Assembly: GCA_030550175.1 (NCBI GenBank)
Contig: JAUQPW010000005.1
Coordinates: forward strand, 23,873 to 87,872
Source: a bacterium
GTDB lineage: Bacteria > Moduliflexota > Moduliflexia > Moduliflexales > JAUQPW01
DNA: 64,000 nt
Direction: 5' to 3'
Numbering within the stretch: position 1 is the stretch's first letter; the number at the start of each line of letters is the position of its first letter. This document shows positions 1-64,000 of the stretch, piece by piece. The notes beneath the pieces are model-generated. The model saw nothing but the letters and a program-made list of their open reading frames with translations, had not been told where the DNA came from and did no database searches. The position numbers were made by a program, and so were the translations under genes.

Positions 1-231
1 ACAGGAGACGGTCTTCAAGAGCTACTAAACGATACAAATTCTTTTTTACAAGAACCCTAATAGAATCCACAGCTTAACCTTAGGCTTTCTGTATCTCCTG
101 TTTACTCTGAGCCGAAGTACGATCCGTTTTGGCAGCGAGGAATTGACAGGGAAGGTCAACCTTCAACCTCGTTCAGAGCAAAATGGCAGGATGCTCAAAG
201 TCGGATGATGGGAGAAGATCCCCGAATATGT

Positions 232-283
232 TTTAAAATACTTGCAGAAAGGGGAAATTTAAAATACTTGCAGAAGGGGGAAA
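232..283. repeat. 26-bp tandem duplication upstream of prs
   Basis: TTTAAAATACTTGCAGAAAGGGGAAA (232-257) is followed directly by TTTAAAATACTTGCAGAAGGGGGAAA (258-283), 25/26 identical. Confidence 0.9.
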
Positions 284-524
284 AAGGTTGTATTTCTTAT
301 ACAGATAAACCTCTTGCCTCGAATCCGGGTAGAAAACCAGAAAAATTTCTTGAATTTTCTAGAGGAGTGTGGTATTTAACTAAACTGGACTCAGGAACCG
401 GAAGGGATCCAAAATTTTTTAATTTTATTGACTGATATCATAAAGTTCTGAATAGATCTACAAAGGTCAGTCAATTCATCTGAAAGTAAATAGCAACTGA
501 TCGGTGGCCCGTGGTAGAAGTGTG

Positions 525-557
525 AATGGCAAATGGCTAAATTGGTCATTTGCCATT
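525..557 (+). promoter_or_regulatory. Hairpin in the prs leader
   Basis: AATGGCAAATG (525-535) pairs with CATTTGCCATT (547-557), about 50 nt before the likely prs start. Function unknown. Confidence 0.4.
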
Positions 558-607
558 TCTTCTTTATTCCATTTATCATAGTCCACGTATCAGGGGCTAG
601 AAAAACA

Positions 608-1543
608 ATGACCGGAGAGTTAAAACTCTTTACTGGTAACTCAAATCGTGCTTTAGCTGAAGAAATCAGTAAATATTTAGGAGTTCCTCTGGGAAAAGCA
701 ACCGTTACAAAATTTAGCGACGGGGAAACCTTTGTGCGTATTGAAGAGAATGTCCGAGGTTCAGAGGTTTTTGTCATCCAATCTATCTGTCATCCCAGTA
801 ATGATAACCTCATGGAGCTTCTCATCATGATGGATGCATTGTCCCGGGCATCTGCTCAGAGTATTACGGCAGTTCTTCCTTATTATGGCTATGGAAGGCA
901 GGATCGTAAGTCGATGCCGAGGGTCCCTATCTCCGCCAAATTGGTTGCCAACCTGATCACAACAGCCGGAGCAGATCGAGTTGTTACCATTGACTTGCAT
1001 GCCGGACAGATCCAGGGGTTTTTTGATATCCCGGTCGATAACCTCTTTGCAACGTCCGTCCTTTTAGACTATATTGTAAAAAAGAATTTGCCCGACCTGA
1101 TCATTGTCTCACCAGATGCTGGTGGAACTGAAAGAGCTCGGGTTTATGCCAAGAAGTTGAATTGTTCACTTGCCATCATTGATAAAAGAAGAAGTGAACC
1201 CAATGTTGCCCACGTTATGAACGTCATTGGAGATGTAAGAGGAAAAACTGCTATCATTGTCGATGACATGATCGACACTGCAGGAACTTTAGTAAAATCG
1301 GCGAAGGCCTTGCAAGAGCAGGGTGCCGTTAAAGTCTATGCAGCCTGTACACATCCGGTTTTGTCGGGTCCTGCCATAGAAAATATCGATAATTCCAACC
1401 TAGTGGAGGTGGTCGTTACTAATACCATTCCCTTGAACGGAAAATATAGCAGTAAAATCCGGGTGCTTTCCATTGCCGGATTATTAGCCGAGGCTATCGA
1501 CAGAATTTTTAAACGAACCTCGGTCAGTGAAATGTTTGAATAA
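608..1543 (+). CDS. prs: Ribose-phosphate pyrophosphokinase
   Basis: Motifs [46 protein letters not shown]. Start moved from 533 to ATG 608 ([13 protein letters not shown]), the typical N-terminus. Confidence 0.98.
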
Positions 1544-1642
1544 TCCTTTGTGTGTTGTTCTTCGTCGATTGCTTCGGGTAATGACCTTTAGAGAAACCGA
1601 CCCGCAAAAGGCAAGGGACGAAGAATACCCAACGAATATTTT

Positions 1643-2305
1643 ATGGAAACCGTTGAACTGATAACCGAAGTCAGAACTCCCGGGGGAAAGGGAGTCGCTC
1701 GAAAACTCAGGAGAGCCGGACGTATACCCGGCATTGTTTATGGAGGATCGGATGGATCTGTGCCGATCAGTATCAATCCCAGAAGTCTAGCCAAAACCTT
1801 AGAAAAGGAAAATGTTCTGATCGATTTAACCATTCAGCAGGGAAACACCACTACAAAAAAAACGGCCATTGTAAAAGAAGTTCAAAGGGATCCGGTTACA
1901 CGGGCAGTATTACATGCGGACTTTTTTGAGATTTCTATGGATAAACCCATTGAAGTAGAAGTTCCCATTGAACTGGTTGGAAAGGCGAAAGGAGTCACGG
2001 AAAGTGGCGGTGTACTGGAGATTGCCATGAGGGCACTTACCATTGAATGTCTCCCTTCGGCAATCCCACCGCATATTGAAGTGGATATCTCGGACTTAAA
2101 CATTGGGGATTTTATAGCCGTGCGGGATGTTAAAGTTCCTCAAACGATTAAAATCGTCAGTGATCCGGAAAAAACCATTGTAACCGTTGTACCTCCGATG
2201 GCAGAAGAGATTGCTGAAAAAGTTGAAGCGGCACCCGGTGAGCCGGAGGTTATCGGAAAAGGTAAGGCTCCTGCTGAGGAAGAAGGTGAAGAAGCCAAAG
2301 CTTAA
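1643..2305 (+). CDS. rplY: 50S ribosomal protein L25 / general stress protein Ctc
   Basis: GKGVARKLRRAGRIPGIVYG, KEVQRDPV, LHADF, acidic C-tail; conserved prs-rplY-pth order. Confidence 0.97.
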   Translation: METVELITEVRTPGGKGVARKLRRAGRIPGIVYGGSDGSVPISINPRSLAKTLEKENVLIDLTIQQGNTTTKKTAIVKEVQRDPVTRAVLHADFFEISMDKPIEVEVPIELVGKAKGVTESGGVLEIAMRALTIECLPSAIPPHIEVDISDLNIGDFIAVRDVKVPQTIKIVSDPEKTIVTVVPPMAEEIAEKVEAAPGEPEVIGKGKAPAEEEGEEAKA

Positions 2306-2373
2306 CTCAATCAGCCATGAACAACGAACAAACTCCGGATTGTTCCTTTTCATGGCTAATTACGAATGGTTAA

Positions 2374-2952
2374 TTGAAAGCAGTACTAGGCCTGGGGAAT
2401 CCCGGTAGAACTTATGAGGCTACCCGGCATAATGTAGGTTTTCAGGTTATTCGGCAACTTGCGCAAGAATTAGGTATTCCTTTAGCGAAAAAGGGGTTTA
2501 AATCCCGTTTTGGCCGGGGGACTTTTAACCATATACCTGTTCTGCTGGTAGAACCACTCACTTATATGAATCTCAGTGGACAGGCCGTTAAGGAGCTGGT
2601 TGCTACGTTTAATTTAACTCCCTCCGATTTGATTGTGGTCCATGATGATATAGATTTGGAACTCGGCAGAATTCGGATCAAAAGGAGAGGTGGGGATGGA
2701 GGCCACAAGGGAATCCGATCTATTCGAGAGCATTTAGGAACCGATGAATTCTTGCGGGTTAAAGTAGGAGTCGGTCGGCCTGGGTCTTCTACGGAAGTAG
2801 CAGATTATGTTCTAAGCCCCTTTGATCCGCAAGAACAGGAACAGCTCAAAGAAGCCCTATCTAAAGCGGTGGGAGCGGTTAAACTCCTGATACTAGGTGA
2901 AGTGGACAAAGCGATGAATATCTATAATAAGTCCAAGGATTCCTCGCAATGA
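2374..2952 (+). CDS. pth: Peptidyl-tRNA hydrolase
   Basis: GLGNPG..YE.TRHNVGF, PLTYMNLSG, VHDDIDL, GHKGIRSI; TTG start. Confidence 0.98.
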   Translation: MKAVLGLGNPGRTYEATRHNVGFQVIRQLAQELGIPLAKKGFKSRFGRGTFNHIPVLLVEPLTYMNLSGQAVKELVATFNLTPSDLIVVHDDIDLELGRIRIKRRGGDGGHKGIRSIREHLGTDEFLRVKVGVGRPGSSTEVADYVLSPFDPQEQEQLKEALSKAVGAVKLLILGEVDKAMNIYNKSKDSSQ

Positions 2953-3020
2953 AAACTTCACGTCTGACTGGAAGAGGTATTAGAGAATACTTTGGAATAT
3001 CCCTGTTAGGGGAACCAATC

Positions 3021-3059
3021 AAAAACCAAGGGCGATCTGGATGATCGCCCTTGGTTTTT
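3021..3059. terminator. Bidirectional intrinsic terminator
   Basis: Perfect 17-bp stem AAAAACCAAGGGCGATC / GATCGCCCTTGGTTTTT with a 5-nt loop and A/T tails on both sides, between convergent genes. Confidence 0.9.
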
Positions 3060-3066
3060 AGTTTTC

Positions 3067-4269
3067 TTATTTCTTTCCGCCTTTATCAAAATCGGCCGGA
3101 AGTTTTACAACGGTAACGGGATCTTGATTGGTATTGGGAGCCAGTGCAGAGAGTTCGGGAATAACCAGGAGGTAGCTTCCATCGGCCATTTTACGAACTG
3201 CAATATCCGCCGGTCCGGCTAGTGTTTTGTCCGGCTGATCATAGGTCAACATCATCGGTTTTCCATCCGGCAGGAGGGTTACAATAACCGAGTTGGTATT
3301 TACAATCTCTGTATCCAGCCGGGCATTACCGGCGAAATCCAAACCATCCAGGGCTCCTAAACCGGTAACGAAGGGTGCCGGAAGCTTACCACTCTTGAAA
3401 TCTTCCACGGAGAGTTTGTACATACCTCCCTGGGCGGGATCTTTCATACCGGCAGCCACACCAACGGTATTGGTATGAATGCTCCCATCCGGGGCTACTT
3501 CCACACCATCCGGTCCACCCTCGGGCATGGCAATAAAGCTAACGGAAGCTTCTTTTCCATCCGCCAGATCATCCAGGGCCCCATGGGGAATCATATAAAC
3601 CCCTCCATTGGTTTTCACAGGAGGATCAAAGCTGGCACCGCCAATCCCGGTGTCTGCAACATATAAGTTACCATCTTTATCAAAGCCGGCTGCATTGGGA
3701 AGGGTAGCCGGAGATCCTCCATTGACCTTGGCAAAAACAGAGTCCATGCCCATTTTAATTTCGCCCAGGACTTTCCCCTCGGTATCAAACGCAACCAGTT
3801 TAGGATCCATGCGTTTGGCATCTTTAATTTCGGTCCCGTTGGCTTCGGCTATGGGAGCAGCTCCAGCACACAAAAAGATGGTACCTTTGGGGAATTTCTT
3901 GGTGGCCACAGGAAGGACCGCCATTCCCAAGGGGGCCGTCAGACCCGTGATCAGTTTATCCTTTACCATCTTTAAGGTTCCATCGGGTTGAACTTCTAGC
4001 TTACTAATGTAACCGGCCTTTTCAGTCCAGTGAAATCCTTTTTCCTTCATCCCCAACTCAGCCGCGTTAGAGACAAATACAAACTTTCCATCGGCACTAA
4101 AAATAGCCCCTTCAGGATTGTCGAAGGCCTTTAATGTCTGGATAACCTGTCCTTTAACAGGGTAAGGTGGAGGAGGAGCCGGTTTTTCCTTTTCTTCGGC
4201 CAAAGAAACAGACGTAACTAAAAGACTAACTAAAACAAGGGAGAGAATCGATTTAACGCGTACATCCAT
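3067..4269 (-). CDS. Exported SMP-30/gluconolactonase/NHL-like beta-propeller protein
   Basis: Signal peptide (SILSLVLVSLLVTSVSLA), Pro-rich linker, blade motifs NPEG, PLGM, PNAAGFDKDGNLYVADTG, PDGVEV, GPADI. AGGAGG lies 7 nt before ATG 4269. Confidence 0.7.
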   Translation of the reverse strand: MDVRVKSILSLVLVSLLVTSVSLAEEKEKPAPPPPYPVKGQVIQTLKAFDNPEGAIFSADGKFVFVSNAAELGMKEKGFHWTEKAGYISKLEVQPDGTLKMVKDKLITGLTAPLGMAVLPVATKKFPKGTIFLCAGAAPIAEANGTEIKDAKRMDPKLVAFDTEGKVLGEIKMGMDSVFAKVNGGSPATLPNAAGFDKDGNLYVADTGIGGASFDPPVKTNGGVYMIPHGALDDLADGKEASVSFIAMPEGGPDGVEVAPDGSIHTNTVGVAAGMKDPAQGGMYKLSVEDFKSGKLPAPFVTGLGALDGLDFAGNARLDTEIVNTNSVIVTLLPDGKPMMLTYDQPDKTLAGPADIAVRKMADGSYLLVIPELSALAPNTNQDPVTVVKLPADFDKGGKK

Positions 4270-4744
4270 AATCATACCTCCTTTTTGGTTAATAATTGGT
4301 TAGGCTTTTGAATCTGTCAACCCCTGTTCGAGCACCTCGAATAGGAGTGGACAAGCCCGGCTTGTAAGAATCCACATCTTCTATAGAGGCTATGTCTGAC
4401 CAGCAATTCTATATTGGGTGCTGATTTTCGTTTTGTCAATAAGAATTTGGTCACTTTTGTGAACTCTAGATTTATCCTGTAATTAGACAGGGACTTCTTG
4501 CCTAAATTGATCTACTTAGATGATCATAGAGAGATTATAATCGACTATGGTCCGAAAATCCCACTTTATCCAGAAAAGACCATACTTCTTTAAGTAAATC
4601 TGTTATCCGAATATTTATAACCCTTTAATATTAAAGAGCTTACAACTTTGCCCCTCGGCTGGTATACTTATTGCCTCTATAGGAATCAGTAACTCTCAAT
4701 GGAGATTATCCATGGATAAGCCCCGGTTTCAAGGAGGATAAGAT

Positions 4745-4987
4745 ATGGAGAACTTTCTGGATAAAATCAAGAGGGAAATCGAAGCCCTGCAAAGGGATCT
4801 GATGAAATTCAAGAGGGAAGTGAAGAAGCAGGAAGCGATTACAAAAAAAATACGAAACTCAAAACACCTAAGACCGACCGAAAAGCTACAAACTCCACGA
4901 TCACCGGAAATATGTTCCAGAGGACAGGGACAAAAACTACAGGGACCCATAACCGAAAGCGACCAATCCTTGAAGAGAGAAGAGTAA
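4745..4987 (+). CDS. Small hypothetical protein with N-terminal coiled coil
   Basis: AGGAGG RBS; heptad pattern LDKIKREIEALQRDLMKFKREVKKQE. No family recognised. Confidence 0.55.
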   Translation: MENFLDKIKREIEALQRDLMKFKREVKKQEAITKKIRNSKHLRPTEKLQTPRSPEICSRGQGQKLQGPITESDQSLKREE

Positions 4988-5149
4988 GTTTTCTTTCGCC
5001 TTAACAGAAATATTTTTATTGACAAGGTGCCTTTTAGGGAGATTAAAATAAATAAAAAAGAGGATAGGTTTTCCTGACTCCCTTATTCTTTTAAAGCTTA
5101 CATCAAAGTCCTGTTTGCCAACTTTAATAAAAAGAAAAGGAGGTAAACA

Positions 5150-5386
5150 ATGAAAACTGCCAAGTCCAAGAAACCAGATGCCCAGATAGATGTCTCCCCT
5201 ATAACCCCAGAGAAAAAGAATGAAAACGGACGGAAGACCATTACCTGCCGATATTGTAAAACAGATACCTTGATAAAAGCAAAGCCACGAAATTTTATAG
5301 ATACCTATATCTTTCCAATTATACGAATTAGTCCCTATCGCTGTTCTAATTGTAAGAGACGGGATTATTATTTCGAGCGGGCCTGA
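5150..5386 (+). CDS. Small zinc-ribbon-like protein
   Basis: AGGAGG RBS; two CxxC pairs (CRYC, CSNC); basic. Confidence 0.65.
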   Translation: MKTAKSKKPDAQIDVSPITPEKKNENGRKTITCRYCKTDTLIKAKPRNFIDTYIFPIIRISPYRCSNCKRRDYYFERA

Positions 5387-5403
5387 TTTCTTTTACCGAT
5401 AGA

Positions 5404-6576
5404 ATGATGCAAAGCCGTTTTCAGGAGTTTAAAGAAAGAGTTCTGTCCCAGAATCCAGAAGTTAACCTAGATCTCATAGAAAAAGCCTATCATTTTGTCG
5501 AGGAAAATCATAGAGGACAACACCGGGGTGAAGGGAGTGATTACGCGATTCATCCCATACGGGTAGCCTGTATCCTCTTAGAGGAGTTGAAAATAACAGA
5601 TTCAAACGTGCTCTGTGCAGCTTTACTCCACGATGTTTTAGAAGATTGTCAGGTCGATTACGCAGTTTTGGTAGAAACTTTTGGAGAACCCATTGCGGAT
5701 AGGGTGAAAATGTTAACAAAAGAAGATATCAACCGATACTCCTCCAAAGAGGAGAGAGATCGGGTCTACCTGGAAAGGATCCGGCAAGTCCCTCGAGAAA
5801 TCCAGCTCATTAAATTATCAGATCGACTGGACCATATTCGGTATTTGCATCTCTCACCTTCCCAGGAAAGGCAATTGAGATATTACCGTGAAACGTGCGA
5901 AAAGTACCTCCCTTTAGCTAAAGAAGTATCTCCTTACCTTTATGATCAGATGACGACCTGGGCGAATGGGTTCTGGAAACACCGGGCCAATACAGTCAGT
6001 TTCTGGGAAAATTTATATCAACAAAGAGAAGCTCTTTGGGATCTTGGACAGGTCGCCCCACCTTTTGCATCTTTTTTAGAATCTCCTGCTGCACCTCCCC
6101 CAGGCTCTCTGGCCGTATTGGGTTGTGGACGTGGACATGATGCAGTTTTTTTTGCTCAAAAGGGCTTCCAGGTCGTTGGGTTTGATTTTGCTCCGTCGGC
6201 AATTCAGGGGGCTGCGGAAGTAGCAAAAAAAGCCGGAGTACCCCTCAAACTGGTCCAACAGGATCTGTTTGAGTTAATTCCAAAGTATGCGCATCAATTT
6301 GATTATGTCTTAGAACATACCTGCTTTTGTGCCATTGATCCGGCCCGACGAGGAGAATATGTTCAAATTGTAAGAAATCTTTTGCGACCCGGTGGACAGT
6401 TTATTGCTCTCTTTTATACCCATGGGCAGCCGGGAGGTCCCCCTTATACCACCGATTCCGAGGAAATCCGCGCCTTGTTTTCCCCGTTTTTTGAAATTAA
6501 AACCCTGGAAGTCCCGTCTAATTCTGTTGAAAGGCGTCTGGGTAAGGAGCTTTTTAGCCTCATGGAGGTTCGTTAG
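5404..6576 (+). CDS. RelA/SpoT/Mesh1-like HD domain fused to a thiopurine/thiol S-methyltransferase (TPMT-like) domain
   Basis: N-half: HRGQHR..YAIHPIRVA, LLHDVLED, IKLSDRLDHIR. C-half: FWENLY..WDLG..P, VLGCGRGHDA, GFDF, DYVLEHTCFCAIDP..R.EY. Confidence 0.8.
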   Translation: MMQSRFQEFKERVLSQNPEVNLDLIEKAYHFVEENHRGQHRGEGSDYAIHPIRVACILLEELKITDSNVLCAALLHDVLEDCQVDYAVLVETFGEPIADRVKMLTKEDINRYSSKEERDRVYLERIRQVPREIQLIKLSDRLDHIRYLHLSPSQERQLRYYRETCEKYLPLAKEVSPYLYDQMTTWANGFWKHRANTVSFWENLYQQREALWDLGQVAPPFASFLESPAAPPPGSLAVLGCGRGHDAVFFAQKGFQVVGFDFAPSAIQGAAEVAKKAGVPLKLVQQDLFELIPKYAHQFDYVLEHTCFCAIDPARRGEYVQIVRNLLRPGGQFIALFYTHGQPGGPPYTTDSEEIRALFSPFFEIKTLEVPSNSVERRLGKELFSLMEVR

Positions 6577-6678
6577 AGAGTATAAGAGGGTGGGGGTATG
6601 AAAGTAGGGGGCGTGGGAGTGTGGAAGTGAGGAGGTGTGGGGGTATGGGAGTGTGGAGGTATGGGAGTGGGGGAGTAT
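6576..6678 (+). repeat. Degenerate G-rich octamer tandem array (about 13 units, consensus GGRRGTRT)
   Basis: Units such as GGGGGTAT, GGGAGTGT and GGAGGTAT run from the upstream TAG to the tupB ATG. Confidence 0.85.
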
Positions 6679-7375
6679 GGATTTAATTTGGGAAGGAATT
6701 CGAAAAGCCTTTGAGCTTTTAATACACCGGGACCGGGAGGTATTGGAGATTACGCTGCTTTCCCTTCGGGTCTCCGGATTGGCAACGATAGGTAGTTTGT
6801 TTCTGGGGGTTTCTATAGGGACTTTTCTGGCTTTAAGTCGCTTCCCCGGTCGCCGCTTATGGATTACCCTGATTAATACCGGAATGGGTCTACCCCCTGT
6901 TGTGGTGGGGTTGTTTGTTACGATTTTACTTTGGCGAAACGGACCTTTAGGATTCTTTCACCTGCTCTATACTCCCACGGCGATGGTGATAGCCCAGACT
7001 ATCCTTGCAACGCCTATTATGGCCGGATTAACCATAGCAGCCATCCAACATCTTAACCCCAAACTCCGTTTACAAATCCTGGCCCTTGGGGCCTCCCGCT
7101 GCCAGATGGTCTGGCTTCTCTTAAAGGAAGCCAGGCTCCCCTTACTGGCAGCTATTATGGCCAGTTTTGGAGGGGTTATTTCAGAGGTCGGGGCTTCGAT
7201 GATGGTAGGAGGGAATATCAAGGGACAAACCCGGGTGCTGACAACGGCTACGGTGTTGGAAACCAGTCGAGGTGAATTCGGTATGGCTATTGCCTTAAGT
7301 ATTCTGCTTTTTCTTTTAACCTTTAGTGTAAACCTGACCCTGACACTCCTTCAACAGCGAGAGCGACCTAAATAA
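6677..7375 (+). CDS. tupB: Tungstate/molybdate ABC transporter permease (TupB-like)
   Basis: NTGMGLPPVVVGL, LLYTPTAMVIAQ, EVGASMMVGGNI.GQTRVLTTA. Start moved to ATG 6677 because the upstream GTG lies inside the repeat array. Confidence 0.88.
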   Translation: MDLIWEGIRKAFELLIHRDREVLEITLLSLRVSGLATIGSLFLGVSIGTFLALSRFPGRRLWITLINTGMGLPPVVVGLFVTILLWRNGPLGFFHLLYTPTAMVIAQTILATPIMAGLTIAAIQHLNPKLRLQILALGASRCQMVWLLLKEARLPLLAAIMASFGGVISEVGASMMVGGNIKGQTRVLTTATVLETSRGEFGMAIALSILLFLLTFSVNLTLTLLQQRERPK

Positions 7376-7388
7376 GCCCTTAAGCGTT

Positions 7389-7436
7389 AGAAGCCAGGAG
7401 TTCCCAGGACTCCAGGCTTCTGACTCCGGAACTCCT
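7389..7436. repeat. Inverted heptamer-repeat hairpin between tupB and tupC
   Basis: AGAAGCCAGGAGT pairs with ACTCCAGGCTTCT; further GACTCC/GAACTCC units extend up to the GTG start. Confidence 0.7.
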
Positions 7437-7438
7437 CC

Positions 7439-8590
7439 GTGAAAGAAGTTATTCTAGAAGTCAGAAATCTACAAGTTCTGGGTGATAAGCAAACGATTCT
7501 GGATGTTCCCAAACTCCAGGTAGAGATGGGAGAAACCCTGGCTTTTCTCGGGCCTAATGGAGCCGGGAAAACGACTCTGCTTCAGGTTCTGGCCTTCCTC
7601 CAATCTCCCCATGAAGGAACCGTCTTCTTTAAAGGTCTGCCGGTTGATTATAAAAAGAATCTTCTCCCATTACGACGATCTCTGGCAGTCGTTTTTCAAG
7701 AGCCACTTTTATTCGATACCACCGTCTTCGAAAATGTCGCTTCCGGCTTGAAACTAAGGAGAGCCTCCCGGCAGGAGATCTACGAAAAGGTTTTTATATG
7801 GCTGGAACGATTGGGAATCTCCCATTTAGCGAATCGCTCGGCTAGAACCCTGTCAGGCGGCGAAGCCCAACGAACCAGCCTGGCGCGCGCCTTTGTCCTA
7901 AATCCCCAAATCCTCTTCCTGGATGAACCCTTTGCAGCTTTAGATTCTCCTTCCCGTGAAGCTCTTATCGAAGATATCGAACACATCCTCCGCGAAACCC
8001 ATACCACCACGATCCTGGTAACCCATGATCGCTCCGAAGTCCTCAGACTGGCAGATCGGGTTGCAATCATGGACCGCGGGAAAATCCTCCAGATGGGTAG
8101 AACCGATGAGGTCTTCAATCATCCCATCAATGAAACCGTAGCTGCTTTCGTAGGTATCGAAACGGTTCTACCCGGCAAAGTCGTAGAGGGAAGAGAAGGA
8201 ACTTTTCTGGTGAAGATTTCAGAAGGCCACACCATTGAAACTATCGGCAACCTTCGGGTCGGGGGAGATGTTCTGGTCTGTTTGAGGCCTGAACAGGTTA
8301 CGCTGGAGACCCTGGAAAGAGACCCGGGAACCTGCAGATCCGAAGGTAGGGAGAAGAAAGATTCTATACTTCTTCGGCCAGAAAAAATCACTTCCAGCGC
8401 CAGAAACCGGATAAAAGGGCGTATCCTGAGGGTAGTACCCCAAGGCTTGTATTATAAAGTAATTTTGGATTGTGGATTTCCGTTAACCTCGTTTGTGACC
8501 AAACATTCCGTGGAAGCACTAAACTTGAAGGAAGGACGGTCTATCCTGGCTACTTTTAAAGCGACGGCAGTCCACATTATCCCGAAATAA
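7439..8590 (+). CDS. tupC: Tungstate/molybdate ABC ATPase with C-terminal TOBE domains (TupC-like)
   Basis: Walker A GPNGAGKT, signature LSGGEAQR, Walker B LFLDEPF, H-loop VTHD, TOBE region SSARN..F.ATAVH. Confidence 0.88.
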   Translation: MKEVILEVRNLQVLGDKQTILDVPKLQVEMGETLAFLGPNGAGKTTLLQVLAFLQSPHEGTVFFKGLPVDYKKNLLPLRRSLAVVFQEPLLFDTTVFENVASGLKLRRASRQEIYEKVFIWLERLGISHLANRSARTLSGGEAQRTSLARAFVLNPQILFLDEPFAALDSPSREALIEDIEHILRETHTTTILVTHDRSEVLRLADRVAIMDRGKILQMGRTDEVFNHPINETVAAFVGIETVLPGKVVEGREGTFLVKISEGHTIETIGNLRVGGDVLVCLRPEQVTLETLERDPGTCRSEGREKKDSILLRPEKITSSARNRIKGRILRVVPQGLYYKVILDCGFPLTSFVTKHSVEALNLKEGRSILATFKATAVHIIPK

Positions 8591-8637
8591 CACCATTTCT
8601 ACGTTAAAACATCGCCTGCCTCACCCCCCCTTTCCCA

Positions 8638-8799
8638 TAGGTGCCAGGATAAGAAAGTTAGCCCCAGCAGGGCAACCCGTTTAACAGGCCGCTCCTCCGG
8701 AGCCTGAAGAAAATTCTGAATGACTGACTCCCCCAACTTGCATGGGGGGCTACCAACTGTTCGCCCCTGACAGGGCTTTTCAGCTTAACCTGGCGCCTA
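8638..8799 (+). mobile_element. MITE family A, copy 1 (158 bp plus TA flanks)
   Basis: TA|GGTGCCAGGATAAG ... CTTAACCTGGCGCC|TA; interior homologous to copies at 16720, 36614 and 62560. Confidence 0.85.
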
Positions 8800-8809
8800 T
8801 GCTCCCCTT

Positions 8810-8837
8810 CCCCTCTCCTGAAGCTTCTGGAGAGGGG
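8810..8837. repeat. CCCCTCTCC/GGAGAGGGG palindromic repeat (AAGCTT loop)
   Basis: 9-bp perfect stem; same family as hairpins at 16679, 16894, 24761, 27511, 36778 and 57059. Confidence 0.8.
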
Positions 8838-8968
8838 AGATGAGGGGGTGAGGCGGGGAACAAGGGGGTGAGGGAAGAATGGGAATCCAGGCCATTCCTG
8901 AGTCCCCCCTTCTTCCCAACTCGGGAAAGGGGTTAGGTTAGAAAAAACCTGCCCCCCTGCTATACGAT

Positions 8969-11900
8969 TTATCCATGACCTTCCCAGATTGCCAGGGTTT
9001 CTTCCTGCAGGGATCGAACCTTGTCCACCATGTCCCTCAGCCTCTGATTATCAGGTTCGTACTGAAGGGCATTCTGATAGATGTGCATCGCTTCTCGATC
9101 TATGCGTTGATGTTTCAGACAACTTCGACTTAAGATCTGATAAACAAGTTTATTACGATGGCCCAGACGATACAGGCGCTTACAGATGGTCACCATCGCC
9201 TGCTCTTTGCTTAGATGATTTTCCCATATCTTATATTCTGATTCATCGGCTTTTAAATAAGCCTCCAGCAAAATGCTGAGAAGTTCCACATTATCAGGTT
9301 GAAATTCCAATGCCCTTTCATAGGCCCAGATGGCTCGTGGACCAGTCATTCTTCTCTGAAGGTAATAGTTAGCCAGAAGTAAGGCAGGGCCTCGCAGTTC
9401 TGGATCCAGGGAAAGGGCTTTATGATGGACCCAGAAAGCCCTGGCGTGAAAACGACCTGTTTTAAGATAAAGGGCACTTAACCGGGGAAAAATCCACACT
9501 TTCTTGGGATTCTTGTTCAGGAGTCGCTCATAAACCCGGATGACCTTGTCCCAGGCTCCCAAAGAGGCATAGAAGCGAATTTTAAGGCTCGAAGGTCTTA
9601 AGGAAAGAAGTATTCGGGTTGTCCCTAAAGCATTCCAGCACTCCATCAGCTTATTTCGAGATCGCTCTTTCCATTCGGGAATTTTGCGAATCTTCCGGAA
9701 CTCCCGAATAGCTTTACGGATTTTTCCCTGTTCCATATATAACAATCCCAACTGATAATGTGCAGCCGGAGCCTGGCCATCTTCTGTTGTCAGAAAGCGA
9801 TAGACAACTTCCAGTTTATTGAGGATAGTATCCAAGGTATGGGAGGGTACATCCCCTTTCCCGGAAGTCGATGGGGAGTTTTTACTGAACTTATAAGCAA
9901 GGGTTAGATATTCCCTGGCAAGGAGGGGTTTTCCCTTTGCCCAGAACAGGTCTGCTAACTTCAAGTAAAGATCCGTAAAAGAAGGATCTATGGGGATAAT
10001 CTCATGGAGGAAATCAATCCCCATAGCCAAAGTATTTGTTTTCTCACAGGCCTTTAGAAAAAGAGACAAAAATCTGAAATGGTCGGGATTTTCCGGAAGA
10101 AGTACCCAGGCCTTAAGGAGGATGGCATTTAACAGGGTCCGATTATAAGGATCTATTTTCAGCGCGTTTTCAAAAACCCAGAGGGCCCGCTCGCTGATCT
10201 TAAAGTTTCTCAGGTAACGGTAAGAGACCGGAATTATGGCCTCCGGATGGGTAAAGCCTAGAGATAAGGCACGGTCATAAACCTTTGCGGCTTCCTCATC
10301 CTGTCTTCCCATTTTGATATAAAGATCTGCCAGTAGGGGATAAATCCAAAGCTTATCCATCTGTTGGGAGTCCGTGGAAAGATCCTTCTCCAGCATCCTT
10401 TGGTAAATCTCGGCAGCTTTAGCATATCGGCCCAGAGTTTTATAAAAAGCTGCCTCCAGAACTTTGCTCTGGGTAAGTGAATCGAAAGATTTCTTCCTTC
10501 TCAAGATGAGGACAAAGAGAAGGCTTACCAGGATTCCCAGGCCTATGGTGGCATACCGAATCAGATTTCTTCGATATATTTCTTCATCTTTGGCTCTGCG
10601 CATCTGGTGTTCCTGTTGAGCGCGCAGAAGTTGACGTTCTCGTTGCTGATCTTCTTCCCAATATTGAAGGCCGGTTACTACCTCCTGGAGCTTTTGCAAG
10701 GTCTCAGGGTCGGCAGGATCTATCTCCAGGGCTTTTAAGAAGTAAGTTTTCGCGGCATCCCAATCCCATTCTTTTAGCTTTTCTTCCCCTAGACGCAGCA
10801 AAGGCTGGATTTGTTCTTGTTTTTGCCGGGTTATGAAAGAAACGGTCTGGTTCAGCTTTCTACGGGCATCTGAATGATAAGGATCTGCTTCCAGGGCTTT
10901 CTCAAAGAGTTTCCCGGCTTCTGTCCAGTCTTGCCGATCCATGGCAAGAGAGCCCCGGGCATAATAGAGGTTTGCCTGGAGCCTCTGGATTTGAAGGGTA
11001 GAATCGGGAATCGGGAATCGGGAATTTTCCAACTCAGATAGAGCCTGGCTAAAGTAGATAATGGCCTGGTCCCAGTTTTGTTGTTGAAGCTGGGCCTGCC
11101 CCTCCTGATGATTTTGATTTATAATGGCCTGTTGAAGCCGGCGCCGTGCTTCTTCGGTATCCTTCTCCTGAAGGGCCAACACAAAACTTTCCCTAGCTCG
11201 TGCCCATTGTTCCCGGCTAACCTGCTCGAGTCCTGTCTGGTACCATTGGGTATATCGGACCTCTCTCAAGTGGGTACGGGCTTCTTCGGTATCCAAAAAG
11301 CCCAAAGCCAGGGTAAAGCTGGCTCCTGCCTGGGACCACAAGCCCCGATCTGCCTGACTAAGGCCAGCTTCGTACCACTTATGATAACTGGCTTCCTGAA
11401 GTCCTTTTCGAGACTCTTCGGTATCCAGGGTACTTAAGGCAAGATTAAAATTTTCTATGGCATCGTCCCATCGTTTTTGTTTCATCCGCTCCATACCCAA
11501 ATCATACCATCGGTGATGGATCGCTTCCTTAAGCTTTTCTTTGACTTCGTCAACCGGTTTCACTTCCAAAGCCCGCTTTAAATTCTCAATAGCACTCTCC
11601 CATTTCCTTTCGGCCATCCGCATAAGGCCAAGCTTATACCATTTTTGAAAAATACTTTCAGGGTCTACGTTGGTCTTCTCCACCTTATCGGACTTTGCTT
11701 TATCCATTTCCTCCACTTTAGAGGGGGATGGAGGGGAGATTATTTCATCTTTAGGGGGTGGGGTTGCTTGGTCTTTGTTTTTCTCCTCCGGTTCTGTTTT
11801 CGGATTCTGTAAGCCTGGGGTGAGTTCGGTTGAATCAGAGGATCGACCCCTGATCTCTACTTTTTTACCGGGAGAATGTTGGGTGGAAGTCAGAGGTTTT

Positions 11901-14059
11901 TGTTTTTTCGTCTCACCACGTTCGGCTTTCAGCTTACTGAAACCGGCCTCCAGCTCTTTGCTTTTTAGAGTTTCCGGCCAGTCTATTCCCCATATCAGGG
12001 CGGTTCCATCGAAACTCCCGGATATTAACAAAGAGCCATCTTGATTAAAACTCAGACAATTAACCCAACTGGTATGACCTTTTAAGGTTTTGAGGAGTCG
12101 GCCTTCGTTCACGGTCCAGAGGAAGATGATGGAATCTGAACCGGCGCCTGCTAACCGGGATCCGTCCGGACTGAAGGCCAAGCTCCAAATGGGACCCGTA
12201 GGCCCCCGGAGAGTCCTCACTTCCCGGTTATCGGAAACACTCCAGAGGGTTACGGAATTATCCAGATTCCCTATAGCCAAAAGCTCTCCATCTGGACTCA
12301 AGGCCAGAGAGCTCATCCAGTTGCCGGGTCTTGTCAGGGTATGAATAGGCTCTCCCTGTTCTATATCCCAAAATATAACGGTTCCATCAGAGCCTGCCGA
12401 TATTAAAACCTTTCTATCGGGACTAAAAACAAGGGCCAAAACATCCTGGCTTTGGTTCCATAAGGTTTTCACCTTCTCTCCGGCCTGAAGATCCCAAAGG
12501 AAGATCACCTGATCGTCTCCCCCGGATGCCAAAAAAGCGTCGTCCGGGCTGAAAGCAAGTCTTAGAACAGAACCCCGGTGTCCCTCCAATACCCGCTGTT
12601 TCGCGCCACTTTGGGCATCCCAGAGGATAATCTGTTTATCCTCCCCACCTGAAGCCAGCAGGGTACCTTCTCGGTTAAAGGCAACGGTTCTTACAGCACC
12701 CAGATGGCCCTGTAGGGAAGAACGGGAGAGTTCAGAGTTACGTGGGCCTTCATCTTTTTCTTCTAGTTTTTTATTCTTCTTCCCTATCTGGATGAGGGGG
12801 GCCAGGTTCCATAGCTCTAACGTCCCGTTATCGCCTGCCAGGGCCAGAGTATCCTGGCTTATAGCCGAGGACCAAAGGGGAGAGGTATGATCCCATACCA
12901 CCGTAGGGGTAGAGTGGGCCACATCTCCATTTTGGAGATCCCATCGGACGAGCATATTTTCAGAACTGCTTGCGAGCAGGAAATGACCATCTGGGTTGAA
13001 AGCTACCGACCAGATATGATGGGCCGGACTCTGGAGGGTTTTCGATGCAGCGGCAGGTTCACGACCCCATTGGGAAATACTCCAAAGTCGCACGGTTCCA
13101 TCAAAACTTCCAGAAGCTAAGAAAGTTCCGTCAGGATTAAAAGCAACCGATTTCACGGCATCTTGATGATCTCGGATCACCTGGATCTTTTCCCCTTTTT
13201 TAATATCCCATAAAATCACGCTGGCATCATCGCTTCCAGAGGCTAACAAAGATCCCTGCGGGTTAAAAGCCAGGGACTGAACGGCATCTTGATGGCCCGA
13301 CAGAATTTTGTAGGAAAGTTGCCGGTCATCGGCTACGGCAGGTCTCAAATCGGTCAAAGCTTTCAGATCCCATAAAATCACCTGATGATCTGAACCACCG
13401 GAAGCCAGCAAAGTATGGTCCGGGTTAAAAGCCACCGATAGTACATGACCTCGATGACCCCGGAGTGTTCTGAGGGGTGAGGCCTGTTTAACTCCCGCTT
13501 TTAAATTCCAGAGAATAACCGTCTCATCATAGCTTCCAGAAGCCAGTAAAGTTCCATCCTTACTAAAGGCAAGAGCCGTAACCCAATTCTGATGACCGTG
13601 AAGGGTTGCTAATCTCTCTCCGGTTGCGGTTTTCCAAAGAATAATGGCTTTATCATATCCTCCAGAAGCTAAAATGGATCCATCGGGGCTAAAAGCGAGG
13701 GATCCAATGGGTCCAGTATGCCCCTGTAGCGGCATGCCTAATCGCATCTTAACTTCTGACAAAGTAGCCGGATCCCTTAATTCTATTCCTATGGATGTCG
13801 CTACGGCAACAGACTTACCATCCGGTGCATATTGGATGGTACTGATCCATCCTTTACCTAACCGTTGTAATAACCCGTCATCTGCCCTCTGTGGATCGTT
13901 ATCTGTAGTTTGGCGTTTATAATCTGCAGGGACATTTCCCGCCAGAACCTGGGCGTTAAAATAGAAGGAGACCTTAAACCCTTCTCTACCTAGGATCCCC
14001 ATTAAAAGGAGAATCCAGACACCCATCAAGATCTTTATGAATTTGAAAGAAACCCGCAT
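8969..14059 (-). CDS. Giant exported WD40 (about 14 blades)-linker-TPR-TM-TPR protein
   Basis: Signal/anchor MRVSFKFIKILMGVWILLLMGILG; 14 GH..S(L/V)AF.PDG..LASG..D....LW repeats; K/E/P-rich linker; 44-aa TPR-like repeats; TM YATIGLGILVSLLFVLIL followed by RRKK; C-terminal TPRs. Start moved from 14116. Confidence 0.85.
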   Translation of the reverse strand: MRVSFKFIKILMGVWILLLMGILGREGFKVSFYFNAQVLAGNVPADYKRQTTDNDPQRADDGLLQRLGKGWISTIQYAPDGKSVAVATSIGIELRDPATLSEVKMRLGMPLQGHTGPIGSLAFSPDGSILASGGYDKAIILWKTATGERLATLHGHQNWVTALAFSKDGTLLASGSYDETVILWNLKAGVKQASPLRTLRGHRGHVLSVAFNPDHTLLASGGSDHQVILWDLKALTDLRPAVADDRQLSYKILSGHQDAVQSLAFNPQGSLLASGSDDASVILWDIKKGEKIQVIRDHQDAVKSVAFNPDGTFLASGSFDGTVRLWSISQWGREPAAASKTLQSPAHHIWSVAFNPDGHFLLASSSENMLVRWDLQNGDVAHSTPTVVWDHTSPLWSSAISQDTLALAGDNGTLELWNLAPLIQIGKKNKKLEEKDEGPRNSELSRSSLQGHLGAVRTVAFNREGTLLASGGEDKQIILWDAQSGAKQRVLEGHRGSVLRLAFSPDDAFLASGGDDQVIFLWDLQAGEKVKTLWNQSQDVLALVFSPDRKVLISAGSDGTVIFWDIEQGEPIHTLTRPGNWMSSLALSPDGELLAIGNLDNSVTLWSVSDNREVRTLRGPTGPIWSLAFSPDGSRLAGAGSDSIIFLWTVNEGRLLKTLKGHTSWVNCLSFNQDGSLLISGSFDGTALIWGIDWPETLKSKELEAGFSKLKAERGETKKQKPLTSTQHSPGKKVEIRGRSSDSTELTPGLQNPKTEPEEKNKDQATPPPKDEIISPPSPSKVEEMDKAKSDKVEKTNVDPESIFQKWYKLGLMRMAERKWESAIENLKRALEVKPVDEVKEKLKEAIHHRWYDLGMERMKQKRWDDAIENFNLALSTLDTEESRKGLQEASYHKWYEAGLSQADRGLWSQAGASFTLALGFLDTEEARTHLREVRYTQWYQTGLEQVSREQWARARESFVLALQEKDTEEARRRLQQAIINQNHQEGQAQLQQQNWDQAIIYFSQALSELENSRFPIPDSTLQIQRLQANLYYARGSLAMDRQDWTEAGKLFEKALEADPYHSDARRKLNQTVSFITRQKQEQIQPLLRLGEEKLKEWDWDAAKTYFLKALEIDPADPETLQKLQEVVTGLQYWEEDQQRERQLLRAQQEHQMRRAKDEEIYRRNLIRYATIGLGILVSLLFVLILRRKKSFDSLTQSKVLEAAFYKTLGRYAKAAEIYQRMLEKDLSTDSQQMDKLWIYPLLADLYIKMGRQDEEAAKVYDRALSLGFTHPEAIIPVSYRYLRNFKISERALWVFENALKIDPYNRTLLNAILLKAWVLLPENPDHFRFLSLFLKACEKTNTLAMGIDFLHEIIPIDPSFTDLYLKLADLFWAKGKPLLAREYLTLAYKFSKNSPSTSGKGDVPSHTLDTILNKLEVVYRFLTTEDGQAPAAHYQLGLLYMEQGKIRKAIREFRKIRKIPEWKERSRNKLMECWNALGTTRILLSLRPSSLKIRFYASLGAWDKVIRVYERLLNKNPKKVWIFPRLSALYLKTGRFHARAFWVHHKALSLDPELRGPALLLANYYLQRRMTGPRAIWAYERALEFQPDNVELLSILLEAYLKADESEYKIWENHLSKEQAMVTICKRLYRLGHRNKLVYQILSRSCLKHQRIDREAMHIYQNALQYEPDNQRLRDMVDKVRSLQEETLAIWEGHG
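11001..11026. repeat. Heptamer tandem (GAATCGG)x3 inside the WD40/TPR coding sequence
   Basis: GAATCGGGAATCGGGAATCGGGAATT, encoding SRFPIPDS on the minus strand. Confidence 0.85.
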
Positions 14060-14127
14060 CTGGTTTTTGTTCTCTGTTATCCTTGTCCTCTGTCCTTCCT
14101 GCAGGAGGTATAACAATGGACAATAGA

Positions 14128-14988
14128 TTAAAGAGAATATCGAGCTTCCCAGGCTCGAACTTCTGGGAATCCTATGAGTTCATCCAATTCCTTAAAGCTG
14201 ATCATTTCTTCAACCAGCCCTTTCGTGGTGCCTTTTTCTTTTAGAACGGTGAGAGCTCTTTTCATGGCTGTGAGGGAGGCTAAGAGGAGGGTAATAGGAT
14301 AGGCAACCAACTTGAATCCGAAGGATTGTAATTCCTGGTTGGAGATCAAAGGGGTTTTTCCTCCTTCAACCATATTGGCCATGGTGGGGACTTTAAAAGA
14401 TCCTCCGGCCCGTTTCAATTCCTCTAACGTGGTAGGGGATTCGACAAAAATAATATCGGCTCCCGCCTTCTCATAGAGTTGTCCCCGGTAAATAGCATCC
14501 TCAATCCCGGTTACGGTAACGGCATCTGTTCGGGCAATGATCAGAAAGTCGTCGCTTTGTCTTGAGTTTACAGCCGCTTCTACCTTTAAGGCCATTTCCT
14601 TTGCATCGATGAGGCGTTTGCCGGGGGTATGCCCGCATTTTTTAGGTATTTCTTGATCTTCGATTTGAATGGCCTGAGCCCCTGCCCATTCATATTCCTG
14701 AACCGTTCGGCGTACATTAATTACATTCCCAAACCCGGTATCTCCATCGGCCACCACGGGAATATTTACCGACCTGGCCAGATTGTGGACCCGTTCCACC
14801 ATTTCTGCAAAGGAGATCAATCCGGCATCAGGAAGGCCCAGGTGCGACGCCGTATGGCCATACCCCGAGAGGTAAACAGCTTCAAATCCCGCCTGTTCGA
14901 TGACCTTACCGGAAACCATATCAAAGGAAGCCGGAACCACTAAAATTTGTTCCCGGCGTAGAAGCTCTCTTAAAGTAGCTTTTCTCAT
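14128..14988 (-). CDS. Isocitrate lyase/PEP mutase family lyase (PrpB/2,3-dimethylmalate lyase-like)
   Basis: YLSG, DGDTGFG, QIEDQEIPKKCGH, IIARTDA, IFVE, ANMVEGGKTP. Likely start MRKATLREL at 14988. Confidence 0.9.
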   Translation of the reverse strand: MRKATLRELLRREQILVVPASFDMVSGKVIEQAGFEAVYLSGYGHTASHLGLPDAGLISFAEMVERVHNLARSVNIPVVADGDTGFGNVINVRRTVQEYEWAGAQAIQIEDQEIPKKCGHTPGKRLIDAKEMALKVEAAVNSRQSDDFLIIARTDAVTVTGIEDAIYRGQLYEKAGADIIFVESPTTLEELKRAGGSFKVPTMANMVEGGKTPLISNQELQSFGFKLVAYPITLLLASLTAMKRALTVLKEKGTTKGLVEEMISFKELDELIGFPEVRAWEARYSL

Positions 14989-15076
14989 AGCCTTTCCCCT
15001 TTTCTTTCTCCTAAAACCCAATAGGGACTCCCTCTATAAGAAGACTTTCTCAAGTCGAGAAGGATACTTTAAACAG

Positions 15077-15178
15077 GTCCTCGCCACCGGCGATAGGAGC
15101 GAAGCCATCTCCTTCCCTGTGTAAAAGGGTTTCATCCCCTTCGCTGTGGGCTTCGACTTCCATCGCGGGGGCGAGGAC
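15077..15178. repeat. Structured ~100-nt palindromic element, family C copy 1
   Basis: Nested stems GTCCTCGCC/GGCGAGGAC, GCGAT/ATCGC, CGAAGCC/GGCTTCG; homologous to 60470-60577 in opposite orientation. Confidence 0.75.
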
Positions 15179-15363
15179 AGATTCTTTATCACTTAAAAGG
15201 TATAAAACCGAATTCAGCAAGGAAGTATATTTATTTTTACCGATTTGTAAAGCATCTTTTATAAGAAATTTATGAAGTTTGAGAATTTTTATTGCTTTTT
15301 TTCCCGAAATCTACTTTAATAAGAGAATAACCGTTTATCCTTTAACTATCATCCGGAGAGGAT

Positions 15364-16455
15364 ATGCTTATGGCACTAGATTTATCTACAGTCCTTGGTT
15401 TAGATATTGGTTCTCGTTATACCAAGCTGGTGGAACTCCGAAAATCCGGTAAGAAAATCGAGCTCGGTCGCAAACTCAAGGTTGAGACTCCCCAACAATT
15501 TGAAGAGATTCCGGCTTTTATTCAAGGGATCCTTCGGGATCACTTTACCGGGCTACCCCAACCCGAGAACCCTTTTTCGGCCTCTACCCTGGTATTAGGT
15601 ATGCCGAAAAGTCAAATTACCTTAAAGTATATTCAACTGGCTACCTCAGATCCCGAGCAAATTCACAAAGCTTTAGAATCTGAGGTGCGGAAGCTCCTTC
15701 CATTTCCTCCTAAAGACATTACCTTCTCTTACCATCTTCAAAAGAGGCTACTAAATAAAAAAGCACAAATACTTCTGGTTGCCTTAAGAAAGGATCTTTT
15801 GGATCAATATACCTCTATTTTAAAGGAAGGAGACTTTAATACCAGGATATTAGAAATCACTCCCATTGCCCAGATAAATTGTTACCTGTATAACTACAAT
15901 CCGAGTTCCAGAGAGAGCATCGCCCTTATGGATATAGGTGCGACGACCACCACCATAACCCTTTTAAAGGAAGAACTTCTTCGCTTTAGCCGGGATATCC
16001 CCATCGGGGGAGATACGGTCGTAACTGCCATTAAAGACAAGCTGAATCTCGACTGGGAAAGAGCCGCAGCCATGGAAATAAACCCAGGAATTGCTCTCAC
16101 TCCAAGGGAAGCTGATGAGACGGCCCGGGAGATCTATTACGCGTTAGAACCTATTTTAGATCAATTGATTATTGAAACCGAGCGATCTTTCAAGATTTCT
16201 TACTATGTAGATCATCCTAACCTGGTCACTCCTCAGGCTCTTGTGTTAATGGGAGGTGGGAGTCGGTTAAAGAATCTGGATAAGTACCTCGAAAGGCGCT
16301 TAAACGTACCTGTGATCAGAGCGAATCCATTTAACAAAATCGAAACCCCAGGAGAAGTAGAAGAAGATAACTCTATTTGGAGTATTGCAGTCGGATTAGG
16401 ATTGAGGGGATTGGTGGAGTTTCCGATCAGCTTTAATCTTTTCCCGGAGACTTGA
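15364..16455 (+). CDS. pilM: Type IV pilus assembly protein PilM (actin-like)
   Basis: LGLDIGS phosphate loop, ILLVA, ALMDIGATTT, IPIGG, LMGGGS.LKNL..YL, AVGLGLR. Confidence 0.9.
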   Translation: MLMALDLSTVLGLDIGSRYTKLVELRKSGKKIELGRKLKVETPQQFEEIPAFIQGILRDHFTGLPQPENPFSASTLVLGMPKSQITLKYIQLATSDPEQIHKALESEVRKLLPFPPKDITFSYHLQKRLLNKKAQILLVALRKDLLDQYTSILKEGDFNTRILEITPIAQINCYLYNYNPSSRESIALMDIGATTTTITLLKEELLRFSRDIPIGGDTVVTAIKDKLNLDWERAAAMEINPGIALTPREADETAREIYYALEPILDQLIIETERSFKISYYVDHPNLVTPQALVLMGGGSRLKNLDKYLERRLNVPVIRANPFNKIETPGEVEEDNSIWSIAVGLGLRGLVEFPISFNLFPET

Positions 16456-16593
16456 TCCTTTGCAAGGCAAGGACCAACGGGCAGGGACTCATCCCCTTTA
16501 CGTATACTATACTGTTCCGGCTCCACTGCCTGTGGCTTGCTGCTTTTTACCTATTACCTCCTGCTTCTGATACGCTACCCGGATCAACCTTGA
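16456..16593 (+). pseudogene. Possible decayed PilN-like remnant in frame after the pilM stop
   Basis: PilM ends ISFNLFPET, resembling the PilN INLLP motif. Reading through the TGA gives 45 aa with a hydrophobic stretch (GLLLFTYYLLLLI) before a second TGA. Confidence 0.3.
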
Positions 16594-16671
16594 AACTCCA
16601 GGCCATCTTCGAGGAGTTCTGCATCAGAGCCTGTTCTGAGATCTATCATATTCCTCTTTTTATCCATTCAT

Positions 16672-16715
16672 CCCTACACCCTTCTCCCGAAGCTTCAGGA
16701 GAGGGGTCGTGGGGG
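16672..16715. repeat. CCCTC-type hairpin (CCCGAAGCTTCAGG loop)
   Basis: CCCTTCTCC-CGAAGCTTCA-GGAGAGGGG; abuts MITE A copy 2. Confidence 0.75.
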
Positions 16716-16717
16716 CC

Positions 16718-16880
16718 TACGCGCCAGGATAAGAAGGTTAGCCCCGGCGGGGCAACCTGTTTCACAAGCCGCTGCTACGGAGCTTGAAGAAAATTCTGAA
16801 TGACTGAAACCCCCGACTTGCGTTGGGGGCTACCAACCGTTCACCCCTGACGGGGCTTTTTATCCTTATCCTGGCGTTTA
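16718..16880 (+). mobile_element. MITE family A, copy 2 (159 bp plus TA flanks)
   Basis: TA|CGCGCCAGGATAAG ... CTTATCCTGGCGTT|TA; colinear with copy 1 along its whole length. Confidence 0.85.
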
Positions 16881-16893
16881 TGCCCCCACCCCT

Positions 16894-16917
16894 TCCCTCC
16901 CCGTCCACGGGGAGGGA
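16894..16917. repeat. CCCTC-type hairpin
   Basis: TCCCTCCCCGT-CC-ACGGGGAGGGA, perfect 11-bp stem. Confidence 0.75.
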
Positions 16918-16947
16918 GAAGGAGGGAGGGGGTGAGGGAGCATAATT

Positions 16948-19659
16948 TTACGGCTGTAGTTGAATCTGACCTCGGATTTCACCGTTCGGGTTCACGGTGG
17001 TATGAATATTGACATAAGCGGTTCCGTTGCGCATTTCTGTTATCAATTGATCAAAGGTAATTCCCTGAACGTCTGCCGAGGTGAAGGTTCCCTGAACTAG
17101 GACTCCCGTGAGAGGAGCTGCCAGGCCCGTGACCGGTGCCGGTAATAAGGTTACACGAATAGGCCCATTAACCCCGGTTGCACCGGAGTGGATATGTGCG
17201 GCAGTTATATCATTACCGGGACCGCCCAGGTTGGTTACATCAATTCGATAGCTAACTGTGGTCCCTTGCAAAGTAAAGGTAGTAGTTGCCGTGGCACTGG
17301 TGGATACGGAAGGTACCTCGTTTCCACCGCTCAGGGTTGCCCTGAAGTTCGTTACCGGAGCAGGGGTAGGAGCCGGAGGTACAGGACTCTGTTGCTGGAA
17401 GGGCACAGTCTTTTCGTCGATGGTCCTGAGGAAGGCAATAAGGGGAATTCGATCCCTGGGATCCGGTACTACGTGCACATCTCCTGGATGCCGAGGAGTT
17501 CCAACGATAACCTGTTCCAGTGTACGGGCCGATCCGTTATGGAAATAAGGCGCCGTAGCAAAAACCCCCAATAGTGAAGGCGGATTAAAACCATCCAGTC
17601 CCCGAGCCTGTTGATTGAAGCCGACGGTATTGGCTCGGATCTCATTACCTCTACCATCCCCAAAGAGGTCAATATCAAACGTTCCTACCCTGCTCAGGAA
17701 CCGGATAAGCTGGGTATCTATGATAGGTTCTCCGGATGGAGGAGGTGTAAAATCACGAATACTACTGGTCCAGTCGCCTCCACTGTGACAGACTACACAA
17801 CCTGCATCTTGAAAAACTTGCCGACCTTTGGCCACAGCCTTTTGGGCGCTCTTGGGGACCAGCGGAGCTATGCGAGATCGGACTCCCAGTTGTATGAAGG
17901 TAGCAATGGCATCCAGATCCGAGCTTCTTCCAGAATTAGCCGTAGGTGTTAAGTTAAGTACCGGTTGTCCATCTGTGATCAACCCTTGCCCTCCCGATAC
18001 GCCTCGAATATTCAACTCGAAATCCTGCACCTCATCTCGGGTAGCCGAGAAGTTCAGTACACGCTGTCTGGTGTAATCATGGGGATCAAAGGTAGCATCC
18101 ATGGAAATGGCTTGGCGAGGTCCATCTCCAAACATCCAGGTCACATTGTCGGTTCGGCCATCTTCATGGCATGAAAAACAAGATCCCCAGCCTTCACTGG
18201 ACATTCGACCGGCCGGTGGATCCGATTGGGGAGCGGTTCCTGCCGGTCCAACAGAGGTATTAAATAATTCCTTTCCGCGATGAACAAACTCTTCGAATGA
18301 GCCCGGACTTGGGAGGAGATCGGGTTGATCAATGGTCGTAATCACACCGGGTGTTGCACCGGAAATATCAACCACCGTCAGGTTTCTGGAGATATAGTTC
18401 ATGACATACGCCCTTGTATCATCGGGATGGATAACAATTCCCCGGGGATCCTTTCCAACATTGACTCTGACCGGGTTTGGGGCATTAATCGTGGGAGTTC
18501 CATTTGCGTCCAGATTAACCCGTATAATCTGATTAATAGCCTTCGCCGTAACGTAACCTTCACTGGAACTTAAACGTTTAAAGGCAATGGCAAAGGGATT
18601 CGTAGGAAACAATCGGGTTGTTTCACTCTCATTCTGAATCCCGCTGTTCATGTTAATCGTCTGACCCGAGTCCTGGTCTAAAACCGTATCGAATACCGAA
18701 AGAAAACTCTGGACGTTGACATTAAACCGTACCGGGCCATCAGGAGAAGCTGCAGTATTGGGCAGATAAGCCCTGTTGAAGAAGGGATTGATGGTAATAC
18801 TTTGCATCAAATTGGGAAATGCTCCCGTAGGTAATCCTCCTCCGGCCGGAGGTATACAACCCGTCACGCTACAAGGAATCCGATTGATGGTCGATCCATC
18901 TGCCCTAAACCCGGTATCCAATAAAGGAGCCAGGGCAATGGTTTTTTCAACCCTCTGGAAAAGGGTTGAAATGAGGGTAACTCTCCCCTCTTTACTATCA
19001 TCCCTTCCTTCATCGTAGGGGGTTCTACCGGGTCGGGGTTGAGCAAAGAAGTGCGTGACATAGACCTTGAAACTATCGGCAGTAATGGCAATTCCCCTTG
19101 GATCGTTCTCTACAGGAATTGTGGTCACCACGGGATTACTGGCAGCGTTACAGACGGGACCAAAATCTGCACTGGTATCAATAACGGTCACATCATTGGA
19201 TGAAGCATTGGCTACATAAAGAAAAACTCCATTAGGGGTAACGGCTGCTCCATAAGGTTCTGTACCTATTTTAACCGTCTTGCAAAACTGGGCAGCCCCT
19301 GTGTTTTGATTTATCCGAAAAACCGAAACGGTGCCATCGACCATATTGGTAATATAAGCTCTGGCACCGCCGGGATGAATGGCAACGCTTTGGGGTTCTG
19401 TTCCAACCGGGATTGGATTTCCGACCCTCGTGTTAGTTTGGGTATTAAAAATGGAAAAGCTGTTGTTATCCGGATTTACCATAAATACAAAATTACCGTT
19501 CGGGGTAATATCTATGGGACCGGAGCGGGTTGGAAAGGGTTGAGCTAATACCCGGGGGTGATAACCAAGGAAAATAAATAAGCCCAGGTTAAGTTGGAAT
19601 ATGAAAATTACTGCATTCAACCATTTCCTCTTTTGGGTTAAATTTAAAAGAGTCTTCAT
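16948..19659 (-). CDS. Exported YVTN-type beta-propeller + di-heme cytochrome c (CCP/MauG-like) + CHRD domain protein
   Basis: Signal peptide ending VLA-Q; YVTN blades (YITNMVDGTVSV, LYVANASSNDVTVID); CFSCH and CVVCH; NPPSLLGVFATAPYFHNGS; CHRD (LSGGNEVP..AAHIH..NIHT..NP.GEIRGQI). GAAAGGAG RBS before ATG 19659. Confidence 0.85.
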   Translation of the reverse strand: MKTLLNLTQKRKWLNAVIFIFQLNLGLFIFLGYHPRVLAQPFPTRSGPIDITPNGNFVFMVNPDNNSFSIFNTQTNTRVGNPIPVGTEPQSVAIHPGGARAYITNMVDGTVSVFRINQNTGAAQFCKTVKIGTEPYGAAVTPNGVFLYVANASSNDVTVIDTSADFGPVCNAASNPVVTTIPVENDPRGIAITADSFKVYVTHFFAQPRPGRTPYDEGRDDSKEGRVTLISTLFQRVEKTIALAPLLDTGFRADGSTINRIPCSVTGCIPPAGGGLPTGAFPNLMQSITINPFFNRAYLPNTAASPDGPVRFNVNVQSFLSVFDTVLDQDSGQTINMNSGIQNESETTRLFPTNPFAIAFKRLSSSEGYVTAKAINQIIRVNLDANGTPTINAPNPVRVNVGKDPRGIVIHPDDTRAYVMNYISRNLTVVDISGATPGVITTIDQPDLLPSPGSFEEFVHRGKELFNTSVGPAGTAPQSDPPAGRMSSEGWGSCFSCHEDGRTDNVTWMFGDGPRQAISMDATFDPHDYTRQRVLNFSATRDEVQDFELNIRGVSGGQGLITDGQPVLNLTPTANSGRSSDLDAIATFIQLGVRSRIAPLVPKSAQKAVAKGRQVFQDAGCVVCHSGGDWTSSIRDFTPPPSGEPIIDTQLIRFLSRVGTFDIDLFGDGRGNEIRANTVGFNQQARGLDGFNPPSLLGVFATAPYFHNGSARTLEQVIVGTPRHPGDVHVVPDPRDRIPLIAFLRTIDEKTVPFQQQSPVPPAPTPAPVTNFRATLSGGNEVPSVSTSATATTTFTLQGTTVSYRIDVTNLGGPGNDITAAHIHSGATGVNGPIRVTLLPAPVTGLAAPLTGVLVQGTFTSADVQGITFDQLITEMRNGTAYVNIHTTVNPNGEIRGQIQLQP

Positions 19660-19836
19660 GATATTTCTCCTTTCGCTCCTTGGGGGATTTTTTAGACTAA
19701 GAATTAGACATAAACCCACCTGATTTACGGATATTGAACGTCGTTTTGTTAGATATTACAATTTGAGGAAAAGTCAAAGTGAAAATTAACAATTATAAAA
19801 ATTTTTTTAAAAAATCTGATCCTAATGAATTAAAGC

Positions 19837-19865
19837 TTGACAGGAAAGTGACTCCAGGCTATCCT
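19837..19865 (+). promoter_or_regulatory. Sigma70-type promoter for the YkgJ-carbamoyltransferase operon
   Basis: TTGACA-17 nt-TATCCT. Confidence 0.6.
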
Positions 19866-19931
19866 TTCCAGATATGGATAAAAGAAAATCTGGACCTCTT
19901 TAAAATGCAGGGAGTTTGAAAAAATGGAATT

Positions 19932-20147
19932 ATGATTCCGGGTGTACCTGATGAAGCCTGTATTCGATGTGGGGTCTGTTGTATTGCTTTGCGAGTTAAA
20001 TTACCGGATGGAACTTACAAACCGGAAGGGATGCCTTGTCCTTACCTGATTCCGAGAACCGAGGAAAAGCCCGCGAGCTGTAAAATCTACGATCAACGAC
20101 CCCAGGCTTGTGAGCTTTTCTTTTGCATGGATTTATTACCCCTTTGA
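19932..20147 (+). CDS. YkgJ family cysteine-cluster (CxxCxxCC) protein
   Basis: CIRCGVCC...CPYL...CKIYDQRPQAC. Confidence 0.8.
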   Translation: MIPGVPDEACIRCGVCCIALRVKLPDGTYKPEGMPCPYLIPRTEEKPASCKIYDQRPQACELFFCMDLLPL

Positions 20148-20180
20148 TTCCCATACGGGAAGGTAGGATGTGGAATAACT

Positions 20181-21998
20181 ATGTATATCCTTGGTATATC
20201 CTGTTTTTATCACGATAGTGCGGCCTGCTTAGCACAAGATGGAGAAATTATAGCTGCCGCTCAAGAAGAGCGATTTACCCGAAAGAAACACGATCATAGG
20301 TTTCCCCGGCATGCCATTCGTTATTGTCTGGAAGAGGCAGGAATTACAGTAAAAGATCTGGATTTTATCGGTTTCTACGATAAACCTCTCCTTAAGTTTG
20401 AGCGGATTTTGGAAACCTATCTAGCTTATGCGCCTTTTGGAATCCGGTCTTTTATGAAGGCCATTCCTCTCTGGATCAAACAAAAGCTTTGGATTCCCGA
20501 CCTTATCAAAAAAGAGCTGGGATATGAGGGAAAGATCATCTTCCCCGAGCATCATGAATCCCATGCTGCCAGTACCTTTTATCCTTCTCCCTTTAGAGAG
20601 GCAGCTATTTTGACCATGGATGGGGTCGGGGAATGGACCACAACCAGTTTCGGAGCCGGTTGTGGGAATGATTTTGAATTAGATTATGAAATTCGATTTC
20701 CCCACTCGTTAGGACTTTTATATTCGGCTTTTACGTATTACACAGGTTTTAAGGTCAACTCCGGCGAATACAAAGTAATGGGGCTGGCCCCTTATGGAGA
20801 GCCCAAATATGTAGATTTAATTTTAACCAAGCTGATGGACTTGAAAGAAGATGGATCTTTCAAGCTGAATATGGAGTATTTTGATTACTGTGCCGGATTG
20901 ACCATGACCAATGAGAAGTTCCATAAGCTTTTGGGAGGACCTCCGCGGGTACCGGAGACAAAGTTGACCCAAAAGGAAATGGATCTGGCCCGGTCCATCC
21001 AGGTGGTCACCGAAGAGACTATGCTCCGGATGGCCCGACATGTCCACAAAGTTACCGGGCAGAAAAACCTCTGTCTGGCCGGAGGAGTCGCCTTAAACTG
21101 TGTTGGCAATGGGCTTATCTTGAGGGAAGGCCCCTTTGAGAACATCTGGATACAGCCCGCCGCCGGAGATGCCGGAGGAGCTCTGGGTGCGGCCCTGTTT
21201 ATATGGTATAAATATCTGGGAAACGAGCGAAAACCCGATGGGAAGAAAGACTTCCAGAAAGGTTCTTATCTGGGACCTGCTTACTCCGACGAGGCCATTG
21301 AGAAGTTTCTGAGAAGTCGTCAGATACCTTACAAACGCCTGAGTCGAGAAGAACTGATCGATGTAGTTTCAGATCTTATCGCCAAAGAAAAGGTTGTGGG
21401 ATGGTTCCAGGGACGTATGGAATTCGGGCCTCGGGCTTTAGGCTCCCGAAGTATCCTGGGTGATCCCCGATCACCTAAAATGCAGGCGGAGATGAATATC
21501 AAGATTAAATTCCGGGAAGGGTTTAGACCCTTTGCCCCCAGTGTCCTGCTGGATAAGGTCTCTGATTATTTTGAGTTGGACCGGGAAAGCCCCTATATGC
21601 TGCTGGTGGCACCGGTCAAGGAAATCCATCGAAGGAAAATGACCGAAGAAGAACAAAAACTCTGGGGAATCGATAAGTTAAATGTGGTTCGTTCTTCGGT
21701 ACCGGCCATTACCCATGTAGATTACTCGGCAAGGATCCAAACGGTTAATCGAGAAGATCATCCCCTCTACTATGATTTAATCCATAAATTTTATGAAAAG
21801 ACCGGCTGTCCCGTTATCATCAACACCTCTTTCAATGTTCGAGGGGAACCCATTGTATGCCGACCAGAAGAGGCCTATATCTGCTTTATGCGAACTAATA
21901 TCGATTACCTTGCCATGGGTAGTTTCTTACTGGACAAACGCGAGCAAAAACCCCTGGAAAAAGACATTGATTGGAAAAAGGAGTTCGAACTAGATTGA
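20181..21998 (+). CDS. O-carbamoyltransferase (NodU/CmcH/TobZ/SxtI family)
   Basis: HHESHAAS, TMDGVGE, GEYKVMGLAPYG, GGVALNC, GDAGGALG, MEFGPRALG.RSIL, FRPFAP, NTSFN.RGEPIV. Confidence 0.95.
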   Translation: MYILGISCFYHDSAACLAQDGEIIAAAQEERFTRKKHDHRFPRHAIRYCLEEAGITVKDLDFIGFYDKPLLKFERILETYLAYAPFGIRSFMKAIPLWIKQKLWIPDLIKKELGYEGKIIFPEHHESHAASTFYPSPFREAAILTMDGVGEWTTTSFGAGCGNDFELDYEIRFPHSLGLLYSAFTYYTGFKVNSGEYKVMGLAPYGEPKYVDLILTKLMDLKEDGSFKLNMEYFDYCAGLTMTNEKFHKLLGGPPRVPETKLTQKEMDLARSIQVVTEETMLRMARHVHKVTGQKNLCLAGGVALNCVGNGLILREGPFENIWIQPAAGDAGGALGAALFIWYKYLGNERKPDGKKDFQKGSYLGPAYSDEAIEKFLRSRQIPYKRLSREELIDVVSDLIAKEKVVGWFQGRMEFGPRALGSRSILGDPRSPKMQAEMNIKIKFREGFRPFAPSVLLDKVSDYFELDRESPYMLLVAPVKEIHRRKMTEEEQKLWGIDKLNVVRSSVPAITHVDYSARIQTVNREDHPLYYDLIHKFYEKTGCPVIINTSFNVRGEPIVCRPEEAYICFMRTNIDYLAMGSFLLDKREQKPLEKDIDWKKEFELD

Positions 21999-22435
21999 AA
22001 GCCTTATTAGAAGAAATAAAAAAAATAAAACCAGATCGTAAAGATCTCCGTAAATTCGGAATAACCATTGCCATCGTACTGGGACTTCTGGGGAGTCTGG
22101 CCCTTTACAAGGGAAGCGGTAAATACCTGGGGTTCTGGGGAATAGGAGGCCTGTTTCTGGTTCTGGGTCTTCTCCTTCCAGAACTTCTTAAACCCATCCA
22201 CAAAGCCTGGATGGCCCTGGCTCTGATTTTGGGCTGGATTAACACCCATATCATCCTGGGTCTCATCTTTTTCCTGATCTTTACCCCTATTGGGCTGATT
22301 TTGAGATTGATGGGAAAAGACCTGCTCGATCAAAAATTTCCCCAACCCGGAACCGGATCGGGTTCTGATTTGACTTACTGGAAAAAAAGAGAAAAAAATT
22401 CGAAAGATAAAGTAAGATATGAACGGATGTTTTAA
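21995..22435 (+). CDS. SxtJ-family membrane protein
   Basis: LRKFG, P..L.PI.KAWM, LGWINT.IILGLIFFLIFTPIG, YW...YERMF. TTG start overlaps the upstream TGA (TTGA). Confidence 0.85.
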   Translation: MKALLEEIKKIKPDRKDLRKFGITIAIVLGLLGSLALYKGSGKYLGFWGIGGLFLVLGLLLPELLKPIHKAWMALALILGWINTHIILGLIFFLIFTPIGLILRLMGKDLLDQKFPQPGTGSGSDLTYWKKREKNSKDKVRYERMF

Positions 22436-22512
22436 TCCACTCTCTGCTGTCTGTTGCTCCCCACCTTATACGGGTAGTTTCCAACAGACAATGGATAAGG
22501 GATAATCCACAG

Positions 22513-22671
22513 ATGAGTAAATTATCTCTCCTCTCTGAGTTCTGGCTCTTTCTGAGAGAACGGAAAAAATGGTGGTTAGGCCCTATCGTGTTTATGCTCC
22601 TTGGATTGGGTTTACTGATTATCCTTACAGAAGGTTCGGCGGTAGCTCCTTTTATTTATGCTCTTTTCTAA
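22513..22671 (+). CDS. DUF5989/SxtK-like small membrane protein (52 aa, missing from the ORF track)
   Basis: Hand translation MSKLSLLSEFWLFLRERKKWWLGPIVFMLLGLGLLIILTEGSAVAPFIYALF*, with the family motifs RKKWWL.P and S.VAPFIY.LF. Confidence 0.9.
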   Translation: MSKLSLLSEFWLFLRERKKWWLGPIVFMLLGLGLLIILTEGSAVAPFIYALF

Positions 22672-22683
22672 TTGTTCGTAGTT

Positions 22684-22775
22684 CTTGTCCGTTGTCTGTT
22701 GTCAGGTGGTGATATCTTTCATTGGGTAATTCTACTTGAGGACAACGGACAACGGACAACGGACAACGGACAATG
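22684..22775. repeat. Inverted (GACAACG)n heptamer arrays before GT2
   Basis: TTGTCCGTTGTCTGTTGTC (22684-22702) and (GACAACG)x4+GACAATG (22741-22775); the last unit supplies the GT2 ATG. Confidence 0.9.
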
Positions 22776-23519
22776 ACGGACAAAAATAAACGGCTTTCCA
22801 GCATTTCGGTTTTTTTCCCCTGCTATAACGACGCAGGAACTATCGCAAGTCTTGTTATTTCCGCTTTTAAAACCCTTCGTTCCCTGACCGATGACTATGA
22901 AGTGATTGTCGTCGATGATGCCAGTAAGGATTTTAGTCGGGAAATTTTGGAAGAACTGAAAACCCACTATAAAAACCTTAAAGTCATTTATCATACCCAG
23001 AACAAAGGATATGGAGGGGCCCTTCGATCCGGTTTTGCCCATGCTACCAAGGATTTTGTTTTCTATACCGATGGAGACGGTCAGTACGATCCTCGAGAAT
23101 TGGCCCTCCTGGCCCCTGAAATGGTGGATGGGGTCGATATCGTGAACGGGTATAAAATCCAACGGCATGATCCCTTTTATCGAATTATCCTGGGTAAAAT
23201 TTATTATATCGTAGTAAAAAACCTTTTTCGATTAAAGGTCAGAGATGTAGATTGTGACTTTCGTCTTATCCGACGGGAGGTGTTTGATAAAATCGAACTG
23301 GAATCCGATGATGGGGCTATCTGTGTGGAAATGGTGAAAAAGCTTCAAAATGCCGGATTTGTTTTCAAAGAGGTCCCGGTTAATCATTATCACCGGGTTT
23401 GTGGAAGATCCCAGGTCTTTGTTGTAAACCGGGTCGTTAAAGGAGGGATCACCGTCCTTAAACTCTGGTGGAAAATCTGTCTAAAACCTTTTCTTGCCAG
23501 AAAAAACCTGATCCGTTAA
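22773..23519 (+). CDS. GT2 polyprenol-phosphate glycosyltransferase (DPM1/ArnC-like)
   Basis: SVFFPCYND, VIVVDDASKD, NKGYGGALRSG, TDGDGQYDP, DVDCDFRL.RR. Confidence 0.9.
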   Translation: MTDKNKRLSSISVFFPCYNDAGTIASLVISAFKTLRSLTDDYEVIVVDDASKDFSREILEELKTHYKNLKVIYHTQNKGYGGALRSGFAHATKDFVFYTDGDGQYDPRELALLAPEMVDGVDIVNGYKIQRHDPFYRIILGKIYYIVVKNLFRLKVRDVDCDFRLIRREVFDKIELESDDGAICVEMVKKLQNAGFVFKEVPVNHYHRVCGRSQVFVVNRVVKGGITVLKLWWKICLKPFLARKNLIR

Positions 23520-23553
23520 GATCGATCCAGGAAATTATCCTTTTGTTCGCGAT

Positions 23554-23919
23554 ATGAAACCTATCGGATTAATTCTGATTCCTGTGGTATTTGCGTCTAT
23601 TAGTGAGTTGTCCATGAAGAAAGCCATATCCTCCTTCGGTGAAATATCTTTCAAAGCCTTACTCACCTGGACTTTTCATATCACCCTTTTTACTAATCCT
23701 TATGTCCTCTTTGCTTTGGGACTATATGCGATAAGTGTCCTGCTCTGGTTGGTTGTGTTATCCAGAGTCCCTTTGAGCTATGCCTACCCCATGGTTAGTT
23801 TAAGCTATGTCCTGGTTATACTGGCATCAAAATGGATTTTAGGAGAATCGATATCCTGGATCCGATGGGTAGGGGTCCTACTGATCTGCCTGGGAGTTGC
23901 CTTGATCGCCAGATCCTAA
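23554..23919 (+). CDS. EamA/SMR-type small transporter (ArnE/ArnF-like flippase)
   Basis: 121 aa, 4 TM segments, W..VLSRVPLSYAYPMVSLSY, LGE.IS..RWVGV.LI..GV. Confidence 0.85.
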   Translation: MKPIGLILIPVVFASISELSMKKAISSFGEISFKALLTWTFHITLFTNPYVLFALGLYAISVLLWLVVLSRVPLSYAYPMVSLSYVLVILASKWILGESISWIRWVGVLLICLGVALIARS

Positions 23920-23950
23920 GGACCTGGGAATCAGAAGTCGGAGTGAGGCT

Positions 23951-24727
23951 GTGAATCTGCGCGAATACGAAATCATGTACCATCTGGAGGATACGTACTG
24001 GTGGTACCGGGGGATGAGGAAAATAGCGTATACCCTTATCCCCGAGCTCTTCCACTGCAAAACCTCTGCAAAGATTCTCGATGCCGGATGTGGAACGGGT
24101 GCTCGACTGCAATACCTTTTGGAGATCGGGAACCGGACCCGGGAGACAGGCTTAAAACCCCAAACCGTTGGGATCGATCTATCTTCTGAAGCCCTTAAAT
24201 TCTGTAAAATTCGTAAACTGAGAGATCTCGTTCAGGCCTCGGTAGAAGACCTCCCTTTCCGCGATGAAACCTTTGATTTTATAACTTCCTATGATGTCTT
24301 GGTTTGTGTTCCCAACGATGAGAAAGCCCTTCGGGAATATTACCGGGTTTGCCGACCCGGCGGAAAAGTTTTTTTAACGGTAGCTGCCTTCAACTGGCTC
24401 CGGGGCGAGCACGACCGGGCTGGACAGGTCCTAAGACGATACACCGAATCGGATTTGTGTCAAAAATTAGAAAAAGCCGGTTTTACCGTTGAAAAAACTA
24501 CCTATGCCAATACCTTCCTTGTTCTACCCATTTTCCTGTTCCGTAAAGCCGTTAATCTCCTAAATCCGGCGAAGACCGATCAGGAAGCTATTTCTGACTT
24601 TCATTTCACACCGACTTACCTCAATACGTTTTTGACCTCTCTCCTTTACCTGGAAGCCTTTTTACTCAAATGGATCCGCTTTCCGATAGGAGTGACCCTT
24701 ATAGTTAAGGGAAGGAAAAGGGTCTAA
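23951..24727 (+). CDS. Class I SAM-dependent methyltransferase
   Basis: YWWYRG, ILDAGCGTG, VGID.S, ASVEDLPF..ETFD, RVCRPGG; GTG start. Confidence 0.9.
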   Translation: MNLREYEIMYHLEDTYWWYRGMRKIAYTLIPELFHCKTSAKILDAGCGTGARLQYLLEIGNRTRETGLKPQTVGIDLSSEALKFCKIRKLRDLVQASVEDLPFRDETFDFITSYDVLVCVPNDEKALREYYRVCRPGGKVFLTVAAFNWLRGEHDRAGQVLRRYTESDLCQKLEKAGFTVEKTTYANTFLVLPIFLFRKAVNLLNPAKTDQEAISDFHFTPTYLNTFLTSLLYLEAFLLKWIRFPIGVTLIVKGRKRV

Positions 24728-24850
24728 TACCTTGTAAAGTTAAATTGGGATAACCATTTTGCCCTCACCCCTGACCCCTCTCCCGCAGCGTGGGAGGGGG
24801 GTCAGGGGTGAGGGCAGAGAATTCCACAAAACTAACTTTACAAAGCACTA
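24725..24850. mobile_element. MITE-like family B element carrying a CCCTC hairpin
   Basis: TAATACCTTGTAAAGTTA ... TAACTTTACAAAGCACTA (15/18 inverted match, TA at both ends); internal 18-bp perfect stem 24761-24815. Confidence 0.65.
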
Positions 24851-24881
24851 AGTTGTTACAGTTACCAGGGATAGTTTTTGC

Positions 24882-24910
24882 TTGACCTGAACCGGTTCAC
24901 AGGATAGATT
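24882..24910 (+). promoter_or_regulatory. Sigma70-type promoter with a palindrome in the spacer
   Basis: TTGACC-17 nt-TAGATT; the spacer contains the perfect palindrome TGAACCGGTTCA (24888-24899). Confidence 0.55.
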
Positions 24911-25118
24911 ATTTTCAGTTGGGTACGGGGAAAAAGAATTCTTGCTCCGTTGCCTTCCCCAGGAGGAGGGTCTTTCTAAGATATAAAATAGATGCAGAAT
25001 CAAAAATCTTATAAATCTCTCCGGACTTATCGGTGAGAGGGTTCAGGATAAAATTAAGGAGTCTGAGCACCGGAAAGGGTTTTGGAAATCTCAACCCTTT
25101 CGTTGCTCGAAAAACTGG

Positions 25119-26060
25119 ATGGGAGTAAATCAAACACCTTCCCATCTTGCGGTTATTATCAATCACTCTTCCGGTTCTAAGGATAAACAGAAAGAGATAG
25201 AGCAGGTGACCGAGCTATTTAAATCAAAAAATATCAAAGCCTCTATCTCGCTGGCCCAAAGTGGTGAAGAGTTGGTGGAAACCACCTACCGGATAATTCG
25301 TGAGGGTTATGATATGGTTGTAGCCGGAGGCGGTGATGGTACCATCAATACGGTTGCCTCTGTGCTGGTGGGCACGGATAAGATCCTGGGAATCCTCCCG
25401 CTGGGGACACTTAATCACTTTGCCAAAGATTTAAAAATACCGCTGGATCTTGAACAGGCCGTGGATAACCTCATCTCAGGTTCTGTTGTTAGCGTCGATG
25501 TGGGAGAGGTCAACGGATACATCTTCGTTAATAATTCCAGTATAGGCATTTATTCGCATATGGTACGTCACCGGGAGTGGTATCGGCGACGGGGATGGAG
25601 CAAGGGGATCGCTTTCTTTTGGGCATTACTCAAAGTGTTTCACCGCTATCCTTTTTTCAATGTCCGCCTGATCGCAGATGATCAAGAAATCACGCGAATA
25701 ACCCCCTTTGTTTTCGTAGGTAATAACGAATATGAGATAGAAAGTCTTAACATTGGGTCCCGTAGATGTCTCAACGCAGGATATTTATGTTTATATGTGA
25801 CCCACCAAACCGGGCGGTTAGGTCTTCTACGCCTGGCTTTAAGCCTGCTTTTAGGACGGTTACGCCAGGAAAAAGATTTAGATAAGCTCCTGGTTAAAGA
25901 AGTCTGGGTCGGTACCAAACGAAGGAAGCGGAGACGGAGGTATGTGTATGTTTCTGTGGATGGGGAAGTTATTTTGATGGAAATGCCACTTCATTACCAA
26001 ATTCGGCCTCGTGCTCTACAGGTTATGGTACCGAAAAGTAAAGGAGAAACAGAAAACTAA
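25119..26060 (+). CDS. Diacylglycerol kinase family lipid kinase (YegS/BmrU-like)
   Basis: VIIN.SSG, AGGGDGTINTV, ILPLGTLNHFAKDL, FVNNSSIG, DGE. Confidence 0.9.
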   Translation: MGVNQTPSHLAVIINHSSGSKDKQKEIEQVTELFKSKNIKASISLAQSGEELVETTYRIIREGYDMVVAGGGDGTINTVASVLVGTDKILGILPLGTLNHFAKDLKIPLDLEQAVDNLISGSVVSVDVGEVNGYIFVNNSSIGIYSHMVRHREWYRRRGWSKGIAFFWALLKVFHRYPFFNVRLIADDQEITRITPFVFVGNNEYEIESLNIGSRRCLNAGYLCLYVTHQTGRLGLLRLALSLLLGRLRQEKDLDKLLVKEVWVGTKRRKRRRRYVYVSVDGEVILMEMPLHYQIRPRALQVMVPKSKGETEN

Positions 26061-26075
26061 AGCAAGAAAACGAGG

Positions 26076-26670
26076 ATGCTTACGCTGGTCCATCTTTCAG
26101 ACCTCCATTTTGGTCGTGTAGACACGGCTGTTGTGCATTCTCTCAGGACAACGGTTGAGGAGATCCAACCGGAGGTGGTTGTTGTATCAGGGGATCTTAC
26201 CCAGCGCGCTCGAACGCAAGAGTTCAAAGAGGCCCGGGCTTTTTTAGATCTCCTTCCCTCAACCCAAATTATCGTTCCTGGGAATCATGATATACCTCAC
26301 CCATCATCCCTTTGAGGTACCGGAAGGTTATCATACCTGTGAACCGGTCGGTCGCTCAGGTGGGGCTATGGAAATCCTGGTGGAATGCGGAGTAGATGTT
26401 TTTCTTGCCGGTCATCTCCACATAAGCCATGTAGGCGATACCGTTGTAGGTTACAAAACAGGCAGGTATTCTGCTCTGATCATCCAAGCAGGAACGGCTA
26501 CTTCTACCCGCAGCCAGGGGAAACCTCCCTCCTTTAACAGGGTTCGTATAGCCCATTCGCAAATTACGGTTGAACGCTTCTCCTGGCACCCCGAAAACAG
26601 GGCCTTCGGGGTCACTTCAATTCAACACTTTCGGCGCACCCCAGAAGGGTGGTTACCTATCCGGAATTAA
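26076..26670 (+). pseudogene. Metallophosphoesterase (Icc/CpdA-like), internally deleted and frameshifted
   Basis: Frame 1 holds HLSDLHFG, SGDLTQR and PGNHDIP, then stops at 26315. Frame 2 resumes at THHPF and continues to LAGHLH and QAGTATS. The central region expected between GNHD and HHP is absent. Confidence 0.8.
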
Positions 26671-26745
26671 ACAGGGAAAGGACTACCGGAACCTGAATAT
26701 CTAAATTCACTTACCCATTGACCGGAATCCGTTCGTTCAGGATTT

Positions 26746-27486
26746 CTATCCAACAACCTGCCTTCGAGCCGCTTTAGTTGTACCCAGATAGGCTCTTTTT
26801 ACCTGTTCGTTATTGAGTAGATTTGTAGCCAGATCATGGAGGACAATTTTTCCCGTTTCCATTACATAACCCCGATGGGCTACCTTAAGAGCCATAAAAG
26901 CATTTTGTTCTACGAGAAGAATGGTAGTACCCCGGGTATTAATATCCCGAATGATATGAAAAACCTCCTGTACAAGTACAGGAGCCAGACCCAGGGAAGG
27001 TTCATCCAACAATAGAAGCTTAGGACGGGCCATTAATCCTCGAGCAATGGCCAGCATTTGCTGTTGACCCCCACTGAGGGTCCAACCCAATTTATCTGCA
27101 AAGGGTTTAAGAGCGGGGAAAAGTTCCAGCATTTGCTCTGCTTCTTCGGCTATTTGAGCTTTACTCAACTTAACCCGTCCTGAAGCCCCTAACATGAGAT
27201 TGTCTCGAACGGTCAAACCGGGGAAAATTTTTCTTCCTTCCGGGACATGGGCGATTCCCTTCTGTACGATAACTTCAGGCTTCAAATGATCGATACGCTC
27301 ACCCATAAATTCAATTGTTCCCCTGACCGGACGGAGAAGACCGGAGATGGTTTTAAGGGTAGTGCTTTTCCCGGCCCCATTACTTCCAAGTAAGGTTACA
27401 ACTTCTCCTTCGTTGACCTCCAGGGAGATCCCTTTTAAGGCTTGAATGCTACCGTAATAGGTTTCAATATCTTTAACTTTAAGCAT
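26746..27486 (-). CDS. livF: Branched-chain amino acid ABC ATPase
   Basis: GSNGAGKST, HVPEGRKIFP, LSGGQQQMLAIARGLM..P.LLLLDEPSLGLAP. Confidence 0.93.
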   Translation of the reverse strand: MLKVKDIETYYGSIQALKGISLEVNEGEVVTLLGSNGAGKSTTLKTISGLLRPVRGTIEFMGERIDHLKPEVIVQKGIAHVPEGRKIFPGLTVRDNLMLGASGRVKLSKAQIAEEAEQMLELFPALKPFADKLGWTLSGGQQQMLAIARGLMARPKLLLLDEPSLGLAPVLVQEVFHIIRDINTRGTTILLVEQNAFMALKVAHRGYVMETGKIVLHDLATNLLNNEQVKRAYLGTTKAARRQVVG

Positions 27487-27507
27487 CGCAGTATTCCCTT
27501 TCTAACT

Positions 27508-27588
27508 ATACCCCCCTCCCGAAGCTTCGGAAGAGGGGCCGGGGGTGAGGGCAGAGAACTGCCTGGAATTGACTTAACAAAATACTAG
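27508..27588. repeat. Partial family B element plus CCCTC hairpin at the livG stop
   Basis: GGGGGTGAGGGCAGAGAA...TTGACTTAACAAAATACTAG is homologous to the right end of 24725-24850; its terminal TA lies in the livG TAG. Confidence 0.6.
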
Positions 27589-28358
27589 GTTTGCAAAACT
27601 TCTTCCTTACCCAGGTAGGCTTCTATAACCTCCGGGTTGTTCTGGATTTCCTCCGGAGTACCTTGGGCTATTTTTGCACCAAAATTAAGCACGGTAATAT
27701 AATCTGATATCCCCATGACCAGGTTCATATCATGTTCGACCAACAGCAGGGTTATACCCTGGTTTCGTATTTTAATCAGTAAATCATCCAGGACTTCTGT
27801 TTCATGGGGGTTTAATCCGGCTGCAGGTTCGTCCAGGAGAAGAAGTTCGGGTTCGGTGGCCAGTGCTCTTGCCAATTCCAGCAACCGTTGTTGTCCATAG
27901 GGAAGGCTCTTTGCCGGTCGGTTACGTTTATCCTGGAGTCCTACAAATTCAAGGACCTGCATGGCTTTTTCTTCGATGTGGCGTTCTTCTTTTCTTGCTC
28001 CCGATAAGCCGAATATAATACTTACCAAATCCGATTTGGTACGACAGTGTTGGCCTACTTTAACATTCTGAAGTACCGTCAGTTCTGGAAAAAGGCGGAT
28101 ATTTTGGAAGGTACGGGCCATGCCGTACTCTACCAAAATATGAGGTTTTTTTCCGGTTATATCCATGCCTTTAAATAGAATTTTACCTTCTGTGGGTTGA
28201 TAAATACCACTGAGTATATTGAGGATGGTGGTTTTACCCGATCCGTTAGGTCCGATCAGAGCCCGGATCTCTCCTTTCTGGATGGAAAGATCTACCTTAT
28301 CTACGGCCTTAAGTCCACCGAAGTGTTTACTTAATTGGATGGTCTTTAGAATTTCCAT
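27585..28358 (-). CDS. livG: Branched-chain amino acid ABC ATPase
   Basis: GPNGSGKT, ARTFQNIRLF, LPYGQQRLLELARAL, LLDEPAAGL, VEHDM. Confidence 0.93.
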   Translation of the reverse strand: MEILKTIQLSKHFGGLKAVDKVDLSIQKGEIRALIGPNGSGKTTILNILSGIYQPTEGKILFKGMDITGKKPHILVEYGMARTFQNIRLFPELTVLQNVKVGQHCRTKSDLVSIIFGLSGARKEERHIEEKAMQVLEFVGLQDKRNRPAKSLPYGQQRLLELARALATEPELLLLDEPAAGLNPHETEVLDDLLIKIRNQGITLLLVEHDMNLVMGISDYITVLNFGAKIAQGTPEEIQNNPEVIEAYLGKEEVLQT

Positions 28359-28433
28359 TCTGTTTATTGTTCAGAGTCCATTGTCCGTTGATGGTCTCCC
28401 GGAGTGATTCCTGGCAACGGACAATAAACAAGC
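28359..28433. repeat. Inverted GACAA-family heptamer hairpin (livM-livG junction)
   Basis: TGTTTATTGT...CATTGTCCGTTG pairs with CAACGGACAATAAACA and ends 2 nt from the livG ATG. Confidence 0.7.
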
Positions 28434-29441
28434 CTATTTTTTTGCTCCTACAGAGAGTTCTGCTTTTCTGGGTTCACCTGGCCTGTCCAGTGGTGGAATG
28501 ACTTCGACCGGTTTACCGATTATTCGTTCATGGATCATTTCCAAAAGCCCCCACATACCTGTAGGCAGGAAAATCATCATCAGGAGGACTCCGGCTCCGT
28601 AGACGGCCATATAATAACTTTTAAGGAATCGTAACCATTCAGGTAGAAAGGTTATTAGGATAGCTCCAAGGAGGGTGCCGTAGACCGAGCCAGAACCACC
28701 CAGTACCAGCATGACCAGAAATATTACCGATTGATCAAAAGAAAAGGTATCTGGGCTGATATAACCTGCAGAATGGGCGTAGAGAGAGCCTGCAATTCCT
28801 GCATATAAGGCACTAAACATAAACGCAATAAGTTTATACCGATTGATATTAACCCCAGTTGCGCTGGCAGCCATCTCATTTTCACGGATAGCCTGGAAGG
28901 CGCGTCCTGCCCGGGAGTGTTGGACTCTCAAAGCAACTATACTCAAGAGGATCAGGAAACCCAGGGCGAAATAATAGAACTTCCGGTTATCATCAATGTC
29001 AAATCCCAACAAGGTTGGAGCCGGAATACCCGCAATACCATCGGCACCTCCCGTTAAATCGGTTTCATTTTGAAGTACCAGCCGCACAATAATCCCAAAT
29101 CCGATGGTGGTCATGGCCAGGTAATGTCCAGATAACTTAAAGGAAGGAAAGCCGAGTAGGATACCAAATAAGGCCGATACAGCAGCGGCGGCAGGCAATC
29201 CAATCCAGAAAGATAATTCATGGCGTACCGTTAACAGTGCTGAAGTATACGCACCGATACCCCAAAAAGCGGCCTGGGCCAGAGATAATTGTCCGGTTAA
29301 TCCCAGGGTGAAATTAAGACCAAGGGCTACAATGGCGTAAATTGCTGCCAATACCATCAGATGATGCCAGTAGTCGGTCGTCCAGATGAGTGGAGCCACG
29401 ATGGCAAAAGCCAGAATTAAAAATATAAGAATAAATTTCAT
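28434..29441 (-). CDS. livM: Branched-chain amino acid ABC permease
   Basis: GQLSLAQAAFWGIGAY, L.GHYLAMTTIGF, GRAFQAIRENE.AA, LVMLVLGG.G. Confidence 0.92.
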   Translation of the reverse strand: MKFILIFLILAFAIVAPLIWTTDYWHHLMVLAAIYAIVALGLNFTLGLTGQLSLAQAAFWGIGAYTSALLTVRHELSFWIGLPAAAAVSALFGILLGFPSFKLSGHYLAMTTIGFGIIVRLVLQNETDLTGGADGIAGIPAPTLLGFDIDDNRKFYYFALGFLILLSIVALRVQHSRAGRAFQAIRENEMAASATGVNINRYKLIAFMFSALYAGIAGSLYAHSAGYISPDTFSFDQSVIFLVMLVLGGSGSVYGTLLGAILITFLPEWLRFLKSYYMAVYGAGVLLMMIFLPTGMWGLLEMIHERIIGKPVEVIPPLDRPGEPRKAELSVGAKK

Positions 29442-29524
29442 GACAGGGCTGTGGATGGTAGGTTGTGGGTCGTAGTCGGTTATTTTCTGTTACCACTACT
29501 GCCCATGATCTACAGTCCACCCAA

Positions 29525-30403
29525 TTAGGCCTTTTCAGCAATACGTTCTCCAAAAATCCCCTGGGGTCTAAAGAGCAGAACTGCGATCAATACGAAAAAG
29601 GCAACCCCATCGGTATAAGCAGAATAATATTTACCGGCTATGGCTTCGATGACCCCGACAAAAAGACCGCCTAAAATAGCTCCAGGGATGCTTCCGAAAC
29701 CACCGATAATACTTGAAGAGAAAGCCTTTAAAGCTATAGGCCCTCCCATATCCTTGGTTACATTGAGAATTGGAGCTACCAGAAGAGCTGCCACCCCACC
29801 CAACAGGGCACTATAGATAAAAGTAAGGGCGATCATTTTATTGATAGGGATTCCCATTAATCGGGCCGTCTGTTTATCCTGTGCCGTCGCCTGCATTTTT
29901 TTCCCGAGTAGGGTTTTCTCAAAGAGCAGATATTGCAAAATCAGGAGGATAAGCGTTACTCCTAAAATAAGGAGATGTTGTAAACCTATCCGCAAGCCTC
30001 CGAGGTTAAGGGTACCTGTTTCGAATAATCCCGGGAACCGAAGGGGAATAGCTCCCCAGATATTTTGGGCCAGATTTTTTAGCAAAATGGAAGCTCCAAT
30101 GGTACTGATGACGACAGGCAAAAAAGGACGATTCCGGAGGGGATAATAGGCAATTAATTCAAAAACAAGCCCAAAGACGACCATGGCTGCAAGTACAAGG
30201 GAATAAGCAACAGGAACCGGAAGATACCAGGTAACCAGAGCGGTGATTCCAAAAAAAGCGGGTATCATGATAAACTCCCCTTGGGCAAAGTTTACGATAC
30301 CTACCGCATTATAAATAAGGACAAATCCCAATGCAACCAGAGCATAAATTGCCCCCATGGCAAGGCCACTGATAATCAGTTGCAGGAAAGTTATGAAATC
30401 CAC
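29525..30403 (-). CDS. livH: Branched-chain amino acid ABC permease
   Basis: QLIISGL.MGAIYALVALG, NFAQGEF, MQATAQD, IIGGFGSIPGA. Start moved to GTG 30403 because the upstream extension is translated repeat. Confidence 0.92.
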   Translation of the reverse strand: MDFITFLQLIISGLAMGAIYALVALGFVLIYNAVGIVNFAQGEFIMIPAFFGITALVTWYLPVPVAYSLVLAAMVVFGLVFELIAYYPLRNRPFLPVVISTIGASILLKNLAQNIWGAIPLRFPGLFETGTLNLGGLRIGLQHLLILGVTLILLILQYLLFEKTLLGKKMQATAQDKQTARLMGIPINKMIALTFIYSALLGGVAALLVAPILNVTKDMGGPIALKAFSSSIIGGFGSIPGAILGGLFVGVIEAIAGKYYSAYTDGVAFFVLIAVLLFRPQGIFGERIAEKA

Positions 30404-30407
30404 AGAT

Positions 30408-30481
30408 CTTTGTCCGTTATCCGTTGTCCATTGCCTGAAGCCGTTACAATAGACAACGGATAAGAAACAATCCACAATCCT
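30408..30481. repeat. Inverted GACAA-family heptamer hairpin (livJ-livH junction)
   Basis: TTTGTCCGTTATCCGTTGTCCATTG versus ACAATAGACAACGGATAAG. Confidence 0.75.
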
Positions 30482-30485
30482 CTAC

Positions 30486-31661
30486 TTATTCATTTTCTTT
30501 GATGACCCTTAAAAGAGAAGGTTGACCGTTCTTAATCTGAACCATACTTACTTCATGAAGCCCATCCCCAAACTCATCGAAGTTAAATTCACCCAGGACT
30601 CCTTTAAAACCTTTGGTGGCAAGAATGGCTTCTCGAATCTTTTCTGGATCTGTACCGGCTTTTTTCATGGCTTCGGCGAGAATATACAAGGCATCATAGT
30701 TCCAGGCAGCTAATGTATCCGGTTCAGAACCGTACTTTTTCACATACGCTTCACGATATCTTTTTGCTACCTCACTTTGTCCGGGTACGTAGTCCACCAC
30801 GGCATAAATACCCTCGGCGGCTTCTTTAGCCAAATCCAGGGTAATTTTTTGAGCATTGGAGGGAGATCCTACGACTTTAAAATCCAGACCCAATTCTTTA
30901 ATTTGACGAAGGATTTTTGCATCATCATTGGCGTTGGTTCCATAGATAACCAGGGCTTCAACCCCTGCCGATTTCATGTTTAAAAGTTGAGGTTGATAAT
31001 TCTCTGTTCCCGTAGCATACTTTTCTATAAGCAGGGGCTCTGTACCTAGCTTCTTGAGGGTATCTTTAACGATACCGGCTCCGGTTGTACCAAAGGTATC
31101 ACTGTCATGGAGAATTCCTACTTTGTTGATTTTCAAATCTTCGATAATAAAACGGGCAATGGCGACTCCGGCGATACTATCTGCGGGTCGACATCGAAAT
31201 ATCCAGGGATTTACGACCTTATTATCGATCCGGGTCAATTTGGGATTAGTTCCTCCAAACATGGTGGGTAGGTGAGCTTTTTTTATAATATCACTGACGG
31301 CTTGCATCTGGGTGCTTTTTACCGGACCTACCATGGCGACAACCTTATGGGAATTGATAAGCTTATTGGTTGCTGCAACTGCCCCCTGGTTACTGGATTG
31401 ACTATCTTCGGCAATTAAATCAATGGGGCGCCCATTAATACCACCCGCAGCATTTATCTCCTCAACGGCTAGATCCGCTGCTTTTTTAGATAAATCTCCC
31501 AGATCTGCAGCTAAACCCGTTAGTTCTACATTTAAACCTACCTTGATAGGGGTATTATCCTGGGCCTGTAGCTTCGACCCTGAGCTTATAAAAATCAACA
31601 ACAGGAGAGATATTACACGTAAGTGTAAAGAACCTCCTTGAGGACTTTTTATTTTTGGCAT
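30486..31661 (-). CDS. livJ: Branched-chain amino acid ABC substrate-binding protein (LivJ/LivK family)
   Basis: Signal peptide, IKVG..ELTG..A.LG, EEINAAGGINGRPI.LI.ED, F.G..G...FD..GD. Confidence 0.85.
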   Translation of the reverse strand: MPKIKSPQGGSLHLRVISLLLLIFISSGSKLQAQDNTPIKVGLNVELTGLAADLGDLSKKAADLAVEEINAAGGINGRPIDLIAEDSQSSNQGAVAATNKLINSHKVVAMVGPVKSTQMQAVSDIIKKAHLPTMFGGTNPKLTRIDNKVVNPWIFRCRPADSIAGVAIARFIIEDLKINKVGILHDSDTFGTTGAGIVKDTLKKLGTEPLLIEKYATGTENYQPQLLNMKSAGVEALVIYGTNANDDAKILRQIKELGLDFKVVGSPSNAQKITLDLAKEAAEGIYAVVDYVPGQSEVAKRYREAYVKKYGSEPDTLAAWNYDALYILAEAMKKAGTDPEKIREAILATKGFKGVLGEFNFDEFGDGLHEVSMVQIKNGQPSLLRVIKENE

Positions 31662-32020
31662 ACTTATCTCCTTTCGGTTAACGTGTTTAAAATTGATAGT
31701 AGCTTATTGAGGAAAAATAGTAGATCTCAAAAATCATTTTCGGCGGGGGTGGGAACCTCCGCGGGAGAAAATGGACCTACGAAACCCTCTTTTCCTGCAT
31801 GTTTATTGCAATGTAGGTTAATGTGTTTAAGTTAAACTAGATAGCTTCTTTAAACTTGTCAATAAAAAAGCAAGGGGAACGCAAAGAAAAGTAGAAGCGG
31901 AGTAGGAGTTCATAAGCCGGCAAGGGATGGATCAGTTTACCCGGCCAGAGCTTGCTTCTAATTTCGAGGATCCTGGCTCAAAGGGTCATCTCAGAAGATC
32001 ACGCCGGAAATAGTTTTTGC

Positions 32021-32050
32021 TTGACCGTTCTTTCTTTCTTTAAATATAAT
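32021..32050 (+). promoter_or_regulatory. Sigma70-type promoter
   Basis: TTGACC-18 nt-TATAAT, upstream of the exported-protein/patatin gene pair. Confidence 0.6.
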
Positions 32051-32161
32051 ACCTCTACCCTTAGCTGCTGCTTTTTAGATCCCCGGTTAATCTACCCTAT
32101 TTTTGGATAGAGAATGCTTCTCAGGATGAGAAACAAAATCAATCCAAAGGAAAAAGGAAAG

Positions 32162-32641
32162 ATGAACATGAAAAGAAATAAACCCATGGGTCTTATTAAA
32201 AGTCTTGGTCTGATTCTCCTTATTGAATTAGCCCTTATAAATCCGTCCCTTACTCTGGCTCAAGAAGAAATCCTGCTGGAAACACTGGGAGCAACGACCG
32301 CTCAAGGATTATTCCTTACCCATATGGCGATCGGTACCCTCGTCGATGGGTACGCGGCAAAGGCTTACGATAAAGAGAAAGCAATCCAAATCATGGATGC
32401 TTATATACAAATCTCTCAATCTACCAAGGATGGATTGAATAAGCTTCTTACTTCATATCCCCTCAGTGAGGAGGATACCCGGTATCTTAGAAGGATCATT
32501 TCCACCTATGATCTTCTCATAGCTTCTGCACACGATGTAAAAGCCTTCATCAATACGGGGAATAAATCCCATGTAGAAGCTTATACAAAAGATAGAGATC
32601 AAGCCTGGGCACAGATTTCGGATCTGTTAGGTCTTAAATGA
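32162..32641 (+). CDS. Exported helical hypothetical protein
   Basis: Signal peptide (LIKSLGLILLIELALINPSLTLA-Q) and an amphipathic-helix pattern. AAAGGAAAG lies before ATG 32162; exact start uncertain. Confidence 0.7.
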   Translation: MNMKRNKPMGLIKSLGLILLIELALINPSLTLAQEEILLETLGATTAQGLFLTHMAIGTLVDGYAAKAYDKEKAIQIMDAYIQISQSTKDGLNKLLTSYPLSEEDTRYLRRIISTYDLLIASAHDVKAFINTGNKSHVEAYTKDRDQAWAQISDLLGLK

Positions 32642-32704
32642 GAAGTTCCCTTATAAACCTCCGGGATTTTAAAAATCCCGGGGGACCTTAGAAAGGGGAT
32701 TGAT

Positions 32705-34609
32705 ATGGAAAGCCTCATACCTCTGTTACAAAAAAACCGGATATTCAAATCGGTTCCTTTAGAAGAGTTGGAAAAACTGGCAGCGCTCTTTCGCCGCAAG
32801 TATTACCCCCGAGGAGTTCGGATTTGCCGAGAGGGAGAGGTCAGTAATGAATTCTATATCTTGGTATCCGGGCAGGTGAGGGTTTTGAAAAAGACGGAAA
32901 GTGGAGATGAGATAGAGTTTGCCTACTTGAGTCCGGGTGATTTTTTCGGCGATATGCCCCTTCTGGCCAGCGAGCCCCGATTAACCTCCGTGGAGGTAGT
33001 GATCGATGCCGAAGTCCTTGAAATAACCCGAGACGAGTTCGAAAAAGCCATCGAAACCCATATTCCTATCCTTAAAAATTTGGTAGAACTCTTGAGCTTC
33101 AAGTTACGCCAAAAAAGAGAAACGATCCAAAGCCAGCAGCGAAGCAAATACCCTATCATTACCGTTTATAGCACCGAAGAACGCATCGGTAAAACCTTGC
33201 TTGTGGCCAATCTTGCCGCCAGCCTTGTAAAAGAAACCCGCAAAAAGGTGGTGGTCGTGGACATGGGAATCAAAGAAGAAAGTCTGACCCGGGTTTTGAA
33301 AATCCCTCCTACGAAGCGGATTAATTCTTCCCAAATCGCCTCCGGCTATCTGGAAGAGTGCACCGTAAACCATGAAGGAGGGCTTGAGGTGGTTTCCATA
33401 GCACCGGAGCTCCTAATGGAGGAATCTAAAGGGCGGGAGTCGATTGCTCTCATTCTGGGAATCTTAAAAGATCGTTACGATTATGTCTTGATCGATACAA
33501 GCTCGAAACTGAGTCGGAGTACCTTTGAAGCCCTGGATTTATCCAATATGGTACTTTTTGTTACCTCCAACAGTTCCGAAGAATATCCGTTGATCATCTT
33601 AGATCATCAAGAGGTTAGAACGGTTTTGAACTTATCGGATACGGGGATCGGAGGTATTGCTAAGACCCGAAGGGGATTTCATGTATTACCCAGGGATTAT
33701 GAAGTTTCAACCGCTTTCTTCCAAACAGGGAAACCTTTTATTCTGGATTACCCCCATTCTGAGCTCAGCAAAAGCCTGGAGGCTCTCGCCCGGGATATCG
33801 AAGGAAAGAAAATCGGATTGGCCCTAGGGGGTGGTTCTGCCAGAGGTATGGCCCATATCGGAGTTCTCTATGCTTTGGAAGAGTACGGAATCCCCATCGA
33901 TATGATATCGGGAACCAGTGCCGGGGCACTGATAGGCTCCGCTTATGCGGCCGGAGTTCCTCTCGATATAATTAAAACTTCCGTCCTTAAATGGGGCTCT
34001 AAACTCGGATTACTTCGATTGGCCGATATTCAATTCTTTAAGGCAGGTCTATTCGGAGGGGATCGGGTCGACAAATTATTTCTGGATGTGGTTGGAGACC
34101 CTGATTTCAGTGAGCTTAAAATCCCCTTATCGGTGGTAGCCATGGATCTCAATACAGGGGAGGAAGTTGTGTTTGAAAAAGGAAACGTAAGAAATGCCGT
34201 TCGAGCCAGCTTCTCCATTCCAGGAGTTTTTGTACCGGTTAAATACCGGGATCGTTACTTAATTGATGGGTCGGTGGTAGATCCAGTTCCTGTTAAACCC
34301 TTGTTAGATCGGGGCGCCGATATTACCCTGGCCGTAAGTGTGACACCTCCCCTGGAGACGAGCGAGAAACCCTCCTTTTCTCGATTCTCCATTATGCCCA
34401 AAGTTTTGGATGCCATCATGCGTTCACTTCAAAGCCTTCAGTATGAGATTACAAATATCAAAGCAATGCCGGCCAGTATTTTAATCACCCCGGAGGTGGG
34501 AAATATCGCCTGGGCAGAGTTTTATAAAGCAGACAGGCTTATCGAAGCAGGACGAAAGGCAATCGAACAGGTACTTCCCGAGATTCAAAAGCTAAGGTGG
34601 AATACTTAA
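32705..34609 (+). CDS. cNMP-binding + MinD/CpaE-like + patatin-like phospholipase
   Basis: cNMP domain (FYILVSGQV.V, L.PGDFFGD, R..SV); deviant Walker A YSTEERIGKT and DYVLIDT; patatin GGGSARG, GTSAG, DGS. Confidence 0.88.
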   Translation: MESLIPLLQKNRIFKSVPLEELEKLAALFRRKYYPRGVRICREGEVSNEFYILVSGQVRVLKKTESGDEIEFAYLSPGDFFGDMPLLASEPRLTSVEVVIDAEVLEITRDEFEKAIETHIPILKNLVELLSFKLRQKRETIQSQQRSKYPIITVYSTEERIGKTLLVANLAASLVKETRKKVVVVDMGIKEESLTRVLKIPPTKRINSSQIASGYLEECTVNHEGGLEVVSIAPELLMEESKGRESIALILGILKDRYDYVLIDTSSKLSRSTFEALDLSNMVLFVTSNSSEEYPLIILDHQEVRTVLNLSDTGIGGIAKTRRGFHVLPRDYEVSTAFFQTGKPFILDYPHSELSKSLEALARDIEGKKIGLALGGGSARGMAHIGVLYALEEYGIPIDMISGTSAGALIGSAYAAGVPLDIIKTSVLKWGSKLGLLRLADIQFFKAGLFGGDRVDKLFLDVVGDPDFSELKIPLSVVAMDLNTGEEVVFEKGNVRNAVRASFSIPGVFVPVKYRDRYLIDGSVVDPVPVKPLLDRGADITLAVSVTPPLETSEKPSFSRFSIMPKVLDAIMRSLQSLQYEITNIKAMPASILITPEVGNIAWAEFYKADRLIEAGRKAIEQVLPEIQKLRWNT

Positions 34610-34699
34610 AGACATTCTAAACTCTCAAAGTTGCTCTTCTTCAGGTACAGGATAACGGGGGGTAGAAATGGGAGAAAATATCTTTTTACTTTAAAGGGT

Positions 34700-35047
34700 C
34701 TAGGCAAAATTTTTTAAGGCTTCTTCCTCCGACTTCAAAATAGGGGCATACTGAGTTAACCCGATCATTCCAAAAATCTTCTTAAAATGCGGTGTCAATC
34801 CGTAGACCTTAAAATTAATCCCTTTGGCATTATAACTCGTTACGATCCCGATTAATATGGCAATCCCACTGCTGTTGATATAACTTACATCGGTAAAATT
34901 AAAAATAACTTTTTTAATCCCCTCGCCAACAACGCTTTCCATGGCACCATGTAAAGGTACGTCCGCAAGGGAAGTTACATCTCCCTTCATATCAATAATC
35001 GCCACATCCTCCAATTTCCTCACGTCTACTTTGACTTTCTCATCCAT
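34700..35047 (-). CDS. STAS-domain anti-sigma factor antagonist
   Basis: IIDMKGDV, VIFNFTDVSYINSSGIAILI, IFGMIGL. AGGAGAGG RBS before ATG 35047. Confidence 0.88.
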   Translation of the reverse strand: MDEKVKVDVRKLEDVAIIDMKGDVTSLADVPLHGAMESVVGEGIKKVIFNFTDVSYINSSGIAILIGIVTSYNAKGINFKVYGLTPHFKKIFGMIGLTQYAPILKSEEEALKNFA

Positions 35048-35148
35048 ATAAACCTCTCCTTTAACGGCCGATAATCCATCTTGAACCTCCAGGCTTTTAT
35101 AGCTTTTATTAAAGAGGATGTCAAGAAAAAGTTGAAGGGACTCCCTTC

Positions 35149-36519
35149 TCAATTGTTTAATTTTCTGAATCGGGAGAGACTTTCGGTGGCATAACTGACC
35201 AGCAAGAATTTACTCAGTTGATCCGGTTCTACATAGTAGACGTTTCCTCGATTGATCTCGGCCATACGATTGGCAAAATCGGTTAAATATTTGTCCTGGG
35301 CCAGCATGATAATGTGTAGTCGGACCCCCTTCATGGTGCATAATTCGACTTCCCGAAGCGTTTTTCTTGCGATAATATCATCAACCGGACGGTAAGGATT
35401 TTTATATAATTTTCCATCCAGGCTGCATATGGTGGGATGTCCATCGGTAACCATGATAATTTGTTTAAGATGGTAAGGATATTTCTGGAGAAGCTTTCTG
35501 GAAAGGCGTAAAGCTGCTTCCATATTGGTCCAGAGACGTTCCTGAATTAGAGAGTAAAGCTGAGAGGGGTGAATCAACTCTGCCGTGCTATCCATTCCAA
35601 CTACCCAAATCTGATCTCCCGGATATAAGCTGGTAATCAATTGAAACAATGCCAGGCTGGTCTTTCTGACCGCAACGATACGGTTATCATGGGACATACT
35701 TTCACTTCGATCTACAATAAGGACGGTCGCCATGTTGGATTGATGTTGCAAGAGGTTGATTCTAAAATCTTCTGCATTCAATCGGACGGGCACCTGCATA
35801 TTACGTCGGACTCCGTTAAGGAGAGATTGAACGATATTAACCCGAAAAAGATCTCCATATTCATAGGGTTTCGTTTCATGGGCTTTGATGAGTCCCATAC
35901 CTTTTTCAGGGGTCTCATGTAAACCGAATCCGGCCTTTTTTAAATCTTGAAAAACGGTTCTGAGTAAGCATTGTCCCATCTCCTGCAAAGCTTTAGAGGT
36001 CAGTCGGCCTTTTTCATCTATGTACTGCATCTTTTTCAGTTCTTGTAAAGCCCTTGATTTAATGGCCTGATCAGCCCATGCTTCCTCCCCTTTATCCGGA
36101 ACAGGTTTGTAAAAATCGGATTCCACCTCTTCAGAGGGATAAAGGTCTTTTTGTCGGGTTCCTTTCTTCGAAATAAAGCTTCCGCCGCCGGGCTTTCCCG
36201 ATTCATCGGCCAGGGTTGCAGTCTGTGATCCTGCCTCTAACCCTTCCCCACCGGCTTCGCCTTCCTCTGAAAGGCCTTTTGAAGAGTATAACTTTTCTTG
36301 AATTCTACGGGAAAAGACATCTTTAAGCCGGATCTGACGATTTCCACTATAGATTCCTTTGTCCTGTTGCCGGTCCTCTTCCAACATTCTATCCAGGATT
36401 TCTTCCGGAGAATATCCATCGGCAGCTTTATCTAAAAAACGGGCTTTAAATTCCTCCAAGAGAGAAGCAGTATCCGGAGAATGGGAAGAGCCGGAATAAT
36501 ATTCAAACGTAGGGGACAT
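35149..36519 (-). CDS. VWA-domain protein (chelatase/AAA-partner type)
   Basis: MIDAS residues DRSES, T (WTNMEAAL) and VTDG; N-terminal acidic linker; T.PYEYGD...N. Confidence 0.8.
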   Translation of the reverse strand: MSPTFEYYSGSSHSPDTASLLEEFKARFLDKAADGYSPEEILDRMLEEDRQQDKGIYSGNRQIRLKDVFSRRIQEKLYSSKGLSEEGEAGGEGLEAGSQTATLADESGKPGGGSFISKKGTRQKDLYPSEEVESDFYKPVPDKGEEAWADQAIKSRALQELKKMQYIDEKGRLTSKALQEMGQCLLRTVFQDLKKAGFGLHETPEKGMGLIKAHETKPYEYGDLFRVNIVQSLLNGVRRNMQVPVRLNAEDFRINLLQHQSNMATVLIVDRSESMSHDNRIVAVRKTSLALFQLITSLYPGDQIWVVGMDSTAELIHPSQLYSLIQERLWTNMEAALRLSRKLLQKYPYHLKQIIMVTDGHPTICSLDGKLYKNPYRPVDDIIARKTLREVELCTMKGVRLHIIMLAQDKYLTDFANRMAEINRGNVYYVEPDQLSKFLLVSYATESLSRFRKLNN

Positions 36520-36611
36520 GATGAAACAGGATAGATTTTTAGTTTAGATGCGAAGGGAGTAGACTCCCTTCTCTCACCTTCCCCTGGTTGTGGCCAAGGA
36601 AGGCCAGGAAA

Positions 36612-36764
36612 TAGACGCCAGGATAAGCTGAAAAGCCCCGTCAGGGATGAACCGTTGGTAGTCCCAGACACAAGTCGGGGGATTCAGAATTTTTTTAAGC
36701 TCTGTAGGAGCGGCCTGTTAAACAGGTTGCTCCGCTGGGGCTAACCTTCTTATCCTGGCGCGTA
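36612..36764 (-). mobile_element. MITE family A, copy 3 (149 bp, inverted, ~10-bp internal deletion)
   Basis: TA|GACGCCAGGATAAG ... CTTATCCTGGCGCG|TA; interior is the reverse complement of copies 1 and 2. Confidence 0.85.
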
Positions 36765-36777
36765 GGGCCCCACTCTC

Positions 36778-36798
36778 CCCTTCCCCGGTGGGGAAGGG
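36778..36798. repeat. CCCTC-type hairpin flanking MITE copy 3
   Basis: CCCTTCCCC-GGT-GGGGAAGGG. Confidence 0.7.
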
Positions 36799-36898
36799 AA
36801 GTCGGAGAGGTGGAAAGTCAGGAGAATCTCCCTTATTTACTTACAGATTATTCATCAAAATACCGTTATCTGATTTTTAACAGGGCTTCGGGCCGGGG

Positions 36899-37210
36899 TT
36901 ATAATATTCCCAGTTCCAACTTCGCCGCTTCTGACATCATACTCGGATTCCACATGGGTTCCCATACGACGTCAACCTTTGCATCGGTCACCCCGGGAAT
37001 AGACCTTACCTTGCTTTCGACTTCAAAGGGCAGAGAAGCTGCTGCCGGGCAATGAGGCGTCGTAAGGGTCATTTTAATAAACACCTCATTGGAAGGACTG
37101 ATCTTTACTTCGTAAATAAGTCCCAATTCGTAAATATTTACCGGAATTTCTGGATCGTAGCAGGTTTTTAAAACCTCAACGACCTGTTCTTCAGTTACAG
37201 GTGTACTCAT
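36899..37210 (-). CDS. sufT: Fe-S cluster assembly protein SufT (DUF59)
   Basis: LKTCYDPEIPVNIYELGLIY, MTLTTPHCP, VWEP.W.P.MMSE.AKL.LG. Confidence 0.9.
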   Translation of the reverse strand: MSTPVTEEQVVEVLKTCYDPEIPVNIYELGLIYEVKISPSNEVFIKMTLTTPHCPAAASLPFEVESKVRSIPGVTDAKVDVVWEPMWNPSMMSEAAKLELGIL

Positions 37211-37302
37211 AATAATAAGTACTCAGTACCCAGTACTGAGTACTGAGTACTCAAGCAAGCTAAAAACTCAGTTCCAGTACTCAGTACTCAGTACTTATTA
37301 TT
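37211..37302. repeat. (AGTACTC/G)n heptamer hairpin filling the sufU-sufT junction
   Basis: Outer arms AATAATAAGTACT / AGTACTTATTATT pair perfectly; interior is AGTACT-containing heptamers. It overlaps the sufU stop and abuts the sufT ATG. Confidence 0.9.
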
Positions 37303-37750
37303 CTGTTGATACCGTTTCACACCTCCCATTTAAGGCCGCATGCATGGTATGCCAGGCAAGGGTTGCACATTTAACCCGAACCGGGAACTCAGAGACTCCT
37401 GCAAAAACCGCGAGTTTCCCTAACTCTTCCAGGTGATCGGTTGGGTCTAATCGGCCTGTAACCACTTCATGGAATCTCTGGAAAAGCATCTCAGCTTCAG
37501 CTTTGGTTTTTCCCTTTAATACCGAACTCATCAAGGAAGCTGAAGCCTTGGAAATAGCGCAACCTTCTCCTTCAAAACTCAGATCTTTGATCACATCATC
37601 TTCCAGCTGCATGTAGATAAAGTAGTGATCCCCACAAAGCGGATTATACCCTTCGACTTTCCGATTTGCTCCTTCTATTTTACGAAAATTGCGCGGATTT
37701 TTATTATGATCCAATATGACCTGCTGGTACAGTTCGCGCAGTTCGTCCAT
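37298..37750 (-). CDS. sufU: SufU (SUF-system NifU/IscU-like protein)
   Basis: LYQQVILDHNKNPRN, NPLCGD, GCAISKASAS, RVKCATL.W. Confidence 0.95.
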   Translation of the reverse strand: MDELRELYQQVILDHNKNPRNFRKIEGANRKVEGYNPLCGDHYFIYMQLEDDVIKDLSFEGEGCAISKASASLMSSVLKGKTKAEAEMLFQRFHEVVTGRLDPTDHLEELGKLAVFAGVSEFPVRVKCATLAWHTMHAALNGRCETVSTE

Positions 37751-37757
37751 TAAAAAA

Positions 37758-37816
37758 AGAATTCAGGAGTCCGGAGTCAAAAGAGTTAATCTTCTGACTC
37801 CGGACTCCTGAATTCT
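37758..37816 (-). terminator. Perfect 22-bp GGAGTC-heptamer stem followed by a U-tract (sufS-sufU junction)
   Basis: AGAATTCAGGAGTCCGGAGTCA / TGACTCCGGACTCCTGAATTCT; on the coding strand it is followed by T7-A-ATG. Confidence 0.65.
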
Positions 37817-39113
37817 AGGATCCGAATATTTCCTTAACTTTATAAATTCCCCTAACCAGGGCGTCGATATCCTCTTTTGTATTGTAAAAAGCCAGTGATG
37901 CTCGGGCGGTGGCCGGTATCCCGAAGCGTTGCATCACTGGCTGGGTACAGTGATGACCGGTACGGATGGCAATCCCTTCGGTATCTAATATCGTACCCAT
38001 ATCGTGGGGATGTACACCTTCCAGGACAAAAGACAAAACACTTGCTTTCTCCTTAGCCGTTCCGATAATACGTAAACCCTCGATTTCGGATAGGGCTTCT
38101 GTTGCATATTTAAGTAATTCCTGCTCGTAAGCGGCGATGGCATCTAAACCGATTTTACTCACGTAATCAACGGCAACTCCCAGTCCAATCCCCCCCTCGA
38201 TATGGGGCGTACCTGCTTCGAATTTAGCTGGTAAAGTATTATAAATGGTTTTTTCAAAGGTGACCGAGAGAATCATGTCACCGCCACCCTGGTAAGGAGG
38301 CATGACTTCCAGCAATCTTTCTTTACCGTACAGAATACCAATTCCCGTAGGGCCGAAGATTTTATGCCCTGAAAAGACGTAAAAGTCACAATCCAGATCT
38401 CTTACATCTACCGGCATGTGTTGTACGGCCTGCGCTCCATCGATTAAAACCGGGATTCCATAGTTATGGGCCATCTGGATAATTTGACGAACGGGATTAA
38501 CGGTACCTAAGGAGTTGGATACCTGAACGACCGAAACAAATTTTGTTCTTTCGTTTAAAAGTTCCTCGTACTCGTCGATCAACAGCTCGCCTGCGTCGTT
38601 CATTGGAATAATCCGTAGTTTAGCCCCTTTTTCTTCACAGAGCATCTGCCAGGGAACAATATTGGAGTGGTGCTCCATGGCCGAGATGATAATCTCATCT
38701 CCCGGCTGTATGTACTTTCGCCCGTAGCTGTTTACAACCAGATTGATTCCTTCGGTGGCGCCGCGAACGAAAATAATTTCTTTATCCTTGGAAGCATTTA
38801 TAAACCGTCTTATCCTGGATCGGGCCCCTTCATAGGCCTGGGTAGCCTTTTCGCTCAGGAAATGAACACCTCGGTGAACATTAGCGTTTTCTTCTGTATA
38901 ATATTTCTGTATGGCCTCTATAACTACCCGGGGCTTCTGAGTGGTGGCTGCATTGTCGAGATAAACCAGGGGTTTACCATGGACTCGCTGTTTCAAAATG
39001 GGAAAGTCTTCCCTGATTTTTTCCACATCAAACCCTGTTCTGAACTGGGTCGAAGATCGTGGAGTTAGCTGCTCGGTGATGTTTGGTATGGTTATATTGG
39101 AACTGGCTTTCAT
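37815..39113 (-). CDS. sufS: Cysteine desulfurase SufS
   Basis: LVYLDNAATTQKP, EHHSNIVPW, DGAQ, SGHKIFGP, RTGHHCTQP. Start moved to 39113 because the upstream extension is translated repeat. Confidence 0.97.
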   Translation of the reverse strand: MKASSNITIPNITEQLTPRSSTQFRTGFDVEKIREDFPILKQRVHGKPLVYLDNAATTQKPRVVIEAIQKYYTEENANVHRGVHFLSEKATQAYEGARSRIRRFINASKDKEIIFVRGATEGINLVVNSYGRKYIQPGDEIIISAMEHHSNIVPWQMLCEEKGAKLRIIPMNDAGELLIDEYEELLNERTKFVSVVQVSNSLGTVNPVRQIIQMAHNYGIPVLIDGAQAVQHMPVDVRDLDCDFYVFSGHKIFGPTGIGILYGKERLLEVMPPYQGGGDMILSVTFEKTIYNTLPAKFEAGTPHIEGGIGLGVAVDYVSKIGLDAIAAYEQELLKYATEALSEIEGLRIIGTAKEKASVLSFVLEGVHPHDMGTILDTEGIAIRTGHHCTQPVMQRFGIPATARASLAFYNTKEDIDALVRGIYKVKEIFGS

Positions 39114-39116
39114 CTC

Positions 39117-39185
39117 TTGTCCGTTGTCTGTTGTCCGTTGTCCGTTGCGACTTTTAGAGAGACAACGGACAACGGACAACGGACG
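39117..39185. repeat. Inverted (GACAACG)n arrays (sufD-sufS junction)
   Basis: TTGTCCGTTGTCTGTTGTCCGTTGTCCGTTG and GACAACGGACAACGGACAACGGAC separated by a 13-nt spacer. Confidence 0.9.
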
Positions 39186-39191
39186 ATTCTT

Positions 39192-40559
39192 TTATTTTCC
39201 AAACCGGGATAATAACCTCCTATCGATATCGGTTCGGACTGCTTCAAGCTTAATACGGCTAATGATATCACTGGCAAAAGCGTAGGTCAGAATTGTGCGA
39301 GCCATCTCTCGATCCACTCCCCGGGAACGGAGATAGAAGATGGGATCTTCCTCCAGTTGGCCTATGGTAGCCCCATGACTACACTTTACATCGTTGGCAA
39401 AAATTTCCAATTGAGGTTTTGTGTCGATTAAGGCTTCATCGGAGAGCAAAAGATTTTTGTTTGTTTGATGGGCGTTAGTTTTTTGAGCATTGGGTCGAAC
39501 CAGGATCTTTCCGTTGAATACCCCCCTCGACTTTCCATCCAGTATACCTTTGTATAACTCATTACTTGTACAGTGAGGCTTTGCATGATCGATCATGGTA
39601 TGATTATCCACATGCTGCCGATCGGCTACCACATAAAGGCCATTCAAAGTACACTCGCCCCCTTCTGCTTCGAACACAACGGTTATATTGTTTCGAACAA
39701 GTTTTCCACCAAAGGATAGCGAATGGGATGAAAAATTACTACTCCTCCCCTGACGCACCTGTACGGTCCCAATGTGGAAAGCCTCCAGACTCTCATATTG
39801 AAGCTTATAATAATCTACCACCGAGTTTTCACCTATCACAACTTCTGTAATGGTATTGGTGAAATAAGAGCTATGGGTAGGACTTACATAACTTTCGATC
39901 AAGGCCACCTGACTGTTTTTACCCGTAATGATAAGATTTCGAGGTTGAGAAAGGGGAGGCGCTTTATCAACCGAGGCAGCCTCTGAATCACCGATTCCGA
40001 CGAACAGCAGATGAATGGGGACTTCAACAATTACACCGTCCGGAATATATACAAAAGCTCCGTCTCGAATAAAAGCCGTATTGAGCGCCGTAAACCCATT
40101 ATCCTCATAAGAGGACGGAAATCCTACTCCTACCGATAAATACCTGGTCAGGGTCGTGGGGTCCTTTTCGATGACTGTAGCCAGGCTTCCTATTTGAACG
40201 TCCTTTGCAAGGGGATGCGGGTACGAAAGCTCCCGGGAATAATAGCCATTTACAAAAACAATTCGATGGTATCCGGTTTCTTCCAGCGTGAAACGTCGAA
40301 TGGCTTGGATAGTCAAGGGGAGTAACCAGCGAGCCGCTTCTGCCTCTGCAAAGGTCGGTTTGAAGGTACGCTCGACAATAGGAGAAACATCCGTGTATTT
40401 CCACTCTTCATCGTGAATAGTGGGAAAACCAAGTTCAACAAATCGAGAAATAGCCGTCTTACGAATCTTATGAATCGGCGACGCCTGGTCTCCATCGAGA
40501 TTCTTCTCGAACGCCTGGAAGTTGGAAAGGTACCATTCCTGATTCTTAGTAACTCGCAT
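39192..40559 (-). CDS. sufD: Fe-S cluster assembly protein SufD
   Basis: P...DEEWKYT, F.ALNTAF, VFNGKI.V...AQKT.A.Q...NLLLS, PQLEI.A.DVKCSHGAT, FYLRSRG. Start moved to 40559. Confidence 0.95.
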   Translation of the reverse strand: MRVTKNQEWYLSNFQAFEKNLDGDQASPIHKIRKTAISRFVELGFPTIHDEEWKYTDVSPIVERTFKPTFAEAEAARWLLPLTIQAIRRFTLEETGYHRIVFVNGYYSRELSYPHPLAKDVQIGSLATVIEKDPTTLTRYLSVGVGFPSSYEDNGFTALNTAFIRDGAFVYIPDGVIVEVPIHLLFVGIGDSEAASVDKAPPLSQPRNLIITGKNSQVALIESYVSPTHSSYFTNTITEVVIGENSVVDYYKLQYESLEAFHIGTVQVRQGRSSNFSSHSLSFGGKLVRNNITVVFEAEGGECTLNGLYVVADRQHVDNHTMIDHAKPHCTSNELYKGILDGKSRGVFNGKILVRPNAQKTNAHQTNKNLLLSDEALIDTKPQLEIFANDVKCSHGATIGQLEEDPIFYLRSRGVDREMARTILTYAFASDIISRIKLEAVRTDIDRRLLSRFGK

Positions 40560-40561
40560 TG

Positions 40562-40665
40562 TAAAAGTGCCTGAAGTATTTAAAGTTTTTAAGTACCTGA
40601 AGAGTCTTTTAAGCACCTGAAGCATCCAAAGTAGTATTCAATTCAGGTCACTCCAAACCCTTCAG
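40562..40665. repeat. Degenerate nonamer array (AAGTACCTG-like) with imperfect inverted copies (sufC-sufD junction)
   Basis: AAGTGCCTG AAGTATTTA ... AAGTACCTG ... AAGCACCTG AAGCATCCA, then TTCAGGTCACT and TTCAGGTCTTT. Confidence 0.7.
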
Positions 40666-40669
40666 GTCT

Positions 40670-41431
40670 TTAACTACGAACGGTTTCGACTTCTTCTTTA
40701 ATCCAATCGTATCCCTTTTCTTCAAGTTCTAAAGCCAGTTCTTTTCCACCCGATTTAATAATCCGTCCATCAAACAGAACGTGGACATAGTCGGGAATCA
40801 CATAATTTAACAATCGCTGGTAATGGGTTACCAGAATGATCGCATTATCCTTGCTTCTGAGCTTGTTGATGCCATTGGCTACAATTTTGAGGGCATCGAT
40901 ATCCAACCCGGAATCTGTTTCGTCTAGTATAGCCAGTTTAGGCTCTAATATAGCCATCTGGAATATTTCGTTACGCTTCTTTTCACCCCCCGAGAAGCCT
41001 TCGTTAACCGGGCGATTCAGAAAGCTTGGATCCATTTCAACAATTTTTAATTTTTGTTTTGCTAGGGTGAGGAATTCCATGGCATCCAATTCTTCGAGGC
41101 CCTTATGCTTTCGGATGGCATTGAGGGCGGCTTTCAGGAAATAGCTATTGCTAATTCCTGGAATTTCAATAGGGTATTGAAAGGCAAGGAAAATCCCTTC
41201 CCGGGCTCGTTCCTCGGGAGGCATCTTCAGCAAATCTTTCCCTTCATAAAGGACCTCTCCACTGGTGACCTGGTAGGTCTCACGTCCTGCCAGGACCTGG
41301 GCAAGGGTACTTTTCCCCGAGCCGTTTGGACCCATAATCGCATGGACTTCTCCGGCATTGACCTCCAGATTGATTCCTTTGAGAATTTCTTTATCCTCCA
41401 CGGCTACTCGCAGATCACGTATTTTTAACAT
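40670..41431 (-). CDS. sufC: Fe-S cluster assembly ATPase SufC
   Basis: [54 protein letters not shown]. Confidence 0.98.
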
Positions 41432-41438
41432 TCTTTCT

Positions 41439-41510
41439 AAGAGTTCAAGAGTCAGAAGCCAGAAGTCAGAAGCGTAAAAATCCGGCTTCTGATTTCTGGC
41501 TTCTGAATTC
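41439..41510. repeat. Inverted (AGAAGYC)n heptamer hairpin (sufB-sufC junction)
   Basis: TCAGAAGCCAGAAGTCAGAAGC (41452-41473) pairs with GCTTCTGATTTCTGGCTTCTGA (41485-41506) at 21/22 positions. Confidence 0.9.
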
Positions 41511-41515
41511 CAAAG

Positions 41516-42961
41516 CTAACCAACACTTCCTTCAAGACTTACTGCCAGTAGTTTCTGGGCTTCCACTGCAAATTCCATGGGTAAATGGTGAAAGACCTCT
41601 TTACAGTATCCGTTAACGATCAAATTCACCGCGTCCTCTGTAGAGAGACCCCGCTGATTACAGTAAAAGAGCTGATCTTCCCCGATCTTTGAGGTGGTCG
41701 CTTCATGTTCTAACCGCGCCGAATTATTTCTTACTTCAATATACGGAAAGGTATGGGCCCCGCACTTGTCCCCGATCAATAAAGAGTCACACTGGGAATA
41801 ATTCCGGGCCCCTGAAGCACTTTTCGTGATTTTAATCAAACCCCGGTAAGTGTTGTTCCCATGACCCGCCGAGATTCCCTTGGAAATGACGGTACTGCGG
41901 GTGTTCTTTCCGATGTGAATCATCTTCGTACCTGTATCCGCCTGCTGATAATTATTGGTGAGGGCCACCGAGTAGAACTCGCCTACGGAATTATCTCCCT
42001 TTAGGATTACACTGGGATACTTCCAGGTAATGGCCGAACCGGTCTCCACCTGGGTCCAGGAAATTTTAGAGTTGTCTCCCAGGCATAGACCCCGTTTGGT
42101 TACAAAATTATAAATTCCTCCCTTACCGTCTTTGTCACCCGGGTACCAGTTCTGGACGGTGGAGTATTTGATTTCCGCATTCTTATGGGCAATCAACTCC
42201 ACCACCGCTGCATGTAATTGATTCTCATCCCGCATGGGAGCTGTACAACCCTCTAAATAGGATACATACGCTCCTTCCTCGGCAATGATAAGGGTACGCT
42301 CAAATTGACCGGTTTCTGAAGCATTGATGCGGAAGTAAGTCGATAACTCCATGGGGCAGCGTACCCCCTTCGGGATGTAACAGAAGGACCCATCACTGAA
42401 AACAGCCGAATTCAATGCCGCGAAGAAGTTATCTGTATACGGCACTACAGAGCCGAGATATCTCTGAACCAGATCCGGGTAATTTTGAACCGCTTCGGAA
42501 AAGGAACAGAAAATGATCCCTAATTCCGCAAGTTTTTCCTTATAGGTGGTCGCTACCGAAACACTATCAAAAACCGCATCAACGGCCACACCGCTCAGTC
42601 GCTTTTGCTCTTCCAGCGGGATACCTAGCCTCTCAAAGGTACGTAACAGCTCGGGATCTACTTCTTCGAGGCTGTTCCACTTAGGTTTCCGTTTCGGAGC
42701 TGCATAATAAATAATATCCTGATAATCAATGGGCGGATAGTGAACATTAGCCCACTTCGGCTCTTTCATGGTCAGCCAGTGTCGATAAGCCTTTAACCGC
42801 CACTCCAGCAGAAAATCCGGTTCCTTCTTTTTGGAGGAGATTAAACGAATAATGTCCTCATTCAACCCTTTAGGAACAGTCTCCTCCTCGATTTCCGTCA
42901 CAAATCCATATTTGTATTCCTGGCTCGTTAAAGTTTCCAGGGTGCTCGTCTCATTACTCAT
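41516..42961 (-). CDS. sufB: Fe-S cluster assembly protein SufB
   Basis: [62 protein letters not shown]. Confidence 0.98.
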
Positions 42962-43133
42962 AACTTCATCATCCCTTCTTCGTTGCCCGTAGTTTTCGGT
43001 TTCTTCACTTTATCTTTAATTAAAGCATAAGCTCTTAAACCCGGGCAACGGGCTGATTAGTATCCGGAAAAACTTACCGGTGTTCTTACAAATCCAATTA
43101 AAAATATGACTCCTTCTGCCTGAAGGCAGAACC

Positions 43134-43165
43134 TTTTATACCTGACAAAATTGTCAGGTATAAAA
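43134..43165. promoter_or_regulatory. Perfect 32-bp palindromic operator upstream of sufB (IscR/Rrf2-type box)
   Basis: TTTTATACCTGACAA-AA-TTGTCAGGTATAAAA; the core ATAC.TGAC...GTCA.GTAT resembles IscR type-1 sites. Confidence 0.75.
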
Positions 43166-43310
43166 TCAAAAAAAATAATCTTAAATTTTAAATCTGGAAA
43201 CTACTTTATACACAGTTTCCAACCAACTTTGGCTATTTTCCATAGCCCAATAATTAAAATGGGTAGTCTTAGGTTCTTCGTCAAGCCCTTTTTGTGAAAA
43301 ATCTTCGGTA

Positions 43311-43817
43311 TTAACCGGAACCCTCACTGATCTGAATCAACTCCTGCTGAGGTTCCATTGCCTTATTCAGGAATTCTTTTCCTTTTTCTTCTCTCATGAG
43401 GTGAGCCAGCGTGATATGACTAAACACACTGTAGATATATTGCATGAGGGAATACCATACGGGACGAATACCACACTGTTTCACATGGGTACATTCCTCA
43501 AGCTTTCCGGGGAATTGCCTGCAAAGATCTGATCCACCTGTTTCGTGGTAGAAAAAAGAGTCTTCATCTAAAGCCTGTAAGACATCGATCATCAGGATAT
43601 TTTCTGGACTTTTAGTCAGCGTATAACCCCCATTAACCCCGCGAATACTTTCAACCAAACCTGCCCGTCGTAGGAGAACCAGAAGTTTCGTTACATAATC
43701 TGTGGAAAGGCCTTCCTTCTCGGCAATTTCAGTGACCGATACCGGTTCACCGGGAGGATAATGGGCCAGTTGCAGAATACAACGCAACCCATATTCTTCT
43801 TGTGCCGTGATTTTCAT
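43311..43817 (-). CDS. Rrf2-family transcriptional regulator (IscR/SufR-like)
   Basis: MKITAQEEYGLR, EIAEKEGLS.DYV.KLL, LV.SIRG.NGGY.L, three Cys (C-x9-C-x5-C). Start moved to 43817. Confidence 0.92.
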   Translation of the reverse strand: MKITAQEEYGLRCILQLAHYPPGEPVSVTEIAEKEGLSTDYVTKLLVLLRRAGLVESIRGVNGGYTLTKSPENILMIDVLQALDEDSFFYHETGGSDLCRQFPGKLEECTHVKQCGIRPVWYSLMQYIYSVFSHITLAHLMREEKGKEFLNKAMEPQQELIQISEGSG

Positions 43818-43879
43818 AATAAACCTCGTTTCTCGTTTGCATATAAAAACGTTGCGAGGTATAAACATCCTTTTACATT

Positions 43880-43909
43880 AGTTTATCAAATCCTGACCGC
43901 TCTGTCAAG
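43880..43909 (-). promoter_or_regulatory. Sigma70 promoter of the rrf2 gene overlapped by a second operator
   Basis: Minus strand TTGACA (43908-43903)-17 nt-TAAACT (43885-43880); CCTGAC-N6-GTCAAG (43892-43909) has the same half-sites and spacing as the sufB palindrome. Confidence 0.7.
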
Positions 43910-43918
43910 TTTTTTCGT

Positions 43919-44908
43919 CTATTTCCAATCGGGGTGGTTATTGACGCTCCTATCGTTGGTAAGTTGAACGGGGTTACTTCCATCCACATTGATGATAAAA
44001 AGATTCCAGTCGGCTTTTTTTTTGTCGGTTGTATTGGCATAAACGATTTTGGTTCCGTCCGGAGACCAGGAGGGATGGTAATCATAATTCGGATCGGTGG
44101 TAACTCGGGTTTTGTTGCTCCCGTCGGGATCCATAATCCAGATGTCTCCTTTTCCATCCCCTTCTGTGGAGACATAGGCTATTTTTTTACTGTCCGGAGA
44201 AAAATGAGGTCTGCAACTTCCACTGGCATTGGTGAGTTGTTTTTCATCACTACCATCGGCATTCATCACATGAACCTGCCATCCCATAAGCCTTTTAGAT
44301 GTGAAAGCAACTTTAGAGCCGTCAGGAGACCAGTTTGCCAAGATATTCTCCTTCCAGGGACTTTCTACCTTATAGGGTCTCTTATTGGTTCCATCACTAT
44401 TCATGATATAAATACCCCAACGAGAAGTCTCCTTGGAATCAAAGAGAATCTGCTTGCCGTCGGGAGACCAGGTCGGAGAAGCATAATCGGTTTTATTATC
44501 GGTCAGCCGGATCTGATTGCTTCCATCTACATTCATGACATAGACATTCCAATGTCCATCCCGGTTTGAAACAAAAAGGATTTTACTCCGATCCGGAGAC
44601 CAGGTGGGATATTCATCCTCAGCATTATTGAAGGTAAGCTGTTTTAATCCACTTCCATCGGGATTGATGACAAAGATTTCAAAATCCCCATCTCGATTAG
44701 ATTGGAAGACAATCTTACCTGGAAGATGCCCCCGGTCGTTTGCGGAGGATTGATTGGATATGGGTTGAGCAACCTGCGGGGTAGACTCCTGAACCGAAAC
44801 CCCTTTTTTGGACGACTTATGAGGAGATGAGGTTTGATCCTGGCATCCCATGATAAGAAGAGAGATTAAAATAGATATCGGAAGGAACCAACGCTGTTTC
44901 ATTTCCAA
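43919..44908 (-). CDS. TolB-like PD40/WD40 beta-propeller lipoprotein
   Basis: Lipobox LIMG-C, S/Q-rich tether, six P.WSPDG.KI.F.S.R.G...I..MN.DGS...LT repeats. Confidence 0.85.
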   Translation of the reverse strand: MEMKQRWFLPISILISLLIMGCQDQTSSPHKSSKKGVSVQESTPQVAQPISNQSSANDRGHLPGKIVFQSNRDGDFEIFVINPDGSGLKQLTFNNAEDEYPTWSPDRSKILFVSNRDGHWNVYVMNVDGSNQIRLTDNKTDYASPTWSPDGKQILFDSKETSRWGIYIMNSDGTNKRPYKVESPWKENILANWSPDGSKVAFTSKRLMGWQVHVMNADGSDEKQLTNASGSCRPHFSPDSKKIAYVSTEGDGKGDIWIMDPDGSNKTRVTTDPNYDYHPSWSPDGTKIVYANTTDKKKADWNLFIINVDGSNPVQLTNDRSVNNHPDWK

Positions 44909-45164
44909 AATAACTTACACGTAATTCTATCCATAAGTTGTTTACACTTACATAGAATCACGGGCAAATTTTCTTTCTTCTAAGACGAGGAGATTTTGAA
45001 GCAAATAAAGCCGACAACACTTTATGTTTAGCGCTTAAATTTTCCCTTGTCAACGTTAAAAAGACCGGGTTCCTCAAATTTAGTTGACTTTTGGATGAAA
45101 AATTGGAGAGGATAGAGGAGGGAGAAAAGGGTCCTGTGAATTTCTACGAAAAAGATACCTTGCT

Positions 45165-47513
45165 ATGAGATCTATTCCGCATCTAACGAAACGTTCAACC
45201 TTCCTTCTCGGATGTCTGGCCCTTCTATCCTTGGGGGGCTATGGATTAGACCGACACTTTGCGATTCCCCAGGGACTAAGGGGCAGCTATTATCCTAATC
45301 CAAACTGGCAGGGAGAACCTGTGTTGGTGGCCCTGGATTCAGAAATTTCTACTGATTTACTCAAAGTGTGCCGGAAAAGATTCCAGGAAAATCGATTCAG
45401 TGTCTTATGGACGGGATTTATGATCATCGAAAAGACCGGAGAGTATGCCTTTACCATCGCTTCGGACGATGGTTCTTCTCTGTATATAAATAACCAGCTC
45501 GTGGTGGACAATGGAGGTATCCACGGTTTAGAAACGGCTACCGGACATATCTATCTGGAAGCCGGAGTTTATCCAATTCAACTGAAATATTTTCAGGCCG
45601 GAGGTTCCTACGGGCTGGCCCTTTCCTGGGCTCAAGGGAATCAATCTTTACAACGTCTTCCTTCATCGATTTTGTCGCCCCAACCGGTGAATTATCGAAA
45701 TTACAAGCTTCGTCAAAAACTGCATGCCGTTGGGTTTCTTCTTAAACTGGTTTGGGCAGGAGTCTCAGGCTATCTGATCTTCTCTTCGGATCGATGGTTA
45801 AAGCTTTTTAAATCCCTGGGGATTAAAGTGAGAAGATTTTATTCCAGGGCCCATCCAGATTATCCCCCCTATTATCCCATCCCCTTACGTCAGGGACTCT
45901 TTGCCATGTTTTTTTTCCTGTTTTTGACGGTTTTTCATACCTGGCCTTTGGTGACAAATCCGGCCCGATGGTCCCGTAACAACAACCTGGATACCGTACA
46001 TATTACCTGGACCTTGTGTTGGATTGCCCATAGTCTAACCCGGGATCCCCTACACCTCTTCCATGCCAACATTTTTTATCCTGAACCCTACGCTCTGACT
46101 TTTTCCGATCCGTTTCTCGTTCCGGGTCTTCTGGCCGTACCCTTACGGGAGTTCGGAGCTTCCCCGGTTCTTACCTATAATGTGCTCTTGCTTTTAGGAT
46201 TTTTTCTGACGGCCCTGGCCATATATGTGCTGATGGTAAGGTTCACAGGAGATCCTCTGGCAGGTCTTTTGGGAGGCTCCCTCCTGGCCTTTAATGCCCA
46301 TACCTTAACCCGGTTACCGCATCTTCAAGCCCATTACGCTTTCTGGCTTCCGTGGGCTCTTTTGACCCTGGATCGGTTAATCCTCCACCGGCACCTGAAA
46401 GATGCCATCTGGTTAGGCTGCTTGGTAGCCCTTTTGGGCCTGACTTCGGGTTACCTGGGGGTCTTTGCTATTTTTGCTGTAGGTATCGGGCTGATGATAC
46501 GGATCGACGAATGGTGGGGAAGCCGTGCCGTTTCCGTTCTTTCTCGTATGGTTTTGGCCGGCCTGGTTACCGCTATGATCATCCTCCCCTTATTGGCACC
46601 CTACTGGGCCGTTCATCGGAGTCCAGAAATGATCCGCCCGCTCGATACCGTAATATCTGCTTCCTTAACCTCTTACCTGGCTGCCGTCGGAAGATTGCAT
46701 TATGCTATCTGGAGTCATCGTTTATCCTCCTTCCAGGAAACATTATTCCCGGGTATTCTTGCGCTAGGACTCTCGGTCATCAATCTAGTTAATGGACGAC
46801 GCATCCTGGGCAACGGACGGATCCGTATGTTCACGGGTATCGGAATAATGGGTTTTTTATTATCTTTTGGGCCTGCAACACCAGTTTATACCTGGCTTTA
46901 TCGACTCTTTCCACCTTTGTGGGGAATTCGCGCAACCTTCCGGTTCGGATATCTGTTCTTACTGGCCATAGCAGCCCTTGCGAGCTATGGCCTTATCCAG
47001 CTGAGACGGCGATTCGCCAGACGCCGCTGGATAACCCCCCTGGCCTTTGGACTTGTAATCGCGGTCAATGTAGAAGCCCTTCGCGCACCCATGAATTATG
47101 TTCCCTTTGAGGGAATTCCGGAAATTTATCAATACATTGCCCGGGATCCCGGACCTGCTGTAGTTGCCGAAATGCCTTTCTACCCCATCCCGCAGGCCGC
47201 CGATAACGCCCCTTATATGCTGGCTTCAACCCTGCACTGGAAACCCCTCGTCAACGGGTATAGTAGCTTCTTCCCCTCCTCCTACAGACGGTATTCTAAA
47301 ATACTCCCGGACTTCCCATCGGAAGCTGCCATTGAAGAACTACAACGGATAGGAGTCACCTATGTGGTGGTTCATCCGGCCCATTATTACGACCCCTCTA
47401 AGGCAGAAACAGTCCTTGCGACCCTGGCCCATCGACCTGAGTTCATACAGGTAGCTACAGGATCAGATGGAACCGTGCTTTACCGATTACAACAGCGTAG
47501 CAATCCTCGATAA
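45165..47513 (+). CDS. PA14 domain + multi-TM GT-C-like (YfhO-like) membrane protein
   Basis: N-terminal TM; PA14 (GL.G.YY.N.NW.GEP, ASDDGSSLYIN..LVVDNGG.H); DT..ITW.L.W..H.L, NIFYP; C-terminal HW.PLVNGYS. Confidence 0.75.
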   Translation: MRSIPHLTKRSTFLLGCLALLSLGGYGLDRHFAIPQGLRGSYYPNPNWQGEPVLVALDSEISTDLLKVCRKRFQENRFSVLWTGFMIIEKTGEYAFTIASDDGSSLYINNQLVVDNGGIHGLETATGHIYLEAGVYPIQLKYFQAGGSYGLALSWAQGNQSLQRLPSSILSPQPVNYRNYKLRQKLHAVGFLLKLVWAGVSGYLIFSSDRWLKLFKSLGIKVRRFYSRAHPDYPPYYPIPLRQGLFAMFFFLFLTVFHTWPLVTNPARWSRNNNLDTVHITWTLCWIAHSLTRDPLHLFHANIFYPEPYALTFSDPFLVPGLLAVPLREFGASPVLTYNVLLLLGFFLTALAIYVLMVRFTGDPLAGLLGGSLLAFNAHTLTRLPHLQAHYAFWLPWALLTLDRLILHRHLKDAIWLGCLVALLGLTSGYLGVFAIFAVGIGLMIRIDEWWGSRAVSVLSRMVLAGLVTAMIILPLLAPYWAVHRSPEMIRPLDTVISASLTSYLAAVGRLHYAIWSHRLSSFQETLFPGILALGLSVINLVNGRRILGNGRIRMFTGIGIMGFLLSFGPATPVYTWLYRLFPPLWGIRATFRFGYLFLLAIAALASYGLIQLRRRFARRRWITPLAFGLVIAVNVEALRAPMNYVPFEGIPEIYQYIARDPGPAVVAEMPFYPIPQAADNAPYMLASTLHWKPLVNGYSSFFPSSYRRYSKILPDFPSEAAIEELQRIGVTYVVVHPAHYYDPSKAETVLATLAHRPEFIQVATGSDGTVLYRLQQRSNPR

Positions 47514-47516
47514 AAC

Positions 47517-48800
47517 TTAGGGTTTTATTTTCTCTGCAAAAATCCGGTCATAGAGAGCCTCTGCCAGGATTTTATGCCCGATAACATTGGGGTGGCAGGT
47601 ATCGCTGGTGACATACCACAGGCGCCTGTTCCTGAGGGATTCCTCCCCGAATAAATCCTTATAGTACTGAACAAGCTCCGGATAGCGCTTTCCTTCCCGA
47701 ACTTCAGGAATACTTTGGATCAACACATGCATGCCGTCTATCAGTGGAACATTCTTGCTTTGAGCAACCTTTCGCATAATATCCAGATAACTCTTTGGGC
47801 AGCAAAGTCCCAGGAGAACCGTTTCAATACCTTTTTCCCTTCCTGTATCGATCAGGTATTCTAAATTTTTTTGGTATTCTGGAAAGGTCACAAAGGGTTC
47901 CACAGGACCCTTTGGGTTTTGGCTATGCAGGGCATCAAAGGGATTATAAAAGGAAAGAAGGATTTTCCGCATCAACTTATACGTGGAGAAGTTTCTTAAA
48001 AATCCCTGCAGATCTTCCATCCAGGGATTAAACTTCAAAAACTTCTTGGCCCTTTGAGGCACAGGCTTTCCGTCATTGGCCCCAAAGCTGAGAATCATCA
48101 TATCGGGAGAATATTTTAAGGCATAGTGTCGAAAAGCAGCCACCCCATGATCCGTGGTATACCCCGGTATTCCCAGGTTAATAATCTCATATCGGGTGGA
48201 ATTCTGAACAGAATTCAGCTTATCCTCTAGAAATTTTGAAAACCTCTCGTCTTGGTTGACTCCCCACCCGAACGTGCTGGAATCTCCCAGAAGAACAATT
48301 CGATAGACATTTTTCTCCTTGTGGATGGAAATCTCTTCGGTTCGAAATCCCTCGGAGTTAGATTTCATAAACACTTTAATCCCCTTTTCCAGTTCTATCC
48401 GATTTACCGTGTTGGTAACATAAGCAGAAACCCGGGGCTTCATCTTATAGTGGACATAGGGGGCTTCTTCAAAATAGTTCAGCCAGTCTGCAGACTCCAC
48501 GGAAAGGGTATTATCCATAATTTGTCTGTAAATTCCTTCCGCGGCAAAAAAATTGATATCGTTGGAGGCCCAGACGGGTACCTCAATCTGAAAATTCTTA
48601 CTTTTAACCACGTCGGTATTGATTCCTGAAAATCTGATAAGGGCTTCCAGCAGGGCGAAAAAGATGAGGGGAATTCCCATAGTTAAAAAAACCCTCTCTC
48701 CCGTTTTTCTCCAAAGATTTCTTTTCCTCATAAAACTTATTTTACCGATCCCCCTATCCGATATCCGGGTTTTAGATAAGATTTCATTTTCTGTTGACAT
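47517..48800 (-). CDS. Membrane-anchored SGNH/GDSL hydrolase-fold protein
   Basis: Block I LGDSSTFG, block II NLGIPG, block III FGAND, block V DTCHPN; N-terminal TM. Confidence 0.88.
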   Translation of the reverse strand: MSTENEILSKTRISDRGIGKISFMRKRNLWRKTGERVFLTMGIPLIFFALLEALIRFSGINTDVVKSKNFQIEVPVWASNDINFFAAEGIYRQIMDNTLSVESADWLNYFEEAPYVHYKMKPRVSAYVTNTVNRIELEKGIKVFMKSNSEGFRTEEISIHKEKNVYRIVLLGDSSTFGWGVNQDERFSKFLEDKLNSVQNSTRYEIINLGIPGYTTDHGVAAFRHYALKYSPDMMILSFGANDGKPVPQRAKKFLKFNPWMEDLQGFLRNFSTYKLMRKILLSFYNPFDALHSQNPKGPVEPFVTFPEYQKNLEYLIDTGREKGIETVLLGLCCPKSYLDIMRKVAQSKNVPLIDGMHVLIQSIPEVREGKRYPELVQYYKDLFGEESLRNRRLWYVTSDTCHPNVIGHKILAEALYDRIFAEKIKP

Positions 48801-49073
48801 CCGGATTTCTTTCGATAATATCTTTGATGCTATAGATGCTATTAGAATAAAGCGAACTTACTAGAATGAGCAACCGGATTATATCCTAAAAAAGCAGGAA
48901 ATGACCTCCTCAGAGAGTTTTTTTTACTTAAAATGTGTAATTCTTGTTTGAGGGAATTCCAGGGTTTACGTACCTTACCGTTTTATCAATTCCCTTTCTT
49001 TTTTAAATTTAGCGGATTTAACTTCAGCCGGACCTGGCAGGAAAAGTCTCTGTGGCTCATTACCGGATGATAA

Positions 49074-51140
49074 ATGTCGAAACCGATGACCATTTTTCCT
49101 CCTTCCATAAGGTCAGGGAAACTAAAGATTTTCCTTCTAGGATGCTTGATCATTCTATCCTTGGGGGCTTATGGACTGAATCGATATTTTCGAATTCCCC
49201 ATGGACTGGAGGGAAAGTACTACGCTAACCTGAATTGGGAAGGAGAACCCGAGTTTGTAACCCTTGACCAGGAAATTTCGCAAGACTTACTTAGAGAACA
49301 CCAGGCGAGATTTCCGGGAAATCAATTCAGTATCGAGTGGAGAGGGTTTATAGCCATCCAGGAGACCGGAGAATATAGTTTTGCAACCCAGTCCGATGAC
49401 GGTTCTTCACTTTATATAAACGATCGGCTTGTTGTAGATAACGGAGGGGTTCATGGGTTAAAAATGGCCAGAGGGCAGATTTCTCTGAAGGCAAAAATTT
49501 ATCCGATTCGAATCCGATATTTTCAAATCGGAGGGAATTATGGGTTGGTCCTTTTATGGGCCCGAGGAGACCAATCCCTGGAACCTCTTCCTTCCTCCCT
49601 CCTGTTACCCCCTTCGGTCCGTTCCCGAGATTATATCTTCAAACAGAGATTAGACTCTGCTATAAACCTTCTGGCATTGATCTGGTCAGGAGTCTTCCTG
49701 TATGTCCTCCATCTTACCCGACAAAAAATCTCGGCTTTAGGTATCATTATAGGGGTTGGAATAGCGGCCCGGTTTATTATGACCCTGAGTACTTACGGGA
49801 TTCTATGGCCGGATTCCATTATCTACTATAATACGGCCCGTGCCATCCTGAGCCAGTTCAGTCTTTCTCCCCATTCGATTTATCACACCCCCCTGTATCC
49901 GTTATTTTTGGCGCTGTTTTTATATTTCGGTGAAACTGCGAAAATAGGAACCCTCGTTATCATAGCCCAACGCATCTTAGGGATCCTGTCTATCATTTTC
50001 TTTTATAAAATCGCAAAAAAAATCTTTGATCCCACCGTCGCCTTTTACAGTAGCCTGCTCTTTAGCCTATATACCCTCCTGTTATATTATGAAACCGTCG
50101 TTCAAACCGAAGTACTGTTTATTTTTTTCTTAAGTTTATTGCTGTATGCCTCTTTAAAGATCCTGGAGGAAAATTCCTGGAAGGGATATCTTCTCCTGGG
50201 GATTTTATACGGTTTACTTGCTCTGACCCGACCCGTAGCCCAGTTTTTTATTTTAAGTCTGCCACTTGTCCTCTGGTTTAAAGCCGGGAAAGTTAAGAGA
50301 ATACTATTCCCGTCTGTTCTGGCTTTCGCCGCTTATCTTGCCGTTGTTTCTCCCTGGATGTTCATCAATCATAAGACCTATGGGTTTTGGGGTCTCAGCA
50401 GAGGTCAGGGCCTGGGGCTTTTTTACAGGGTATTGGATCTGGATGGCTTGAGGCCTGTAGAGAATACGCGTTACCCCCTCATAAAACAAATCTACGAGGA
50501 AGAACGTTTACGAAAAGAGGTGGTTTATTACCAGGTAAAAAATCGGTTAACTTTCAAACTCGGATACTCGGAACTTGAGGCCGATAAGGTTCTGTTTTCC
50601 TTTGCGTTAGAAACCCTCCGGGTACATCCTTACCAATTTATCATCAATACCTTCAAGCGATTCTATGAAATGCTTACAGTTCCGGAGTACAGCGTCCATA
50701 TCTGCTCGGTCAACCTTATCCCCAATTTATGTTGCAAATGGACGAGGGGATTCTCTGTGGGTGCTTTTCCCAATACCCCTACCGATCATTTCCCCTCTAT
50801 AAAGTGGGGCCTCCATTATTTTTTTACAAAAGGGACTATGAGGATGAAGGTAGTTTTGATATTTTGTTTACTGGGAATTATTTTTTATTTTTCTCATAGG
50901 CGGGATTCCAGAGCCTATGCAATTCTGTTGTTGATGACCATAGGTTACTTTACCCTGATACCCTCGATTTTTAATAGTCCAGAAGACAGATATCGGCTTC
51001 CCATCGATGCACTTTTATTTATGTTTGCCGTTGAAGGCATCTATGGGCTGATCCGGTATCTGCAAGGACTTAAAACCTTTTTAAATATTTGGGTCGGAGA
51101 TAAATCCAAGGCCCTTCTAAGGGGTTATTACTCGGGATGA
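49074..51140 (+). CDS. PA14 domain + ArnT/PMT-family (GT39/GT83-like) glycosyltransferase
   Basis: PA14 (QSDDGSSLYINDRLVVDNGGVH); PDSIIYY, HTPLYPLFLA, TEVLF, LTRP; many TM segments; DRYRLP. Confidence 0.82.
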   Translation: MSKPMTIFPPSIRSGKLKIFLLGCLIILSLGAYGLNRYFRIPHGLEGKYYANLNWEGEPEFVTLDQEISQDLLREHQARFPGNQFSIEWRGFIAIQETGEYSFATQSDDGSSLYINDRLVVDNGGVHGLKMARGQISLKAKIYPIRIRYFQIGGNYGLVLLWARGDQSLEPLPSSLLLPPSVRSRDYIFKQRLDSAINLLALIWSGVFLYVLHLTRQKISALGIIIGVGIAARFIMTLSTYGILWPDSIIYYNTARAILSQFSLSPHSIYHTPLYPLFLALFLYFGETAKIGTLVIIAQRILGILSIIFFYKIAKKIFDPTVAFYSSLLFSLYTLLLYYETVVQTEVLFIFFLSLLLYASLKILEENSWKGYLLLGILYGLLALTRPVAQFFILSLPLVLWFKAGKVKRILFPSVLAFAAYLAVVSPWMFINHKTYGFWGLSRGQGLGLFYRVLDLDGLRPVENTRYPLIKQIYEEERLRKEVVYYQVKNRLTFKLGYSELEADKVLFSFALETLRVHPYQFIINTFKRFYEMLTVPEYSVHICSVNLIPNLCCKWTRGFSVGAFPNTPTDHFPSIKWGLHYFFTKGTMRMKVVLIFCLLGIIFYFSHRRDSRAYAILLLMTIGYFTLIPSIFNSPEDRYRLPIDALLFMFAVEGIYGLIRYLQGLKTFLNIWVGDKSKALLRGYYSG

Positions 51141-51802
51141 AATTCATATTCATCATGAAAGGGATACTCCGACGAAGCCTTCCCCAGGTTTTACTTTTAT
51201 CAGGAAGTATAGGGTTCTCTCTTTATCAACCCGACCTGGTGATTGTAGGTTACGTTCTGAACGACCCGGAGACTGCAAAGGTGAAAGAGCCGTATATGAG
51301 AAAGGTCAGGAACCTCCTGGAGAGTGAATCTGACTTTTCTAAAAAACTGAAAGAAATCTCCCATCTTTATCGTTATCTTCACTTTCTCTATTACTGGGGA
51401 ATTGCCGGAGGGGATTTGTATTATAACGACTTTCTGGAATCTCTTTATTCGGAAAAGACCAATCCTTACCTATCCCACACCCAGCAGAATCTGGCTGAAA
51501 TAATTCAGCTTGTGAAGCAGCATAACGGTCGTGTGTTGATCGTTTTATTTCCGATTTTTAGCCTGGAACGCACAGAAGAAGAGCGGTTTACTAAAGCACG
51601 GAATATGCTTCAGGAAATCTGTGACCGGCACGGAGCGGTTTTCTTGAATAGGTATCCTGCTTTCCGGGAAGCCTTAAAAAAAGGAAAAGCAAAGCGGTAT
51701 TGGGTAAATCCTTTCGATTCCCATCCGAACAGGGAAGGTCACAGGATCTTTGCAGAAAAGATCTTTAAAACCCTTGTCACCGAGAAATGGGTAGATCTTT
51801 AA
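51137..51802 (+). pseudogene. SGNH paralogue with an in-frame internal deletion removing the catalytic Ser block
   Basis: Aligns with 57425-58447 on both sides of a ~112-aa gap (..LLLSGSI | G..LYQPDLVIVGYVLND..). It lacks GDS and block II but keeps ND and DSHPN. Confidence 0.75.
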
Positions 51803-51828
51803 AAAGTTGGGGTAAAGGAAGAAAATCT

Positions 51829-54219
51829 ATGCCTTTTAATGTCCAAAAAGTTTTTCTTCTTCTAAGAAACCGAGGACTTCTGGCCCTGGCCTTTTCCATG
51901 ACCCTGATTTTGTCTTTTTTCTGGTTCCTGCCCCCTCGGGGCTTAACGGTCTATTATTATAGCAATTCGGGATGGAGAGGAGAACCTGTCTTTTCTCAAC
52001 GTGAGGATCATATAAACTTGAATACAGTCCGGCAAAGGCATGAAACTTTTCCTCAAACCGGTTTCAGTATTCTCTGGACCGGATGGATCCGGATAGATCG
52101 GGAAGGAGAGTATACCTTTTTTACAAGATCCGATGATGGCTCTTTTATTTCTATTGATAATACCCTGGTGGTCAATAACGGAGGGGTTCATCCGCCCCAA
52201 GTAGCTTCTGGAAAAATCTCTTTAAATCGAGGAATTCATCGTATCGATGTTAAATATTTCCAAGAAAGAGGAGGCTATAAACTGCTGGTACACTGGACAG
52301 AGCCTGGGGGAAGAGAGACGGAAATTCCCCCGCATATTCTCTATGCTCGTCCCCCCTTTAAAGGAGTCGGGTTTCTACTCCGTCACTTAGGAGTTCTTTA
52401 TATCCTATCCTGGTTGTTTCTTCTCTGGATGATTACGGACAGGAAAGTCCTGGGGGAAAAAGGGCGCCTGGTTTTAGCCCTTGTGCCGATTTTGATTCTT
52501 CCCGTTTTCTGGTTCTGGCCTCCTCGAGGTTTAACAGCCAGTTATTATGATAACCCGGAATGGAGGGGAGAACCTGTCTTTTCCAGACGTGAAAAGTCCA
52601 TCAACCTGGAAAAAATTGATTCCCTGCAGGGGGTCTTCCCCTCCCGAAACTTCAGTATCCTCTGGGAGGGATGGATCGAAATAGATCGGGAGGGCGAATA
52701 TACCTTTTCCACCATATCCGATGATGGTTCTTTCCTTTACCTAGATGATAGCCCCGTTGTAGAGAATGGGGGGTATCACGTTGCCAGGAAGGCCTCAGGA
52801 AAAATCTTTCTAACCCGGGGGATGCATCGAATTAAAATCGGCTATTTTCAGGGTGGTGGAGAATATGAATTATTTGTACTCTGGACGGGAGAGGGAGGGG
52901 TAGAAACCCATCTTCCTTCGGATCTTCTCTATCCCCAGCCTCTGCCTGAAGGAATAGAATTTTTGGTCCGAAATTTAAAGGGTCTCTATGCCCTGGCCTG
53001 GTTGTGTTTTCTCGGGGTCGTGATACACAGGCAAGTCGTCAAGGAGAGGGAAAGGAAGGTTCAGGTTTTAAAAAGATATGTCCAGAACATTTCCCTTTCC
53101 CTGGCGGCGATTCTGGTTTTTGTCCTCGTAGCAGAAGGAACCATTCGGTTGATTTTATATCTCCAGGAAAATAGAAAAGACCTTCAACTACGCCTGAAGG
53201 AGTCCAAAGAAGCTGATTTTAATACGAATTCCCAGACCTATAACTTGAAAGGCATCGTCCAGGCCAGTCCCTACGAAGGGATCATTTACGAATTAAAGCC
53301 TCTGCTATCGGGTTACTTCATGCAAGCCCCCCTGGCTACCAACTCACGAGGATTGAGGGATTTCGAATATAGTGAGCAAAAGAAGGAAAATACTTTCAGA
53401 ATCGTGGGACTTGGAGATTCCTCCCTCTTCGGCTGGGGAGTAAAACTGGAGGATACCTCCCTGAAAGTCCTGGAGCGATACCTGAATCAAAATTCTTCTT
53501 CCCTTCGATATGAGGTCATTAACTTTTCCGTCCCGGGCTACAATACAGCTATGGAAGTGGAAGTTTTTATCCAAAAGTGCTTAAAATACTCACCGGATCT
53601 GGTCCTCATGAATTTCAATACCAATGATTATGATATTCCAAACTTCATGAAGCTCCCCGAAGATTACTCCCGGTTAAGAAAATCCTACCTGTTCGACTTT
53701 ATCTATTCCCGATATCAGATTTTACGAGGGAATCCAGAAAAAGAACTTCTCCCCTTTGTCTACGAAGGAAGAACCCTTTCCCGGGAGGAAGCAGACCATC
53801 TGGATGAGGATCCGGCTTTACCCGAAGAATATCGACCTATGGTTGGTACCAAAGGATATATAAGGGCCATGAACAAATTGGGAGAGGTGACCAGGGCTCA
53901 TAAAATTCCGGTGGTCCAGTTTGCCGTGATTTCTTATCCCGGTCTGCCGGAAGATCCCCTTTACCGGCCTAACTCTTTCAAGGAACTTCAATTAAACTTA
54001 ATTACCCGTCTAAGTCAAGAAAACGGCTTTTTCTTTCTGAATACCTATCCTTACTATGTCGATTATGCTAAAAAACACCTGGATGAACTTCCAGGTATCT
54101 TTTGGGTCTCTGGTCAAGATCATCATCCCAATGCCGTCGCTCATAAAATCGATGCCGAGGCCCTCTATCATTTTCTGATAGAAAATAAACTGGTTCCCCT
54201 GGATATTTCCGAAAAGTAA
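51829..54219 (+). CDS. Tandem PA14-PA14 + TM + SGNH hydrolase-fold protein
   Basis: Two PA14 copies (SDDGSF, VV.NGG.H) each preceded by FWF.PPRGLT; SGNH LGDSSLFG, NFSVPG, NTND, QDHHPN. Start moved to 51829. Confidence 0.85.
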   Translation: MPFNVQKVFLLLRNRGLLALAFSMTLILSFFWFLPPRGLTVYYYSNSGWRGEPVFSQREDHINLNTVRQRHETFPQTGFSILWTGWIRIDREGEYTFFTRSDDGSFISIDNTLVVNNGGVHPPQVASGKISLNRGIHRIDVKYFQERGGYKLLVHWTEPGGRETEIPPHILYARPPFKGVGFLLRHLGVLYILSWLFLLWMITDRKVLGEKGRLVLALVPILILPVFWFWPPRGLTASYYDNPEWRGEPVFSRREKSINLEKIDSLQGVFPSRNFSILWEGWIEIDREGEYTFSTISDDGSFLYLDDSPVVENGGYHVARKASGKIFLTRGMHRIKIGYFQGGGEYELFVLWTGEGGVETHLPSDLLYPQPLPEGIEFLVRNLKGLYALAWLCFLGVVIHRQVVKERERKVQVLKRYVQNISLSLAAILVFVLVAEGTIRLILYLQENRKDLQLRLKESKEADFNTNSQTYNLKGIVQASPYEGIIYELKPLLSGYFMQAPLATNSRGLRDFEYSEQKKENTFRIVGLGDSSLFGWGVKLEDTSLKVLERYLNQNSSSLRYEVINFSVPGYNTAMEVEVFIQKCLKYSPDLVLMNFNTNDYDIPNFMKLPEDYSRLRKSYLFDFIYSRYQILRGNPEKELLPFVYEGRTLSREEADHLDEDPALPEEYRPMVGTKGYIRAMNKLGEVTRAHKIPVVQFAVISYPGLPEDPLYRPNSFKELQLNLITRLSQENGFFFLNTYPYYVDYAKKHLDELPGIFWVSGQDHHPNAVAHKIDAEALYHFLIENKLVPLDISEK

Positions 54220-54287
54220 GGCAGGGAAACTCTAAAGCGAATAATTTTAACGGAAAATAGATGATTCCAAAAGGTAGAAAGGAAGAA

Positions 54288-56840
54288 ATGAAACTCTTTT
54301 CCCGTACAAATTTTTTAAAACTTATTAATGCCATTATTATTCTCGAATTCCTGGGTTTATTGTTCCTTTGTTTTATCGGTCCTATTAATTTTAAATTCGC
54401 CTGGTTTAAGCTTAAGTTATCCCACTACGACAGACCTCTTTTGATAATTACCGGGCTGTGGATACTCAAACAGATTACCACCCATTTTTCTTTCCAAAGG
54501 CTTCAGAAAATAGCCTCTAACAGGCCGTTTAATTATTATGCAGGAATATTGATCCTTTCTGCAGCGACCCTTCTGCTGGAGATTACCATGACGCGCATCT
54601 TTACGGTGCTTTTCTTTAATCACTTTGCCTTTCTGATTATCAGTACTGCTCTGTTCGGTTTTGGCCTTAGTGGGGTATTTTTATCTATCTTTCCCTCTGT
54701 CTACACCCGTCATCTGGGCAAATCTCTGACTGGCTTATCCCTGGCATTTGGAATGAGCAGCCTCTTAACCTTGAAAATTATCGTTACCGTCCCTTTAAAG
54801 TTCAGCGCTCTTTTCAATGAACCGATTCAGTTTTTCTACTTAACGGTTTATTATGTGGCTCTGGGAGTTCCCTTCTTTTTCTCGGGTATGGTCGTAGCTC
54901 TACTTCTCTCCAGTCTACCTAAACAGGTCAATGCACTGTATTTTTATGATCTGTTGGGAGCCGGTTTGGGATGTTTTATTATTGTACTCCTGATTCCGAA
55001 ACTGGGAGGATCCGGGACGGCTATTTTTGCTGCCACCATGGGTTTTATAAGTGCTATTTTTTTCAGTTTTTATACTCATCCAAGGTTTTTTTCCGTATGC
55101 CTCCTGTTTTTAATTATGGGTGGGATCGCTCTTTTTCATGCAGATACTTATTTTAAAATTCAAATACACGAAGGTAAAAGAACCTTCAAATTCGACGTAA
55201 AGGCTGGTCGAATTGAGTTTACCCGATGGAGTGCCGTATCCCGAATAGATGTAGCCGATATGTCTCCCTACAAAATTATATGGATTAACGGAGGAGCCAA
55301 CACGGCTTTCATGGTTCCCTTCCGTATGGGTGCCCCTCTACCTCCTCCCTCTATATGGGCCCCGGTGGTTTACCGCCTCAAGAAAAACTTTGATATTCTT
55401 ATCGTGGGACCTGCCGGAGGTGTTGAAGTATTACAGGCTCTTTCTTATTCCCCCCATTCTATTATCGGCGTAGAATTGGATCCTATCATCACCCATATCG
55501 TGCAAAATGAATATAAACAGTTCATCGGAGGCATCTTTAACCTGCCCCAGGTAACTCTTATTAACGATGAAGGAAGGAGTTATGTCAGTCGAAGCAAGGA
55601 GAAGTTTGATATTATTCAACAGGTGAATAATGCCTCTCCCATCGCCATTGCTTCAGGGGCTTTAAACCTCTCGGAGAGTTATCTGATTACCGTGGAAGCT
55701 TTCCATCAGTACCTGGATCACCTTAAAGAGGATGGCTATATTTATATCCGTCGTCACGGTACGATCCGACTGGCTGCAGTGGCCGCCCAAGCCCTCCGAG
55801 AAAGGGGTATCCAAAATCCGGAAGATTATGTGGTCGTCCTTTATGAGGGAGCTCCTATCAGCCAGGGCTTCTACCTGAAGAAAAGCCCTATTACCCCCGA
55901 GGAATTAGAAGTATTCCGTTGGTATCTTTCAAACTTACCCACCTACCGATTCCTCTACAGCCCCGAAACTAAAAGTGAAGACAATATTTATTATCATGTC
56001 CTATCCAGGGAAAAGGGATGGCAAGACTATTGGAATCTGGGTTTTAATCTTTCCCCTTCAACGGATGACAGGCCTTTTTTCAATCACTTTAAGAGGTTTG
56101 CTTTCTTTAAGTCGCTGGAAAATGTTCCCCCTCAGTTCGAGGATATCCGTCCATCGGGAAATTACATCGATTCCGATAAGATACTTCTGGTCATTCTGGC
56201 CGAGGCAGCCGGTTTATCCACCGTTTTTATTATTTTACCTCTTTATTTGTTCCATAGAACTGGACTCAGAACCAAAAACAAGGGCAAGTTTCTTATCTAC
56301 TTCTTTTCATTGGGTTTAGGTTTTATTCTGATCGAAATAAGCCTGATTCAAAAGTTTACCTTGTTTATCGGTTATCCCGCCTACTCCATCACGGCGGTGT
56401 TGTTTTCCATCCTCGCTTCGGCGGGGACCGGAAGTTATCTTTCCAAAAAATTCGTCACAAACCTCCGTCAGGCCATGGTTTTTATTATCCTGGGTCTGGG
56501 TGTAGGGATCCTTCTTCAACTCCTATTCACCCCTCTGATTTTCCGTACTTTTCTCGGGCAATCTTTGAGTGCTCACATTCTGATTTCGATGGTATTGATT
56601 GCCCCCCTAGGGCTGCTGATGGGAATGCCCTTTCCCCTGGGAATCCGGTGGGTAGATCAGGTAGCTCCGAAACTGATTCCCTGGGTTTGGGGAATTAACG
56701 GCTATTCGACGGTTATCGGTTCCGTCCTGTGCGTAATTCTTGCCCTCTTACTGGGCTTTAAATTCGTGCTGATGCTGGCCGGTCTGATTTATTTAATAGG
56801 TCTCAAAGCCCTTCTGGCCGTCAGGGTTGAAAATAGCTAG
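54288..56840 (+). CDS. Membrane-embedded spermidine-synthase-like SAM-binding protein
   Basis: TM blocks (LEITMTRIF, LYFYDLLGAGLG), SAM-fold core (IVGPAGG.EV, VELDP, DEGRSYV, FDII), STDDRPFF, C-terminal TMs (GFILIEI, W.WGING..TV.GS). Confidence 0.82.
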   Translation: MKLFSRTNFLKLINAIIILEFLGLLFLCFIGPINFKFAWFKLKLSHYDRPLLIITGLWILKQITTHFSFQRLQKIASNRPFNYYAGILILSAATLLLEITMTRIFTVLFFNHFAFLIISTALFGFGLSGVFLSIFPSVYTRHLGKSLTGLSLAFGMSSLLTLKIIVTVPLKFSALFNEPIQFFYLTVYYVALGVPFFFSGMVVALLLSSLPKQVNALYFYDLLGAGLGCFIIVLLIPKLGGSGTAIFAATMGFISAIFFSFYTHPRFFSVCLLFLIMGGIALFHADTYFKIQIHEGKRTFKFDVKAGRIEFTRWSAVSRIDVADMSPYKIIWINGGANTAFMVPFRMGAPLPPPSIWAPVVYRLKKNFDILIVGPAGGVEVLQALSYSPHSIIGVELDPIITHIVQNEYKQFIGGIFNLPQVTLINDEGRSYVSRSKEKFDIIQQVNNASPIAIASGALNLSESYLITVEAFHQYLDHLKEDGYIYIRRHGTIRLAAVAAQALRERGIQNPEDYVVVLYEGAPISQGFYLKKSPITPEELEVFRWYLSNLPTYRFLYSPETKSEDNIYYHVLSREKGWQDYWNLGFNLSPSTDDRPFFNHFKRFAFFKSLENVPPQFEDIRPSGNYIDSDKILLVILAEAAGLSTVFIILPLYLFHRTGLRTKNKGKFLIYFFSLGLGFILIEISLIQKFTLFIGYPAYSITAVLFSILASAGTGSYLSKKFVTNLRQAMVFIILGLGVGILLQLLFTPLIFRTFLGQSLSAHILISMVLIAPLGLLMGMPFPLGIRWVDQVAPKLIPWVWGINGYSTVIGSVLCVILALLLGFKFVLMLAGLIYLIGLKALLAVRVENS

Positions 56841-57058
56841 CCGCTTTCAGTTGCTTTTCAGATAATTTCGGTCTACCCTTTCCTTTTCCCTACCCTCCTC
56901 CAGGGAAATCCCGCCTTCCCTATCCTTTCCGTATGAAAACGGTTGCTTAAAGGTAAGGTAACCCTGCAGGACTGCCTTATACCGATTCTGATTGAACAGG
57001 TCGTATCCCCTCTACTCCCTCTAAAGAGGAGCGACTTGCGTAGCCCCTACGTAGGCAA

Positions 57059-57102
57059 CCCCACCTTAACCCTCCCCGCATGCAGGGAGGGTTAAGGTGG
57101 GG
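57059..57102. repeat. Perfect 18-bp CCCTC-family hairpin
   Basis: CCCCACCTTAACCCTCCC-CGCATGCA-GGGAGGGTTAAGGTGGGG. Confidence 0.85.
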
Positions 57103-57340
57103 CTGTCTCTACTTTACCCCCCATTTCCATACCGACCTGGTATTGAGGGGATAGTTTCCCTGAGGAAGGGTATCGGGTCCCCTCGCCACCGGGAAAGGAA
57201 AGAATTCTGCAGAGATCATTTCAGGAAGAATTCTAAAACCTAAAACAATCGTATTTTGTATAAGTTCTTATAATAAAGAGACTTAATGAAATATAAAAAA
57301 TTTTAAAAAAGAAAAATTTTAGGTAAAATTTATTTTTTCG

Positions 57341-57369
57341 TTGACACTTTCCCGGAAGGATCATAATCT
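57341..57369 (+). promoter_or_regulatory. Sigma70-type promoter
   Basis: TTGACA-17 nt-TAATCT. The ORF-track start at 57341 is this -35 box, so it is not the real start. Confidence 0.55.
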
Positions 57370-57424
57370 TTTCCTTACTTGTTCCTGTACCTTCATGAAT
57401 ATGGATAACCGGGGATACTTTTTT

Positions 57425-58447
57425 ATGAAATCTTTTCTCTTTTCTCTAAAAAGACCCGTCCAGCATATTTTGCTCTTGCTGGGTAGTATCGTAGTCTTTT
57501 TGCTGGGAGTAGAAGGCATCTTCCGACTTCTGGGAATTGCCTGTGTGGAACCTTACTCCGACCGGGACTGGTATAACCAGTACGTTCAGCTCAATTCCAG
57601 AGGGTTTCGAGACTATGAACATACCGAGGAAAAGCCACCCGGAACCTTTCGAATCCTGGGAATAGGAGATTCCTACACTTTCGGGGTTCGGGTGAATTTT
57701 GAGGATATTTATCTGACCCGGTTAGAACGCATGTTGAACGAGCGGTATCCTTCGAGGCATTACGAAGTGATCAACATGGGGGTACCCGGTTATGGTACTA
57801 TGGAAGAACTGCGGCTACTCCGGAAGAAGGGTCTTCTCTATCAGCCCGATCTTGTGATTGTGGGATATGTCTTAAACGACGCGGAGCATCCCCTGTTGGA
57901 ACATCTTTATAAGAAAAAGGTTCGGGCTCTGGTGGCGGCAGAACCTGATTACTCTAAGAAATTGAAGGAAATCTCTCAATTTTATCGCTACGTTTATTTT
58001 CTCTATTTCTGGGGAATCAAAGCAAGGGATCTAGACCGCGATGGTTATTTAGCATCCCTCTATTCAGCAGAGACCAATCCTTATTTACATGATGTCAAAA
58101 AAGCTCTGGCTCAAATGATCCAGTTGGTTAAACAACAAAATGGTCAGGTACTGGTCGTTTTATTCCCTATTTTTAGCCCGGATCCCCGGGAAGAAGAGCG
58201 ATTTGCCCAGGCCCGGCGCATTGTTCAAACCACCTGCCAACATCAAGGGGCCTATTTCCTGGATATGTATCCCCTTTTCCGGGATGCCTTAAAAAGCGGA
58301 AAAGCCAAGCGTTATTGGGCCACACCCTTTGATGCCCACCCCAATAAAGAAGCCCATGCCATCATCGCAGAACAGATTTTTAAAGTCATAGCCGAAGAAA
58401 AACTCATAACAGGCGATGGACAGTGGGCGGTGGACAATGAGCCGTAA
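57425..58447 (+). CDS. Membrane-anchored SGNH hydrolase-fold protein
   Basis: N-terminal TM, NSRGFRD, GIGDSYTFG, NMGVPG, YVLND, FDAHPN. The last ~10 codons come from TGGACAG-type heptamers. Confidence 0.88.
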   Translation: MKSFLFSLKRPVQHILLLLGSIVVFLLGVEGIFRLLGIACVEPYSDRDWYNQYVQLNSRGFRDYEHTEEKPPGTFRILGIGDSYTFGVRVNFEDIYLTRLERMLNERYPSRHYEVINMGVPGYGTMEELRLLRKKGLLYQPDLVIVGYVLNDAEHPLLEHLYKKKVRALVAAEPDYSKKLKEISQFYRYVYFLYFWGIKARDLDRDGYLASLYSAETNPYLHDVKKALAQMIQLVKQQNGQVLVVLFPIFSPDPREEERFAQARRIVQTTCQHQGAYFLDMYPLFRDALKSGKAKRYWATPFDAHPNKEAHAIIAEQIFKVIAEEKLITGDGQWAVDNEP

Positions 58448-58514
58448 ATAGCAGCTAAAAGATGGCAACTTTTTCACCTATCACCTGCCCTCATCCTTCT
58501 GTTTGGTTAAAAGG

Positions 58515-60257
58515 TTAAACGAAAAGACTCAGGGTAACCGGCTGAATAGGGACGGCCAGAGGCTTCAGCATATTGGCTAAAGGCTCGTACAAATCTTTAA
58601 ATTCAATTCCAAACCCCTGGGAAATAACTGCATTGGATACATTAAACATGGAATTTTTCTGAGCATCGTAATTCTCTTTACATCCATCGGTAGATAAAAT
58701 AGCAGGCTTACCGTAGGCCTTTAATCGATCCAGGGCACTCTGATTGAGGATTTTGAAATCTCCCGTGGTCCATTCGTTGGCATGGCTGGTTGTGATGTCT
58801 ACACCGGGATACCTGAAGATTTGATCTGAGATCGGAACATTCACATCGGTACTGGCAGATACGAGAACCGAGGGATTTTCAGACTTGATTACCTCCACAA
58901 CCCAATTATGCCAGCTGGCCCCACCCCATCCGTTATACTCATTGCAGACTTCAAAGATAATATTTTTCAGGTCCCGGAGGGAATTGACCATATATCGCAG
59001 GTATTTCTCCTGGAGAGCTTTAACCGTTAGATTTGGATTGTAAAATTCGGGTCGCCCATCTTTAGGATTCGAAATGGGTGCTTTCAAAGCGTTGTTGGGA
59101 TGCCAGGGATGCCTTGTCCAGGTCATTCCATCCCCAAAGTCGTAGAGGGCTACATTATCAAACAGATCCAACTGAACGATAATTCCGCGGCTGCCAAAGG
59201 TACTCACCAGGTTCCTGAGATTGTCCATGTAAGTTGAATCAAACTGATTGAGATCAAATTTGCTCCCCACCCTCTTCCAGGGAAAGATAGAACTGGTCCA
59301 GGTATCTATACAAAAGGTCCGGGTAAGATTGGCATTATATTTGACCAGTAAATCGGCGAATTCCTGACAACTTTTTCCTTTATAGGGATTCCAGGGATGG
59401 ATTTGCATGTTGGTCCACATATACGTAGACCAACCGGTCACCGTTAATTTTTGCGAACCGTTATAAAGTGAAGCCCCCTGGGTCTTAAGATCATAAATAT
59501 AGGTGCTCCGTGTAGATGGACGAACCATCTTCAGGAGTTCCTCATCCGAGGGAAGATCCCTGTTTACGTCGGTGATAATGGCTGGGTCAATGATACAAAC
59601 CAGTTTGATGGCCATATAGGTATAACCCATATAAAGCAGTCGAAATTCCAGTTGGGATTCGGTTGAAGGAGGCCGAAAGGGAAGGACCAGACGGATATGT
59701 TTCTGGGCCTCGGCAAAGTCTTTTCGGGTCATGACCTGTTTGGCAATGACCCGACTGGCATCTTGGGTTACATCTAAGGTACAGACATAGGCATCATCAA
59801 AGGTGTTGTTATCCACCGTGATACTGAACACAGCTGCTAAATCCTGAACGGGAAAGTTCTTTTCGTACTGACCGAAAATCAAAAATCCGGGAGTTGTGGT
59901 TGCACGAACGGCCCGTCCGTTTGCATCTATGAAAGCATTGGGATGGTTAGACGGATATTGAAGGGCATCGTAAACCCTTAAAACTCCTTTGGGAAGATTC
60001 AATCCGGAAGTAACCTCACGCTTTTTAATAACTTTATTCCCTGCCTCTCTCTTGGAAGCTGTAACCGATGGGGAAGTTTTACGAGGCGACGATCCAGAAA
60101 CGGACCGGGCAACCGGCTTAACCTCTTTTTTACGTGGATCGGATTTCCCCAGTTTTACCCCCTGTGGGACCTTTGAAGAGGCCTTTATTTCTTTCTTGGA
60201 CTTTAGCATAGCAGCAGATGAAACAGTTTTCTGGTTCTTACTGATTTTAGATTTCAT
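58515..60257 (-). CDS. Basic low-complexity tail + beta-sandwich + GH5/clan-A-like TIM barrel
   Basis: K/S-rich first ~85 aa, no signal peptide; RGIIVQLDLFD, NIIFEVCNEY, KPAILSTDG. Confidence 0.65.
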   Translation of the reverse strand: MKSKISKNQKTVSSAAMLKSKKEIKASSKVPQGVKLGKSDPRKKEVKPVARSVSGSSPRKTSPSVTASKREAGNKVIKKREVTSGLNLPKGVLRVYDALQYPSNHPNAFIDANGRAVRATTTPGFLIFGQYEKNFPVQDLAAVFSITVDNNTFDDAYVCTLDVTQDASRVIAKQVMTRKDFAEAQKHIRLVLPFRPPSTESQLEFRLLYMGYTYMAIKLVCIIDPAIITDVNRDLPSDEELLKMVRPSTRSTYIYDLKTQGASLYNGSQKLTVTGWSTYMWTNMQIHPWNPYKGKSCQEFADLLVKYNANLTRTFCIDTWTSSIFPWKRVGSKFDLNQFDSTYMDNLRNLVSTFGSRGIIVQLDLFDNVALYDFGDGMTWTRHPWHPNNALKAPISNPKDGRPEFYNPNLTVKALQEKYLRYMVNSLRDLKNIIFEVCNEYNGWGGASWHNWVVEVIKSENPSVLVSASTDVNVPISDQIFRYPGVDITTSHANEWTTGDFKILNQSALDRLKAYGKPAILSTDGCKENYDAQKNSMFNVSNAVISQGFGIEFKDLYEPLANMLKPLAVPIQPVTLSLFV

Positions 60258-60469
60258 GGAGAAAACCTCCTATCTGGATAGGCATTCAACCCTTCCCTAA
60301 GTACCTCTGTTTACATTCAGAATCCGAAGAACAAAGGGATTATTACTAACGTTAGTTAATTAGTCTGTCATGAATTAACAAAAGTCAAGAAAAAAATGAG
60401 TAATTTTATAAAAAATTTTTACCTGAGCCGAAGCAGGAAGGAGGATCTTTTCAGGCAGACCTGGGGCTT

Positions 60470-60577
60470 ATCCCTGCTCCTGGCAATGGGAAGTGAAGCC
60501 CGGGACAGAGCGAGGAGGACAAAACCATCTCCCTCGCCGTACAAGATGGCTTCGCTCCTATTGCCGTCGGCGAGGAT
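60470..60577. repeat. Structured palindromic element, family C copy 2
   Basis: Reverse complement begins GATCCTCGCCGACGGCAATAGGAGCGAAGCCATCT, versus GGTCCTCGCCACCGGCGATAGGAGCGAAGCCATCT at 15076. Confidence 0.75.
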
Positions 60578-60683
60578 CTGCTTGACTTGAAAAGTAAAAA
60601 CATCTCTTTTTTAGGAGTTCTTCAGGGAACCTTTTGGAGAATTTAGAGGTCTTATCCTTTATAAGGAAGGTAAGGTTAGAACA

Positions 60684-62264
60684 ATGTCTATTCCGGATAG
60701 GTCGAATCTGCAGTCTGATTCCTTCTACCGACGGCGCGTGCTTGCCTGGTCGTGGTATGATTGGGCTGATCATGCCTATATTACCACCATCGCTTCGACT
60801 TTTTTCCCACCTTATTTTGTTACCATCGCCGCTCCGGCTTTTATGGTCACAGGCCCAGTTGTGAATGAAGAAATGGCTAAAGCCATAGCTCGAAATACCG
60901 CTTCTAACCTTTATGCCTTCACCGTATCGGTTTCCCTCCTGGTAGCCGCCCTCCTTGCTCCCCTGGTAGGTACCTATGCCGACATTACCGGACAAAGGAA
61001 GCGTCTTTTGATTATAACCACCCTGGTGGGTGGCGGGTTAGCATCTGCGATGTTTGCGATAACCACAGATTTGTGGTACTTAGGATTGATATTATACCTT
61101 ACAACGCAGGTCATCGTAAACATTGCATTGGGTTTAAACAGTAGCCTACTTCCCCATATAGCCCGTCCGGATGACATGAATCGGGCTTCCAGTTTGGGAT
61201 ATGCCATGGGGTACATGGGGGGTGGTCTATCCCTGGCCCTCTGTACGGCACTTTTTTTGTTTTCAGATCATTGGGGAATCAGCCAGGGATTAGCCATACG
61301 TACGGCATTTCTATCTGTAGGTATCTGGTGGATCATATTTATGATTCCCATCACGCGCGGTGTACCTGAACCAGCGGCTGCACCTTTAATCTCCGGTAAT
61401 AAAGGTCATCCTTTCCGCGATACCCTGATTCGGCTCTCCCATACTTTGCGTGACATCCGACATTATCGTGAGCTCTTCAAGATGCTGATTGCATTCTGGT
61501 TCTATATGGAAGGGATCGGTGCGATTATTCTGTTGGCAACCGCATATGGTGCAGCCCTGGGACTTGACACCGCCGTTCTTATTAGTACCTTGCTACTCAC
61601 GCAATTTGTGGCCTTTCCCTATGCGCTAATGTACGGGCGTATTCCCGATCCGGCCAGTAAATGGCGGAATACCTTTGTTTCAATACTGATCTGGACAGGT
61701 ATTACCTTCCCCCTCATGGGTATCTATGTAAATAGGAAAGATGTTGTTCCCATTCCTTTGACCTTTGCACTCATGATGGGTAATCAAGCCCTGGGGGCCT
61801 TATTTTCTGTTTTGGTCGGCCGCCATCTATGGGCAGGCTTTACCCAACGGCTGGATACAAAACGGGCCGTTATCCTGGGACTGACCATCTATATCCTTAT
61901 CCCGGTTTGGGGTTTTTTTCTTCACAACCCGGCTGAATTCTTTATGCTGGGCTGGCTGGTAGGCACCTTGCAGGGTGGTATTCAGGCCCTTAGTCGAACC
62001 ATTTATACCCGCCTGTCTCCACGTTCCAAGTCCGGTGAGTTTTTTGGATTGTACAGTTTGAGTGAGAAATTTGCCGGGATTTTAGGACCTTTACTCTACA
62101 GCATCGTTGGGGAATTAACCCACAACCCCCGTGCAAGTGTGATTTCCATCTCGATTTTCTTCTTGATAGGTAGTTATCTGTTATGGCAGGTAGACGAGAT
62201 TCAAGGTGCCCAAATCGCCGCCGCTGAAGAGGCTTCCATTGAAGCGACCAGGGCGGCAGATTAG
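60684..62264 (+). CDS. MFS transporter, UMF1/Atg22-like, with a ~70-aa hydrophobic insertion
   Basis: AWSWYDWADHAY.T, APLVGTYAD, SSLGYAMGYMGG, GGIQALSR, SGEFFGLY, GILGPLL. Confidence 0.88.
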   Translation: MSIPDRSNLQSDSFYRRRVLAWSWYDWADHAYITTIASTFFPPYFVTIAAPAFMVTGPVVNEEMAKAIARNTASNLYAFTVSVSLLVAALLAPLVGTYADITGQRKRLLIITTLVGGGLASAMFAITTDLWYLGLILYLTTQVIVNIALGLNSSLLPHIARPDDMNRASSLGYAMGYMGGGLSLALCTALFLFSDHWGISQGLAIRTAFLSVGIWWIIFMIPITRGVPEPAAAPLISGNKGHPFRDTLIRLSHTLRDIRHYRELFKMLIAFWFYMEGIGAIILLATAYGAALGLDTAVLISTLLLTQFVAFPYALMYGRIPDPASKWRNTFVSILIWTGITFPLMGIYVNRKDVVPIPLTFALMMGNQALGALFSVLVGRHLWAGFTQRLDTKRAVILGLTIYILIPVWGFFLHNPAEFFMLGWLVGTLQGGIQALSRTIYTRLSPRSKSGEFFGLYSLSEKFAGILGPLLYSIVGELTHNPRASVISISIFFLIGSYLLWQVDEIQGAQIAAAEEASIEATRAAD

Positions 62265-62404
62265 GGATAAAGATCTGACTTCAGGGGGTACCGGGTTTAT
62301 CCTTATACCAGGTCCGTATTAGAAGGTGGTATAAAGGATTCCCCCAACCCCCCGTCAACGGCTTTCAGGGGCAGATTTTTTCTCACCTGACCCCTTCACT
62401 CCCA

Positions 62405-62541
62405 TACGTGCCAGGATAGGAGTGAGGTCCATTCCCCTTCCGGACCTTCCCCGCTTTGCAGGGGGAGGAACTTTGAAGCGAAGTTCCCTCCCCTGTGAAA
62501 CGGGGGAGGGACCGGGTGGGGACACCTTAACCTGGCACCTA
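62405..62541. mobile_element. MITE with family A ends but different (CCCTC-hairpin) cargo
   Basis: TA|CGTGCCAGGATAG ... CTTAACCTGGCACC|TA enclosing G/C-rich hairpins unrelated to the copy 1-3 interior. Confidence 0.75.
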
Positions 62542-62557
62542 GGGGGTTAGGGGGACT

Positions 62558-62640
62558 TAGGCGCCAGGATAAAAAGGTTAGCCCCGGCGGGGCAACCTGT
62601 TTAACAGGACGTTCCTACGGAGCTTGAAAAAATTCTGAAT
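62558..62640 (+). mobile_element. MITE family A, truncated copy 4 (left half)
   Basis: TA|GGCGCCAGGATAAAAAGGTTAGCCCCGGCGGGGCAACCTGTTTAACAGG...AATTCTGAAT, after which homology ends. Confidence 0.8.
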
Positions 62641-62722
62641 TTCTGGATCTGTGGAGTAAAAAGAATAGGTTAGCGAGAAGAAGTATCGGGAGGCCCCCTC
62701 TCCTCTCGTGCCTCCCATTTAC

Positions 62723-64000
62723 TTAAACGGTTCCTGCCGGTGCAAGGGGAACTGCGAAAGCTTTGACCTCCTGGGCTACGGGCTCGTATAAATCCTTGAA
62801 CTCCACGCCACAGTTCTGATCAATAGCAAATTTAGCCGCATTGACCATGTCCCGATGTTGGGCAGGGTAATTTTCTTCACAACCATCGGTGGAAAGAAGG
62901 ACGGGTTTTCCAGGTTCTTTGAGTTTAATGGTTACATAGTTTTTCCAGATGGTTTTAAAATCCCGGGATACCCAACCCCCGGTATGATCATAGATAATAT
63001 CGGTATTTTTATAGGACCAAACCTCGAAATATCCGGGCTTATCTACTTCCAGCGAAGCCGACACCAATACCTCACGATTTACCGACTTGATGACATCGGC
63101 GACCCAGTTATGCCAGGCAGCTCCTCCACCCATATTGTACTCGTTGCAGACTTCAAAGATAATATTTTTATACTCTCGCAACGTATCCACCATATAGCGA
63201 ACATAATTCTCTTGAAGGGCCCGCACGGTAGGATTGGGATTATAAAACTCGGGCCGACCATCCTTAGGATTGGTGATCGGGCCGCCATTGGCCGCATTAA
63301 AAGGATGTCTTCGCCAGGTCATGCCGGAGGGTGTGTCCCAAAGGGCTACGTTGTCGAACAAGTCTAAAACCACGATAATTCCCCTGGATCCAAAGGATTG
63401 GACCAGATTTTTCAGATTCTCCATATAGACCGGATCAAAACTGTACAGATCAAATTTATCCCCGACTTTACTCCAGGGGAATAGGTTAGAGGTCCAGGTA
63501 TCGATACAGAAAACCCGGGTAAGACATGCGTTATACCCCCGGATGATGTCGGCAAACTCGGCAGGGGTCTTTCCCTTGTAAGGACCGTCCCAGGGGTAAA
63601 AACTCATATCTGTCCACATATAGGTAGAGTAACCCGTAATGACCAGCTTTTGGGGGGGATTAATCTCATTATAAAGATCGTATCCCCGAGCCTTAAGGTT
63701 ATACACATAATTCCCGGTAAAGGGAGATACCGGAGAAGGTAAAAGTTTGGCCAATTCCTCGTCCGCGAGGAAACTCCCTTCTGGTAGGACCCACCCCGCC
63801 TGCGGAGAGGGTTGGGAAGGGGCCGGAAGGAGCGTGGGGTCCACAACACAGATAAACTTAATGGCCATATACGTATAACCCATATAATAAAGCCGGAACT
63901 CTAATTTGGAATCCTCTGAGGTAGGTCTAAAAGGTAAAGCGAACCGGACGGGTTTGCCGGCTTCGGGGAAATCTTTTCGGGTCAGGATCATTTTGGCGAT
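62723..64000 (-). CDS. Paralogue of 58515-60257 (GH5-like); 5' end lies outside the window
   Basis: Near-identical blocks LEFRL.YMGYTYMAIK, FCIDTWTS, KDGRPEFYNPN, NIIFEVCNEY, EFKDLYEP. The frame is open to the window edge (IAKMILTRKDF versus IAKQVMTRKDF), so Met 63991 is internal. Confidence 0.8.
   Translation of the reverse strand: MAKMILTRKDFPEAGKPVRFALPFRPTSEDSKLEFRLYYMGYTYMAIKFICVVDPTLLPAPSQPSPQAGWVLPEGSFLADEELAKLLPSPVSPFTGNYVYNLKARGYDLYNEINPPQKLVITGYSTYMWTDMSFYPWDGPYKGKTPAEFADIIRGYNACLTRVFCIDTWTSNLFPWSKVGDKFDLYSFDPVYMENLKNLVQSFGSRGIIVVLDLFDNVALWDTPSGMTWRRHPFNAANGGPITNPKDGRPEFYNPNPTVRALQENYVRYMVDTLREYKNIIFEVCNEYNMGGGAAWHNWVADVIKSVNREVLVSASLEVDKPGYFEVWSYKNTDIIYDHTGGWVSRDFKTIWKNYVTIKLKEPGKPVLLSTDGCEENYPAQHRDMVNAAKFAIDQNCGVEFKDLYEPVAQEVKAFAVPLAPAGTV

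Follow-up and report, generated by a model that had tools for sequence, protein, structure and literature searches.

A rare, undescribed fusion of a Rel/SpoT-type HD hydrolase domain and a halide/thiol-type SAM methyltransferase in an uncultured hot-spring lineage

Within the window analyzed here (the whole stretch of 64,000 nucleotides), a single open reading frame with its ATG start at 5404 encodes 390 amino acids and holds an HD_4 domain and a TPMT-family SAM methyltransferase domain in one frame (Table 1). Its neighbors are prs, rplY, pth, a gene for a secreted beta-propeller protein and an ABC importer. Upstream, a zinc-ribbon ORF that we found only in fusion-bearing lineages stops 17 nt before the fusion start, and the fusion gene is, over its 5' part, co-transcribed with this clade-specific ORF, because one RNA contig reaches from the ORF into the start of the fusion gene. 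Downstream, the metatranscriptome contigs showed no transcription over the gap between fusion and permease, which contains a tandem array whose length varies among lineages and which has similar sequence elsewhere in the metagenome. The likely start of the permease is the ATG at 6677, giving a protein of 232 aa as in its orthologues, and a scan of the window ORFs found no gene for a substrate-binding protein near the importer. Rfam gave no matches over the whole window, and a promoter and terminator scan of 4276-8990 found nothing above the shuffled background. A toxSAS-SAH toxin-antitoxin or defense module was rejected as an identity for the locus: no alarmone synthetase gene is adjacent, and PADLOC returned only generic methyltransferase and ABC matches.

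Table 1. Features of the fusion locus, in positions of the window
Feature	Position	Strand	Basis
Metatranscriptome cover, contigs 5068-5271 and 5247-5511, no mismatches	5068..5511	+	
Cys4 zinc-ribbon ORF, 78 aa	5150..5386	+	ORF; lineage comparison; RNA contig 5247-5511
Fusion gene, 390 aa, HD_4 + TPMT/HOL-type SAM methyltransferase	5404..6576	+	ORF, Pfam, NCBIfam
Rel/SpoT-type HD_4 domain, residues 28-173	5485..5922	+	Pfam, NCBIfam, motifs
Codon CAT, His144, HD6 position	5833..5835	+	Alignments of orthologues and stand-alone SAHs
Domain junction, residues about 190-198	5971..5997	+	Ends of stand-alone SAHs, starts of stand-alone methyltransferases
TPMT/HOL-type class I SAM methyltransferase domain, residues 199-376	5998..6531	+	Pfam, structure matches
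G-rich tandem array, unit about GTGGGAGT, 8.5 copies	6586..6681	+	Spacer before permease start
ABC permease, TupB/ModB-like	6677..7375	+	NF038017, 268 bits
ABC ATPase with C-terminal TOBE domain	7439..8590	+	Best model tungstate WtpC, below its cutoff

Pfam scores the HD_4 match, over residues 28-173, at 69 bits (cutoff 27.2; E 5.2e-19) and the TPMT match, over residues 199-376, at 109.8 bits (cutoff 26; E 2e-31); residues 28-173 also cover TIGR00691, the RelA/SpoT model of NCBIfam, from position 1 to 146 (8e-29). Pfam found no RelA_SpoT synthetase, TGS or ACT domain in the protein, which is therefore not a long RSH, and the 195-residue methyltransferase domain that follows the HD domain sets it apart from a single-domain small alarmone hydrolase (SAH). 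There is essentially no linker between the two domains, and the hydrolase part would span about residues 20-190 and be joined directly to a methyltransferase part of about residues 197-390. An AF2 model built from six sequences was good in the HD half, moderate in the methyltransferase half and unreliable at the junction (pLDDT <50 at residues 196-215), and because the interdomain geometry is unreliable we make no claim on the relative orientation of the two active sites. Foldseek matched the model to the halide methyltransferases (HMTs) 9H04, 3LCC, 6MRO and 8AJP and to the Rel/Mesh1 structures 7OHG, 3NQW and 3NR1. A deeper MAFFT alignment (A3) was discarded because in it the stand-alone HD proteins were wrongly aligned with the methyltransferase half.

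The fusion is genuine, one gene encoding one polypeptide. About 11 independently assembled sequences, 71-90% identical, share the same 390-aa frame without any indel; six related clusters align over 390 columns without a gap; and window positions 4300-8699 are identical in contigs of three hot-spring metagenome runs from one study. A stop or frameshift between the domains, which the original prediction had named as a way in which it could fail, is absent from the contigs of these three runs. NG86 dN/dS is 0.12-0.22 in the HD half and 0.08-0.15 in the methyltransferase half, which indicates purifying selection on both, with dS mostly saturated in the more distant pairs. That both partners are widespread as stand-alone genes of ~200 aa would favor an artefact (misassembly, a missed stop or a frameshift) or an accidental read-through of neighboring genes with no selected meaning, but this reading is effectively refuted by the recurrence of the frame across different samples and assemblers, the conserved junction, the selection on both halves and the reproduction of the window by three runs.

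The fusion is very rare and confined to one small uncultured hot-spring lineage. Full-length matches formed one cluster among 1.84 billion (1.84e9) representative proteins, and five further 90% clusters of the fusion were present among 5.8e9 sequences. JGI metagenome contigs yielded one fusion-bearing contig, which was already known, and no further carriers; among GTDB species genomes we found no fusion, the matches being stand-alone methyltransferases from Melainabacteria and Obscuribacterales. One fusion member is labelled Candidatus Limnocylindrales (Chloroflexota). The fusion would have arisen once, within this narrow lineage. Both component domains are of known kinds, and their HD_4 + TPMT combination is undescribed so far, as the original prediction had proposed: the word 'methyltransferase' is absent from the text of the two RSH surveys searched, and the literature searched holds no description of the fusion. 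Nor is it common and already annotated, a possibility raised at the same time: its entries in public records go no further than "HD domain-containing protein" or "SAM-dependent methyltransferase".

All the SpoT/Mesh1 hydrolase motifs that had been listed for the N-terminal half are found in the window: H36..Q39.R41, H50-P51, L75-H76-D77..E80-D81 and K137..D140-R141. With motif roles taken from PMC9293644 and PMC11554896, these supply HD1 (R41), HD2 (H50), HD3 (H76-D77), HD4 (E80-D81) and HD5 (D140-R141), and both the 2H2D metal site (H50, H76-D77, D140) and the ED diad (E80-D81) are present. In the family consensus, all six Rel/SpoT hydrolase motifs are intact (R41, H50, H76-D77, E80-D81, D140-R141, N144); these and the HD_4 fold are shared with SAHs (Mesh1/MESH1, C. 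glutamicum RelH, Xanthomonas XccSAH, phage enzymes and PaSpo/PbcSpo) and with the hydrolase domain of long Rel/SpoT proteins. Stand-alone HD proteins of ~200 aa are 40-47% identical to the fusion HD half, and its strongest solved matches are the Rel hydrolase domains of B. subtilis, S. aureus and T. thermophilus (1e-19 to 1e-22, against 1e-15 for Mesh1). The fusion differs from SAHs and Rel proteins in bearing a C-terminal methyltransferase without synthetase, TGS or ACT domains, in the His of the window copy at HD6 and in a Lys at the MESH1 Asp site. The Asp at that site in MESH1, Asp91, replaces the beta-phosphate at the second metal site and determines phosphatase activity (PMC11554896). 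In an alignment with a MESH1 sequence verified against 3NR1, K106 takes its place, a Rel-type Lys that does not fit a MESH1-type 2'/3'-phosphatase acting on NADPH, PAPS or ppGp. Because the six RSH motifs and this Rel-type Lys are kept, the ancestral HD half most likely removed the 3'-pyrophosphate from (p)ppGpp or (p)ppApp in a Mn2+-dependent manner.

The window copy departs from the consensus in the base-contacting pair, keeping HD1 R41 and replacing the HD6 Asn with His144. This His in place of the Asn of DRxxN had been noticed from the start and is correct for the window, but it does not hold as a family trait: position 144 is Asn in P0001-P0005 and in the 14 other sequences of alignment A2 (13 stand-alone SAHs and MESH1), and N144H is common to the window and its sister lineage L019/P0310, whereas the remaining orthologues keep DRLDN. 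Judged from these alignments, His144 is the derived state and marks the window's sub-lineage. The sister lineage (L019/P0310/HWP45659.1) also carries H76Q, at the metal-ligand His of HD3, plus P51L. At the site of RelH from C. glutamicum that is equivalent to HD6, N126D and N126L are listed among the inactive mutants (PMC9293644). Because the base-contacting HD6 Asn is His here and the sister lineage is also without a metal-ligand His, the HD half of the window is probably a weakened or inactive hydrolase. His sometimes substitutes for Asn as a hydrogen-bond partner, and the window HD domain may stay active or shift its base preference.

Sequence comparison places the C-terminal half in the halide/thiol (HOL/HMT/TMT) branch of the TPMT family (PF05724). 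The original prediction of a TPMT-type domain thus stands on its Pfam score, but the link that it drew to the bacterial Tpm enzymes of Se/Te methylation does not: the closest solved relatives are the halide/thiol methyltransferases 9H0G, 3LCC, 9H04 and 8AJP (E 1e-21 to 1e-23), and mammalian TPMT structures match at 1e-6 to 1e-7. A bacterial Se/Te Tpm orthologue, although it would share PF05724, was rejected because the NCBIfam scores fall far under the equivalog cutoffs (61.8 against 223.2 bits for TIGR03840; 53.7 against 213 for PRK13255). The features of this half are W201/W212-D213, G240-C-G-R-G244, D261, D287 and E304-H-T-C-F-C309, of which the SAM loop G240-G244, D261 and D287 are invariant in the six-cluster alignment. 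Identity to AtHOL1/HMT (3LCC), the Tulasnella calospora HMT (9H04), 'thiol methyltransferase 1' (9H0G/9H0D) and the Paraburkholderia xenovorans HMT (8AJP) is ~27-29%, and the likeness extends to the TPMT-family Rossmann fold, W...PWD, GxGxG, D261, D287 and Tyr338, the counterpart of AtHMT Tyr172 in the 3LCC alignment, in which Cys143 likewise corresponds to C309. The fusion subclade differs from AtHMT, a halide methyltransferase of EC 2.1.1.165, in having His305 for Tyr139, Thr306 for Val140 and an extra Cys307; we take Tyr139 and Tyr172 to be the active-site Tyr residues of AtHMT. The subclade signature is LEHTCFCAI, and its nearest members (<=58% identical) are unstudied proteins of cyanobacteria, Chloroflexota and Poribacteria. 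Because the clade is uncharacterized and His305 stands at the position of AtHMT Tyr139, the acceptor could differ much from halides or HS-. HMTs and TMTs methylate halides, HS- and SCN- (PMC8453949), and the C-terminal half would use SAM to methylate small, soft nucleophiles such as HS-, halides or SCN-, or else a small thiol or chalcogenide.

The two halves are under unequal constraint. Within the 90% cluster, amino-acid differences number 28-31 in the HD half and 8-11 in the methyltransferase half, so that the HD half, still constrained, changes ~3x faster, and the methyltransferase would be the more tightly conserved activity. The dN/dS of the HD half is unchanged after the substitutions described above (0.22 between the window and L019, against 0.20 for the canonical pair L020-L003), although this comparison has little power because the divergence since then is small (dS 0.2-0.35). 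The altered HD half is still kept by selection in the window's sub-lineage, where it would serve as a structural or nucleotide-binding module. E. coli RelA keeps an inactive HD domain, plus synthetase and ribosome-binding domains. By analogy, the window's sub-lineage may be another case in which an RSH HD domain is kept after catalytic loss, unlike RelA in that the fusion partner is a methyltransferase and most orthologues are canonical.

Fusion, permease and TOBE-ATPase occur together in six loci with differing upstream regions, and the importer lies 3' of the fusion in every lineage; because this conserved gene order is seen within one narrow lineage only, synteny is expected there anyway. 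The gene string with a TupB/WtpC-like oxyanion importer suggests a role tied to oxyanion uptake in sulfidic, halide-rich hot-spring water. Where the nearest relatives of either half are encoded, we never found stand-alone SAH and methyltransferase genes side by side, and with no such Rosetta-stone pair the idea that the halves are functionally linked has no independent backing. The earlier proposal that the protein couples alarmone turnover to chalcogen methylation finds no backing here. The only conserved partners of the fusion are the zinc-ribbon ORF and the oxyanion importer.

Overall, we favor, with a probability of roughly 55%, an ancestral bifunctional protein, a hydrolase and a SAM methyltransferase in one chain, whose HD half has been weakened yet retained in the window's sub-lineage and whose role may be linked to oxyanion uptake. 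The domain architecture, its rarity and conservation, the motif states, the gene order and the co-transcription of the 5' part are observed directly; every substrate, and any coupling between the halves, is what we infer from the comparisons above.

Another explanation, which we consider unlikely, is that the HD half is an alarmone-sensing pseudo-hydrolase whose main task is to bind (p)ppGpp or (p)ppApp and to regulate the methyltransferase allosterically, with hydrolysis dispensable, so that SAM spending or anion methylation would follow the stringent state. Catalytic residues have been lost in two sister lineages (N144H; H76Q with P51L) while the domain was never deleted and its dN/dS stayed at ~0.2, and the tight junction would suit such control. 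However, the catalytic residues are all intact in most orthologues, which speaks for genuine hydrolysis within the family, and the low dS since the substitutions makes dN/dS a weak test. It is a little less probable still that the RSH hydrolase domain serves as a built-in alarmone sensor, a pseudo-enzyme in some lineages, through which the stringent response switches S, Se or halide methylation or volatilization linked to oxyanion uptake.

Two-step house-cleaning or repair, a form of the nucleotide detoxification suggested in the original prediction, is in our view improbable. Here, the hydrolase would trim a 3'-(pyro)phosphate and the methyltransferase would S-methylate a thiol of one and the same nucleotide or cofactor, with thio-nucleotides from tRNA turnover and CoA, dephospho-CoA or pantetheine derivatives as candidates. 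The human pair of NUDT15 and TPMT would be a parallel. Other members of this His-containing methyltransferase clade are joined to a NUDIX hydrolase (P0125) or to the dephospho-CoA kinase CoaE (P0050, P0071), a NUDIX gene lies 1 kb from one stand-alone member (L007), and a holo-ACP synthase gene directly follows another (L018); the HD, NUDIX and CoaE fusions may indicate a thiol-bearing nucleotide or cofactor as methyl acceptor. The suggestion thus gains a weak hint from these fusions, but they are rare, the contexts of most stand-alone members are unrelated, and split HD and methyltransferase gene pairs were not found. In addition, the nearest solved relatives have small-anion pockets, and K106 predicts a pyrophosphohydrolase and not a 3'-phosphatase.

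That last residue also bears on an accessory role in sulfur or oxyanion assimilation, in which the HD half would be a PAPS/PAP (or NADPH) phosphatase, an activity reported recently for MESH1, and the methyltransferase would remove excess HS- or HSe- arising from imported oxyanions. The MESH1-PAPS complex (PDB 9CHY), the oxyanion ABC importer that adjoins the fusion in all lineages and the methylation of HS- by HMTs and TMTs are consistent with such a role, yet the fusion has Lys where MESH1 and XccSAH carry the Asp that determines phosphatase activity, the transporter scores nearest to tungstate/molybdate types and not to sulfate types, and a scan of the window ORFs found no sulfate-assimilation genes nearby, leaving it very improbable.

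Since the fusion is confined to one small uncultured hot-spring lineage, its practical reach is limited. SAHs have been treated as single-domain enzymes, and their roles beyond toxin neutralization are still emerging, as in the action of MESH1 on NADPH and PAPS and the promiscuity of XccSAH. The fusion gives two poorly understood enzyme classes a common, testable context, and its natural series of Asn144 (intact), His144 (altered) and Gln76 (metal ligand missing) is suited to asking whether the HD half acts as catalyst or sensor. If the sensor reading is true, this would be the first SAH domain to serve as a regulatory module of an unrelated enzyme.

The HD_4 and TPMT domains named in the original prediction do lie in one open reading frame of the window (see the table), HD_4 at residues 28–173 (Pfam, 5.2e-19) and TPMT at residues 199–376 (2e-31), with generic class I methyltransferase models overlapping the C-half. 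Residues 28–173 also match positions 1–146 of the NCBIfam RelA/SpoT model TIGR00691 (8e-29), so the N-half corresponds to the hydrolase domain of long Rel/SpoT (RSH) enzymes. Among solved structures, its best matches are the Rel hydrolase domains of B. subtilis, S. aureus, M. tuberculosis and T. thermophilus (1e-19 to 1e-22), followed by Mesh1 (1e-15 to 1e-12) and then bacterial small alarmone hydrolases. For the C-half, the matches at 1e-21 to 1e-23 are 'thiol methyltransferase 1' (9H0G, 9H0D), A. thaliana HOL1/HMT (3LCC), Tulasnella HMT (9H04) and Paraburkholderia HMT (8AJP), with mammalian TPMT structures reaching only ~1e-6. We rejected a Se/Te thiopurine methyltransferase identity for this half, as the NCBIfam equivalog model, whose cutoff is 223.2 bits, scored only 61.8. 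Foldseek searches with a predicted AF2 model (mean pLDDT 74.9; 80–95 in the HD half, 60–80 in the methyltransferase half and <50 at residues 196–215) recovered the same two fold groups.

This fusion is extremely rare. HMMER, run exhaustively against 1.84 billion representatives at 50% identity, gave 28,323 matches; among the matches listed, a single one is full length, the representative of the same fusion family, and every other top match covers one half only. The weakest listed match has 129 bits, so any second fusion family modestly similar in both halves would have appeared; very remote analogous HD–methyltransferase fusions may still exist. Pattern scans of one genome per GTDB species and of JGI metagenome contigs found no further carriers. 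Two surveys of the RSH superfamily make no mention of a methyltransferase, and a full-text literature search for a small alarmone hydrolase–methyltransferase fusion returned nothing relevant. The architecture can still be called undescribed.

Aligning the window's HD half with 13 stand-alone relatives and human MESH1 (sequence identical to 3NR1) leaves R41 (HD1), H50 (HD2), H76-D77 (HD3), E80-D81 (HD4), and K137 and D140 with the adjacent R141 (HD5) invariant, and the fusion family has a Rel-type motif set. HD2, HD3 and HD5 provide the Mn2+ ligands and HD4 the catalytic diad, the base is held by the HD1 Arg and HD6 Asn, and C. glutamicum RelH N126D and N126L are among the inactive mutants (PMC9293644). 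A His in place of the HD6 Asn, as first read from the sequence, is true of the window (position 144, codon CAT, 5833–5835) but is lineage-specific rather than a family feature, since the orthologues P0001–P0005 keep Asn. N144H is one of seven derived substitutions that, within the 90% cluster, are common to the window and HWP45659.1 (P0310/P0308; DNA in L019), which makes the two sister lineages; HWP45659.1 additionally has P51L and H76Q, the latter removing a metal ligand. HD6 was lost as a derived change, as was HD3 in the sister lineage, and N144H is probably disabling for the hydrolase. Amino-acid differences within the 90% cluster number 28–31 in the HD half versus 8–11 in the methyltransferase half, which keeps its motifs in all fusion sequences and is under the tighter constraint. 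Between the two His144 lineages, HD dN/dS (0.22 by NG86, 0.37 by ML) matches that between two canonical lineages (0.20 and 0.36). The domain is thus not in free decay: constraint persists even as classical catalytic residues change, within the limited test power that small divergence allows.

We infer that the ancestral fusion was bifunctional, combining a (p)ppNpp 3'-pyrophosphohydrolase with a small-nucleophile methyltransferase, and that in the window's lineage the hydrolase would be weakened and the HD half retained for binding or structure. That the HD half is instead an alarmone-sensing pseudo-hydrolase gating the methyltransferase seems to us unlikely, if worth keeping in mind.

Invariant in the six orthologous methyltransferase halves are W201, W212-D213, the SAM loop G240-C-G-R-G244, D261, D287 and the strand E304-H-T-C-F-C309; in the alignment with AtHMT (3LCC), H305, T306, C309 and Y338 correspond to Tyr139, Val140, Cys143 and Tyr172. 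Published work confirms the Val140 numbering and describes halides, HS- and SCN- as substrates of halide and thiol methyltransferases, their natural role being unsettled (PMC8453949). An entire uncharacterised subclade shares the consensus 'LEHTCFCAI'; it is represented in cyanobacteria, Chloroflexota, Poribacteria and Melainabacteria, at no more than 58% identity to the window's C-half. Its fusions to NUDIX, dephospho-CoA kinase (CoaE) and ~115-aa domains appear undescribed. One stand-alone member has a NUDIX gene 1 kb away; another, in locus L018, is followed 7 nt on by a holo-ACP synthase gene and, further downstream, a YjeF-type NAD(P)HX repair gene; the remaining contexts are unrelated. 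The NUDIX and CoaE fusions suggest a two-step repair enzyme for a thiol-nucleotide or cofactor, which we consider improbable for the HD_4–TPMT protein.

MESH1 Asp91, which enables action on monophosphate esters, is also present in an NADPH-hydrolysing Xanthomonas small alarmone hydrolase, whereas SpoT, without it, prefers the 3'-diphosphate (PMC11554896). Where MESH1 has Asp91, the fusion has Lys (K106, in the context 'LTK'; compare 'VTK' in Rel), so the family would appear to be a Rel/SpoT-type pyrophosphohydrolase and not a phosphatase like MESH1. K106 also disfavours a PAPS or NADPH phosphatase role for the HD half in sulfur assimilation, a very doubtful proposal suggested by recent MESH1–PAPS work (PDB 9CHY; PMC12934728). 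The nearest stand-alone HD relatives are uncharacterised proteins of 180–215 aa (40–48% identical), with an Acidobacteriota fragment of a long RSH about equally close.

The fusion gene is genuine, conserved and expressed. The same 390-aa layout recurs in five other 90%-identity clusters (71–90% identical) among the 5.8 billion proteins searched, all of metagenome origin. The window's own cluster has six members, including HWP45659.1, which is named just 'HD domain-containing protein' and whose MAG carries the label Candidatus Limnocylindrales bacterium (Chloroflexota); JGI copies are named 'SAM-dependent methyltransferase'. Pairwise NG86 dN/dS is 0.12–0.22 in the HD half and 0.08–0.15 in the methyltransferase half, dS being saturated in more distant pairs. 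No stop or frameshift separates the domains: in one study, three hot-spring metagenome runs yielded contigs identical to window positions 4300–8699, and the six fusion sequences fill 390 alignment columns with zero gaps, keeping the domain junction. The chance that the fusion is an artefact is negligible, and this explanation can be set aside. One contig per run has a 1-nt G insertion after 8669.

Features of the fusion locus and of related loci and proteins (window coordinates unless a locus is named)
Feature	Location	Strand	Description
Secreted protein	3067–4275	-	402 aa; signal peptide; weak ScyD/ScyE beta-propeller similarity; no Pfam match
Lys/Glu-rich ORF	4745–4987		80 aa; upstream of zinc-ribbon ORF; probably coiled-coil
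Zinc-ribbon ORF	5150–5386		78 aa (76–78 aa overall); Cys4 (CxxC...CxxC); strong AAGGAGG ribosome-binding site
Fusion ORF	5404–6576	+	ATG start, 390 aa (ORF listing)
G-rich tandem array	6586–6681		Unit about GTGGGAGT, 8.5 copies; fills fusion–permease spacer
Permease ORF, as mechanically called	6635–7375		GTG start at 6635, inside G-rich repeat
Read-depth rise	8643–8700		~5-fold; many short unrelated contigs match
Four-gene insert	L001 4639–7656	-	Includes MbnB/TglH/ChrH-family and SCO6045_C-domain proteins
Stand-alone clade methyltransferase and the holo-ACP synthase gene after it	L018 4001–5044		Poribacteria MAG
NUDIX domain	P0125		N-terminal partner of LEHTCFCAI subclade
CoaE	P0050, P0071 (L010 316–1563)		N-terminal partner of LEHTCFCAI subclade
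Unassigned ~115-aa domain	P0083/P0098/P0100/P0151		Commonest N-terminal partner of LEHTCFCAI subclade; MDLRSxKLxL...RDLEG...

The fusion has conserved linkage with a clade-specific zinc-ribbon ORF and with an oxyanion ABC importer. At all six fusion-bearing loci (window, L001, L003/L004, L005, L019, L020/L021), genes for an ABC permease and a TOBE-domain ABC ATPase follow in that order on the same strand, with a 2-hydroxyacid dehydrogenase gene between the two in L001; upstream regions are unlike among L001, L003 and L005. The window permease matches NF038017 (268 bits), then TupB (170 bits, cutoff 320), and the best model for the ATPase is tungstate WtpC (301 bits, cutoff 440), with ModC and CysA types next; no matching substrate-binding protein is encoded among the window ORFs scanned. 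The longer permease start is probably wrong: most orthologues (L001, L003, L005) have 232 aa, consistent with ATG 6677 (MDLIWEG...). The array before it is rich in GGAG/GGAGG Shine-Dalgarno-like words and has no complementary arm, hence no obvious hairpin; orthologous spacers hold the same kind of array at varying lengths of ~20 to 100 nt, and a ~5-fold rise in read depth points to similar arrays elsewhere in the community.

The zinc-ribbon ORF, labelled 'RNA polymerase subunit RPC12/RpoP' by JGI, forms only three clusters among 5.8e9 proteins, all from fusion lineages. It lies 17 nt upstream of the fusion in most loci and 3.4 kb away in L001, shifted by four inserted genes that may be a peptide-modification cassette. 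Hot-spring metatranscriptome contigs covering 5068–5271 and 5247–5511 match the window with zero mismatches, showing that a single RNA in situ carries both this ORF and the beginning of the fusion gene. Further upstream, the Lys/Glu-rich ORF, which has no family match, is kept at 67 aa in L003, L019 and L020, and the secreted protein also adjoins the locus in L001, L003, L019 and L020. Around the fusion locus there is neither an alarmone synthetase nor a phage or defence setting.

Overall, the fusion is a new arrangement of two known enzyme kinds, restricted to one small hot-spring lineage, where the module may serve oxyanion-related chemistry in sulfidic, halide-rich water.

What the first reader, a model, noticed from the sequence alone, without database searches (positions are those of the whole stretch)
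8638..62640. TA-flanked MITE family with 14-bp TIRs and interchangeable cargo
Five elements (8640-8797, 16720-16878, 36614-36762 inverted, 62407-62539, 62560-62640 truncated) share ends of consensus GGYGCCAGGATAAG, and every intact end is flanked by TA, the hallmark of IS630/Tc1-mariner-type insertion. Four carry REP-like hairpins (GCCCC-N3-GGGGC, GCTCC-N3-GGAGC, and GTAG followed by a palindrome as in GTAG-type REPs). The 62407 copy has the same ends around unrelated CCCTC hairpins. This suggests a DDE-mobilised shell that captures hairpin repeats of other families. No transposase is in the window.
Basis: partly seen in the sequence, partly recalled or inferred. Interest (0 to 1): 0.7.

Follow-up and report, generated by a model that had tools for sequence, protein, structure and literature searches.

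The report
IS4-type miniature transposons, not IS630
The five repeats are real small non-coding "jumping DNA" relics, but their TA is part of the transposon's own end sequence. They belong to the well-known IS4 (IS186/IS231-like) group, not the TA-inserting IS630/mariner group, so this is an ordinary kind of element in a poorly studied bacterium.

Summary
Four complete elements (8636-8801, 16716-16882, 36610-36766 inverted, 62403-62543) and one truncated element (62556-62640) share inverted ends, and TA sits beside all nine ends.

The IS630 interpretation does not hold.
- The true end is an 18-bp inverted repeat, CATA-N-GCGCCAGGATAAG. TA is positions 3-4 of it.
- A metagenome scan found about 20 full-length 1.44-kb insertion sequences with exactly these ends. 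They encode a 435-aa IS4-family DDE transposase with a YREK motif, 29% identical to E. coli IS421/IS186.
- IS421 (CATAAGCGCTAACTTAAG) and an Acinetobacter IS (CATACGCGCCAACTTAAG) have near-identical ends.
- Just outside CATA/TATG, 19 of 52 elements carry an 11-bp G/C-ended direct repeat (SSS-N5-SSS), against 0.3 expected. This is the real target duplication.
- Window copy 8636-8801 keeps it at 9/11.

A relative about 93% identical has two of the four loci occupied and two without the elements. Neither of those two junctions contains TA.

"Same ends, different interior" is true and general: at least 17 interior types among 30 small elements. No capture mechanism is shown.

The preference for G/C-run targets explains why copies sit beside CCCTC-type hairpins. 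No transposase lies in the window.

The parts
8636..8801 (+). Complete 166-bp MITE, main interior type. Ends are CATAGGTGCCAGGATAAG ... CTTAACCTGGCGCCTATG.
   Evidence: The orthologous copy is present in the ~93%-identical relative.
8625..8635 (.). Left copy of the 11-bp target-site duplication, CCCCCCTTTCC.
   Evidence: Matches 8802-8812 at 9 of 11 positions. Its form fits the family's SSS-N5-SSS duplication.
8802..8812 (.). Right copy of the 11-bp target-site duplication, CTCCCCTTCCC.
16716..16882 (+). Complete 167-bp MITE, main type. Ends are CCTACGCGCCAGGATAAG ... CTTATCCTGGCGTTTATG. No recognisable duplication; the flanks GTGGGGG / CCCCCAC are inverted, not direct.
   Evidence: The relative keeps only the right 83 nt with the same right flank.
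36610..36766 (-). Complete 157-bp MITE, main type, inverted. It lacks 9 bp of the centre. No recognisable duplication.
   Evidence: Absent from the relative's orthologous spacer.
62403..62543 (+). 141-bp element with the same ends (CATACGTGCCAGGATAGG ... CTTAACCTGGCACCTAGG) and an unrelated interior of G/C hairpins. Positions 62444-62491 belong to a hairpin repeat present at about 25-40 times organism depth.
   Evidence: Absent from the relative.
62556..62640 (+). Truncated main-type copy. Only the left 85 nt remain, starting CTTAGGCGCCAGGATAAA. It is cut where homology to the relative resumes.
8810..8838 (.). AAGCTT-centred G/C hairpin (CCCCTCTCC-TGAAGCTTCT-GGAGAGGGG) next to the MITE. This is the kind of G/C-run sequence the family targets.
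   Evidence: Depth is about 20-30 times the organism's.
16679..16706 (.). Second copy of the AAGCTT-centred hairpin, left of the MITE.
   Evidence: Depth is about 90-140 times the organism's. Deleted together with the MITE's left half in the relative.
16893..16918 (.). CCCTCCCC-N6-GGGGAGGG hairpin right of the MITE.

Best explanation
The five elements are miniature inverted-repeat transposable elements (MITEs) of the IS4 family, of the IS231/IS186(IS421) end type.

- Each is a 140-170-bp non-coding unit bounded by an 18-bp inverted repeat, CATA-N-GCGCCAGGATAAG.
- That repeat is the binding and cleavage site of a roughly 435-aa DDE transposase with a Y(2)R(3)E(6)K motif. The transposase is encoded by full-length 1.44-kb relatives with identical ends.
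- Supplied in trans, the transposase cuts at the terminal CA. It then integrates the element with an 11-bp staggered cut into targets that have G/C triplets five bases apart (SSS-N5-SSS). This produces an 11-bp direct repeat.
- The TA is positions 3-4 of the element's own end, not duplicated target.
- The target preference explains why copies lie beside or inside G/C-run hairpins and G-rich short tandem repeats.
- The window copies are old: 85-90% alike, with decayed ends and duplications, and half of them shared with a ~93%-identical relative. They are being eroded by deletion and nested hairpin insertions.

Shown: the ends, the full-length IS and its family, the 11-bp duplication and its composition, and presence/absence between relatives.

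Inferred: cut-and-paste chemistry (by analogy with IS10/IS50), mobilisation in trans, and that a cognate transposase was once present in this lineage.
For: (1): 120 metagenome loci carry the end. About 20 hold a 1443-1446-bp IS with the same 18-bp ends and a single ORF.

(2): that ORF hits Pfam DDE_Tnp_1 (E = 7e-17) and NCBIfam transpos_IS4_1 (107 bits).

(3): the transposase is 29% identical to E. coli IS421 transposase (E = 1e-33) and 38% identical to an Acinetobacter towneri plasmid IS. The ADRGY and YRCRWQVEIAIKRWK motifs are aligned.

(4): the IS421 ends are CATAAGCGCTAACTTAAG and the A. towneri ends are CATACGCGCCAACTTAAG. IS421 matches ours at 13 of 17 specified positions.

(5) (PMC2266710, Table 1): the IS231 subgroup has ends CAT-------AA--TAA and direct repeats of 10-12 bp. 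Our end fits CAT, A11 and TAA15-17.

(6): 19 of 52 elements have at least 9/11 direct-repeat matches immediately outside CATA/TATG, against 0.3 (maximum 3) in shuffled pairings. A few others have 10-, 12- or 13-bp repeats.

(7): duplications are G/C at positions 1-3 (17-18 of 19) and 9-11 (15-17 of 19).

(8) (PMC5009759): IS186 targets GGGG(N6/N7)CCCC.

(9): terminal CATA is found in 9 of 10 ends from a scan that did not specify it.

(10): flank consensus sequences of other copies in the source and related metagenomes end in ...CATA and start with TATG.

(11): two window loci are shared with the relative and two are not.
Against: - Only one of the four complete window copies (8636-8801) keeps a recognisable 11-bp duplication (9/11). 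The other three have none.
- No clean empty site was obtained. At both polymorphic loci the relative differs by more than the element.
- No cognate transposase was found in the window, in about 45 kb of the relative, or at 80% or more nucleotide identity to the soil-type IS in two source runs.
- The transposase scores 107 bits against NCBIfam transpos_IS4_1, just under its cut-off of 115.
- MITE interiors share only 18-36 terminal nucleotides with the full-length ISs, so descent from this particular IS is not shown.
Confidence: 0.88

Rival explanations
1. One reading: these are IS630/Tc1-mariner-type MITEs that insert at TA and duplicate it. The 14-bp repeat starts after the TA.
For: TA is adjacent to all nine window ends. 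The flanks often read CA-TA...TA-TG, which could be read as a palindromic CATATG target.
Against: - The bases outside TA are themselves conserved: CA in 22 of 25 unselected ends, and CATA in 9 of 10 in the unbiased scan.
- Those bases are identical to the first bases of IS421 and of an Acinetobacter IS.
- Locus-specific 11-bp direct repeats lie outside CATA/TATG.
- The only transposase found between such ends is IS4-type, Pfam DDE_Tnp_1.
- The relative's junctions at the two loci that lack the elements contain no TA.
Confidence: 0.02
2. REP/BIME-like hairpin repeats spread by a RAYT (Y1, IS200/IS605-like) transposase. On this reading the shared ends are incidental.
For: The interiors contain short G/C hairpins and a GTAG/CTAC motif. 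The elements are intergenic and abundant.
Against: - The elements have long terminal inverted repeats and 11-bp target duplications. These are hallmarks of DDE elements, not of REP/RAYT.
- The same ends bound a DDE-transposase IS.
- No Y1 transposase was seen among the scanned window ORFs or the relative's orthologues.
- Mutations break the internal hairpins rather than compensating for each other.
Confidence: 0.02
3. The conserved unit is primarily a functional structured RNA or terminator module selected in 3' intergenic regions. Its transposon-like ends are secondary.
For: - All four loci lie downstream of a gene's stop codon.
- A weak terminator-like hairpin plus T-run sits at the right end.
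- Two copies have been retained in a relative since about 7% divergence.
Against: - 0 of 42 predicted pairs show compensatory change, and several are broken.
- There was no Rfam match.
- The terminator count is no higher than in shuffled sequence.
- Orthologous copies suffer a 124-bp deletion and a 60-bp insertion.
- Orthologous copies diverge about as fast as the paralogous copies do from one another.
Confidence: 0.05
4. 'Shell' model: IS4-type ends are an active cassette system that captures hairpin repeats of other families as cargo.
For: - 30 small elements with these ends fall into at least 17 unrelated interior types. They share only 18-36 nt with the IS.
- The 62403-62543 interior is built from a hairpin that is itself 25-40 times more abundant than single-copy sequence.
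- The relative's copy of the 8636 element has gained a 60-bp G/C hairpin inside it.
- IS231 is known to form gene-carrying cassettes, the MICs (PMC2266710).
Against: - Diverse interiors are normal for MITE superfamilies.
- The one gain actually observed is a nested insertion into an old, probably immobile copy.
- No copy with a captured interior is shown to have transposed afterwards.
- The left part of 62403-62543 is nearly unique (1-3 times depth), so it may be a chimera rather than a mobile subfamily.
Confidence: 0.2

Closest known systems
IS186 / IS421 of Escherichia coli (IS4 family)
   Same: - Terminal inverted repeat beginning CATAAGCGC and ending TAAG, identical to ours at 13 of 17 specified positions.
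- Single-ORF DDE_Tnp_1 transposase with a YREK motif, 29% identical over 335 aa.
- Insertion into G/C-run targets, GGGG(N6/7)CCCC (PMC5009759).
- In the plasmid copy examined, a direct repeat of about 10-11 bp: GG(G)ATCTCTCC / GGATCACTCC.
   Different: - The transposase is 370 aa rather than 435 aa and is only distantly related.
- IS186 is autonomous, whereas the window holds only 140-170-bp non-coding derivatives.
- The target here is looser (SSS-N5-SSS, any G/C) and is duplicated as 11 bp.
IS231 and its MIC231 mobile insertion cassettes (Bacillus cereus group; IS4 family, IS231 subgroup)
   Same: - End signature CAT-------AA--TAA and 10-12-bp direct repeats (PMC2266710 Table 1).
- Transposase-less units bounded by the IS ends, with variable content, moved in trans (references cited in PMC2266710).
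- IS231A's GGG(N)5CCC target. This is from my own knowledge (Hallet et al. 1994) and was not checked here.
   Different: - MIC231 cassettes are larger and carry genes, and are restricted to the B. cereus group.
- The elements here are tiny, non-coding and found in Chloroflexota-like and other phyla.
- The transposase was not compared directly with IS231A.
IS630/Tc1-mariner-derived MITEs
   Same: Small size, terminal inverted repeats, non-coding, intergenic, with TA next to the repeat core.
   Different: TA is part of the element's end. The duplication is 11 bp. The matching autonomous element encodes an IS4-type, not an IS630-type, transposase.
REP/BIME elements with RAYT transposases
   Same: Abundant intergenic G/C hairpins.
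   Different: REPs have no long terminal inverted repeats or target duplications. No RAYT was seen.

Membership tests
IS4-family (IS231/IS186-type) MITE | Terminal inverted repeats with the subgroup signature 5'-CAT-------AA--TAA | tested here: met
   The ends are CATANGCGCCAGGATAAG, with CAT at 1-3, A at 11 and TAA at 15-17. Position 12 is G rather than A. The signature comes from PMC2266710 Table 1. IS421 and A. towneri ends were read directly.
IS4-family (IS231/IS186-type) MITE | Direct target duplication of about one helix turn (10-12 bp), in the wider family with these ends | tested here: met
   19 of 52 elements have at least 9/11 matches at exactly 11 bp, against 0.3 expected. Further cases have 10, 12 or 13 bp.
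IS4-family (IS231/IS186-type) MITE | Direct target duplication of 10-12 bp at the window copies themselves | tested here: inconclusive
   Copy 8636-8801 has 9/11. The other three complete copies have none. This fits their age: paralogues are 85-90% identical.
IS4-family (IS231/IS186-type) MITE | Autonomous relative with the same ends encoding a single-ORF DDE transposase with D..D..E and Y(2)R(3)E(6)K | tested here: met
   About 20 ISs of 1443-1446 bp were found. The ORF hits Pfam DDE_Tnp_1 at 62 bits against a cut-off of 23. The YRCRWQVEIAIKRWK motif aligns with IS421. NCBIfam transpos_IS4_1 scores 107 bits, below its 115 cut-off.
IS4-family (IS231/IS186-type) MITE | Non-coding and much shorter than the IS | tested here: met
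   The elements are 141-167 bp with no ORF.
IS4-family (IS231/IS186-type) MITE | Cognate transposase present in the same genome | not testable with these tools
None was found in the window or in about 45 kb of the relative. The soil-type IS is not in runs X2/X4 at 80% or more identity.
IS4-family (IS231/IS186-type) MITE | Evidence of mobility: presence/absence at orthologous sites | tested here: met
   36610-36766 and the 62403-62640 pair are absent from the ~93%-identical relative. 8636-8801 and 16716-16882 are present there. Neither absence is a clean empty site.
IS630/Tc1-mariner MITE | Duplication of a TA target dinucleotide, with unconserved sequence outside it | tested here: not met
   Sequence outside TA is conserved (CA), 11-bp repeats lie beyond it, and the relative's junctions lack TA.
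IS630/Tc1-mariner MITE | IS630-type transposase bounded by matching ends | tested here: not met
   The transposase between matching ends is Pfam DDE_Tnp_1 / IS4.
REP/RAYT system | Associated Y1 (RAYT) transposase gene, and repeats without terminal inverted repeats or target duplications | tested here: not met
   The elements have terminal inverted repeats and target duplications. No Y1 transposase was found among the scanned window ORFs or the relative's orthologues. A genome-wide RAYT search was not possible.

The most novel reading that the evidence does not exclude
IS231/IS186-type ends may act as a cross-phylum vehicle for G/C-hairpin repeats, in a self-reinforcing loop.
- The transposase targets SSS-N5-SSS sites, which abound in CCCTC/GGGAG-type hairpins and G-rich 7-8-bp tandem repeats.
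- Such hairpins end up inside the elements, as in 62403-62543 and the 60-bp gain in the relative's 8636 copy.
- Elements carrying them would then seed new landing pads wherever they insert.
- This would help explain why these hairpin families and IS4-type MITEs pile up together in the same spacers in many phyla.
Probability: 0.15. Interest if true: 0.5.

Novelty: new member of a known kind. Interest (0 to 1): 0.27.

Why it matters
- It corrects a plausible but wrong classification. A conserved terminal CATA mimics a TA target duplication, a trap for anyone annotating MITEs from sequence alone.
- It links a repeat family of an uncultured Chloroflexota-like (Limnocylindrales-related) hot-spring bacterium to a very abundant, apparently unnamed IS4-family insertion sequence of soil metagenomes. 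More than 1000 protein clusters matched (E ≤ 0.001), and the best 120 are 87-95% identical.
- The 18-bp ends recur with many interiors in MAGs labelled as different phyla.
- The SSS-N5-SSS preference gives a simple explanation for the clustering of these MITEs with G/C-run hairpins and G-rich short tandem repeats in intergenic spacers.
- Beyond that, it is an ordinary mobile-element relic with no sign of a new mechanism.

Tried and rejected
No genome-wide copy census or transposase search of the window's assembly was possible.
- The genome-contig scan with both ends and a 103-133-nt gap did not find the window's own genome. It found five true elements in two other MAGs and one chance hit, L001.
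- The viral-contig scan for the end gave 14 single hits and no inverted pairs. I take these as chance.
- A literature search for the end sequence returned only unrelated primers.
- Rfam gave no match in the window.
- Laying the soil-type IS (L048) on source runs X2/X4 at 80% or more identity placed nothing.
- No empty alleles were found in the four source runs at 8636-8801 or 16716-16882. The joints there have short sides (18-28 nt) and look like paralogous hairpin repeats.
- A structured-RNA reading was rejected: there are no compensatory pairs.
- Strict palindromy of the target was tested and is present in only a subset. Complementarity around the centre of the duplication is not clearly above shifted centres.
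- Descent of MITE interiors from the full-length IS by internal deletion is not supported. Only 18-36 terminal nucleotides are shared.
- Earlier notes call this genome KSB3/Moduliflexota-like. The closest named relative here is labelled Candidatus Limnocylindrales, in Chloroflexota.
Full report
**Observation**

A MAFFT alignment shows three full copies and one 5' fragment of one family, plus a fifth element that shares only the ends.
- The core GCCAGGATAAG, allowing one mismatch, occurs 11 times against 0.94 expected. Nine of these hits are the element ends.
- TA lies three bases outside GCCAGG at all nine ends.
- A profile of the three full copies finds nothing else in the window.
- Rfam finds nothing.

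The window's own genome could not be searched. I worked from public collections, sequencing runs and relatives instead.

**Finding the family outside the window**

A genome-contig scan asked only for the two cores 103-133 nt apart. It missed the window's own genome but returned five 157-bp elements in two MAGs, labelled Acidobacteriota and Clostridia.
- They have the same ends and a quite different interior.
- Although the pattern did not ask for it, 9 of their 10 ends begin CATA.

- About 20 loci carry two inverted ends 1443-1446 bp apart.
- Others carry pairs 103-395 bp apart.

**The autonomous element**

The 1.44-kb units hold a single ORF of about 435-458 codons.
- It matches Pfam DDE_Tnp_1 (E = 7e-17) and NCBIfam transpos_IS4_1. 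The NCBIfam score is 107 bits, just under the 115 cut-off.
- Against annotated plasmids, the best named relatives are 'IS4-like element IS421 family transposase' of E. coli (29% identity over 335 aa) and an Acinetobacter towneri plasmid transposase (38%).
- The alignments line up the ADRGY aspartate box and a perfect Y(2)R(3)E(6)K motif (YRCRWQVEIAIKRWK).

Reading the ends of those known elements directly gives:
- IS421: CATAAGCGCTAACTTAAG
- A. towneri IS: CATACGCGCCAACTTAAG
- Ours: CATANGCGCCAGGATAAG

They fit the IS231-subgroup signature CAT-------AA--TAA, with 10-12-bp direct repeats, tabulated by De Palmenaer et al. 2008 (PMC2266710). The TA is therefore positions 3-4 of the element's own inverted repeat.

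**The real target duplication**

Immediately outside CATA...TATG, many elements have locus-specific 11-bp direct repeats. Examples are GGCCGCTGGGG, GGAAAACACCC, CCCCAGCGGGG, ACCCTCGCCCT and GCCTGACGTCT.
- 19 of 52 elements with both flanks available score at least 9/11 at exactly 11 bp. Shuffled left/right pairings give 0.3 on average and at most 3.
- A few others have repeats of 10, 12 or 13 bp.
- The duplications are G/C at positions 1-3 and 9-11 and mixed in between, i.e. SSS-N5-SSS.
- This resembles the GGGG(N6/N7)CCCC target of IS186 (Lee et al. 2016, PMC5009759). From my own knowledge, it also resembles the GGG(N)5CCC target of IS231A.
- Among ends not selected by the scan pattern, the outermost CA is kept in 22 of 25 and TA in 17 of 25. 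That is the opposite of what a TA target duplication predicts.

**The window copies**

- Copy 8636-8801 retains the duplication at 9/11 (CCCCCCTTTCC / CTCCCCTTCCC). The other three complete copies have none.
- The copies are 85-90% identical to one another, and their ends score 14-16 of 17.
- Flank consensus sequences of other copies in the source metagenome end in ...CATA and begin TATG....
- Summed contig depth puts element parts at roughly 20-100 times the organism's depth. This is a rough copy estimate.

**Relatives and orthologous loci**

Four hot-spring runs hold the window at 99% of sampled words. Other runs hold a relative about 93% identical. Through flanking proteins I fetched that relative's contigs. 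They include an NCBI MAG labelled Candidatus Limnocylindrales, in Chloroflexota.

| Window locus | State in the relative |
|---|---|
| 8636-8801 | Same element with the same left flank, plus a 60-bp G/C-hairpin insertion inside it |
| 16716-16882 | Only the right 83 nt and the same right flank remain; a 124-bp deletion has removed the left half and the adjacent hairpin |
| 36610-36766 | Lacks the element and the neighbouring 58-nt hairpin; the junction reads ...AAGTCCCC\|TTTCCTGGCC |
| 62403-62640 (two elements) | About 237 nt of unrelated DNA instead |

- Neither junction at the two loci lacking the elements contains TA.
- Neither of those loci is a clean empty site.
- The source population shows no empty alleles.
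- Overall the family is old, partly predates the split of these lineages, and is decaying.

**Interiors ('cargo')**

- Thirty small elements with these ends fall into at least 17 interior clusters. They share only 18-36 terminal nucleotides with the full-length ISs.
- The window's main interior was found nowhere else among the 140 scan loci (L001-L140).
- The 62403-62543 interior is built around a hairpin (62444-62491) present at 25-40 times organism depth. Its left 45 nt are nearly unique.
- So 'same ends, different interiors' is correct and general, as in many MITE superfamilies and in the IS231/MIC231 system.
- The only process actually seen is nested insertion and deletion in old copies, not capture followed by spread.
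- The internal hairpins show no compensatory substitutions: 0 of 42 pairs, and several are broken.

**Why the elements sit by CCCTC hairpins**

The SSS-N5-SSS preference is met many times over in CCCTC/GGGAG-type hairpins. It is also met in G-rich 7-8-bp tandem repeats; for example, CCCTGTCACCC arises from a CACCCTGT repeat.
- In several metagenome cases the duplication sits at the hairpin apex. An example is CCTCC-CCCCAGCGGGG-GGAGG.
- The MAG copies lie inside heptamer or octamer arrays.

**Transposase in the window**

None was found.
- tblastn with the IS4-type protein gave E > 4.
- Pfam scans of 18 ORFs, plus the relative's precomputed annotations across most of the region, show housekeeping genes only.
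- The soil-type IS is not in two source runs at 80% or more identity.
- Whether a cognate enzyme exists elsewhere in the genome is unknown.

**Verdict**

This is a new member of a known kind: IS4-family (IS231/IS186-type) MITEs. The TA is part of the end, and the real duplication is 11 bp. The IS630 reading is refuted and the variable-interior observation is confirmed. Interest is modest.

Noticed in passing
L150:16162-16387 (orthologue of window 8636-8801): The relative's copy of this MITE carries a 60-bp insertion (AATTCCCCCCGCATGGGGGGAAAGGGGAGG...GGGGGGCTTCCCTG). It sits exactly in the loop of the internal GCTCC...GGAGC hairpin. This is a G/C-hairpin repeat that has landed inside the MITE since the lineages split.
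   Followed up: partly
L149:~3170-3260 (orthologue of window 16676-16882): The relative has a 124-bp deletion. It removes the AAGCTT-centred hairpin and the left 84 nt of the MITE and leaves a right-end fragment. This shows how truncated copies such as 62556-62640 arise.
   Followed up: partly
L002-L006: One 157-bp MITE subfamily (core hairpin CCGTGGTGCGAAGCCCACGG) occurs in MAGs labelled Acidobacteriota and Clostridia. Each copy sits inside G-rich 7-8-bp tandem repeats (GGGTTCA, GGGCTGA, CACCCTGT). This points either to horizontal spread or to mislabelled bins.
   Followed up: no
window 35149-36519 and its relatives (L143): The closest named relative (proteins 92% identical) is an NCBI MAG labelled Candidatus Limnocylindrales (Chloroflexota). 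More distant homologues are labelled Chloroflexi or Dehalococcoidia. Earlier notes on this genome called it KSB3/Moduliflexota-like.
   Followed up: partly
window 36590-36609: Directly outside the end of the 36610-36766 element lies GGCCAGGAAATAG. It resembles the repeat core GCCAGGATAAG and may be a remnant of another end.
   Followed up: no
window 8810-8838, 16679-16706, 62444-62491: These short G/C hairpins, two of them centred on AAGCTT, are far more abundant in the source metagenome than the MITE itself: up to about 90-140 times organism depth at 16668-16709.
   Followed up: partly
L021-L140; P0001-P0120: The full-length 1.44-kb IS with these ends is extremely common in soil and other metagenomes. 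More than 1000 protein clusters match, and the best 120 are 87-95% identical. Most lie on contigs of 1.4-2 kb, and no source gives the IS a name.
   Followed up: partly
window 3067-4275 (-): A 402-aa ORF with no Pfam match is conserved in the relative (400 aa, at the end of L150).
   Followed up: no
L039 and L046: Some full-length IS copies have an in-frame stop that splits the transposase into 167-aa and 305-aa ORFs. Many full-length copies lack a clear 11-bp duplication, although their flanks are G- or C-runs.
   Followed up: no

Follow-up and report, generated by a model that had tools for sequence, protein, structure and literature searches.

The giant WD40–TPR gene and its surroundings

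The window, a stretch of 64,000 nucleotides of bacterial DNA, carries on its minus strand a gene for a giant protein built of WD40 and TPR repeats, with a PrpB-like and a PilM-like gene close by. The genes and the segments of the giant are as follows:

8969..14059, minus strand: giant WD40–TPR gene, 1,696 codons and a stop codon (coding part 8972-14059)
13940..14059, minus strand: residues 1-40, signal-like N-terminus with n-region MRVSFKFIK and h-region ILMGVWILLLMGILG
11984..13870, minus strand: residues 64-692, 14 WD40 repeats forming a tandem beta-propeller (Pfam, AF2, Foldseek)
11663..11983, minus strand: residues 693-799, disordered Pro/Glu/Lys-rich spacer (pLDDT <50)
10709..11662, minus strand: residues 800-1117, TPR rod of seven 44-residue units
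10562..10708, minus strand: residues 1118-1166, long polar juxtamembrane helix with core EDQQRERQLLRAQQE
10502..10561, minus strand: residues 1167-1186, sole internal TM helix (KD 2.21 over 19 residues)
8972..10501, minus strand: residues 1187-1696, basic TPR superhelix (net +24, about 30 helices)
14128..15021, minus strand: gene of the PEP-mutase/isocitrate-lyase superfamily, PrpB-like, below the equivalog cut-off
15364..16455, plus strand: orphan PilM-like actin-fold gene near the giant, candidate partner

The longest open reading frame runs from 8969 to 14116 on the minus strand (1715 codons, with a TTG start at 14116). The ATG at 14059, which is also kept in a sister genome, gives the protein of 1,696 amino acids reported in the initial annotation, and that reading was reproduced here. 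Domain content and order were taken from Pfam, AF2 and Foldseek, and place a signal-like N-terminus, 14 WD40 repeats, a disordered spacer, seven TPR units, a juxtamembrane helix, a TM helix and a TPR superhelix one after another. Only two segments of the protein are hydrophobic (residues 5-23 and 1167-1185), and NTPase families (NACHT, NB-ARC or AAA P-loop) had no match in it among the Pfam and NCBIfam models. The giant is a genuine membrane protein, from an uncultured bacterium of hot springs, and is composed of protein-binding repeats throughout; its parts and general design are ordinary, and its family is tiny and uncharacterised.

Repeat modules on either side of the transmembrane helix

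With the Pfam WD40 model (PF00400) the protein reaches 400 bits, the cut-off being 27, in 12 stretches between residues ~70 and 700. Sequence and AF2 model together resolve 14 four-stranded repeats, matching the 14 canonical blades first described, at residues 71-96, 116-142, 158-184, 204-230, 258-284, 300-326, 347-374, 393-418, 454-480, 496-522, 538-564, 580-606, 622-648 and 664-690; they may divide 7+7 or 8+6 between the two propellers. AF2 pLDDT of the blades is ~80-94, a 27-residue insert lies in the loop behind repeat 8, and an invariant L-x-R-L-G-K-G-W motif precedes the whole region, which has a net charge of -15 and a single, non-conserved Cys. In the PDB, residues ~70-690 best match 2ymu (E 5e-47, 33% identity), a highly repetitive cyanobacterial double propeller that likewise consists of 14 canonical WD40 repeats; unlike those of 2ymu, the repeats of the giant have diverged from each other and are individually kept between orthologs. 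The TolB equivalog model (TIGR02800) reaches 27.8 bits, below its cut-off of 343. The spacer behind the propellers is the disordered linker that had been proposed. It is roughly 100 amino acids long, contains 12% Pro and about 40% charged residues, and differs in length among orthologs.

The rod that follows comprises five exact 44-residue units of the pattern WYxxG...W..A...F..AL...DTEE.R..L.E and two looser ones. It scores 84 bits with TPR_2 and 82 bits with TPR_1, and its AF2 model (pLDDT about 80-94) alternates helices of 24 and 14 residues, so that the suggested TPR stalk is borne out by profile matches and by a helical fold. The core of the juxtamembrane helix, EDQQRERQLLRAQQE, is nearly invariant, and in the AF2 model this helix runs unbroken into the TM helix. 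As noted at the outset, the single TM helix is directly followed by RRKK, and one internal hydrophobic segment is all that was found. The charges on its two sides are balanced, at about +3 net each, and the orientation of the giant therefore rests wholly on the N-terminal segment.

Residues 1187-1696 are all-helical in the AF2 model and contain an internal duplication. They match TPR-type Pfam families only, several of them above their cut-offs (TPR_14, 69 bits; TPR_11, 57 bits; TPR_19, 55 bits), while Foldseek returns the TPR domains of OGT, SPINDLY, Ctr9, APC and LbcA. An enzyme or known output in this region was ruled out by AF2, Foldseek (TPR superhelices only in the PDB) and Pfam. The initial annotation had described some 500 residues of C-terminal TPR-like helices without an enzyme; they form a 510-residue TPR superhelix, and the AlphaFold model likewise answers the concern, raised at the time, that the C-terminus might fold as a known enzyme. 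Four of the five Cys residues of the giant lie here, two of them invariant, as against one in the preceding 1,186 residues. Net charge is -15 for the part predicted to be outside and +24 for the part predicted to be inside.

Distribution, conservation and host

The whole architecture recurs, at 54-90% identity, in a further five protein clusters, and is therefore neither chance nor a fusion artefact. The family thus amounts to six clusters among 5.8 billion searched, in a small group of related lineages and, where the source is recorded, from hot-spring metagenomes. A search for RNA-seq support found its sequence in DNA metagenomes only, and the near-complete holders come from hot springs. A search for a wider family of the C-terminal region (word-indexed, 5.8 billion clusters; HMMER, 1.84 billion representatives) returned the six members, one fragment and generic multi-stretch TPR matches only, and the GTDB species genomes scanned for this domain gave no match. 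Over four lineages, 32-46% of positions are invariant in the structured modules, compared with 0-1% in the signal segment and the spacer (1% in the latter). The giant is about 56% identical between lineages, whereas neighbouring metabolic genes are 80-89% identical, which shows fast evolution and, possibly, weak constraint.

BamA (653 bits) and LpxC (354 bits) are present, so the host is diderm and has a periplasm. Its RpoB has its nearest relatives, at about 60%, in Myxococcota, Syntrophales and Acidobacteriota, and not in PVC. The NCBI label 'Candidatus Limnocylindrales' carried by the 90% ortholog does not agree well with RpoB, BamA and LpxC. PADLOC gave the giant a partial, WD40-type match to the model 'HEAT-ARM_XIII' only, which we do not read as evidence of a defence role.

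The N-terminus and export of WD40 arrays

The n-region of the giant (MRVSFKFIK) has a charge of +3 and no acidic residues, and is followed by the 15-residue h-region ILMGVWILLLMGILG, with candidate (-3,-1) cleavage sites after G24 and after A40. Not one of residues 1-40 is invariant across orthologs, yet the positive and hydrophobic character is always kept. A positive n-region and an uncharged core of 8-17 residues occur in the window protein and in the orthologs called from their true N-terminus (P0004 and P0006-P0008), and an N-A/V-Y-A|E site is conserved in three of these proteins; the record of P0005 starts at a later Met and does not include the stretch. The signal-like N-terminus, already recognised in the initial annotation, is a property of all orthologs with a recorded N-terminus, which speaks against the other refuting condition named there, an N-terminus that is no signal or anchor. 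In two lineages (L002 and L004) the start is backed by a GGAGG Shine-Dalgarno sequence and preceded by an in-frame stop 6 codons upstream, and in the window at most 19 open codons lie upstream of the ATG, which makes a cytoplasmic N-terminal domain impossible. The ATG in the window has no good Shine-Dalgarno sequence of its own, and the gene caller picked Met12, from which the protein would still open with the hydrophobic core. The start region is 88% identical to that of the sister genome, intergenic DNA included, and the two are too alike to separate coding from non-coding sequence.

Exported WD40 arrays had at first been considered unusual. This premise does not hold, since among the 114 closest long WD40 proteins of a big protein collection, 27 carry textbook signal peptides, and the host genome itself encodes a WD40 lipoprotein paralog (G000:C53; 1,076 amino acids) with a textbook lipobox, LILIFVTS|C. 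Its pre-propeller motif, LFKLGRGAEF, is a loose form of that of the giant; its genomic context is uninformative. The lipoprotein implies that WD40 arrays of such a type are exported in the host organism. Cys content is halved in the signal-peptide carriers among the 114 relatives, and Cys is abundant in the two WD40 proteins of the host that are clearly cytoplasmic, a NACHT-WD40 (C116) and a kinase-WD40 protein. In the nearest relative of the C-terminal TPR region that the host genome encodes (C31), the repeats are joined to a P-loop STAND-type ATPase, a fusion that speaks for a cytoplasmic location of the C-terminus of the giant; C31 and C116 are genes separate from the giant.

Taken together, the signal-like true N-terminus, the diderm host, the WD40 lipoprotein paralog, the Cys-poor ectodomain and the ATPase-fused TPR relative support, as indirect lines of evidence, a topology in which the WD40 propellers most likely lie outside the inner membrane and the C-terminal TPR helices inside.

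Neighbouring genes

The PrpB-like gene lies 68 bp upstream of the giant on the same strand, and just downstream of it at the orthologous loci; it is probably a mere neighbour. In relatives, a PrpB-like gene, an NMT1/SBP gene and two MR_MLE genes come after the giant, while in the window genome the SBP and MR_MLE genes are on another contig (C39). A conserved operon was considered as a functional clue and rejected, the gene order being synteny by descent with no functional link. The surroundings of the giant contain no secretin, pilin or other machine genes.

The PilM-like gene is adjacent to the giant in L002 and L003 and near it in the window and in G001, whereas in L001 a gene other than PilM lies upstream of the giant. 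It is present in both assembled genomes with the giant and in none of seven genomes of the same order without it, and the paralog is 69% identical between lineages. A canonical pilMNOPQ operon is complete elsewhere in the genome. The PilM-like protein ends in a PilN-like tail of its own, mimicking the N-terminal peptide of PilN, and the PilN-like INLLP motif was sought in the giant and not found, so that binding to the giant of the canonical PilM-PilN type is not indicated. The link may reflect the shared ancestry of closely related genomes. The PilM-like ATPase is a possible cytoplasmic partner, and the sole candidate for one.

A proposed two-sided adaptor and its alternatives

With no catalytic or known signalling output, the giant would have to act by binding. 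On balance, and reading both topology and function from these indirect lines, we favour the view that it is a bitopic inner-membrane scaffold made of repeats only, which serves as a two-sided adaptor. The N-terminal segment would carry the chain across the inner membrane via Sec, and then be cleaved (type I) or retained as an anchor. The tandem propeller would sit at the far periplasmic end on a flexible Pro/Glu/Lys-rich tether of 50-100 residues, joined to a rigid TPR rod (seven units of 44 residues), from which the conserved polar helix would lead straight into the membrane. On the cytoplasmic side, about 14 hairpins would form the basic TPR superhelix. The propellers would bind one or more periplasmic or outer-membrane-proximal partners and the TPR array one or more cytoplasmic ones, and the giant, acting as adaptor or hub and not as an enzyme-linked receptor, would position these partners or couple them across the membrane. 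It would be an improbable extension that giant and PilM-like ATPase form an undescribed trans-membrane module for kinase-free envelope-to-cytoplasm coupling, in which partner binding by the tethered propellers close to the outer membrane, relayed by the juxtamembrane helix, would control how an actin-fold filament or complex assembles on the TPR superhelix in the cytoplasm, on a protocoatomer-like chassis outside PVC.

The same topology could also serve a structural role, the giant being an inner-membrane-anchored periplasmic platform that builds or stabilises an envelope machine, with the cytoplasmic TPRs for localisation only; the machine could be pilus-like, with the adjacent PilM-like ATPase, and the modules akin to BamB/BamD, TolB/CpoB and PilF-type proteins. 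Propellers and TPR proteins of the periplasm typically serve as assembly factors, as in the Bam, Tol-Pal and type IV pilus systems, and the spacer is similar to those with which TonB and TolA span the periplasm. The nearby, co-occurring PilM-like gene fits such a platform, as do weak NCBIfam TPR matches to PilW, Tgl, GltE, BamD and YbgF. However, these matches are far under their cut-offs and represent a generic TPR signal, the complete pilMNOPQ operon stands elsewhere with no machine genes near the giant, and 510 well-conserved cytoplasmic residues exceed the needs of an anchor. We regard this role as unlikely. It is more doubtful still that the giant is reversed or largely cytoplasmic, with an N-terminal stretch that is no export signal, WD40 repeats and TPR rod in the cytoplasm and the C-terminal TPRs in the periplasm. 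Most canonical bacterial WD40 arrays are indeed cytoplasmic, in STAND, kinase or caspase fusions, the charge around the internal TM helix is symmetric, and the start in the window lacks Shine-Dalgarno support and was called from Met12. Against this, the positive n-region and hydrophobic stretch persist in all recorded ortholog N-termini despite 0% residue identity, the starts in L002 and L004 are Shine-Dalgarno-backed, and even the Met12 start retains the hydrophobic core. The WD40 lipoprotein paralog, the distribution of Cys (1 in the N-terminal 1,186 residues, 4 in the C-terminus) and the ATPase fused to C-terminal-type TPRs also speak for the topology with the propellers outside.

A third reading, which we consider very improbable, starts from the order of propeller and solenoid, which is that of protocoatomer, COPI and IFT proteins and in bacteria is reported only for the 'MC-like' paryphoplasm proteins of PVC; the giant would be an anchored version that shapes or tethers periplasmic membranes. 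COPI alpha/beta' (3mkq) and IFT-A chains are among the Foldseek matches over both parts, the COPI alignments spanning propellers and solenoid. The membrane-coat-like gp4978 of Gemmata, with a propeller followed by an alpha-solenoid, is located between the inner and outer membranes (PMC2799638), where the ectodomain of the giant is predicted to be. However, the matches are generic WD40 and TPR matches at low TM-scores, the solenoid is plain TPR, and the combination of WD40 and TPR is common. The host is not PVC by RpoB affinity, and evidence of internal membranes is absent. The PVC proteins are soluble or peripheral and PVC-restricted, whereas the giant has two propellers, a TM anchor and a second, cytoplasmic solenoid, unlike coat proteins.

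Comparison with known systems

FimV/HubP and the hybrid two-component system (HTCS) sensors are among the nearest counterparts of the proposed two-sided adaptor. FimV/HubP of Pseudomonas and Vibrio act in type IV pilus and polar functions, their cytoplasmic TPR part recruiting proteins (PMC12918733). As proposed for the giant, there is a single-pass inner-membrane scaffold with no enzyme domain, a periplasmic binding module and a large cytoplasmic part with TPRs. FimV/HubP differ in having a LysM-like peptidoglycan-binding domain, an acidic cytoplasmic region and the FimV C-terminal domain. No LysM or FimV model matched the whole giant in NCBIfam, nor did the FimV domain in Pfam, and residues 41-63 ahead of the propeller are too short for a LysM-like domain, the remaining ectodomain being WD40, spacer and TPR. 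The predicted periplasmic part of the giant comprises about 1,150 residues of WD40 and TPR, its predicted cytoplasmic part is basic (net +24) and not acidic, and the two are not homologous.

The HTCS sensors of Bacteroides (e.g., BT4663, PDB 4a2l/4a2m) combine a signal peptide and a periplasmic tandem propeller with one TM helix and an extensive cytoplasmic part, a receptor-like layout that is also predicted for the giant. Their propellers consist of Reg_prop repeats and their cytoplasmic part of histidine kinase, receiver and AraC domains, whereas the giant has canonical WD40 repeats and TPRs only; no HisKA/HATPase, receiver or other enzymatic output was detected in residues 1187-1696 by Pfam or AF2. 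The initial annotation had proposed an undescribed trans-envelope hub for signalling or assembly. Its anatomical part stands, with binding repeats on both sides of the TM helix, while the scaffold concept itself is known from FimV/HubP and HTCS, and the signalling or assembly role is still a surmise, as output domain and conserved functional operon are both lacking.

If the topology is true, the giant would be a clean natural repeat-only adaptor that offers canonical WD40 propellers to the periplasm and a platform of TPRs to the cytoplasm. Its value is limited by its occurrence in a handful of related uncultured lineages, with no known partners and no long-standing question attached. Most prokaryotic WD40 proteins reside in the cytoplasm and carry a STAND NTPase, kinase or caspase domain, whereas the giant begins with a signal-like segment, and in the systematic survey of such proteins the terms 'signal peptide' and 'periplasm' are absent (PMC5587647). 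The exported metagenomic arrays and the C53 lipoprotein have a signal peptide or lipobox where the giant has its signal-like segment, and share with it a long canonical WD40 array and a low Cys content. None of the exported arrays inspected continues, as the giant does, past an internal TM helix into some 500 residues of TPRs predicted to be cytoplasmic; they are combined with domains such as Big_1, M56 peptidase and CarboxypepD_reg. With the predicted topology, the giant would add to the evidence that bacteria export a sizeable class of WD40 arrays that is essentially unstudied.

Module architecture of the WD40-TPR protein

The minus-strand open reading frame at 8969-14116, the sole long one in this region, has an ATG at 14059 from which a protein of 1,696 residues (the giant) is encoded. 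Canonical WD40 repeats (PF00400, 400 bits, 12 stretches in Pfam) occupy residues ~70-700, membrane-crossing hydrophobicity is limited to residues 5-23 and 1167-1185, the latter directly followed by RRKK, and several TPR families score above cut-off in residues 790-1166 and 1187-1696 (each scanned alone). The initial annotation was thus accurate as to the reading frame, the WD40 array, the TM helix with RRKK and the TPRs on both sides of it.

An AF2 model of the N-terminal 1,200 residues, based on an alignment from four lineages, has a mean pLDDT of 72.7. Residues 72-691 form 14 four-stranded blades (pLDDT ~80-94), which is the number originally counted, and a 27-residue insert after repeat 8 is located within a blade loop. 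In the PDB, the propeller part matches 2ymu best (a prokaryotic WD40 structure with 14 repeats; E 5e-47, 33% identity), followed by eukaryotic tandem-propeller proteins. Residues 693-799 are disordered in the model, as expected for the proposed linker, and residues 800-1117 form a well-predicted rod in which helices of 24 and 14 residues alternate. The rod (window 10709-11662, minus strand) comprises five exact 44-residue units and then two looser ones, with the consensus WYxxG...W..A...F..AL...DTEE.R..L.E, each 44-residue unit being a TPR with its second helix 10 residues longer. Family scores, model and sequence units all agree with the suggested TPR stalk, which by its sequence is an unusual TPR variant of fixed period. 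From residue 1118 a single unbroken helix runs through the TM segment, and this juxtamembrane helix is nearly invariant (EDQQRERQLLRAQQE).

The C-terminal region (residues 1190-1696) is modeled as about 30 helices (pLDDT 78.8). Foldseek matched this model to TPR superhelices only (Ctr9, SPINDLY/OGT TPR, LbcA, APC subunits, IFT-A and BBSome; E 1e-9 to 1e-6), and no enzyme fold was found in this region by model and Foldseek, consistent with the claim that it lacks an enzymatic domain.

Predicted topology

The genome carrying the window encodes BamA (653 bits) and LpxC (354 bits), each over cut-off, and its gene content therefore indicates a diderm host with LPS. In the window protein and four orthologs (P0004, P0006, P0007, and P0008), a positive n-region without acidic residues precedes an uncharged core of 8-17 residues, in line with the signal-like N-terminus first noted; P0005 was left out, as it was called from a later Met and its N-terminus is not on record. 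The core is in most of these sequences of signal-peptide rather than TM length, and candidate (-3,-1) sites follow it, with N-A/V-Y-A↓E common to three sequences. At two loci of relatives (L002 and L004) a GGAGG Shine-Dalgarno sequence stands ahead of the start codon, with an in-frame stop 6 codons before it; the corresponding distance is 13 codons at a third (L001), and at most 19 codons are open in the window, which leaves no room for a domain ahead of the hydrophobic segment. A single Cys, not conserved, is present in residues 1-1186, compared with four in the C-terminal 510 residues, two of them invariant, and the clearly cytoplasmic WD40 proteins of this genome (NACHT-WD40 and kinase-TPR-WD40) are Cys-rich. 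The propellers carry a net charge of −15 and the C-terminal part one of +24.

Together with a WD40 lipoprotein and a TPR-ATPase fusion encoded in the same genome (C53 and C31, below), these indirect lines make it quite probable that the WD40 part lies outside and the C-terminus inside; the rival is a reversed topology. However, charges are symmetric on both sides of the internal TM helix, the window ATG lacks a good Shine-Dalgarno sequence, and the gene caller chose Met12, although a Met12 start would still open with the hydrophobic core.

Family and conservation

Querying 5.8 billion protein clusters with the C-terminal region yielded six full-length members of 1,622-1,696 aa (100, 90, 84, 52, 55, and 54% identity over this region), all of which align end to end; other matches were generic TPR. 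When 1.84 billion representatives were scanned in full with HMMER, only one fragment was added. Apart from the sister species, the giant was not found in GTDB species genomes, and it is absent from seven genomes of the same order. It is a real, conserved, lineage-restricted protein of clear anatomy.

Across four lineages, 32-46% of positions are invariant in the structured modules and 0-1% in the N-terminal segment and spacer, the profile expected for a predicted signal peptide and disordered tether beside constrained domains. The single WD40 repeats are alike between orthologs and unlike one another, which points to specific binding surfaces. Identity between the window and L002 is about 56% for the giant and 80-89% for the flanking metabolic genes (PrpB-like 88%, MR_MLE 86-89%, SBP 80%), so the giant evolves at about three times the rate of its neighbors; the PilM-like (69%) and di-haem (70%) proteins are intermediate.

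Possible role

Since only binding repeats were found on both sides, the most likely role of the giant, judged by its sequence, is that of a trans-membrane adaptor. As to reach and coupling, we infer that the distal propellers, carried by a flexible tether (50-100 residues) and the rigid TPR rod, could extend toward the outer membrane or peptidoglycan. The juxtamembrane helix is continuous with the TM helix in the model, and the TPR superhelix, which is basic, would serve as a docking platform in the cytoplasm. Alternatively, its role might be purely periplasmic, in assembly or structure. Another rival is a coat-like, membrane-shaping function, as the propeller-then-solenoid order matches an 'MC-like' architecture that has been reported in PVC bacteria only (PMC2799638); however, the giant also has a TM helix, its TPRs are plain and its host is not a PVC bacterium.

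The adaptor reading places the giant among repeat-only bitopic scaffold or receptor-like proteins, a kind already known, with a topology that is predicted and well supported. The functionally closest systems are two, and it belongs to neither. Hybrid two-component sensors of Bacteroides have periplasmic tandem propellers and one TM helix, whereas the giant has no kinase, receiver or DNA-binding output. FimV/HubP hubs combine a periplasmic binding domain, one TM helix and a cytoplasmic TPR (PMC12918733); by contrast, the giant lacks LysM and FimV domains, and its cytoplasmic part is basic, not acidic.

Gene neighborhood and the orphan PilM-like gene

Genes next to the giant in the window
68 bp upstream of the giant, same strand: PrpB-like PEP-mutase-family gene
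15364-16455 (+), past the PrpB-like gene, divergent: PilM-like gene, above TIGR01175 cut-off (L002 counterpart 6671-7735, −)
past the PilM-like gene: propeller/di-haem/CHRD gene

The order at L002 and L003 is di-haem, PilM-like (divergent), giant, PrpB-like, solute-binding proteins and two MR_MLE genes, parts of which recur at L004 and L001. In the window's genome the SBP and MR_MLE genes sit on a contig other than the giant's, indicating that the metabolic neighbors reflect synteny by descent.

Both assembled genomes that carry the giant also have the PilM-like gene, which is missing from all seven same-order genomes that lack the giant. Its product is 69% identical between lineages, and its identity to the canonical PilM, encoded in a complete pilMNOPQ operon elsewhere in the genome, is just 29%. 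No PilN gene follows it, and no PilN-like motif was found in the giant. The tail of the PilM-like protein (EFPISFNLFPE in the window, EFPITFNLLSD at L002) mimics, through PISFNLFPE, the canonical PilN N-terminus MVKINLLPKE. The protein may be a PilM that is self-capped or polymerises head to tail. Some 490 bp (16456-16947) separate the gene from the next one 3' of it, compared with 52 bp at the L002 junction, and this gap holds only a low-quality 111-codon ORF (16452-16787); it may be what is left of a lost pilN or of some other sequence that has decayed. We regard the PilM-like gene as a lead to a partner of the giant rather than evidence of one.

Relatives in the same genome and exported WD40 arrays

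Related proteins in the window's own genome (G000)
C53, about 19690-22926 (L096 8690-11926), +: WD40 lipoprotein, 1,076 aa, PF00400 310 bits, about 20 repeats
C31, about 100-3440, +: TPR-ATPase, 1,094 aa, N-terminal TPR array, then P-loop STAND-type ATPase
C116: TM-NACHT/NB-ARC-WD40 STAND protein, 1,156-aa frame
C60: Ser/Thr kinase-TPR-WD40 protein, 1,307-aa frame

The C53 protein starts with MKSIKLPVLGMLLILIFVTS↓C, a textbook lipobox (LILIFVTS↓C), and is a predicted exported multi-propeller lipoprotein; its pre-propeller motif LFKLGRGAEF loosely resembles LQRLGKGWIS of the giant, and its neighbors were uninformative. The C31 array, the closest relative in this genome of the C-terminal TPR type, is 32% (blastp) or 37% (tblastn) identical to giant residues ~1490-1690, and its ATPase part has GMRKIGKTS, with AAA_16 and ATPase_2 just under cut-offs; this fusion points to a cytoplasmic context for such TPRs. 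The C116 and C60 WD40 repeats are near-identical and Cys-rich, and both proteins are classically cytoplasmic.

An exported WD40 array is less unusual than initially thought: by a simple n-region/h-region test, 27 of the 114 best long matches to the giant's WD40 region have a textbook signal peptide or lipobox, with half the Cys content of the rest. Domains found alongside these arrays include Big_1, M56 peptidase and CarboxypepD_reg; among the matches inspected, none shares the giant's layout of a TM helix in mid-chain and then a long TPR array on the cytoplasmic side. As the terms signal peptide and periplasm are absent from a systematic survey of prokaryotic WD40 proteins (PMC5587647), this exported class appears common but undescribed. 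Exported WD40 proteins are understudied; the giant's design is neat, but its components are ordinary and its host is uncultured.

P0004, the 90% ortholog, matches the N-terminal sequence of the sister genome, and its source MAG is labeled 'Candidatus Limnocylindrales' (Chloroflexota) at NCBI. RpoB of the window's genome finds its nearest matches, at about 60%, in Myxococcota, Syntrophales and Acidobacteriota, and this affinity, together with BamA and LpxC, makes the public label look doubtful.
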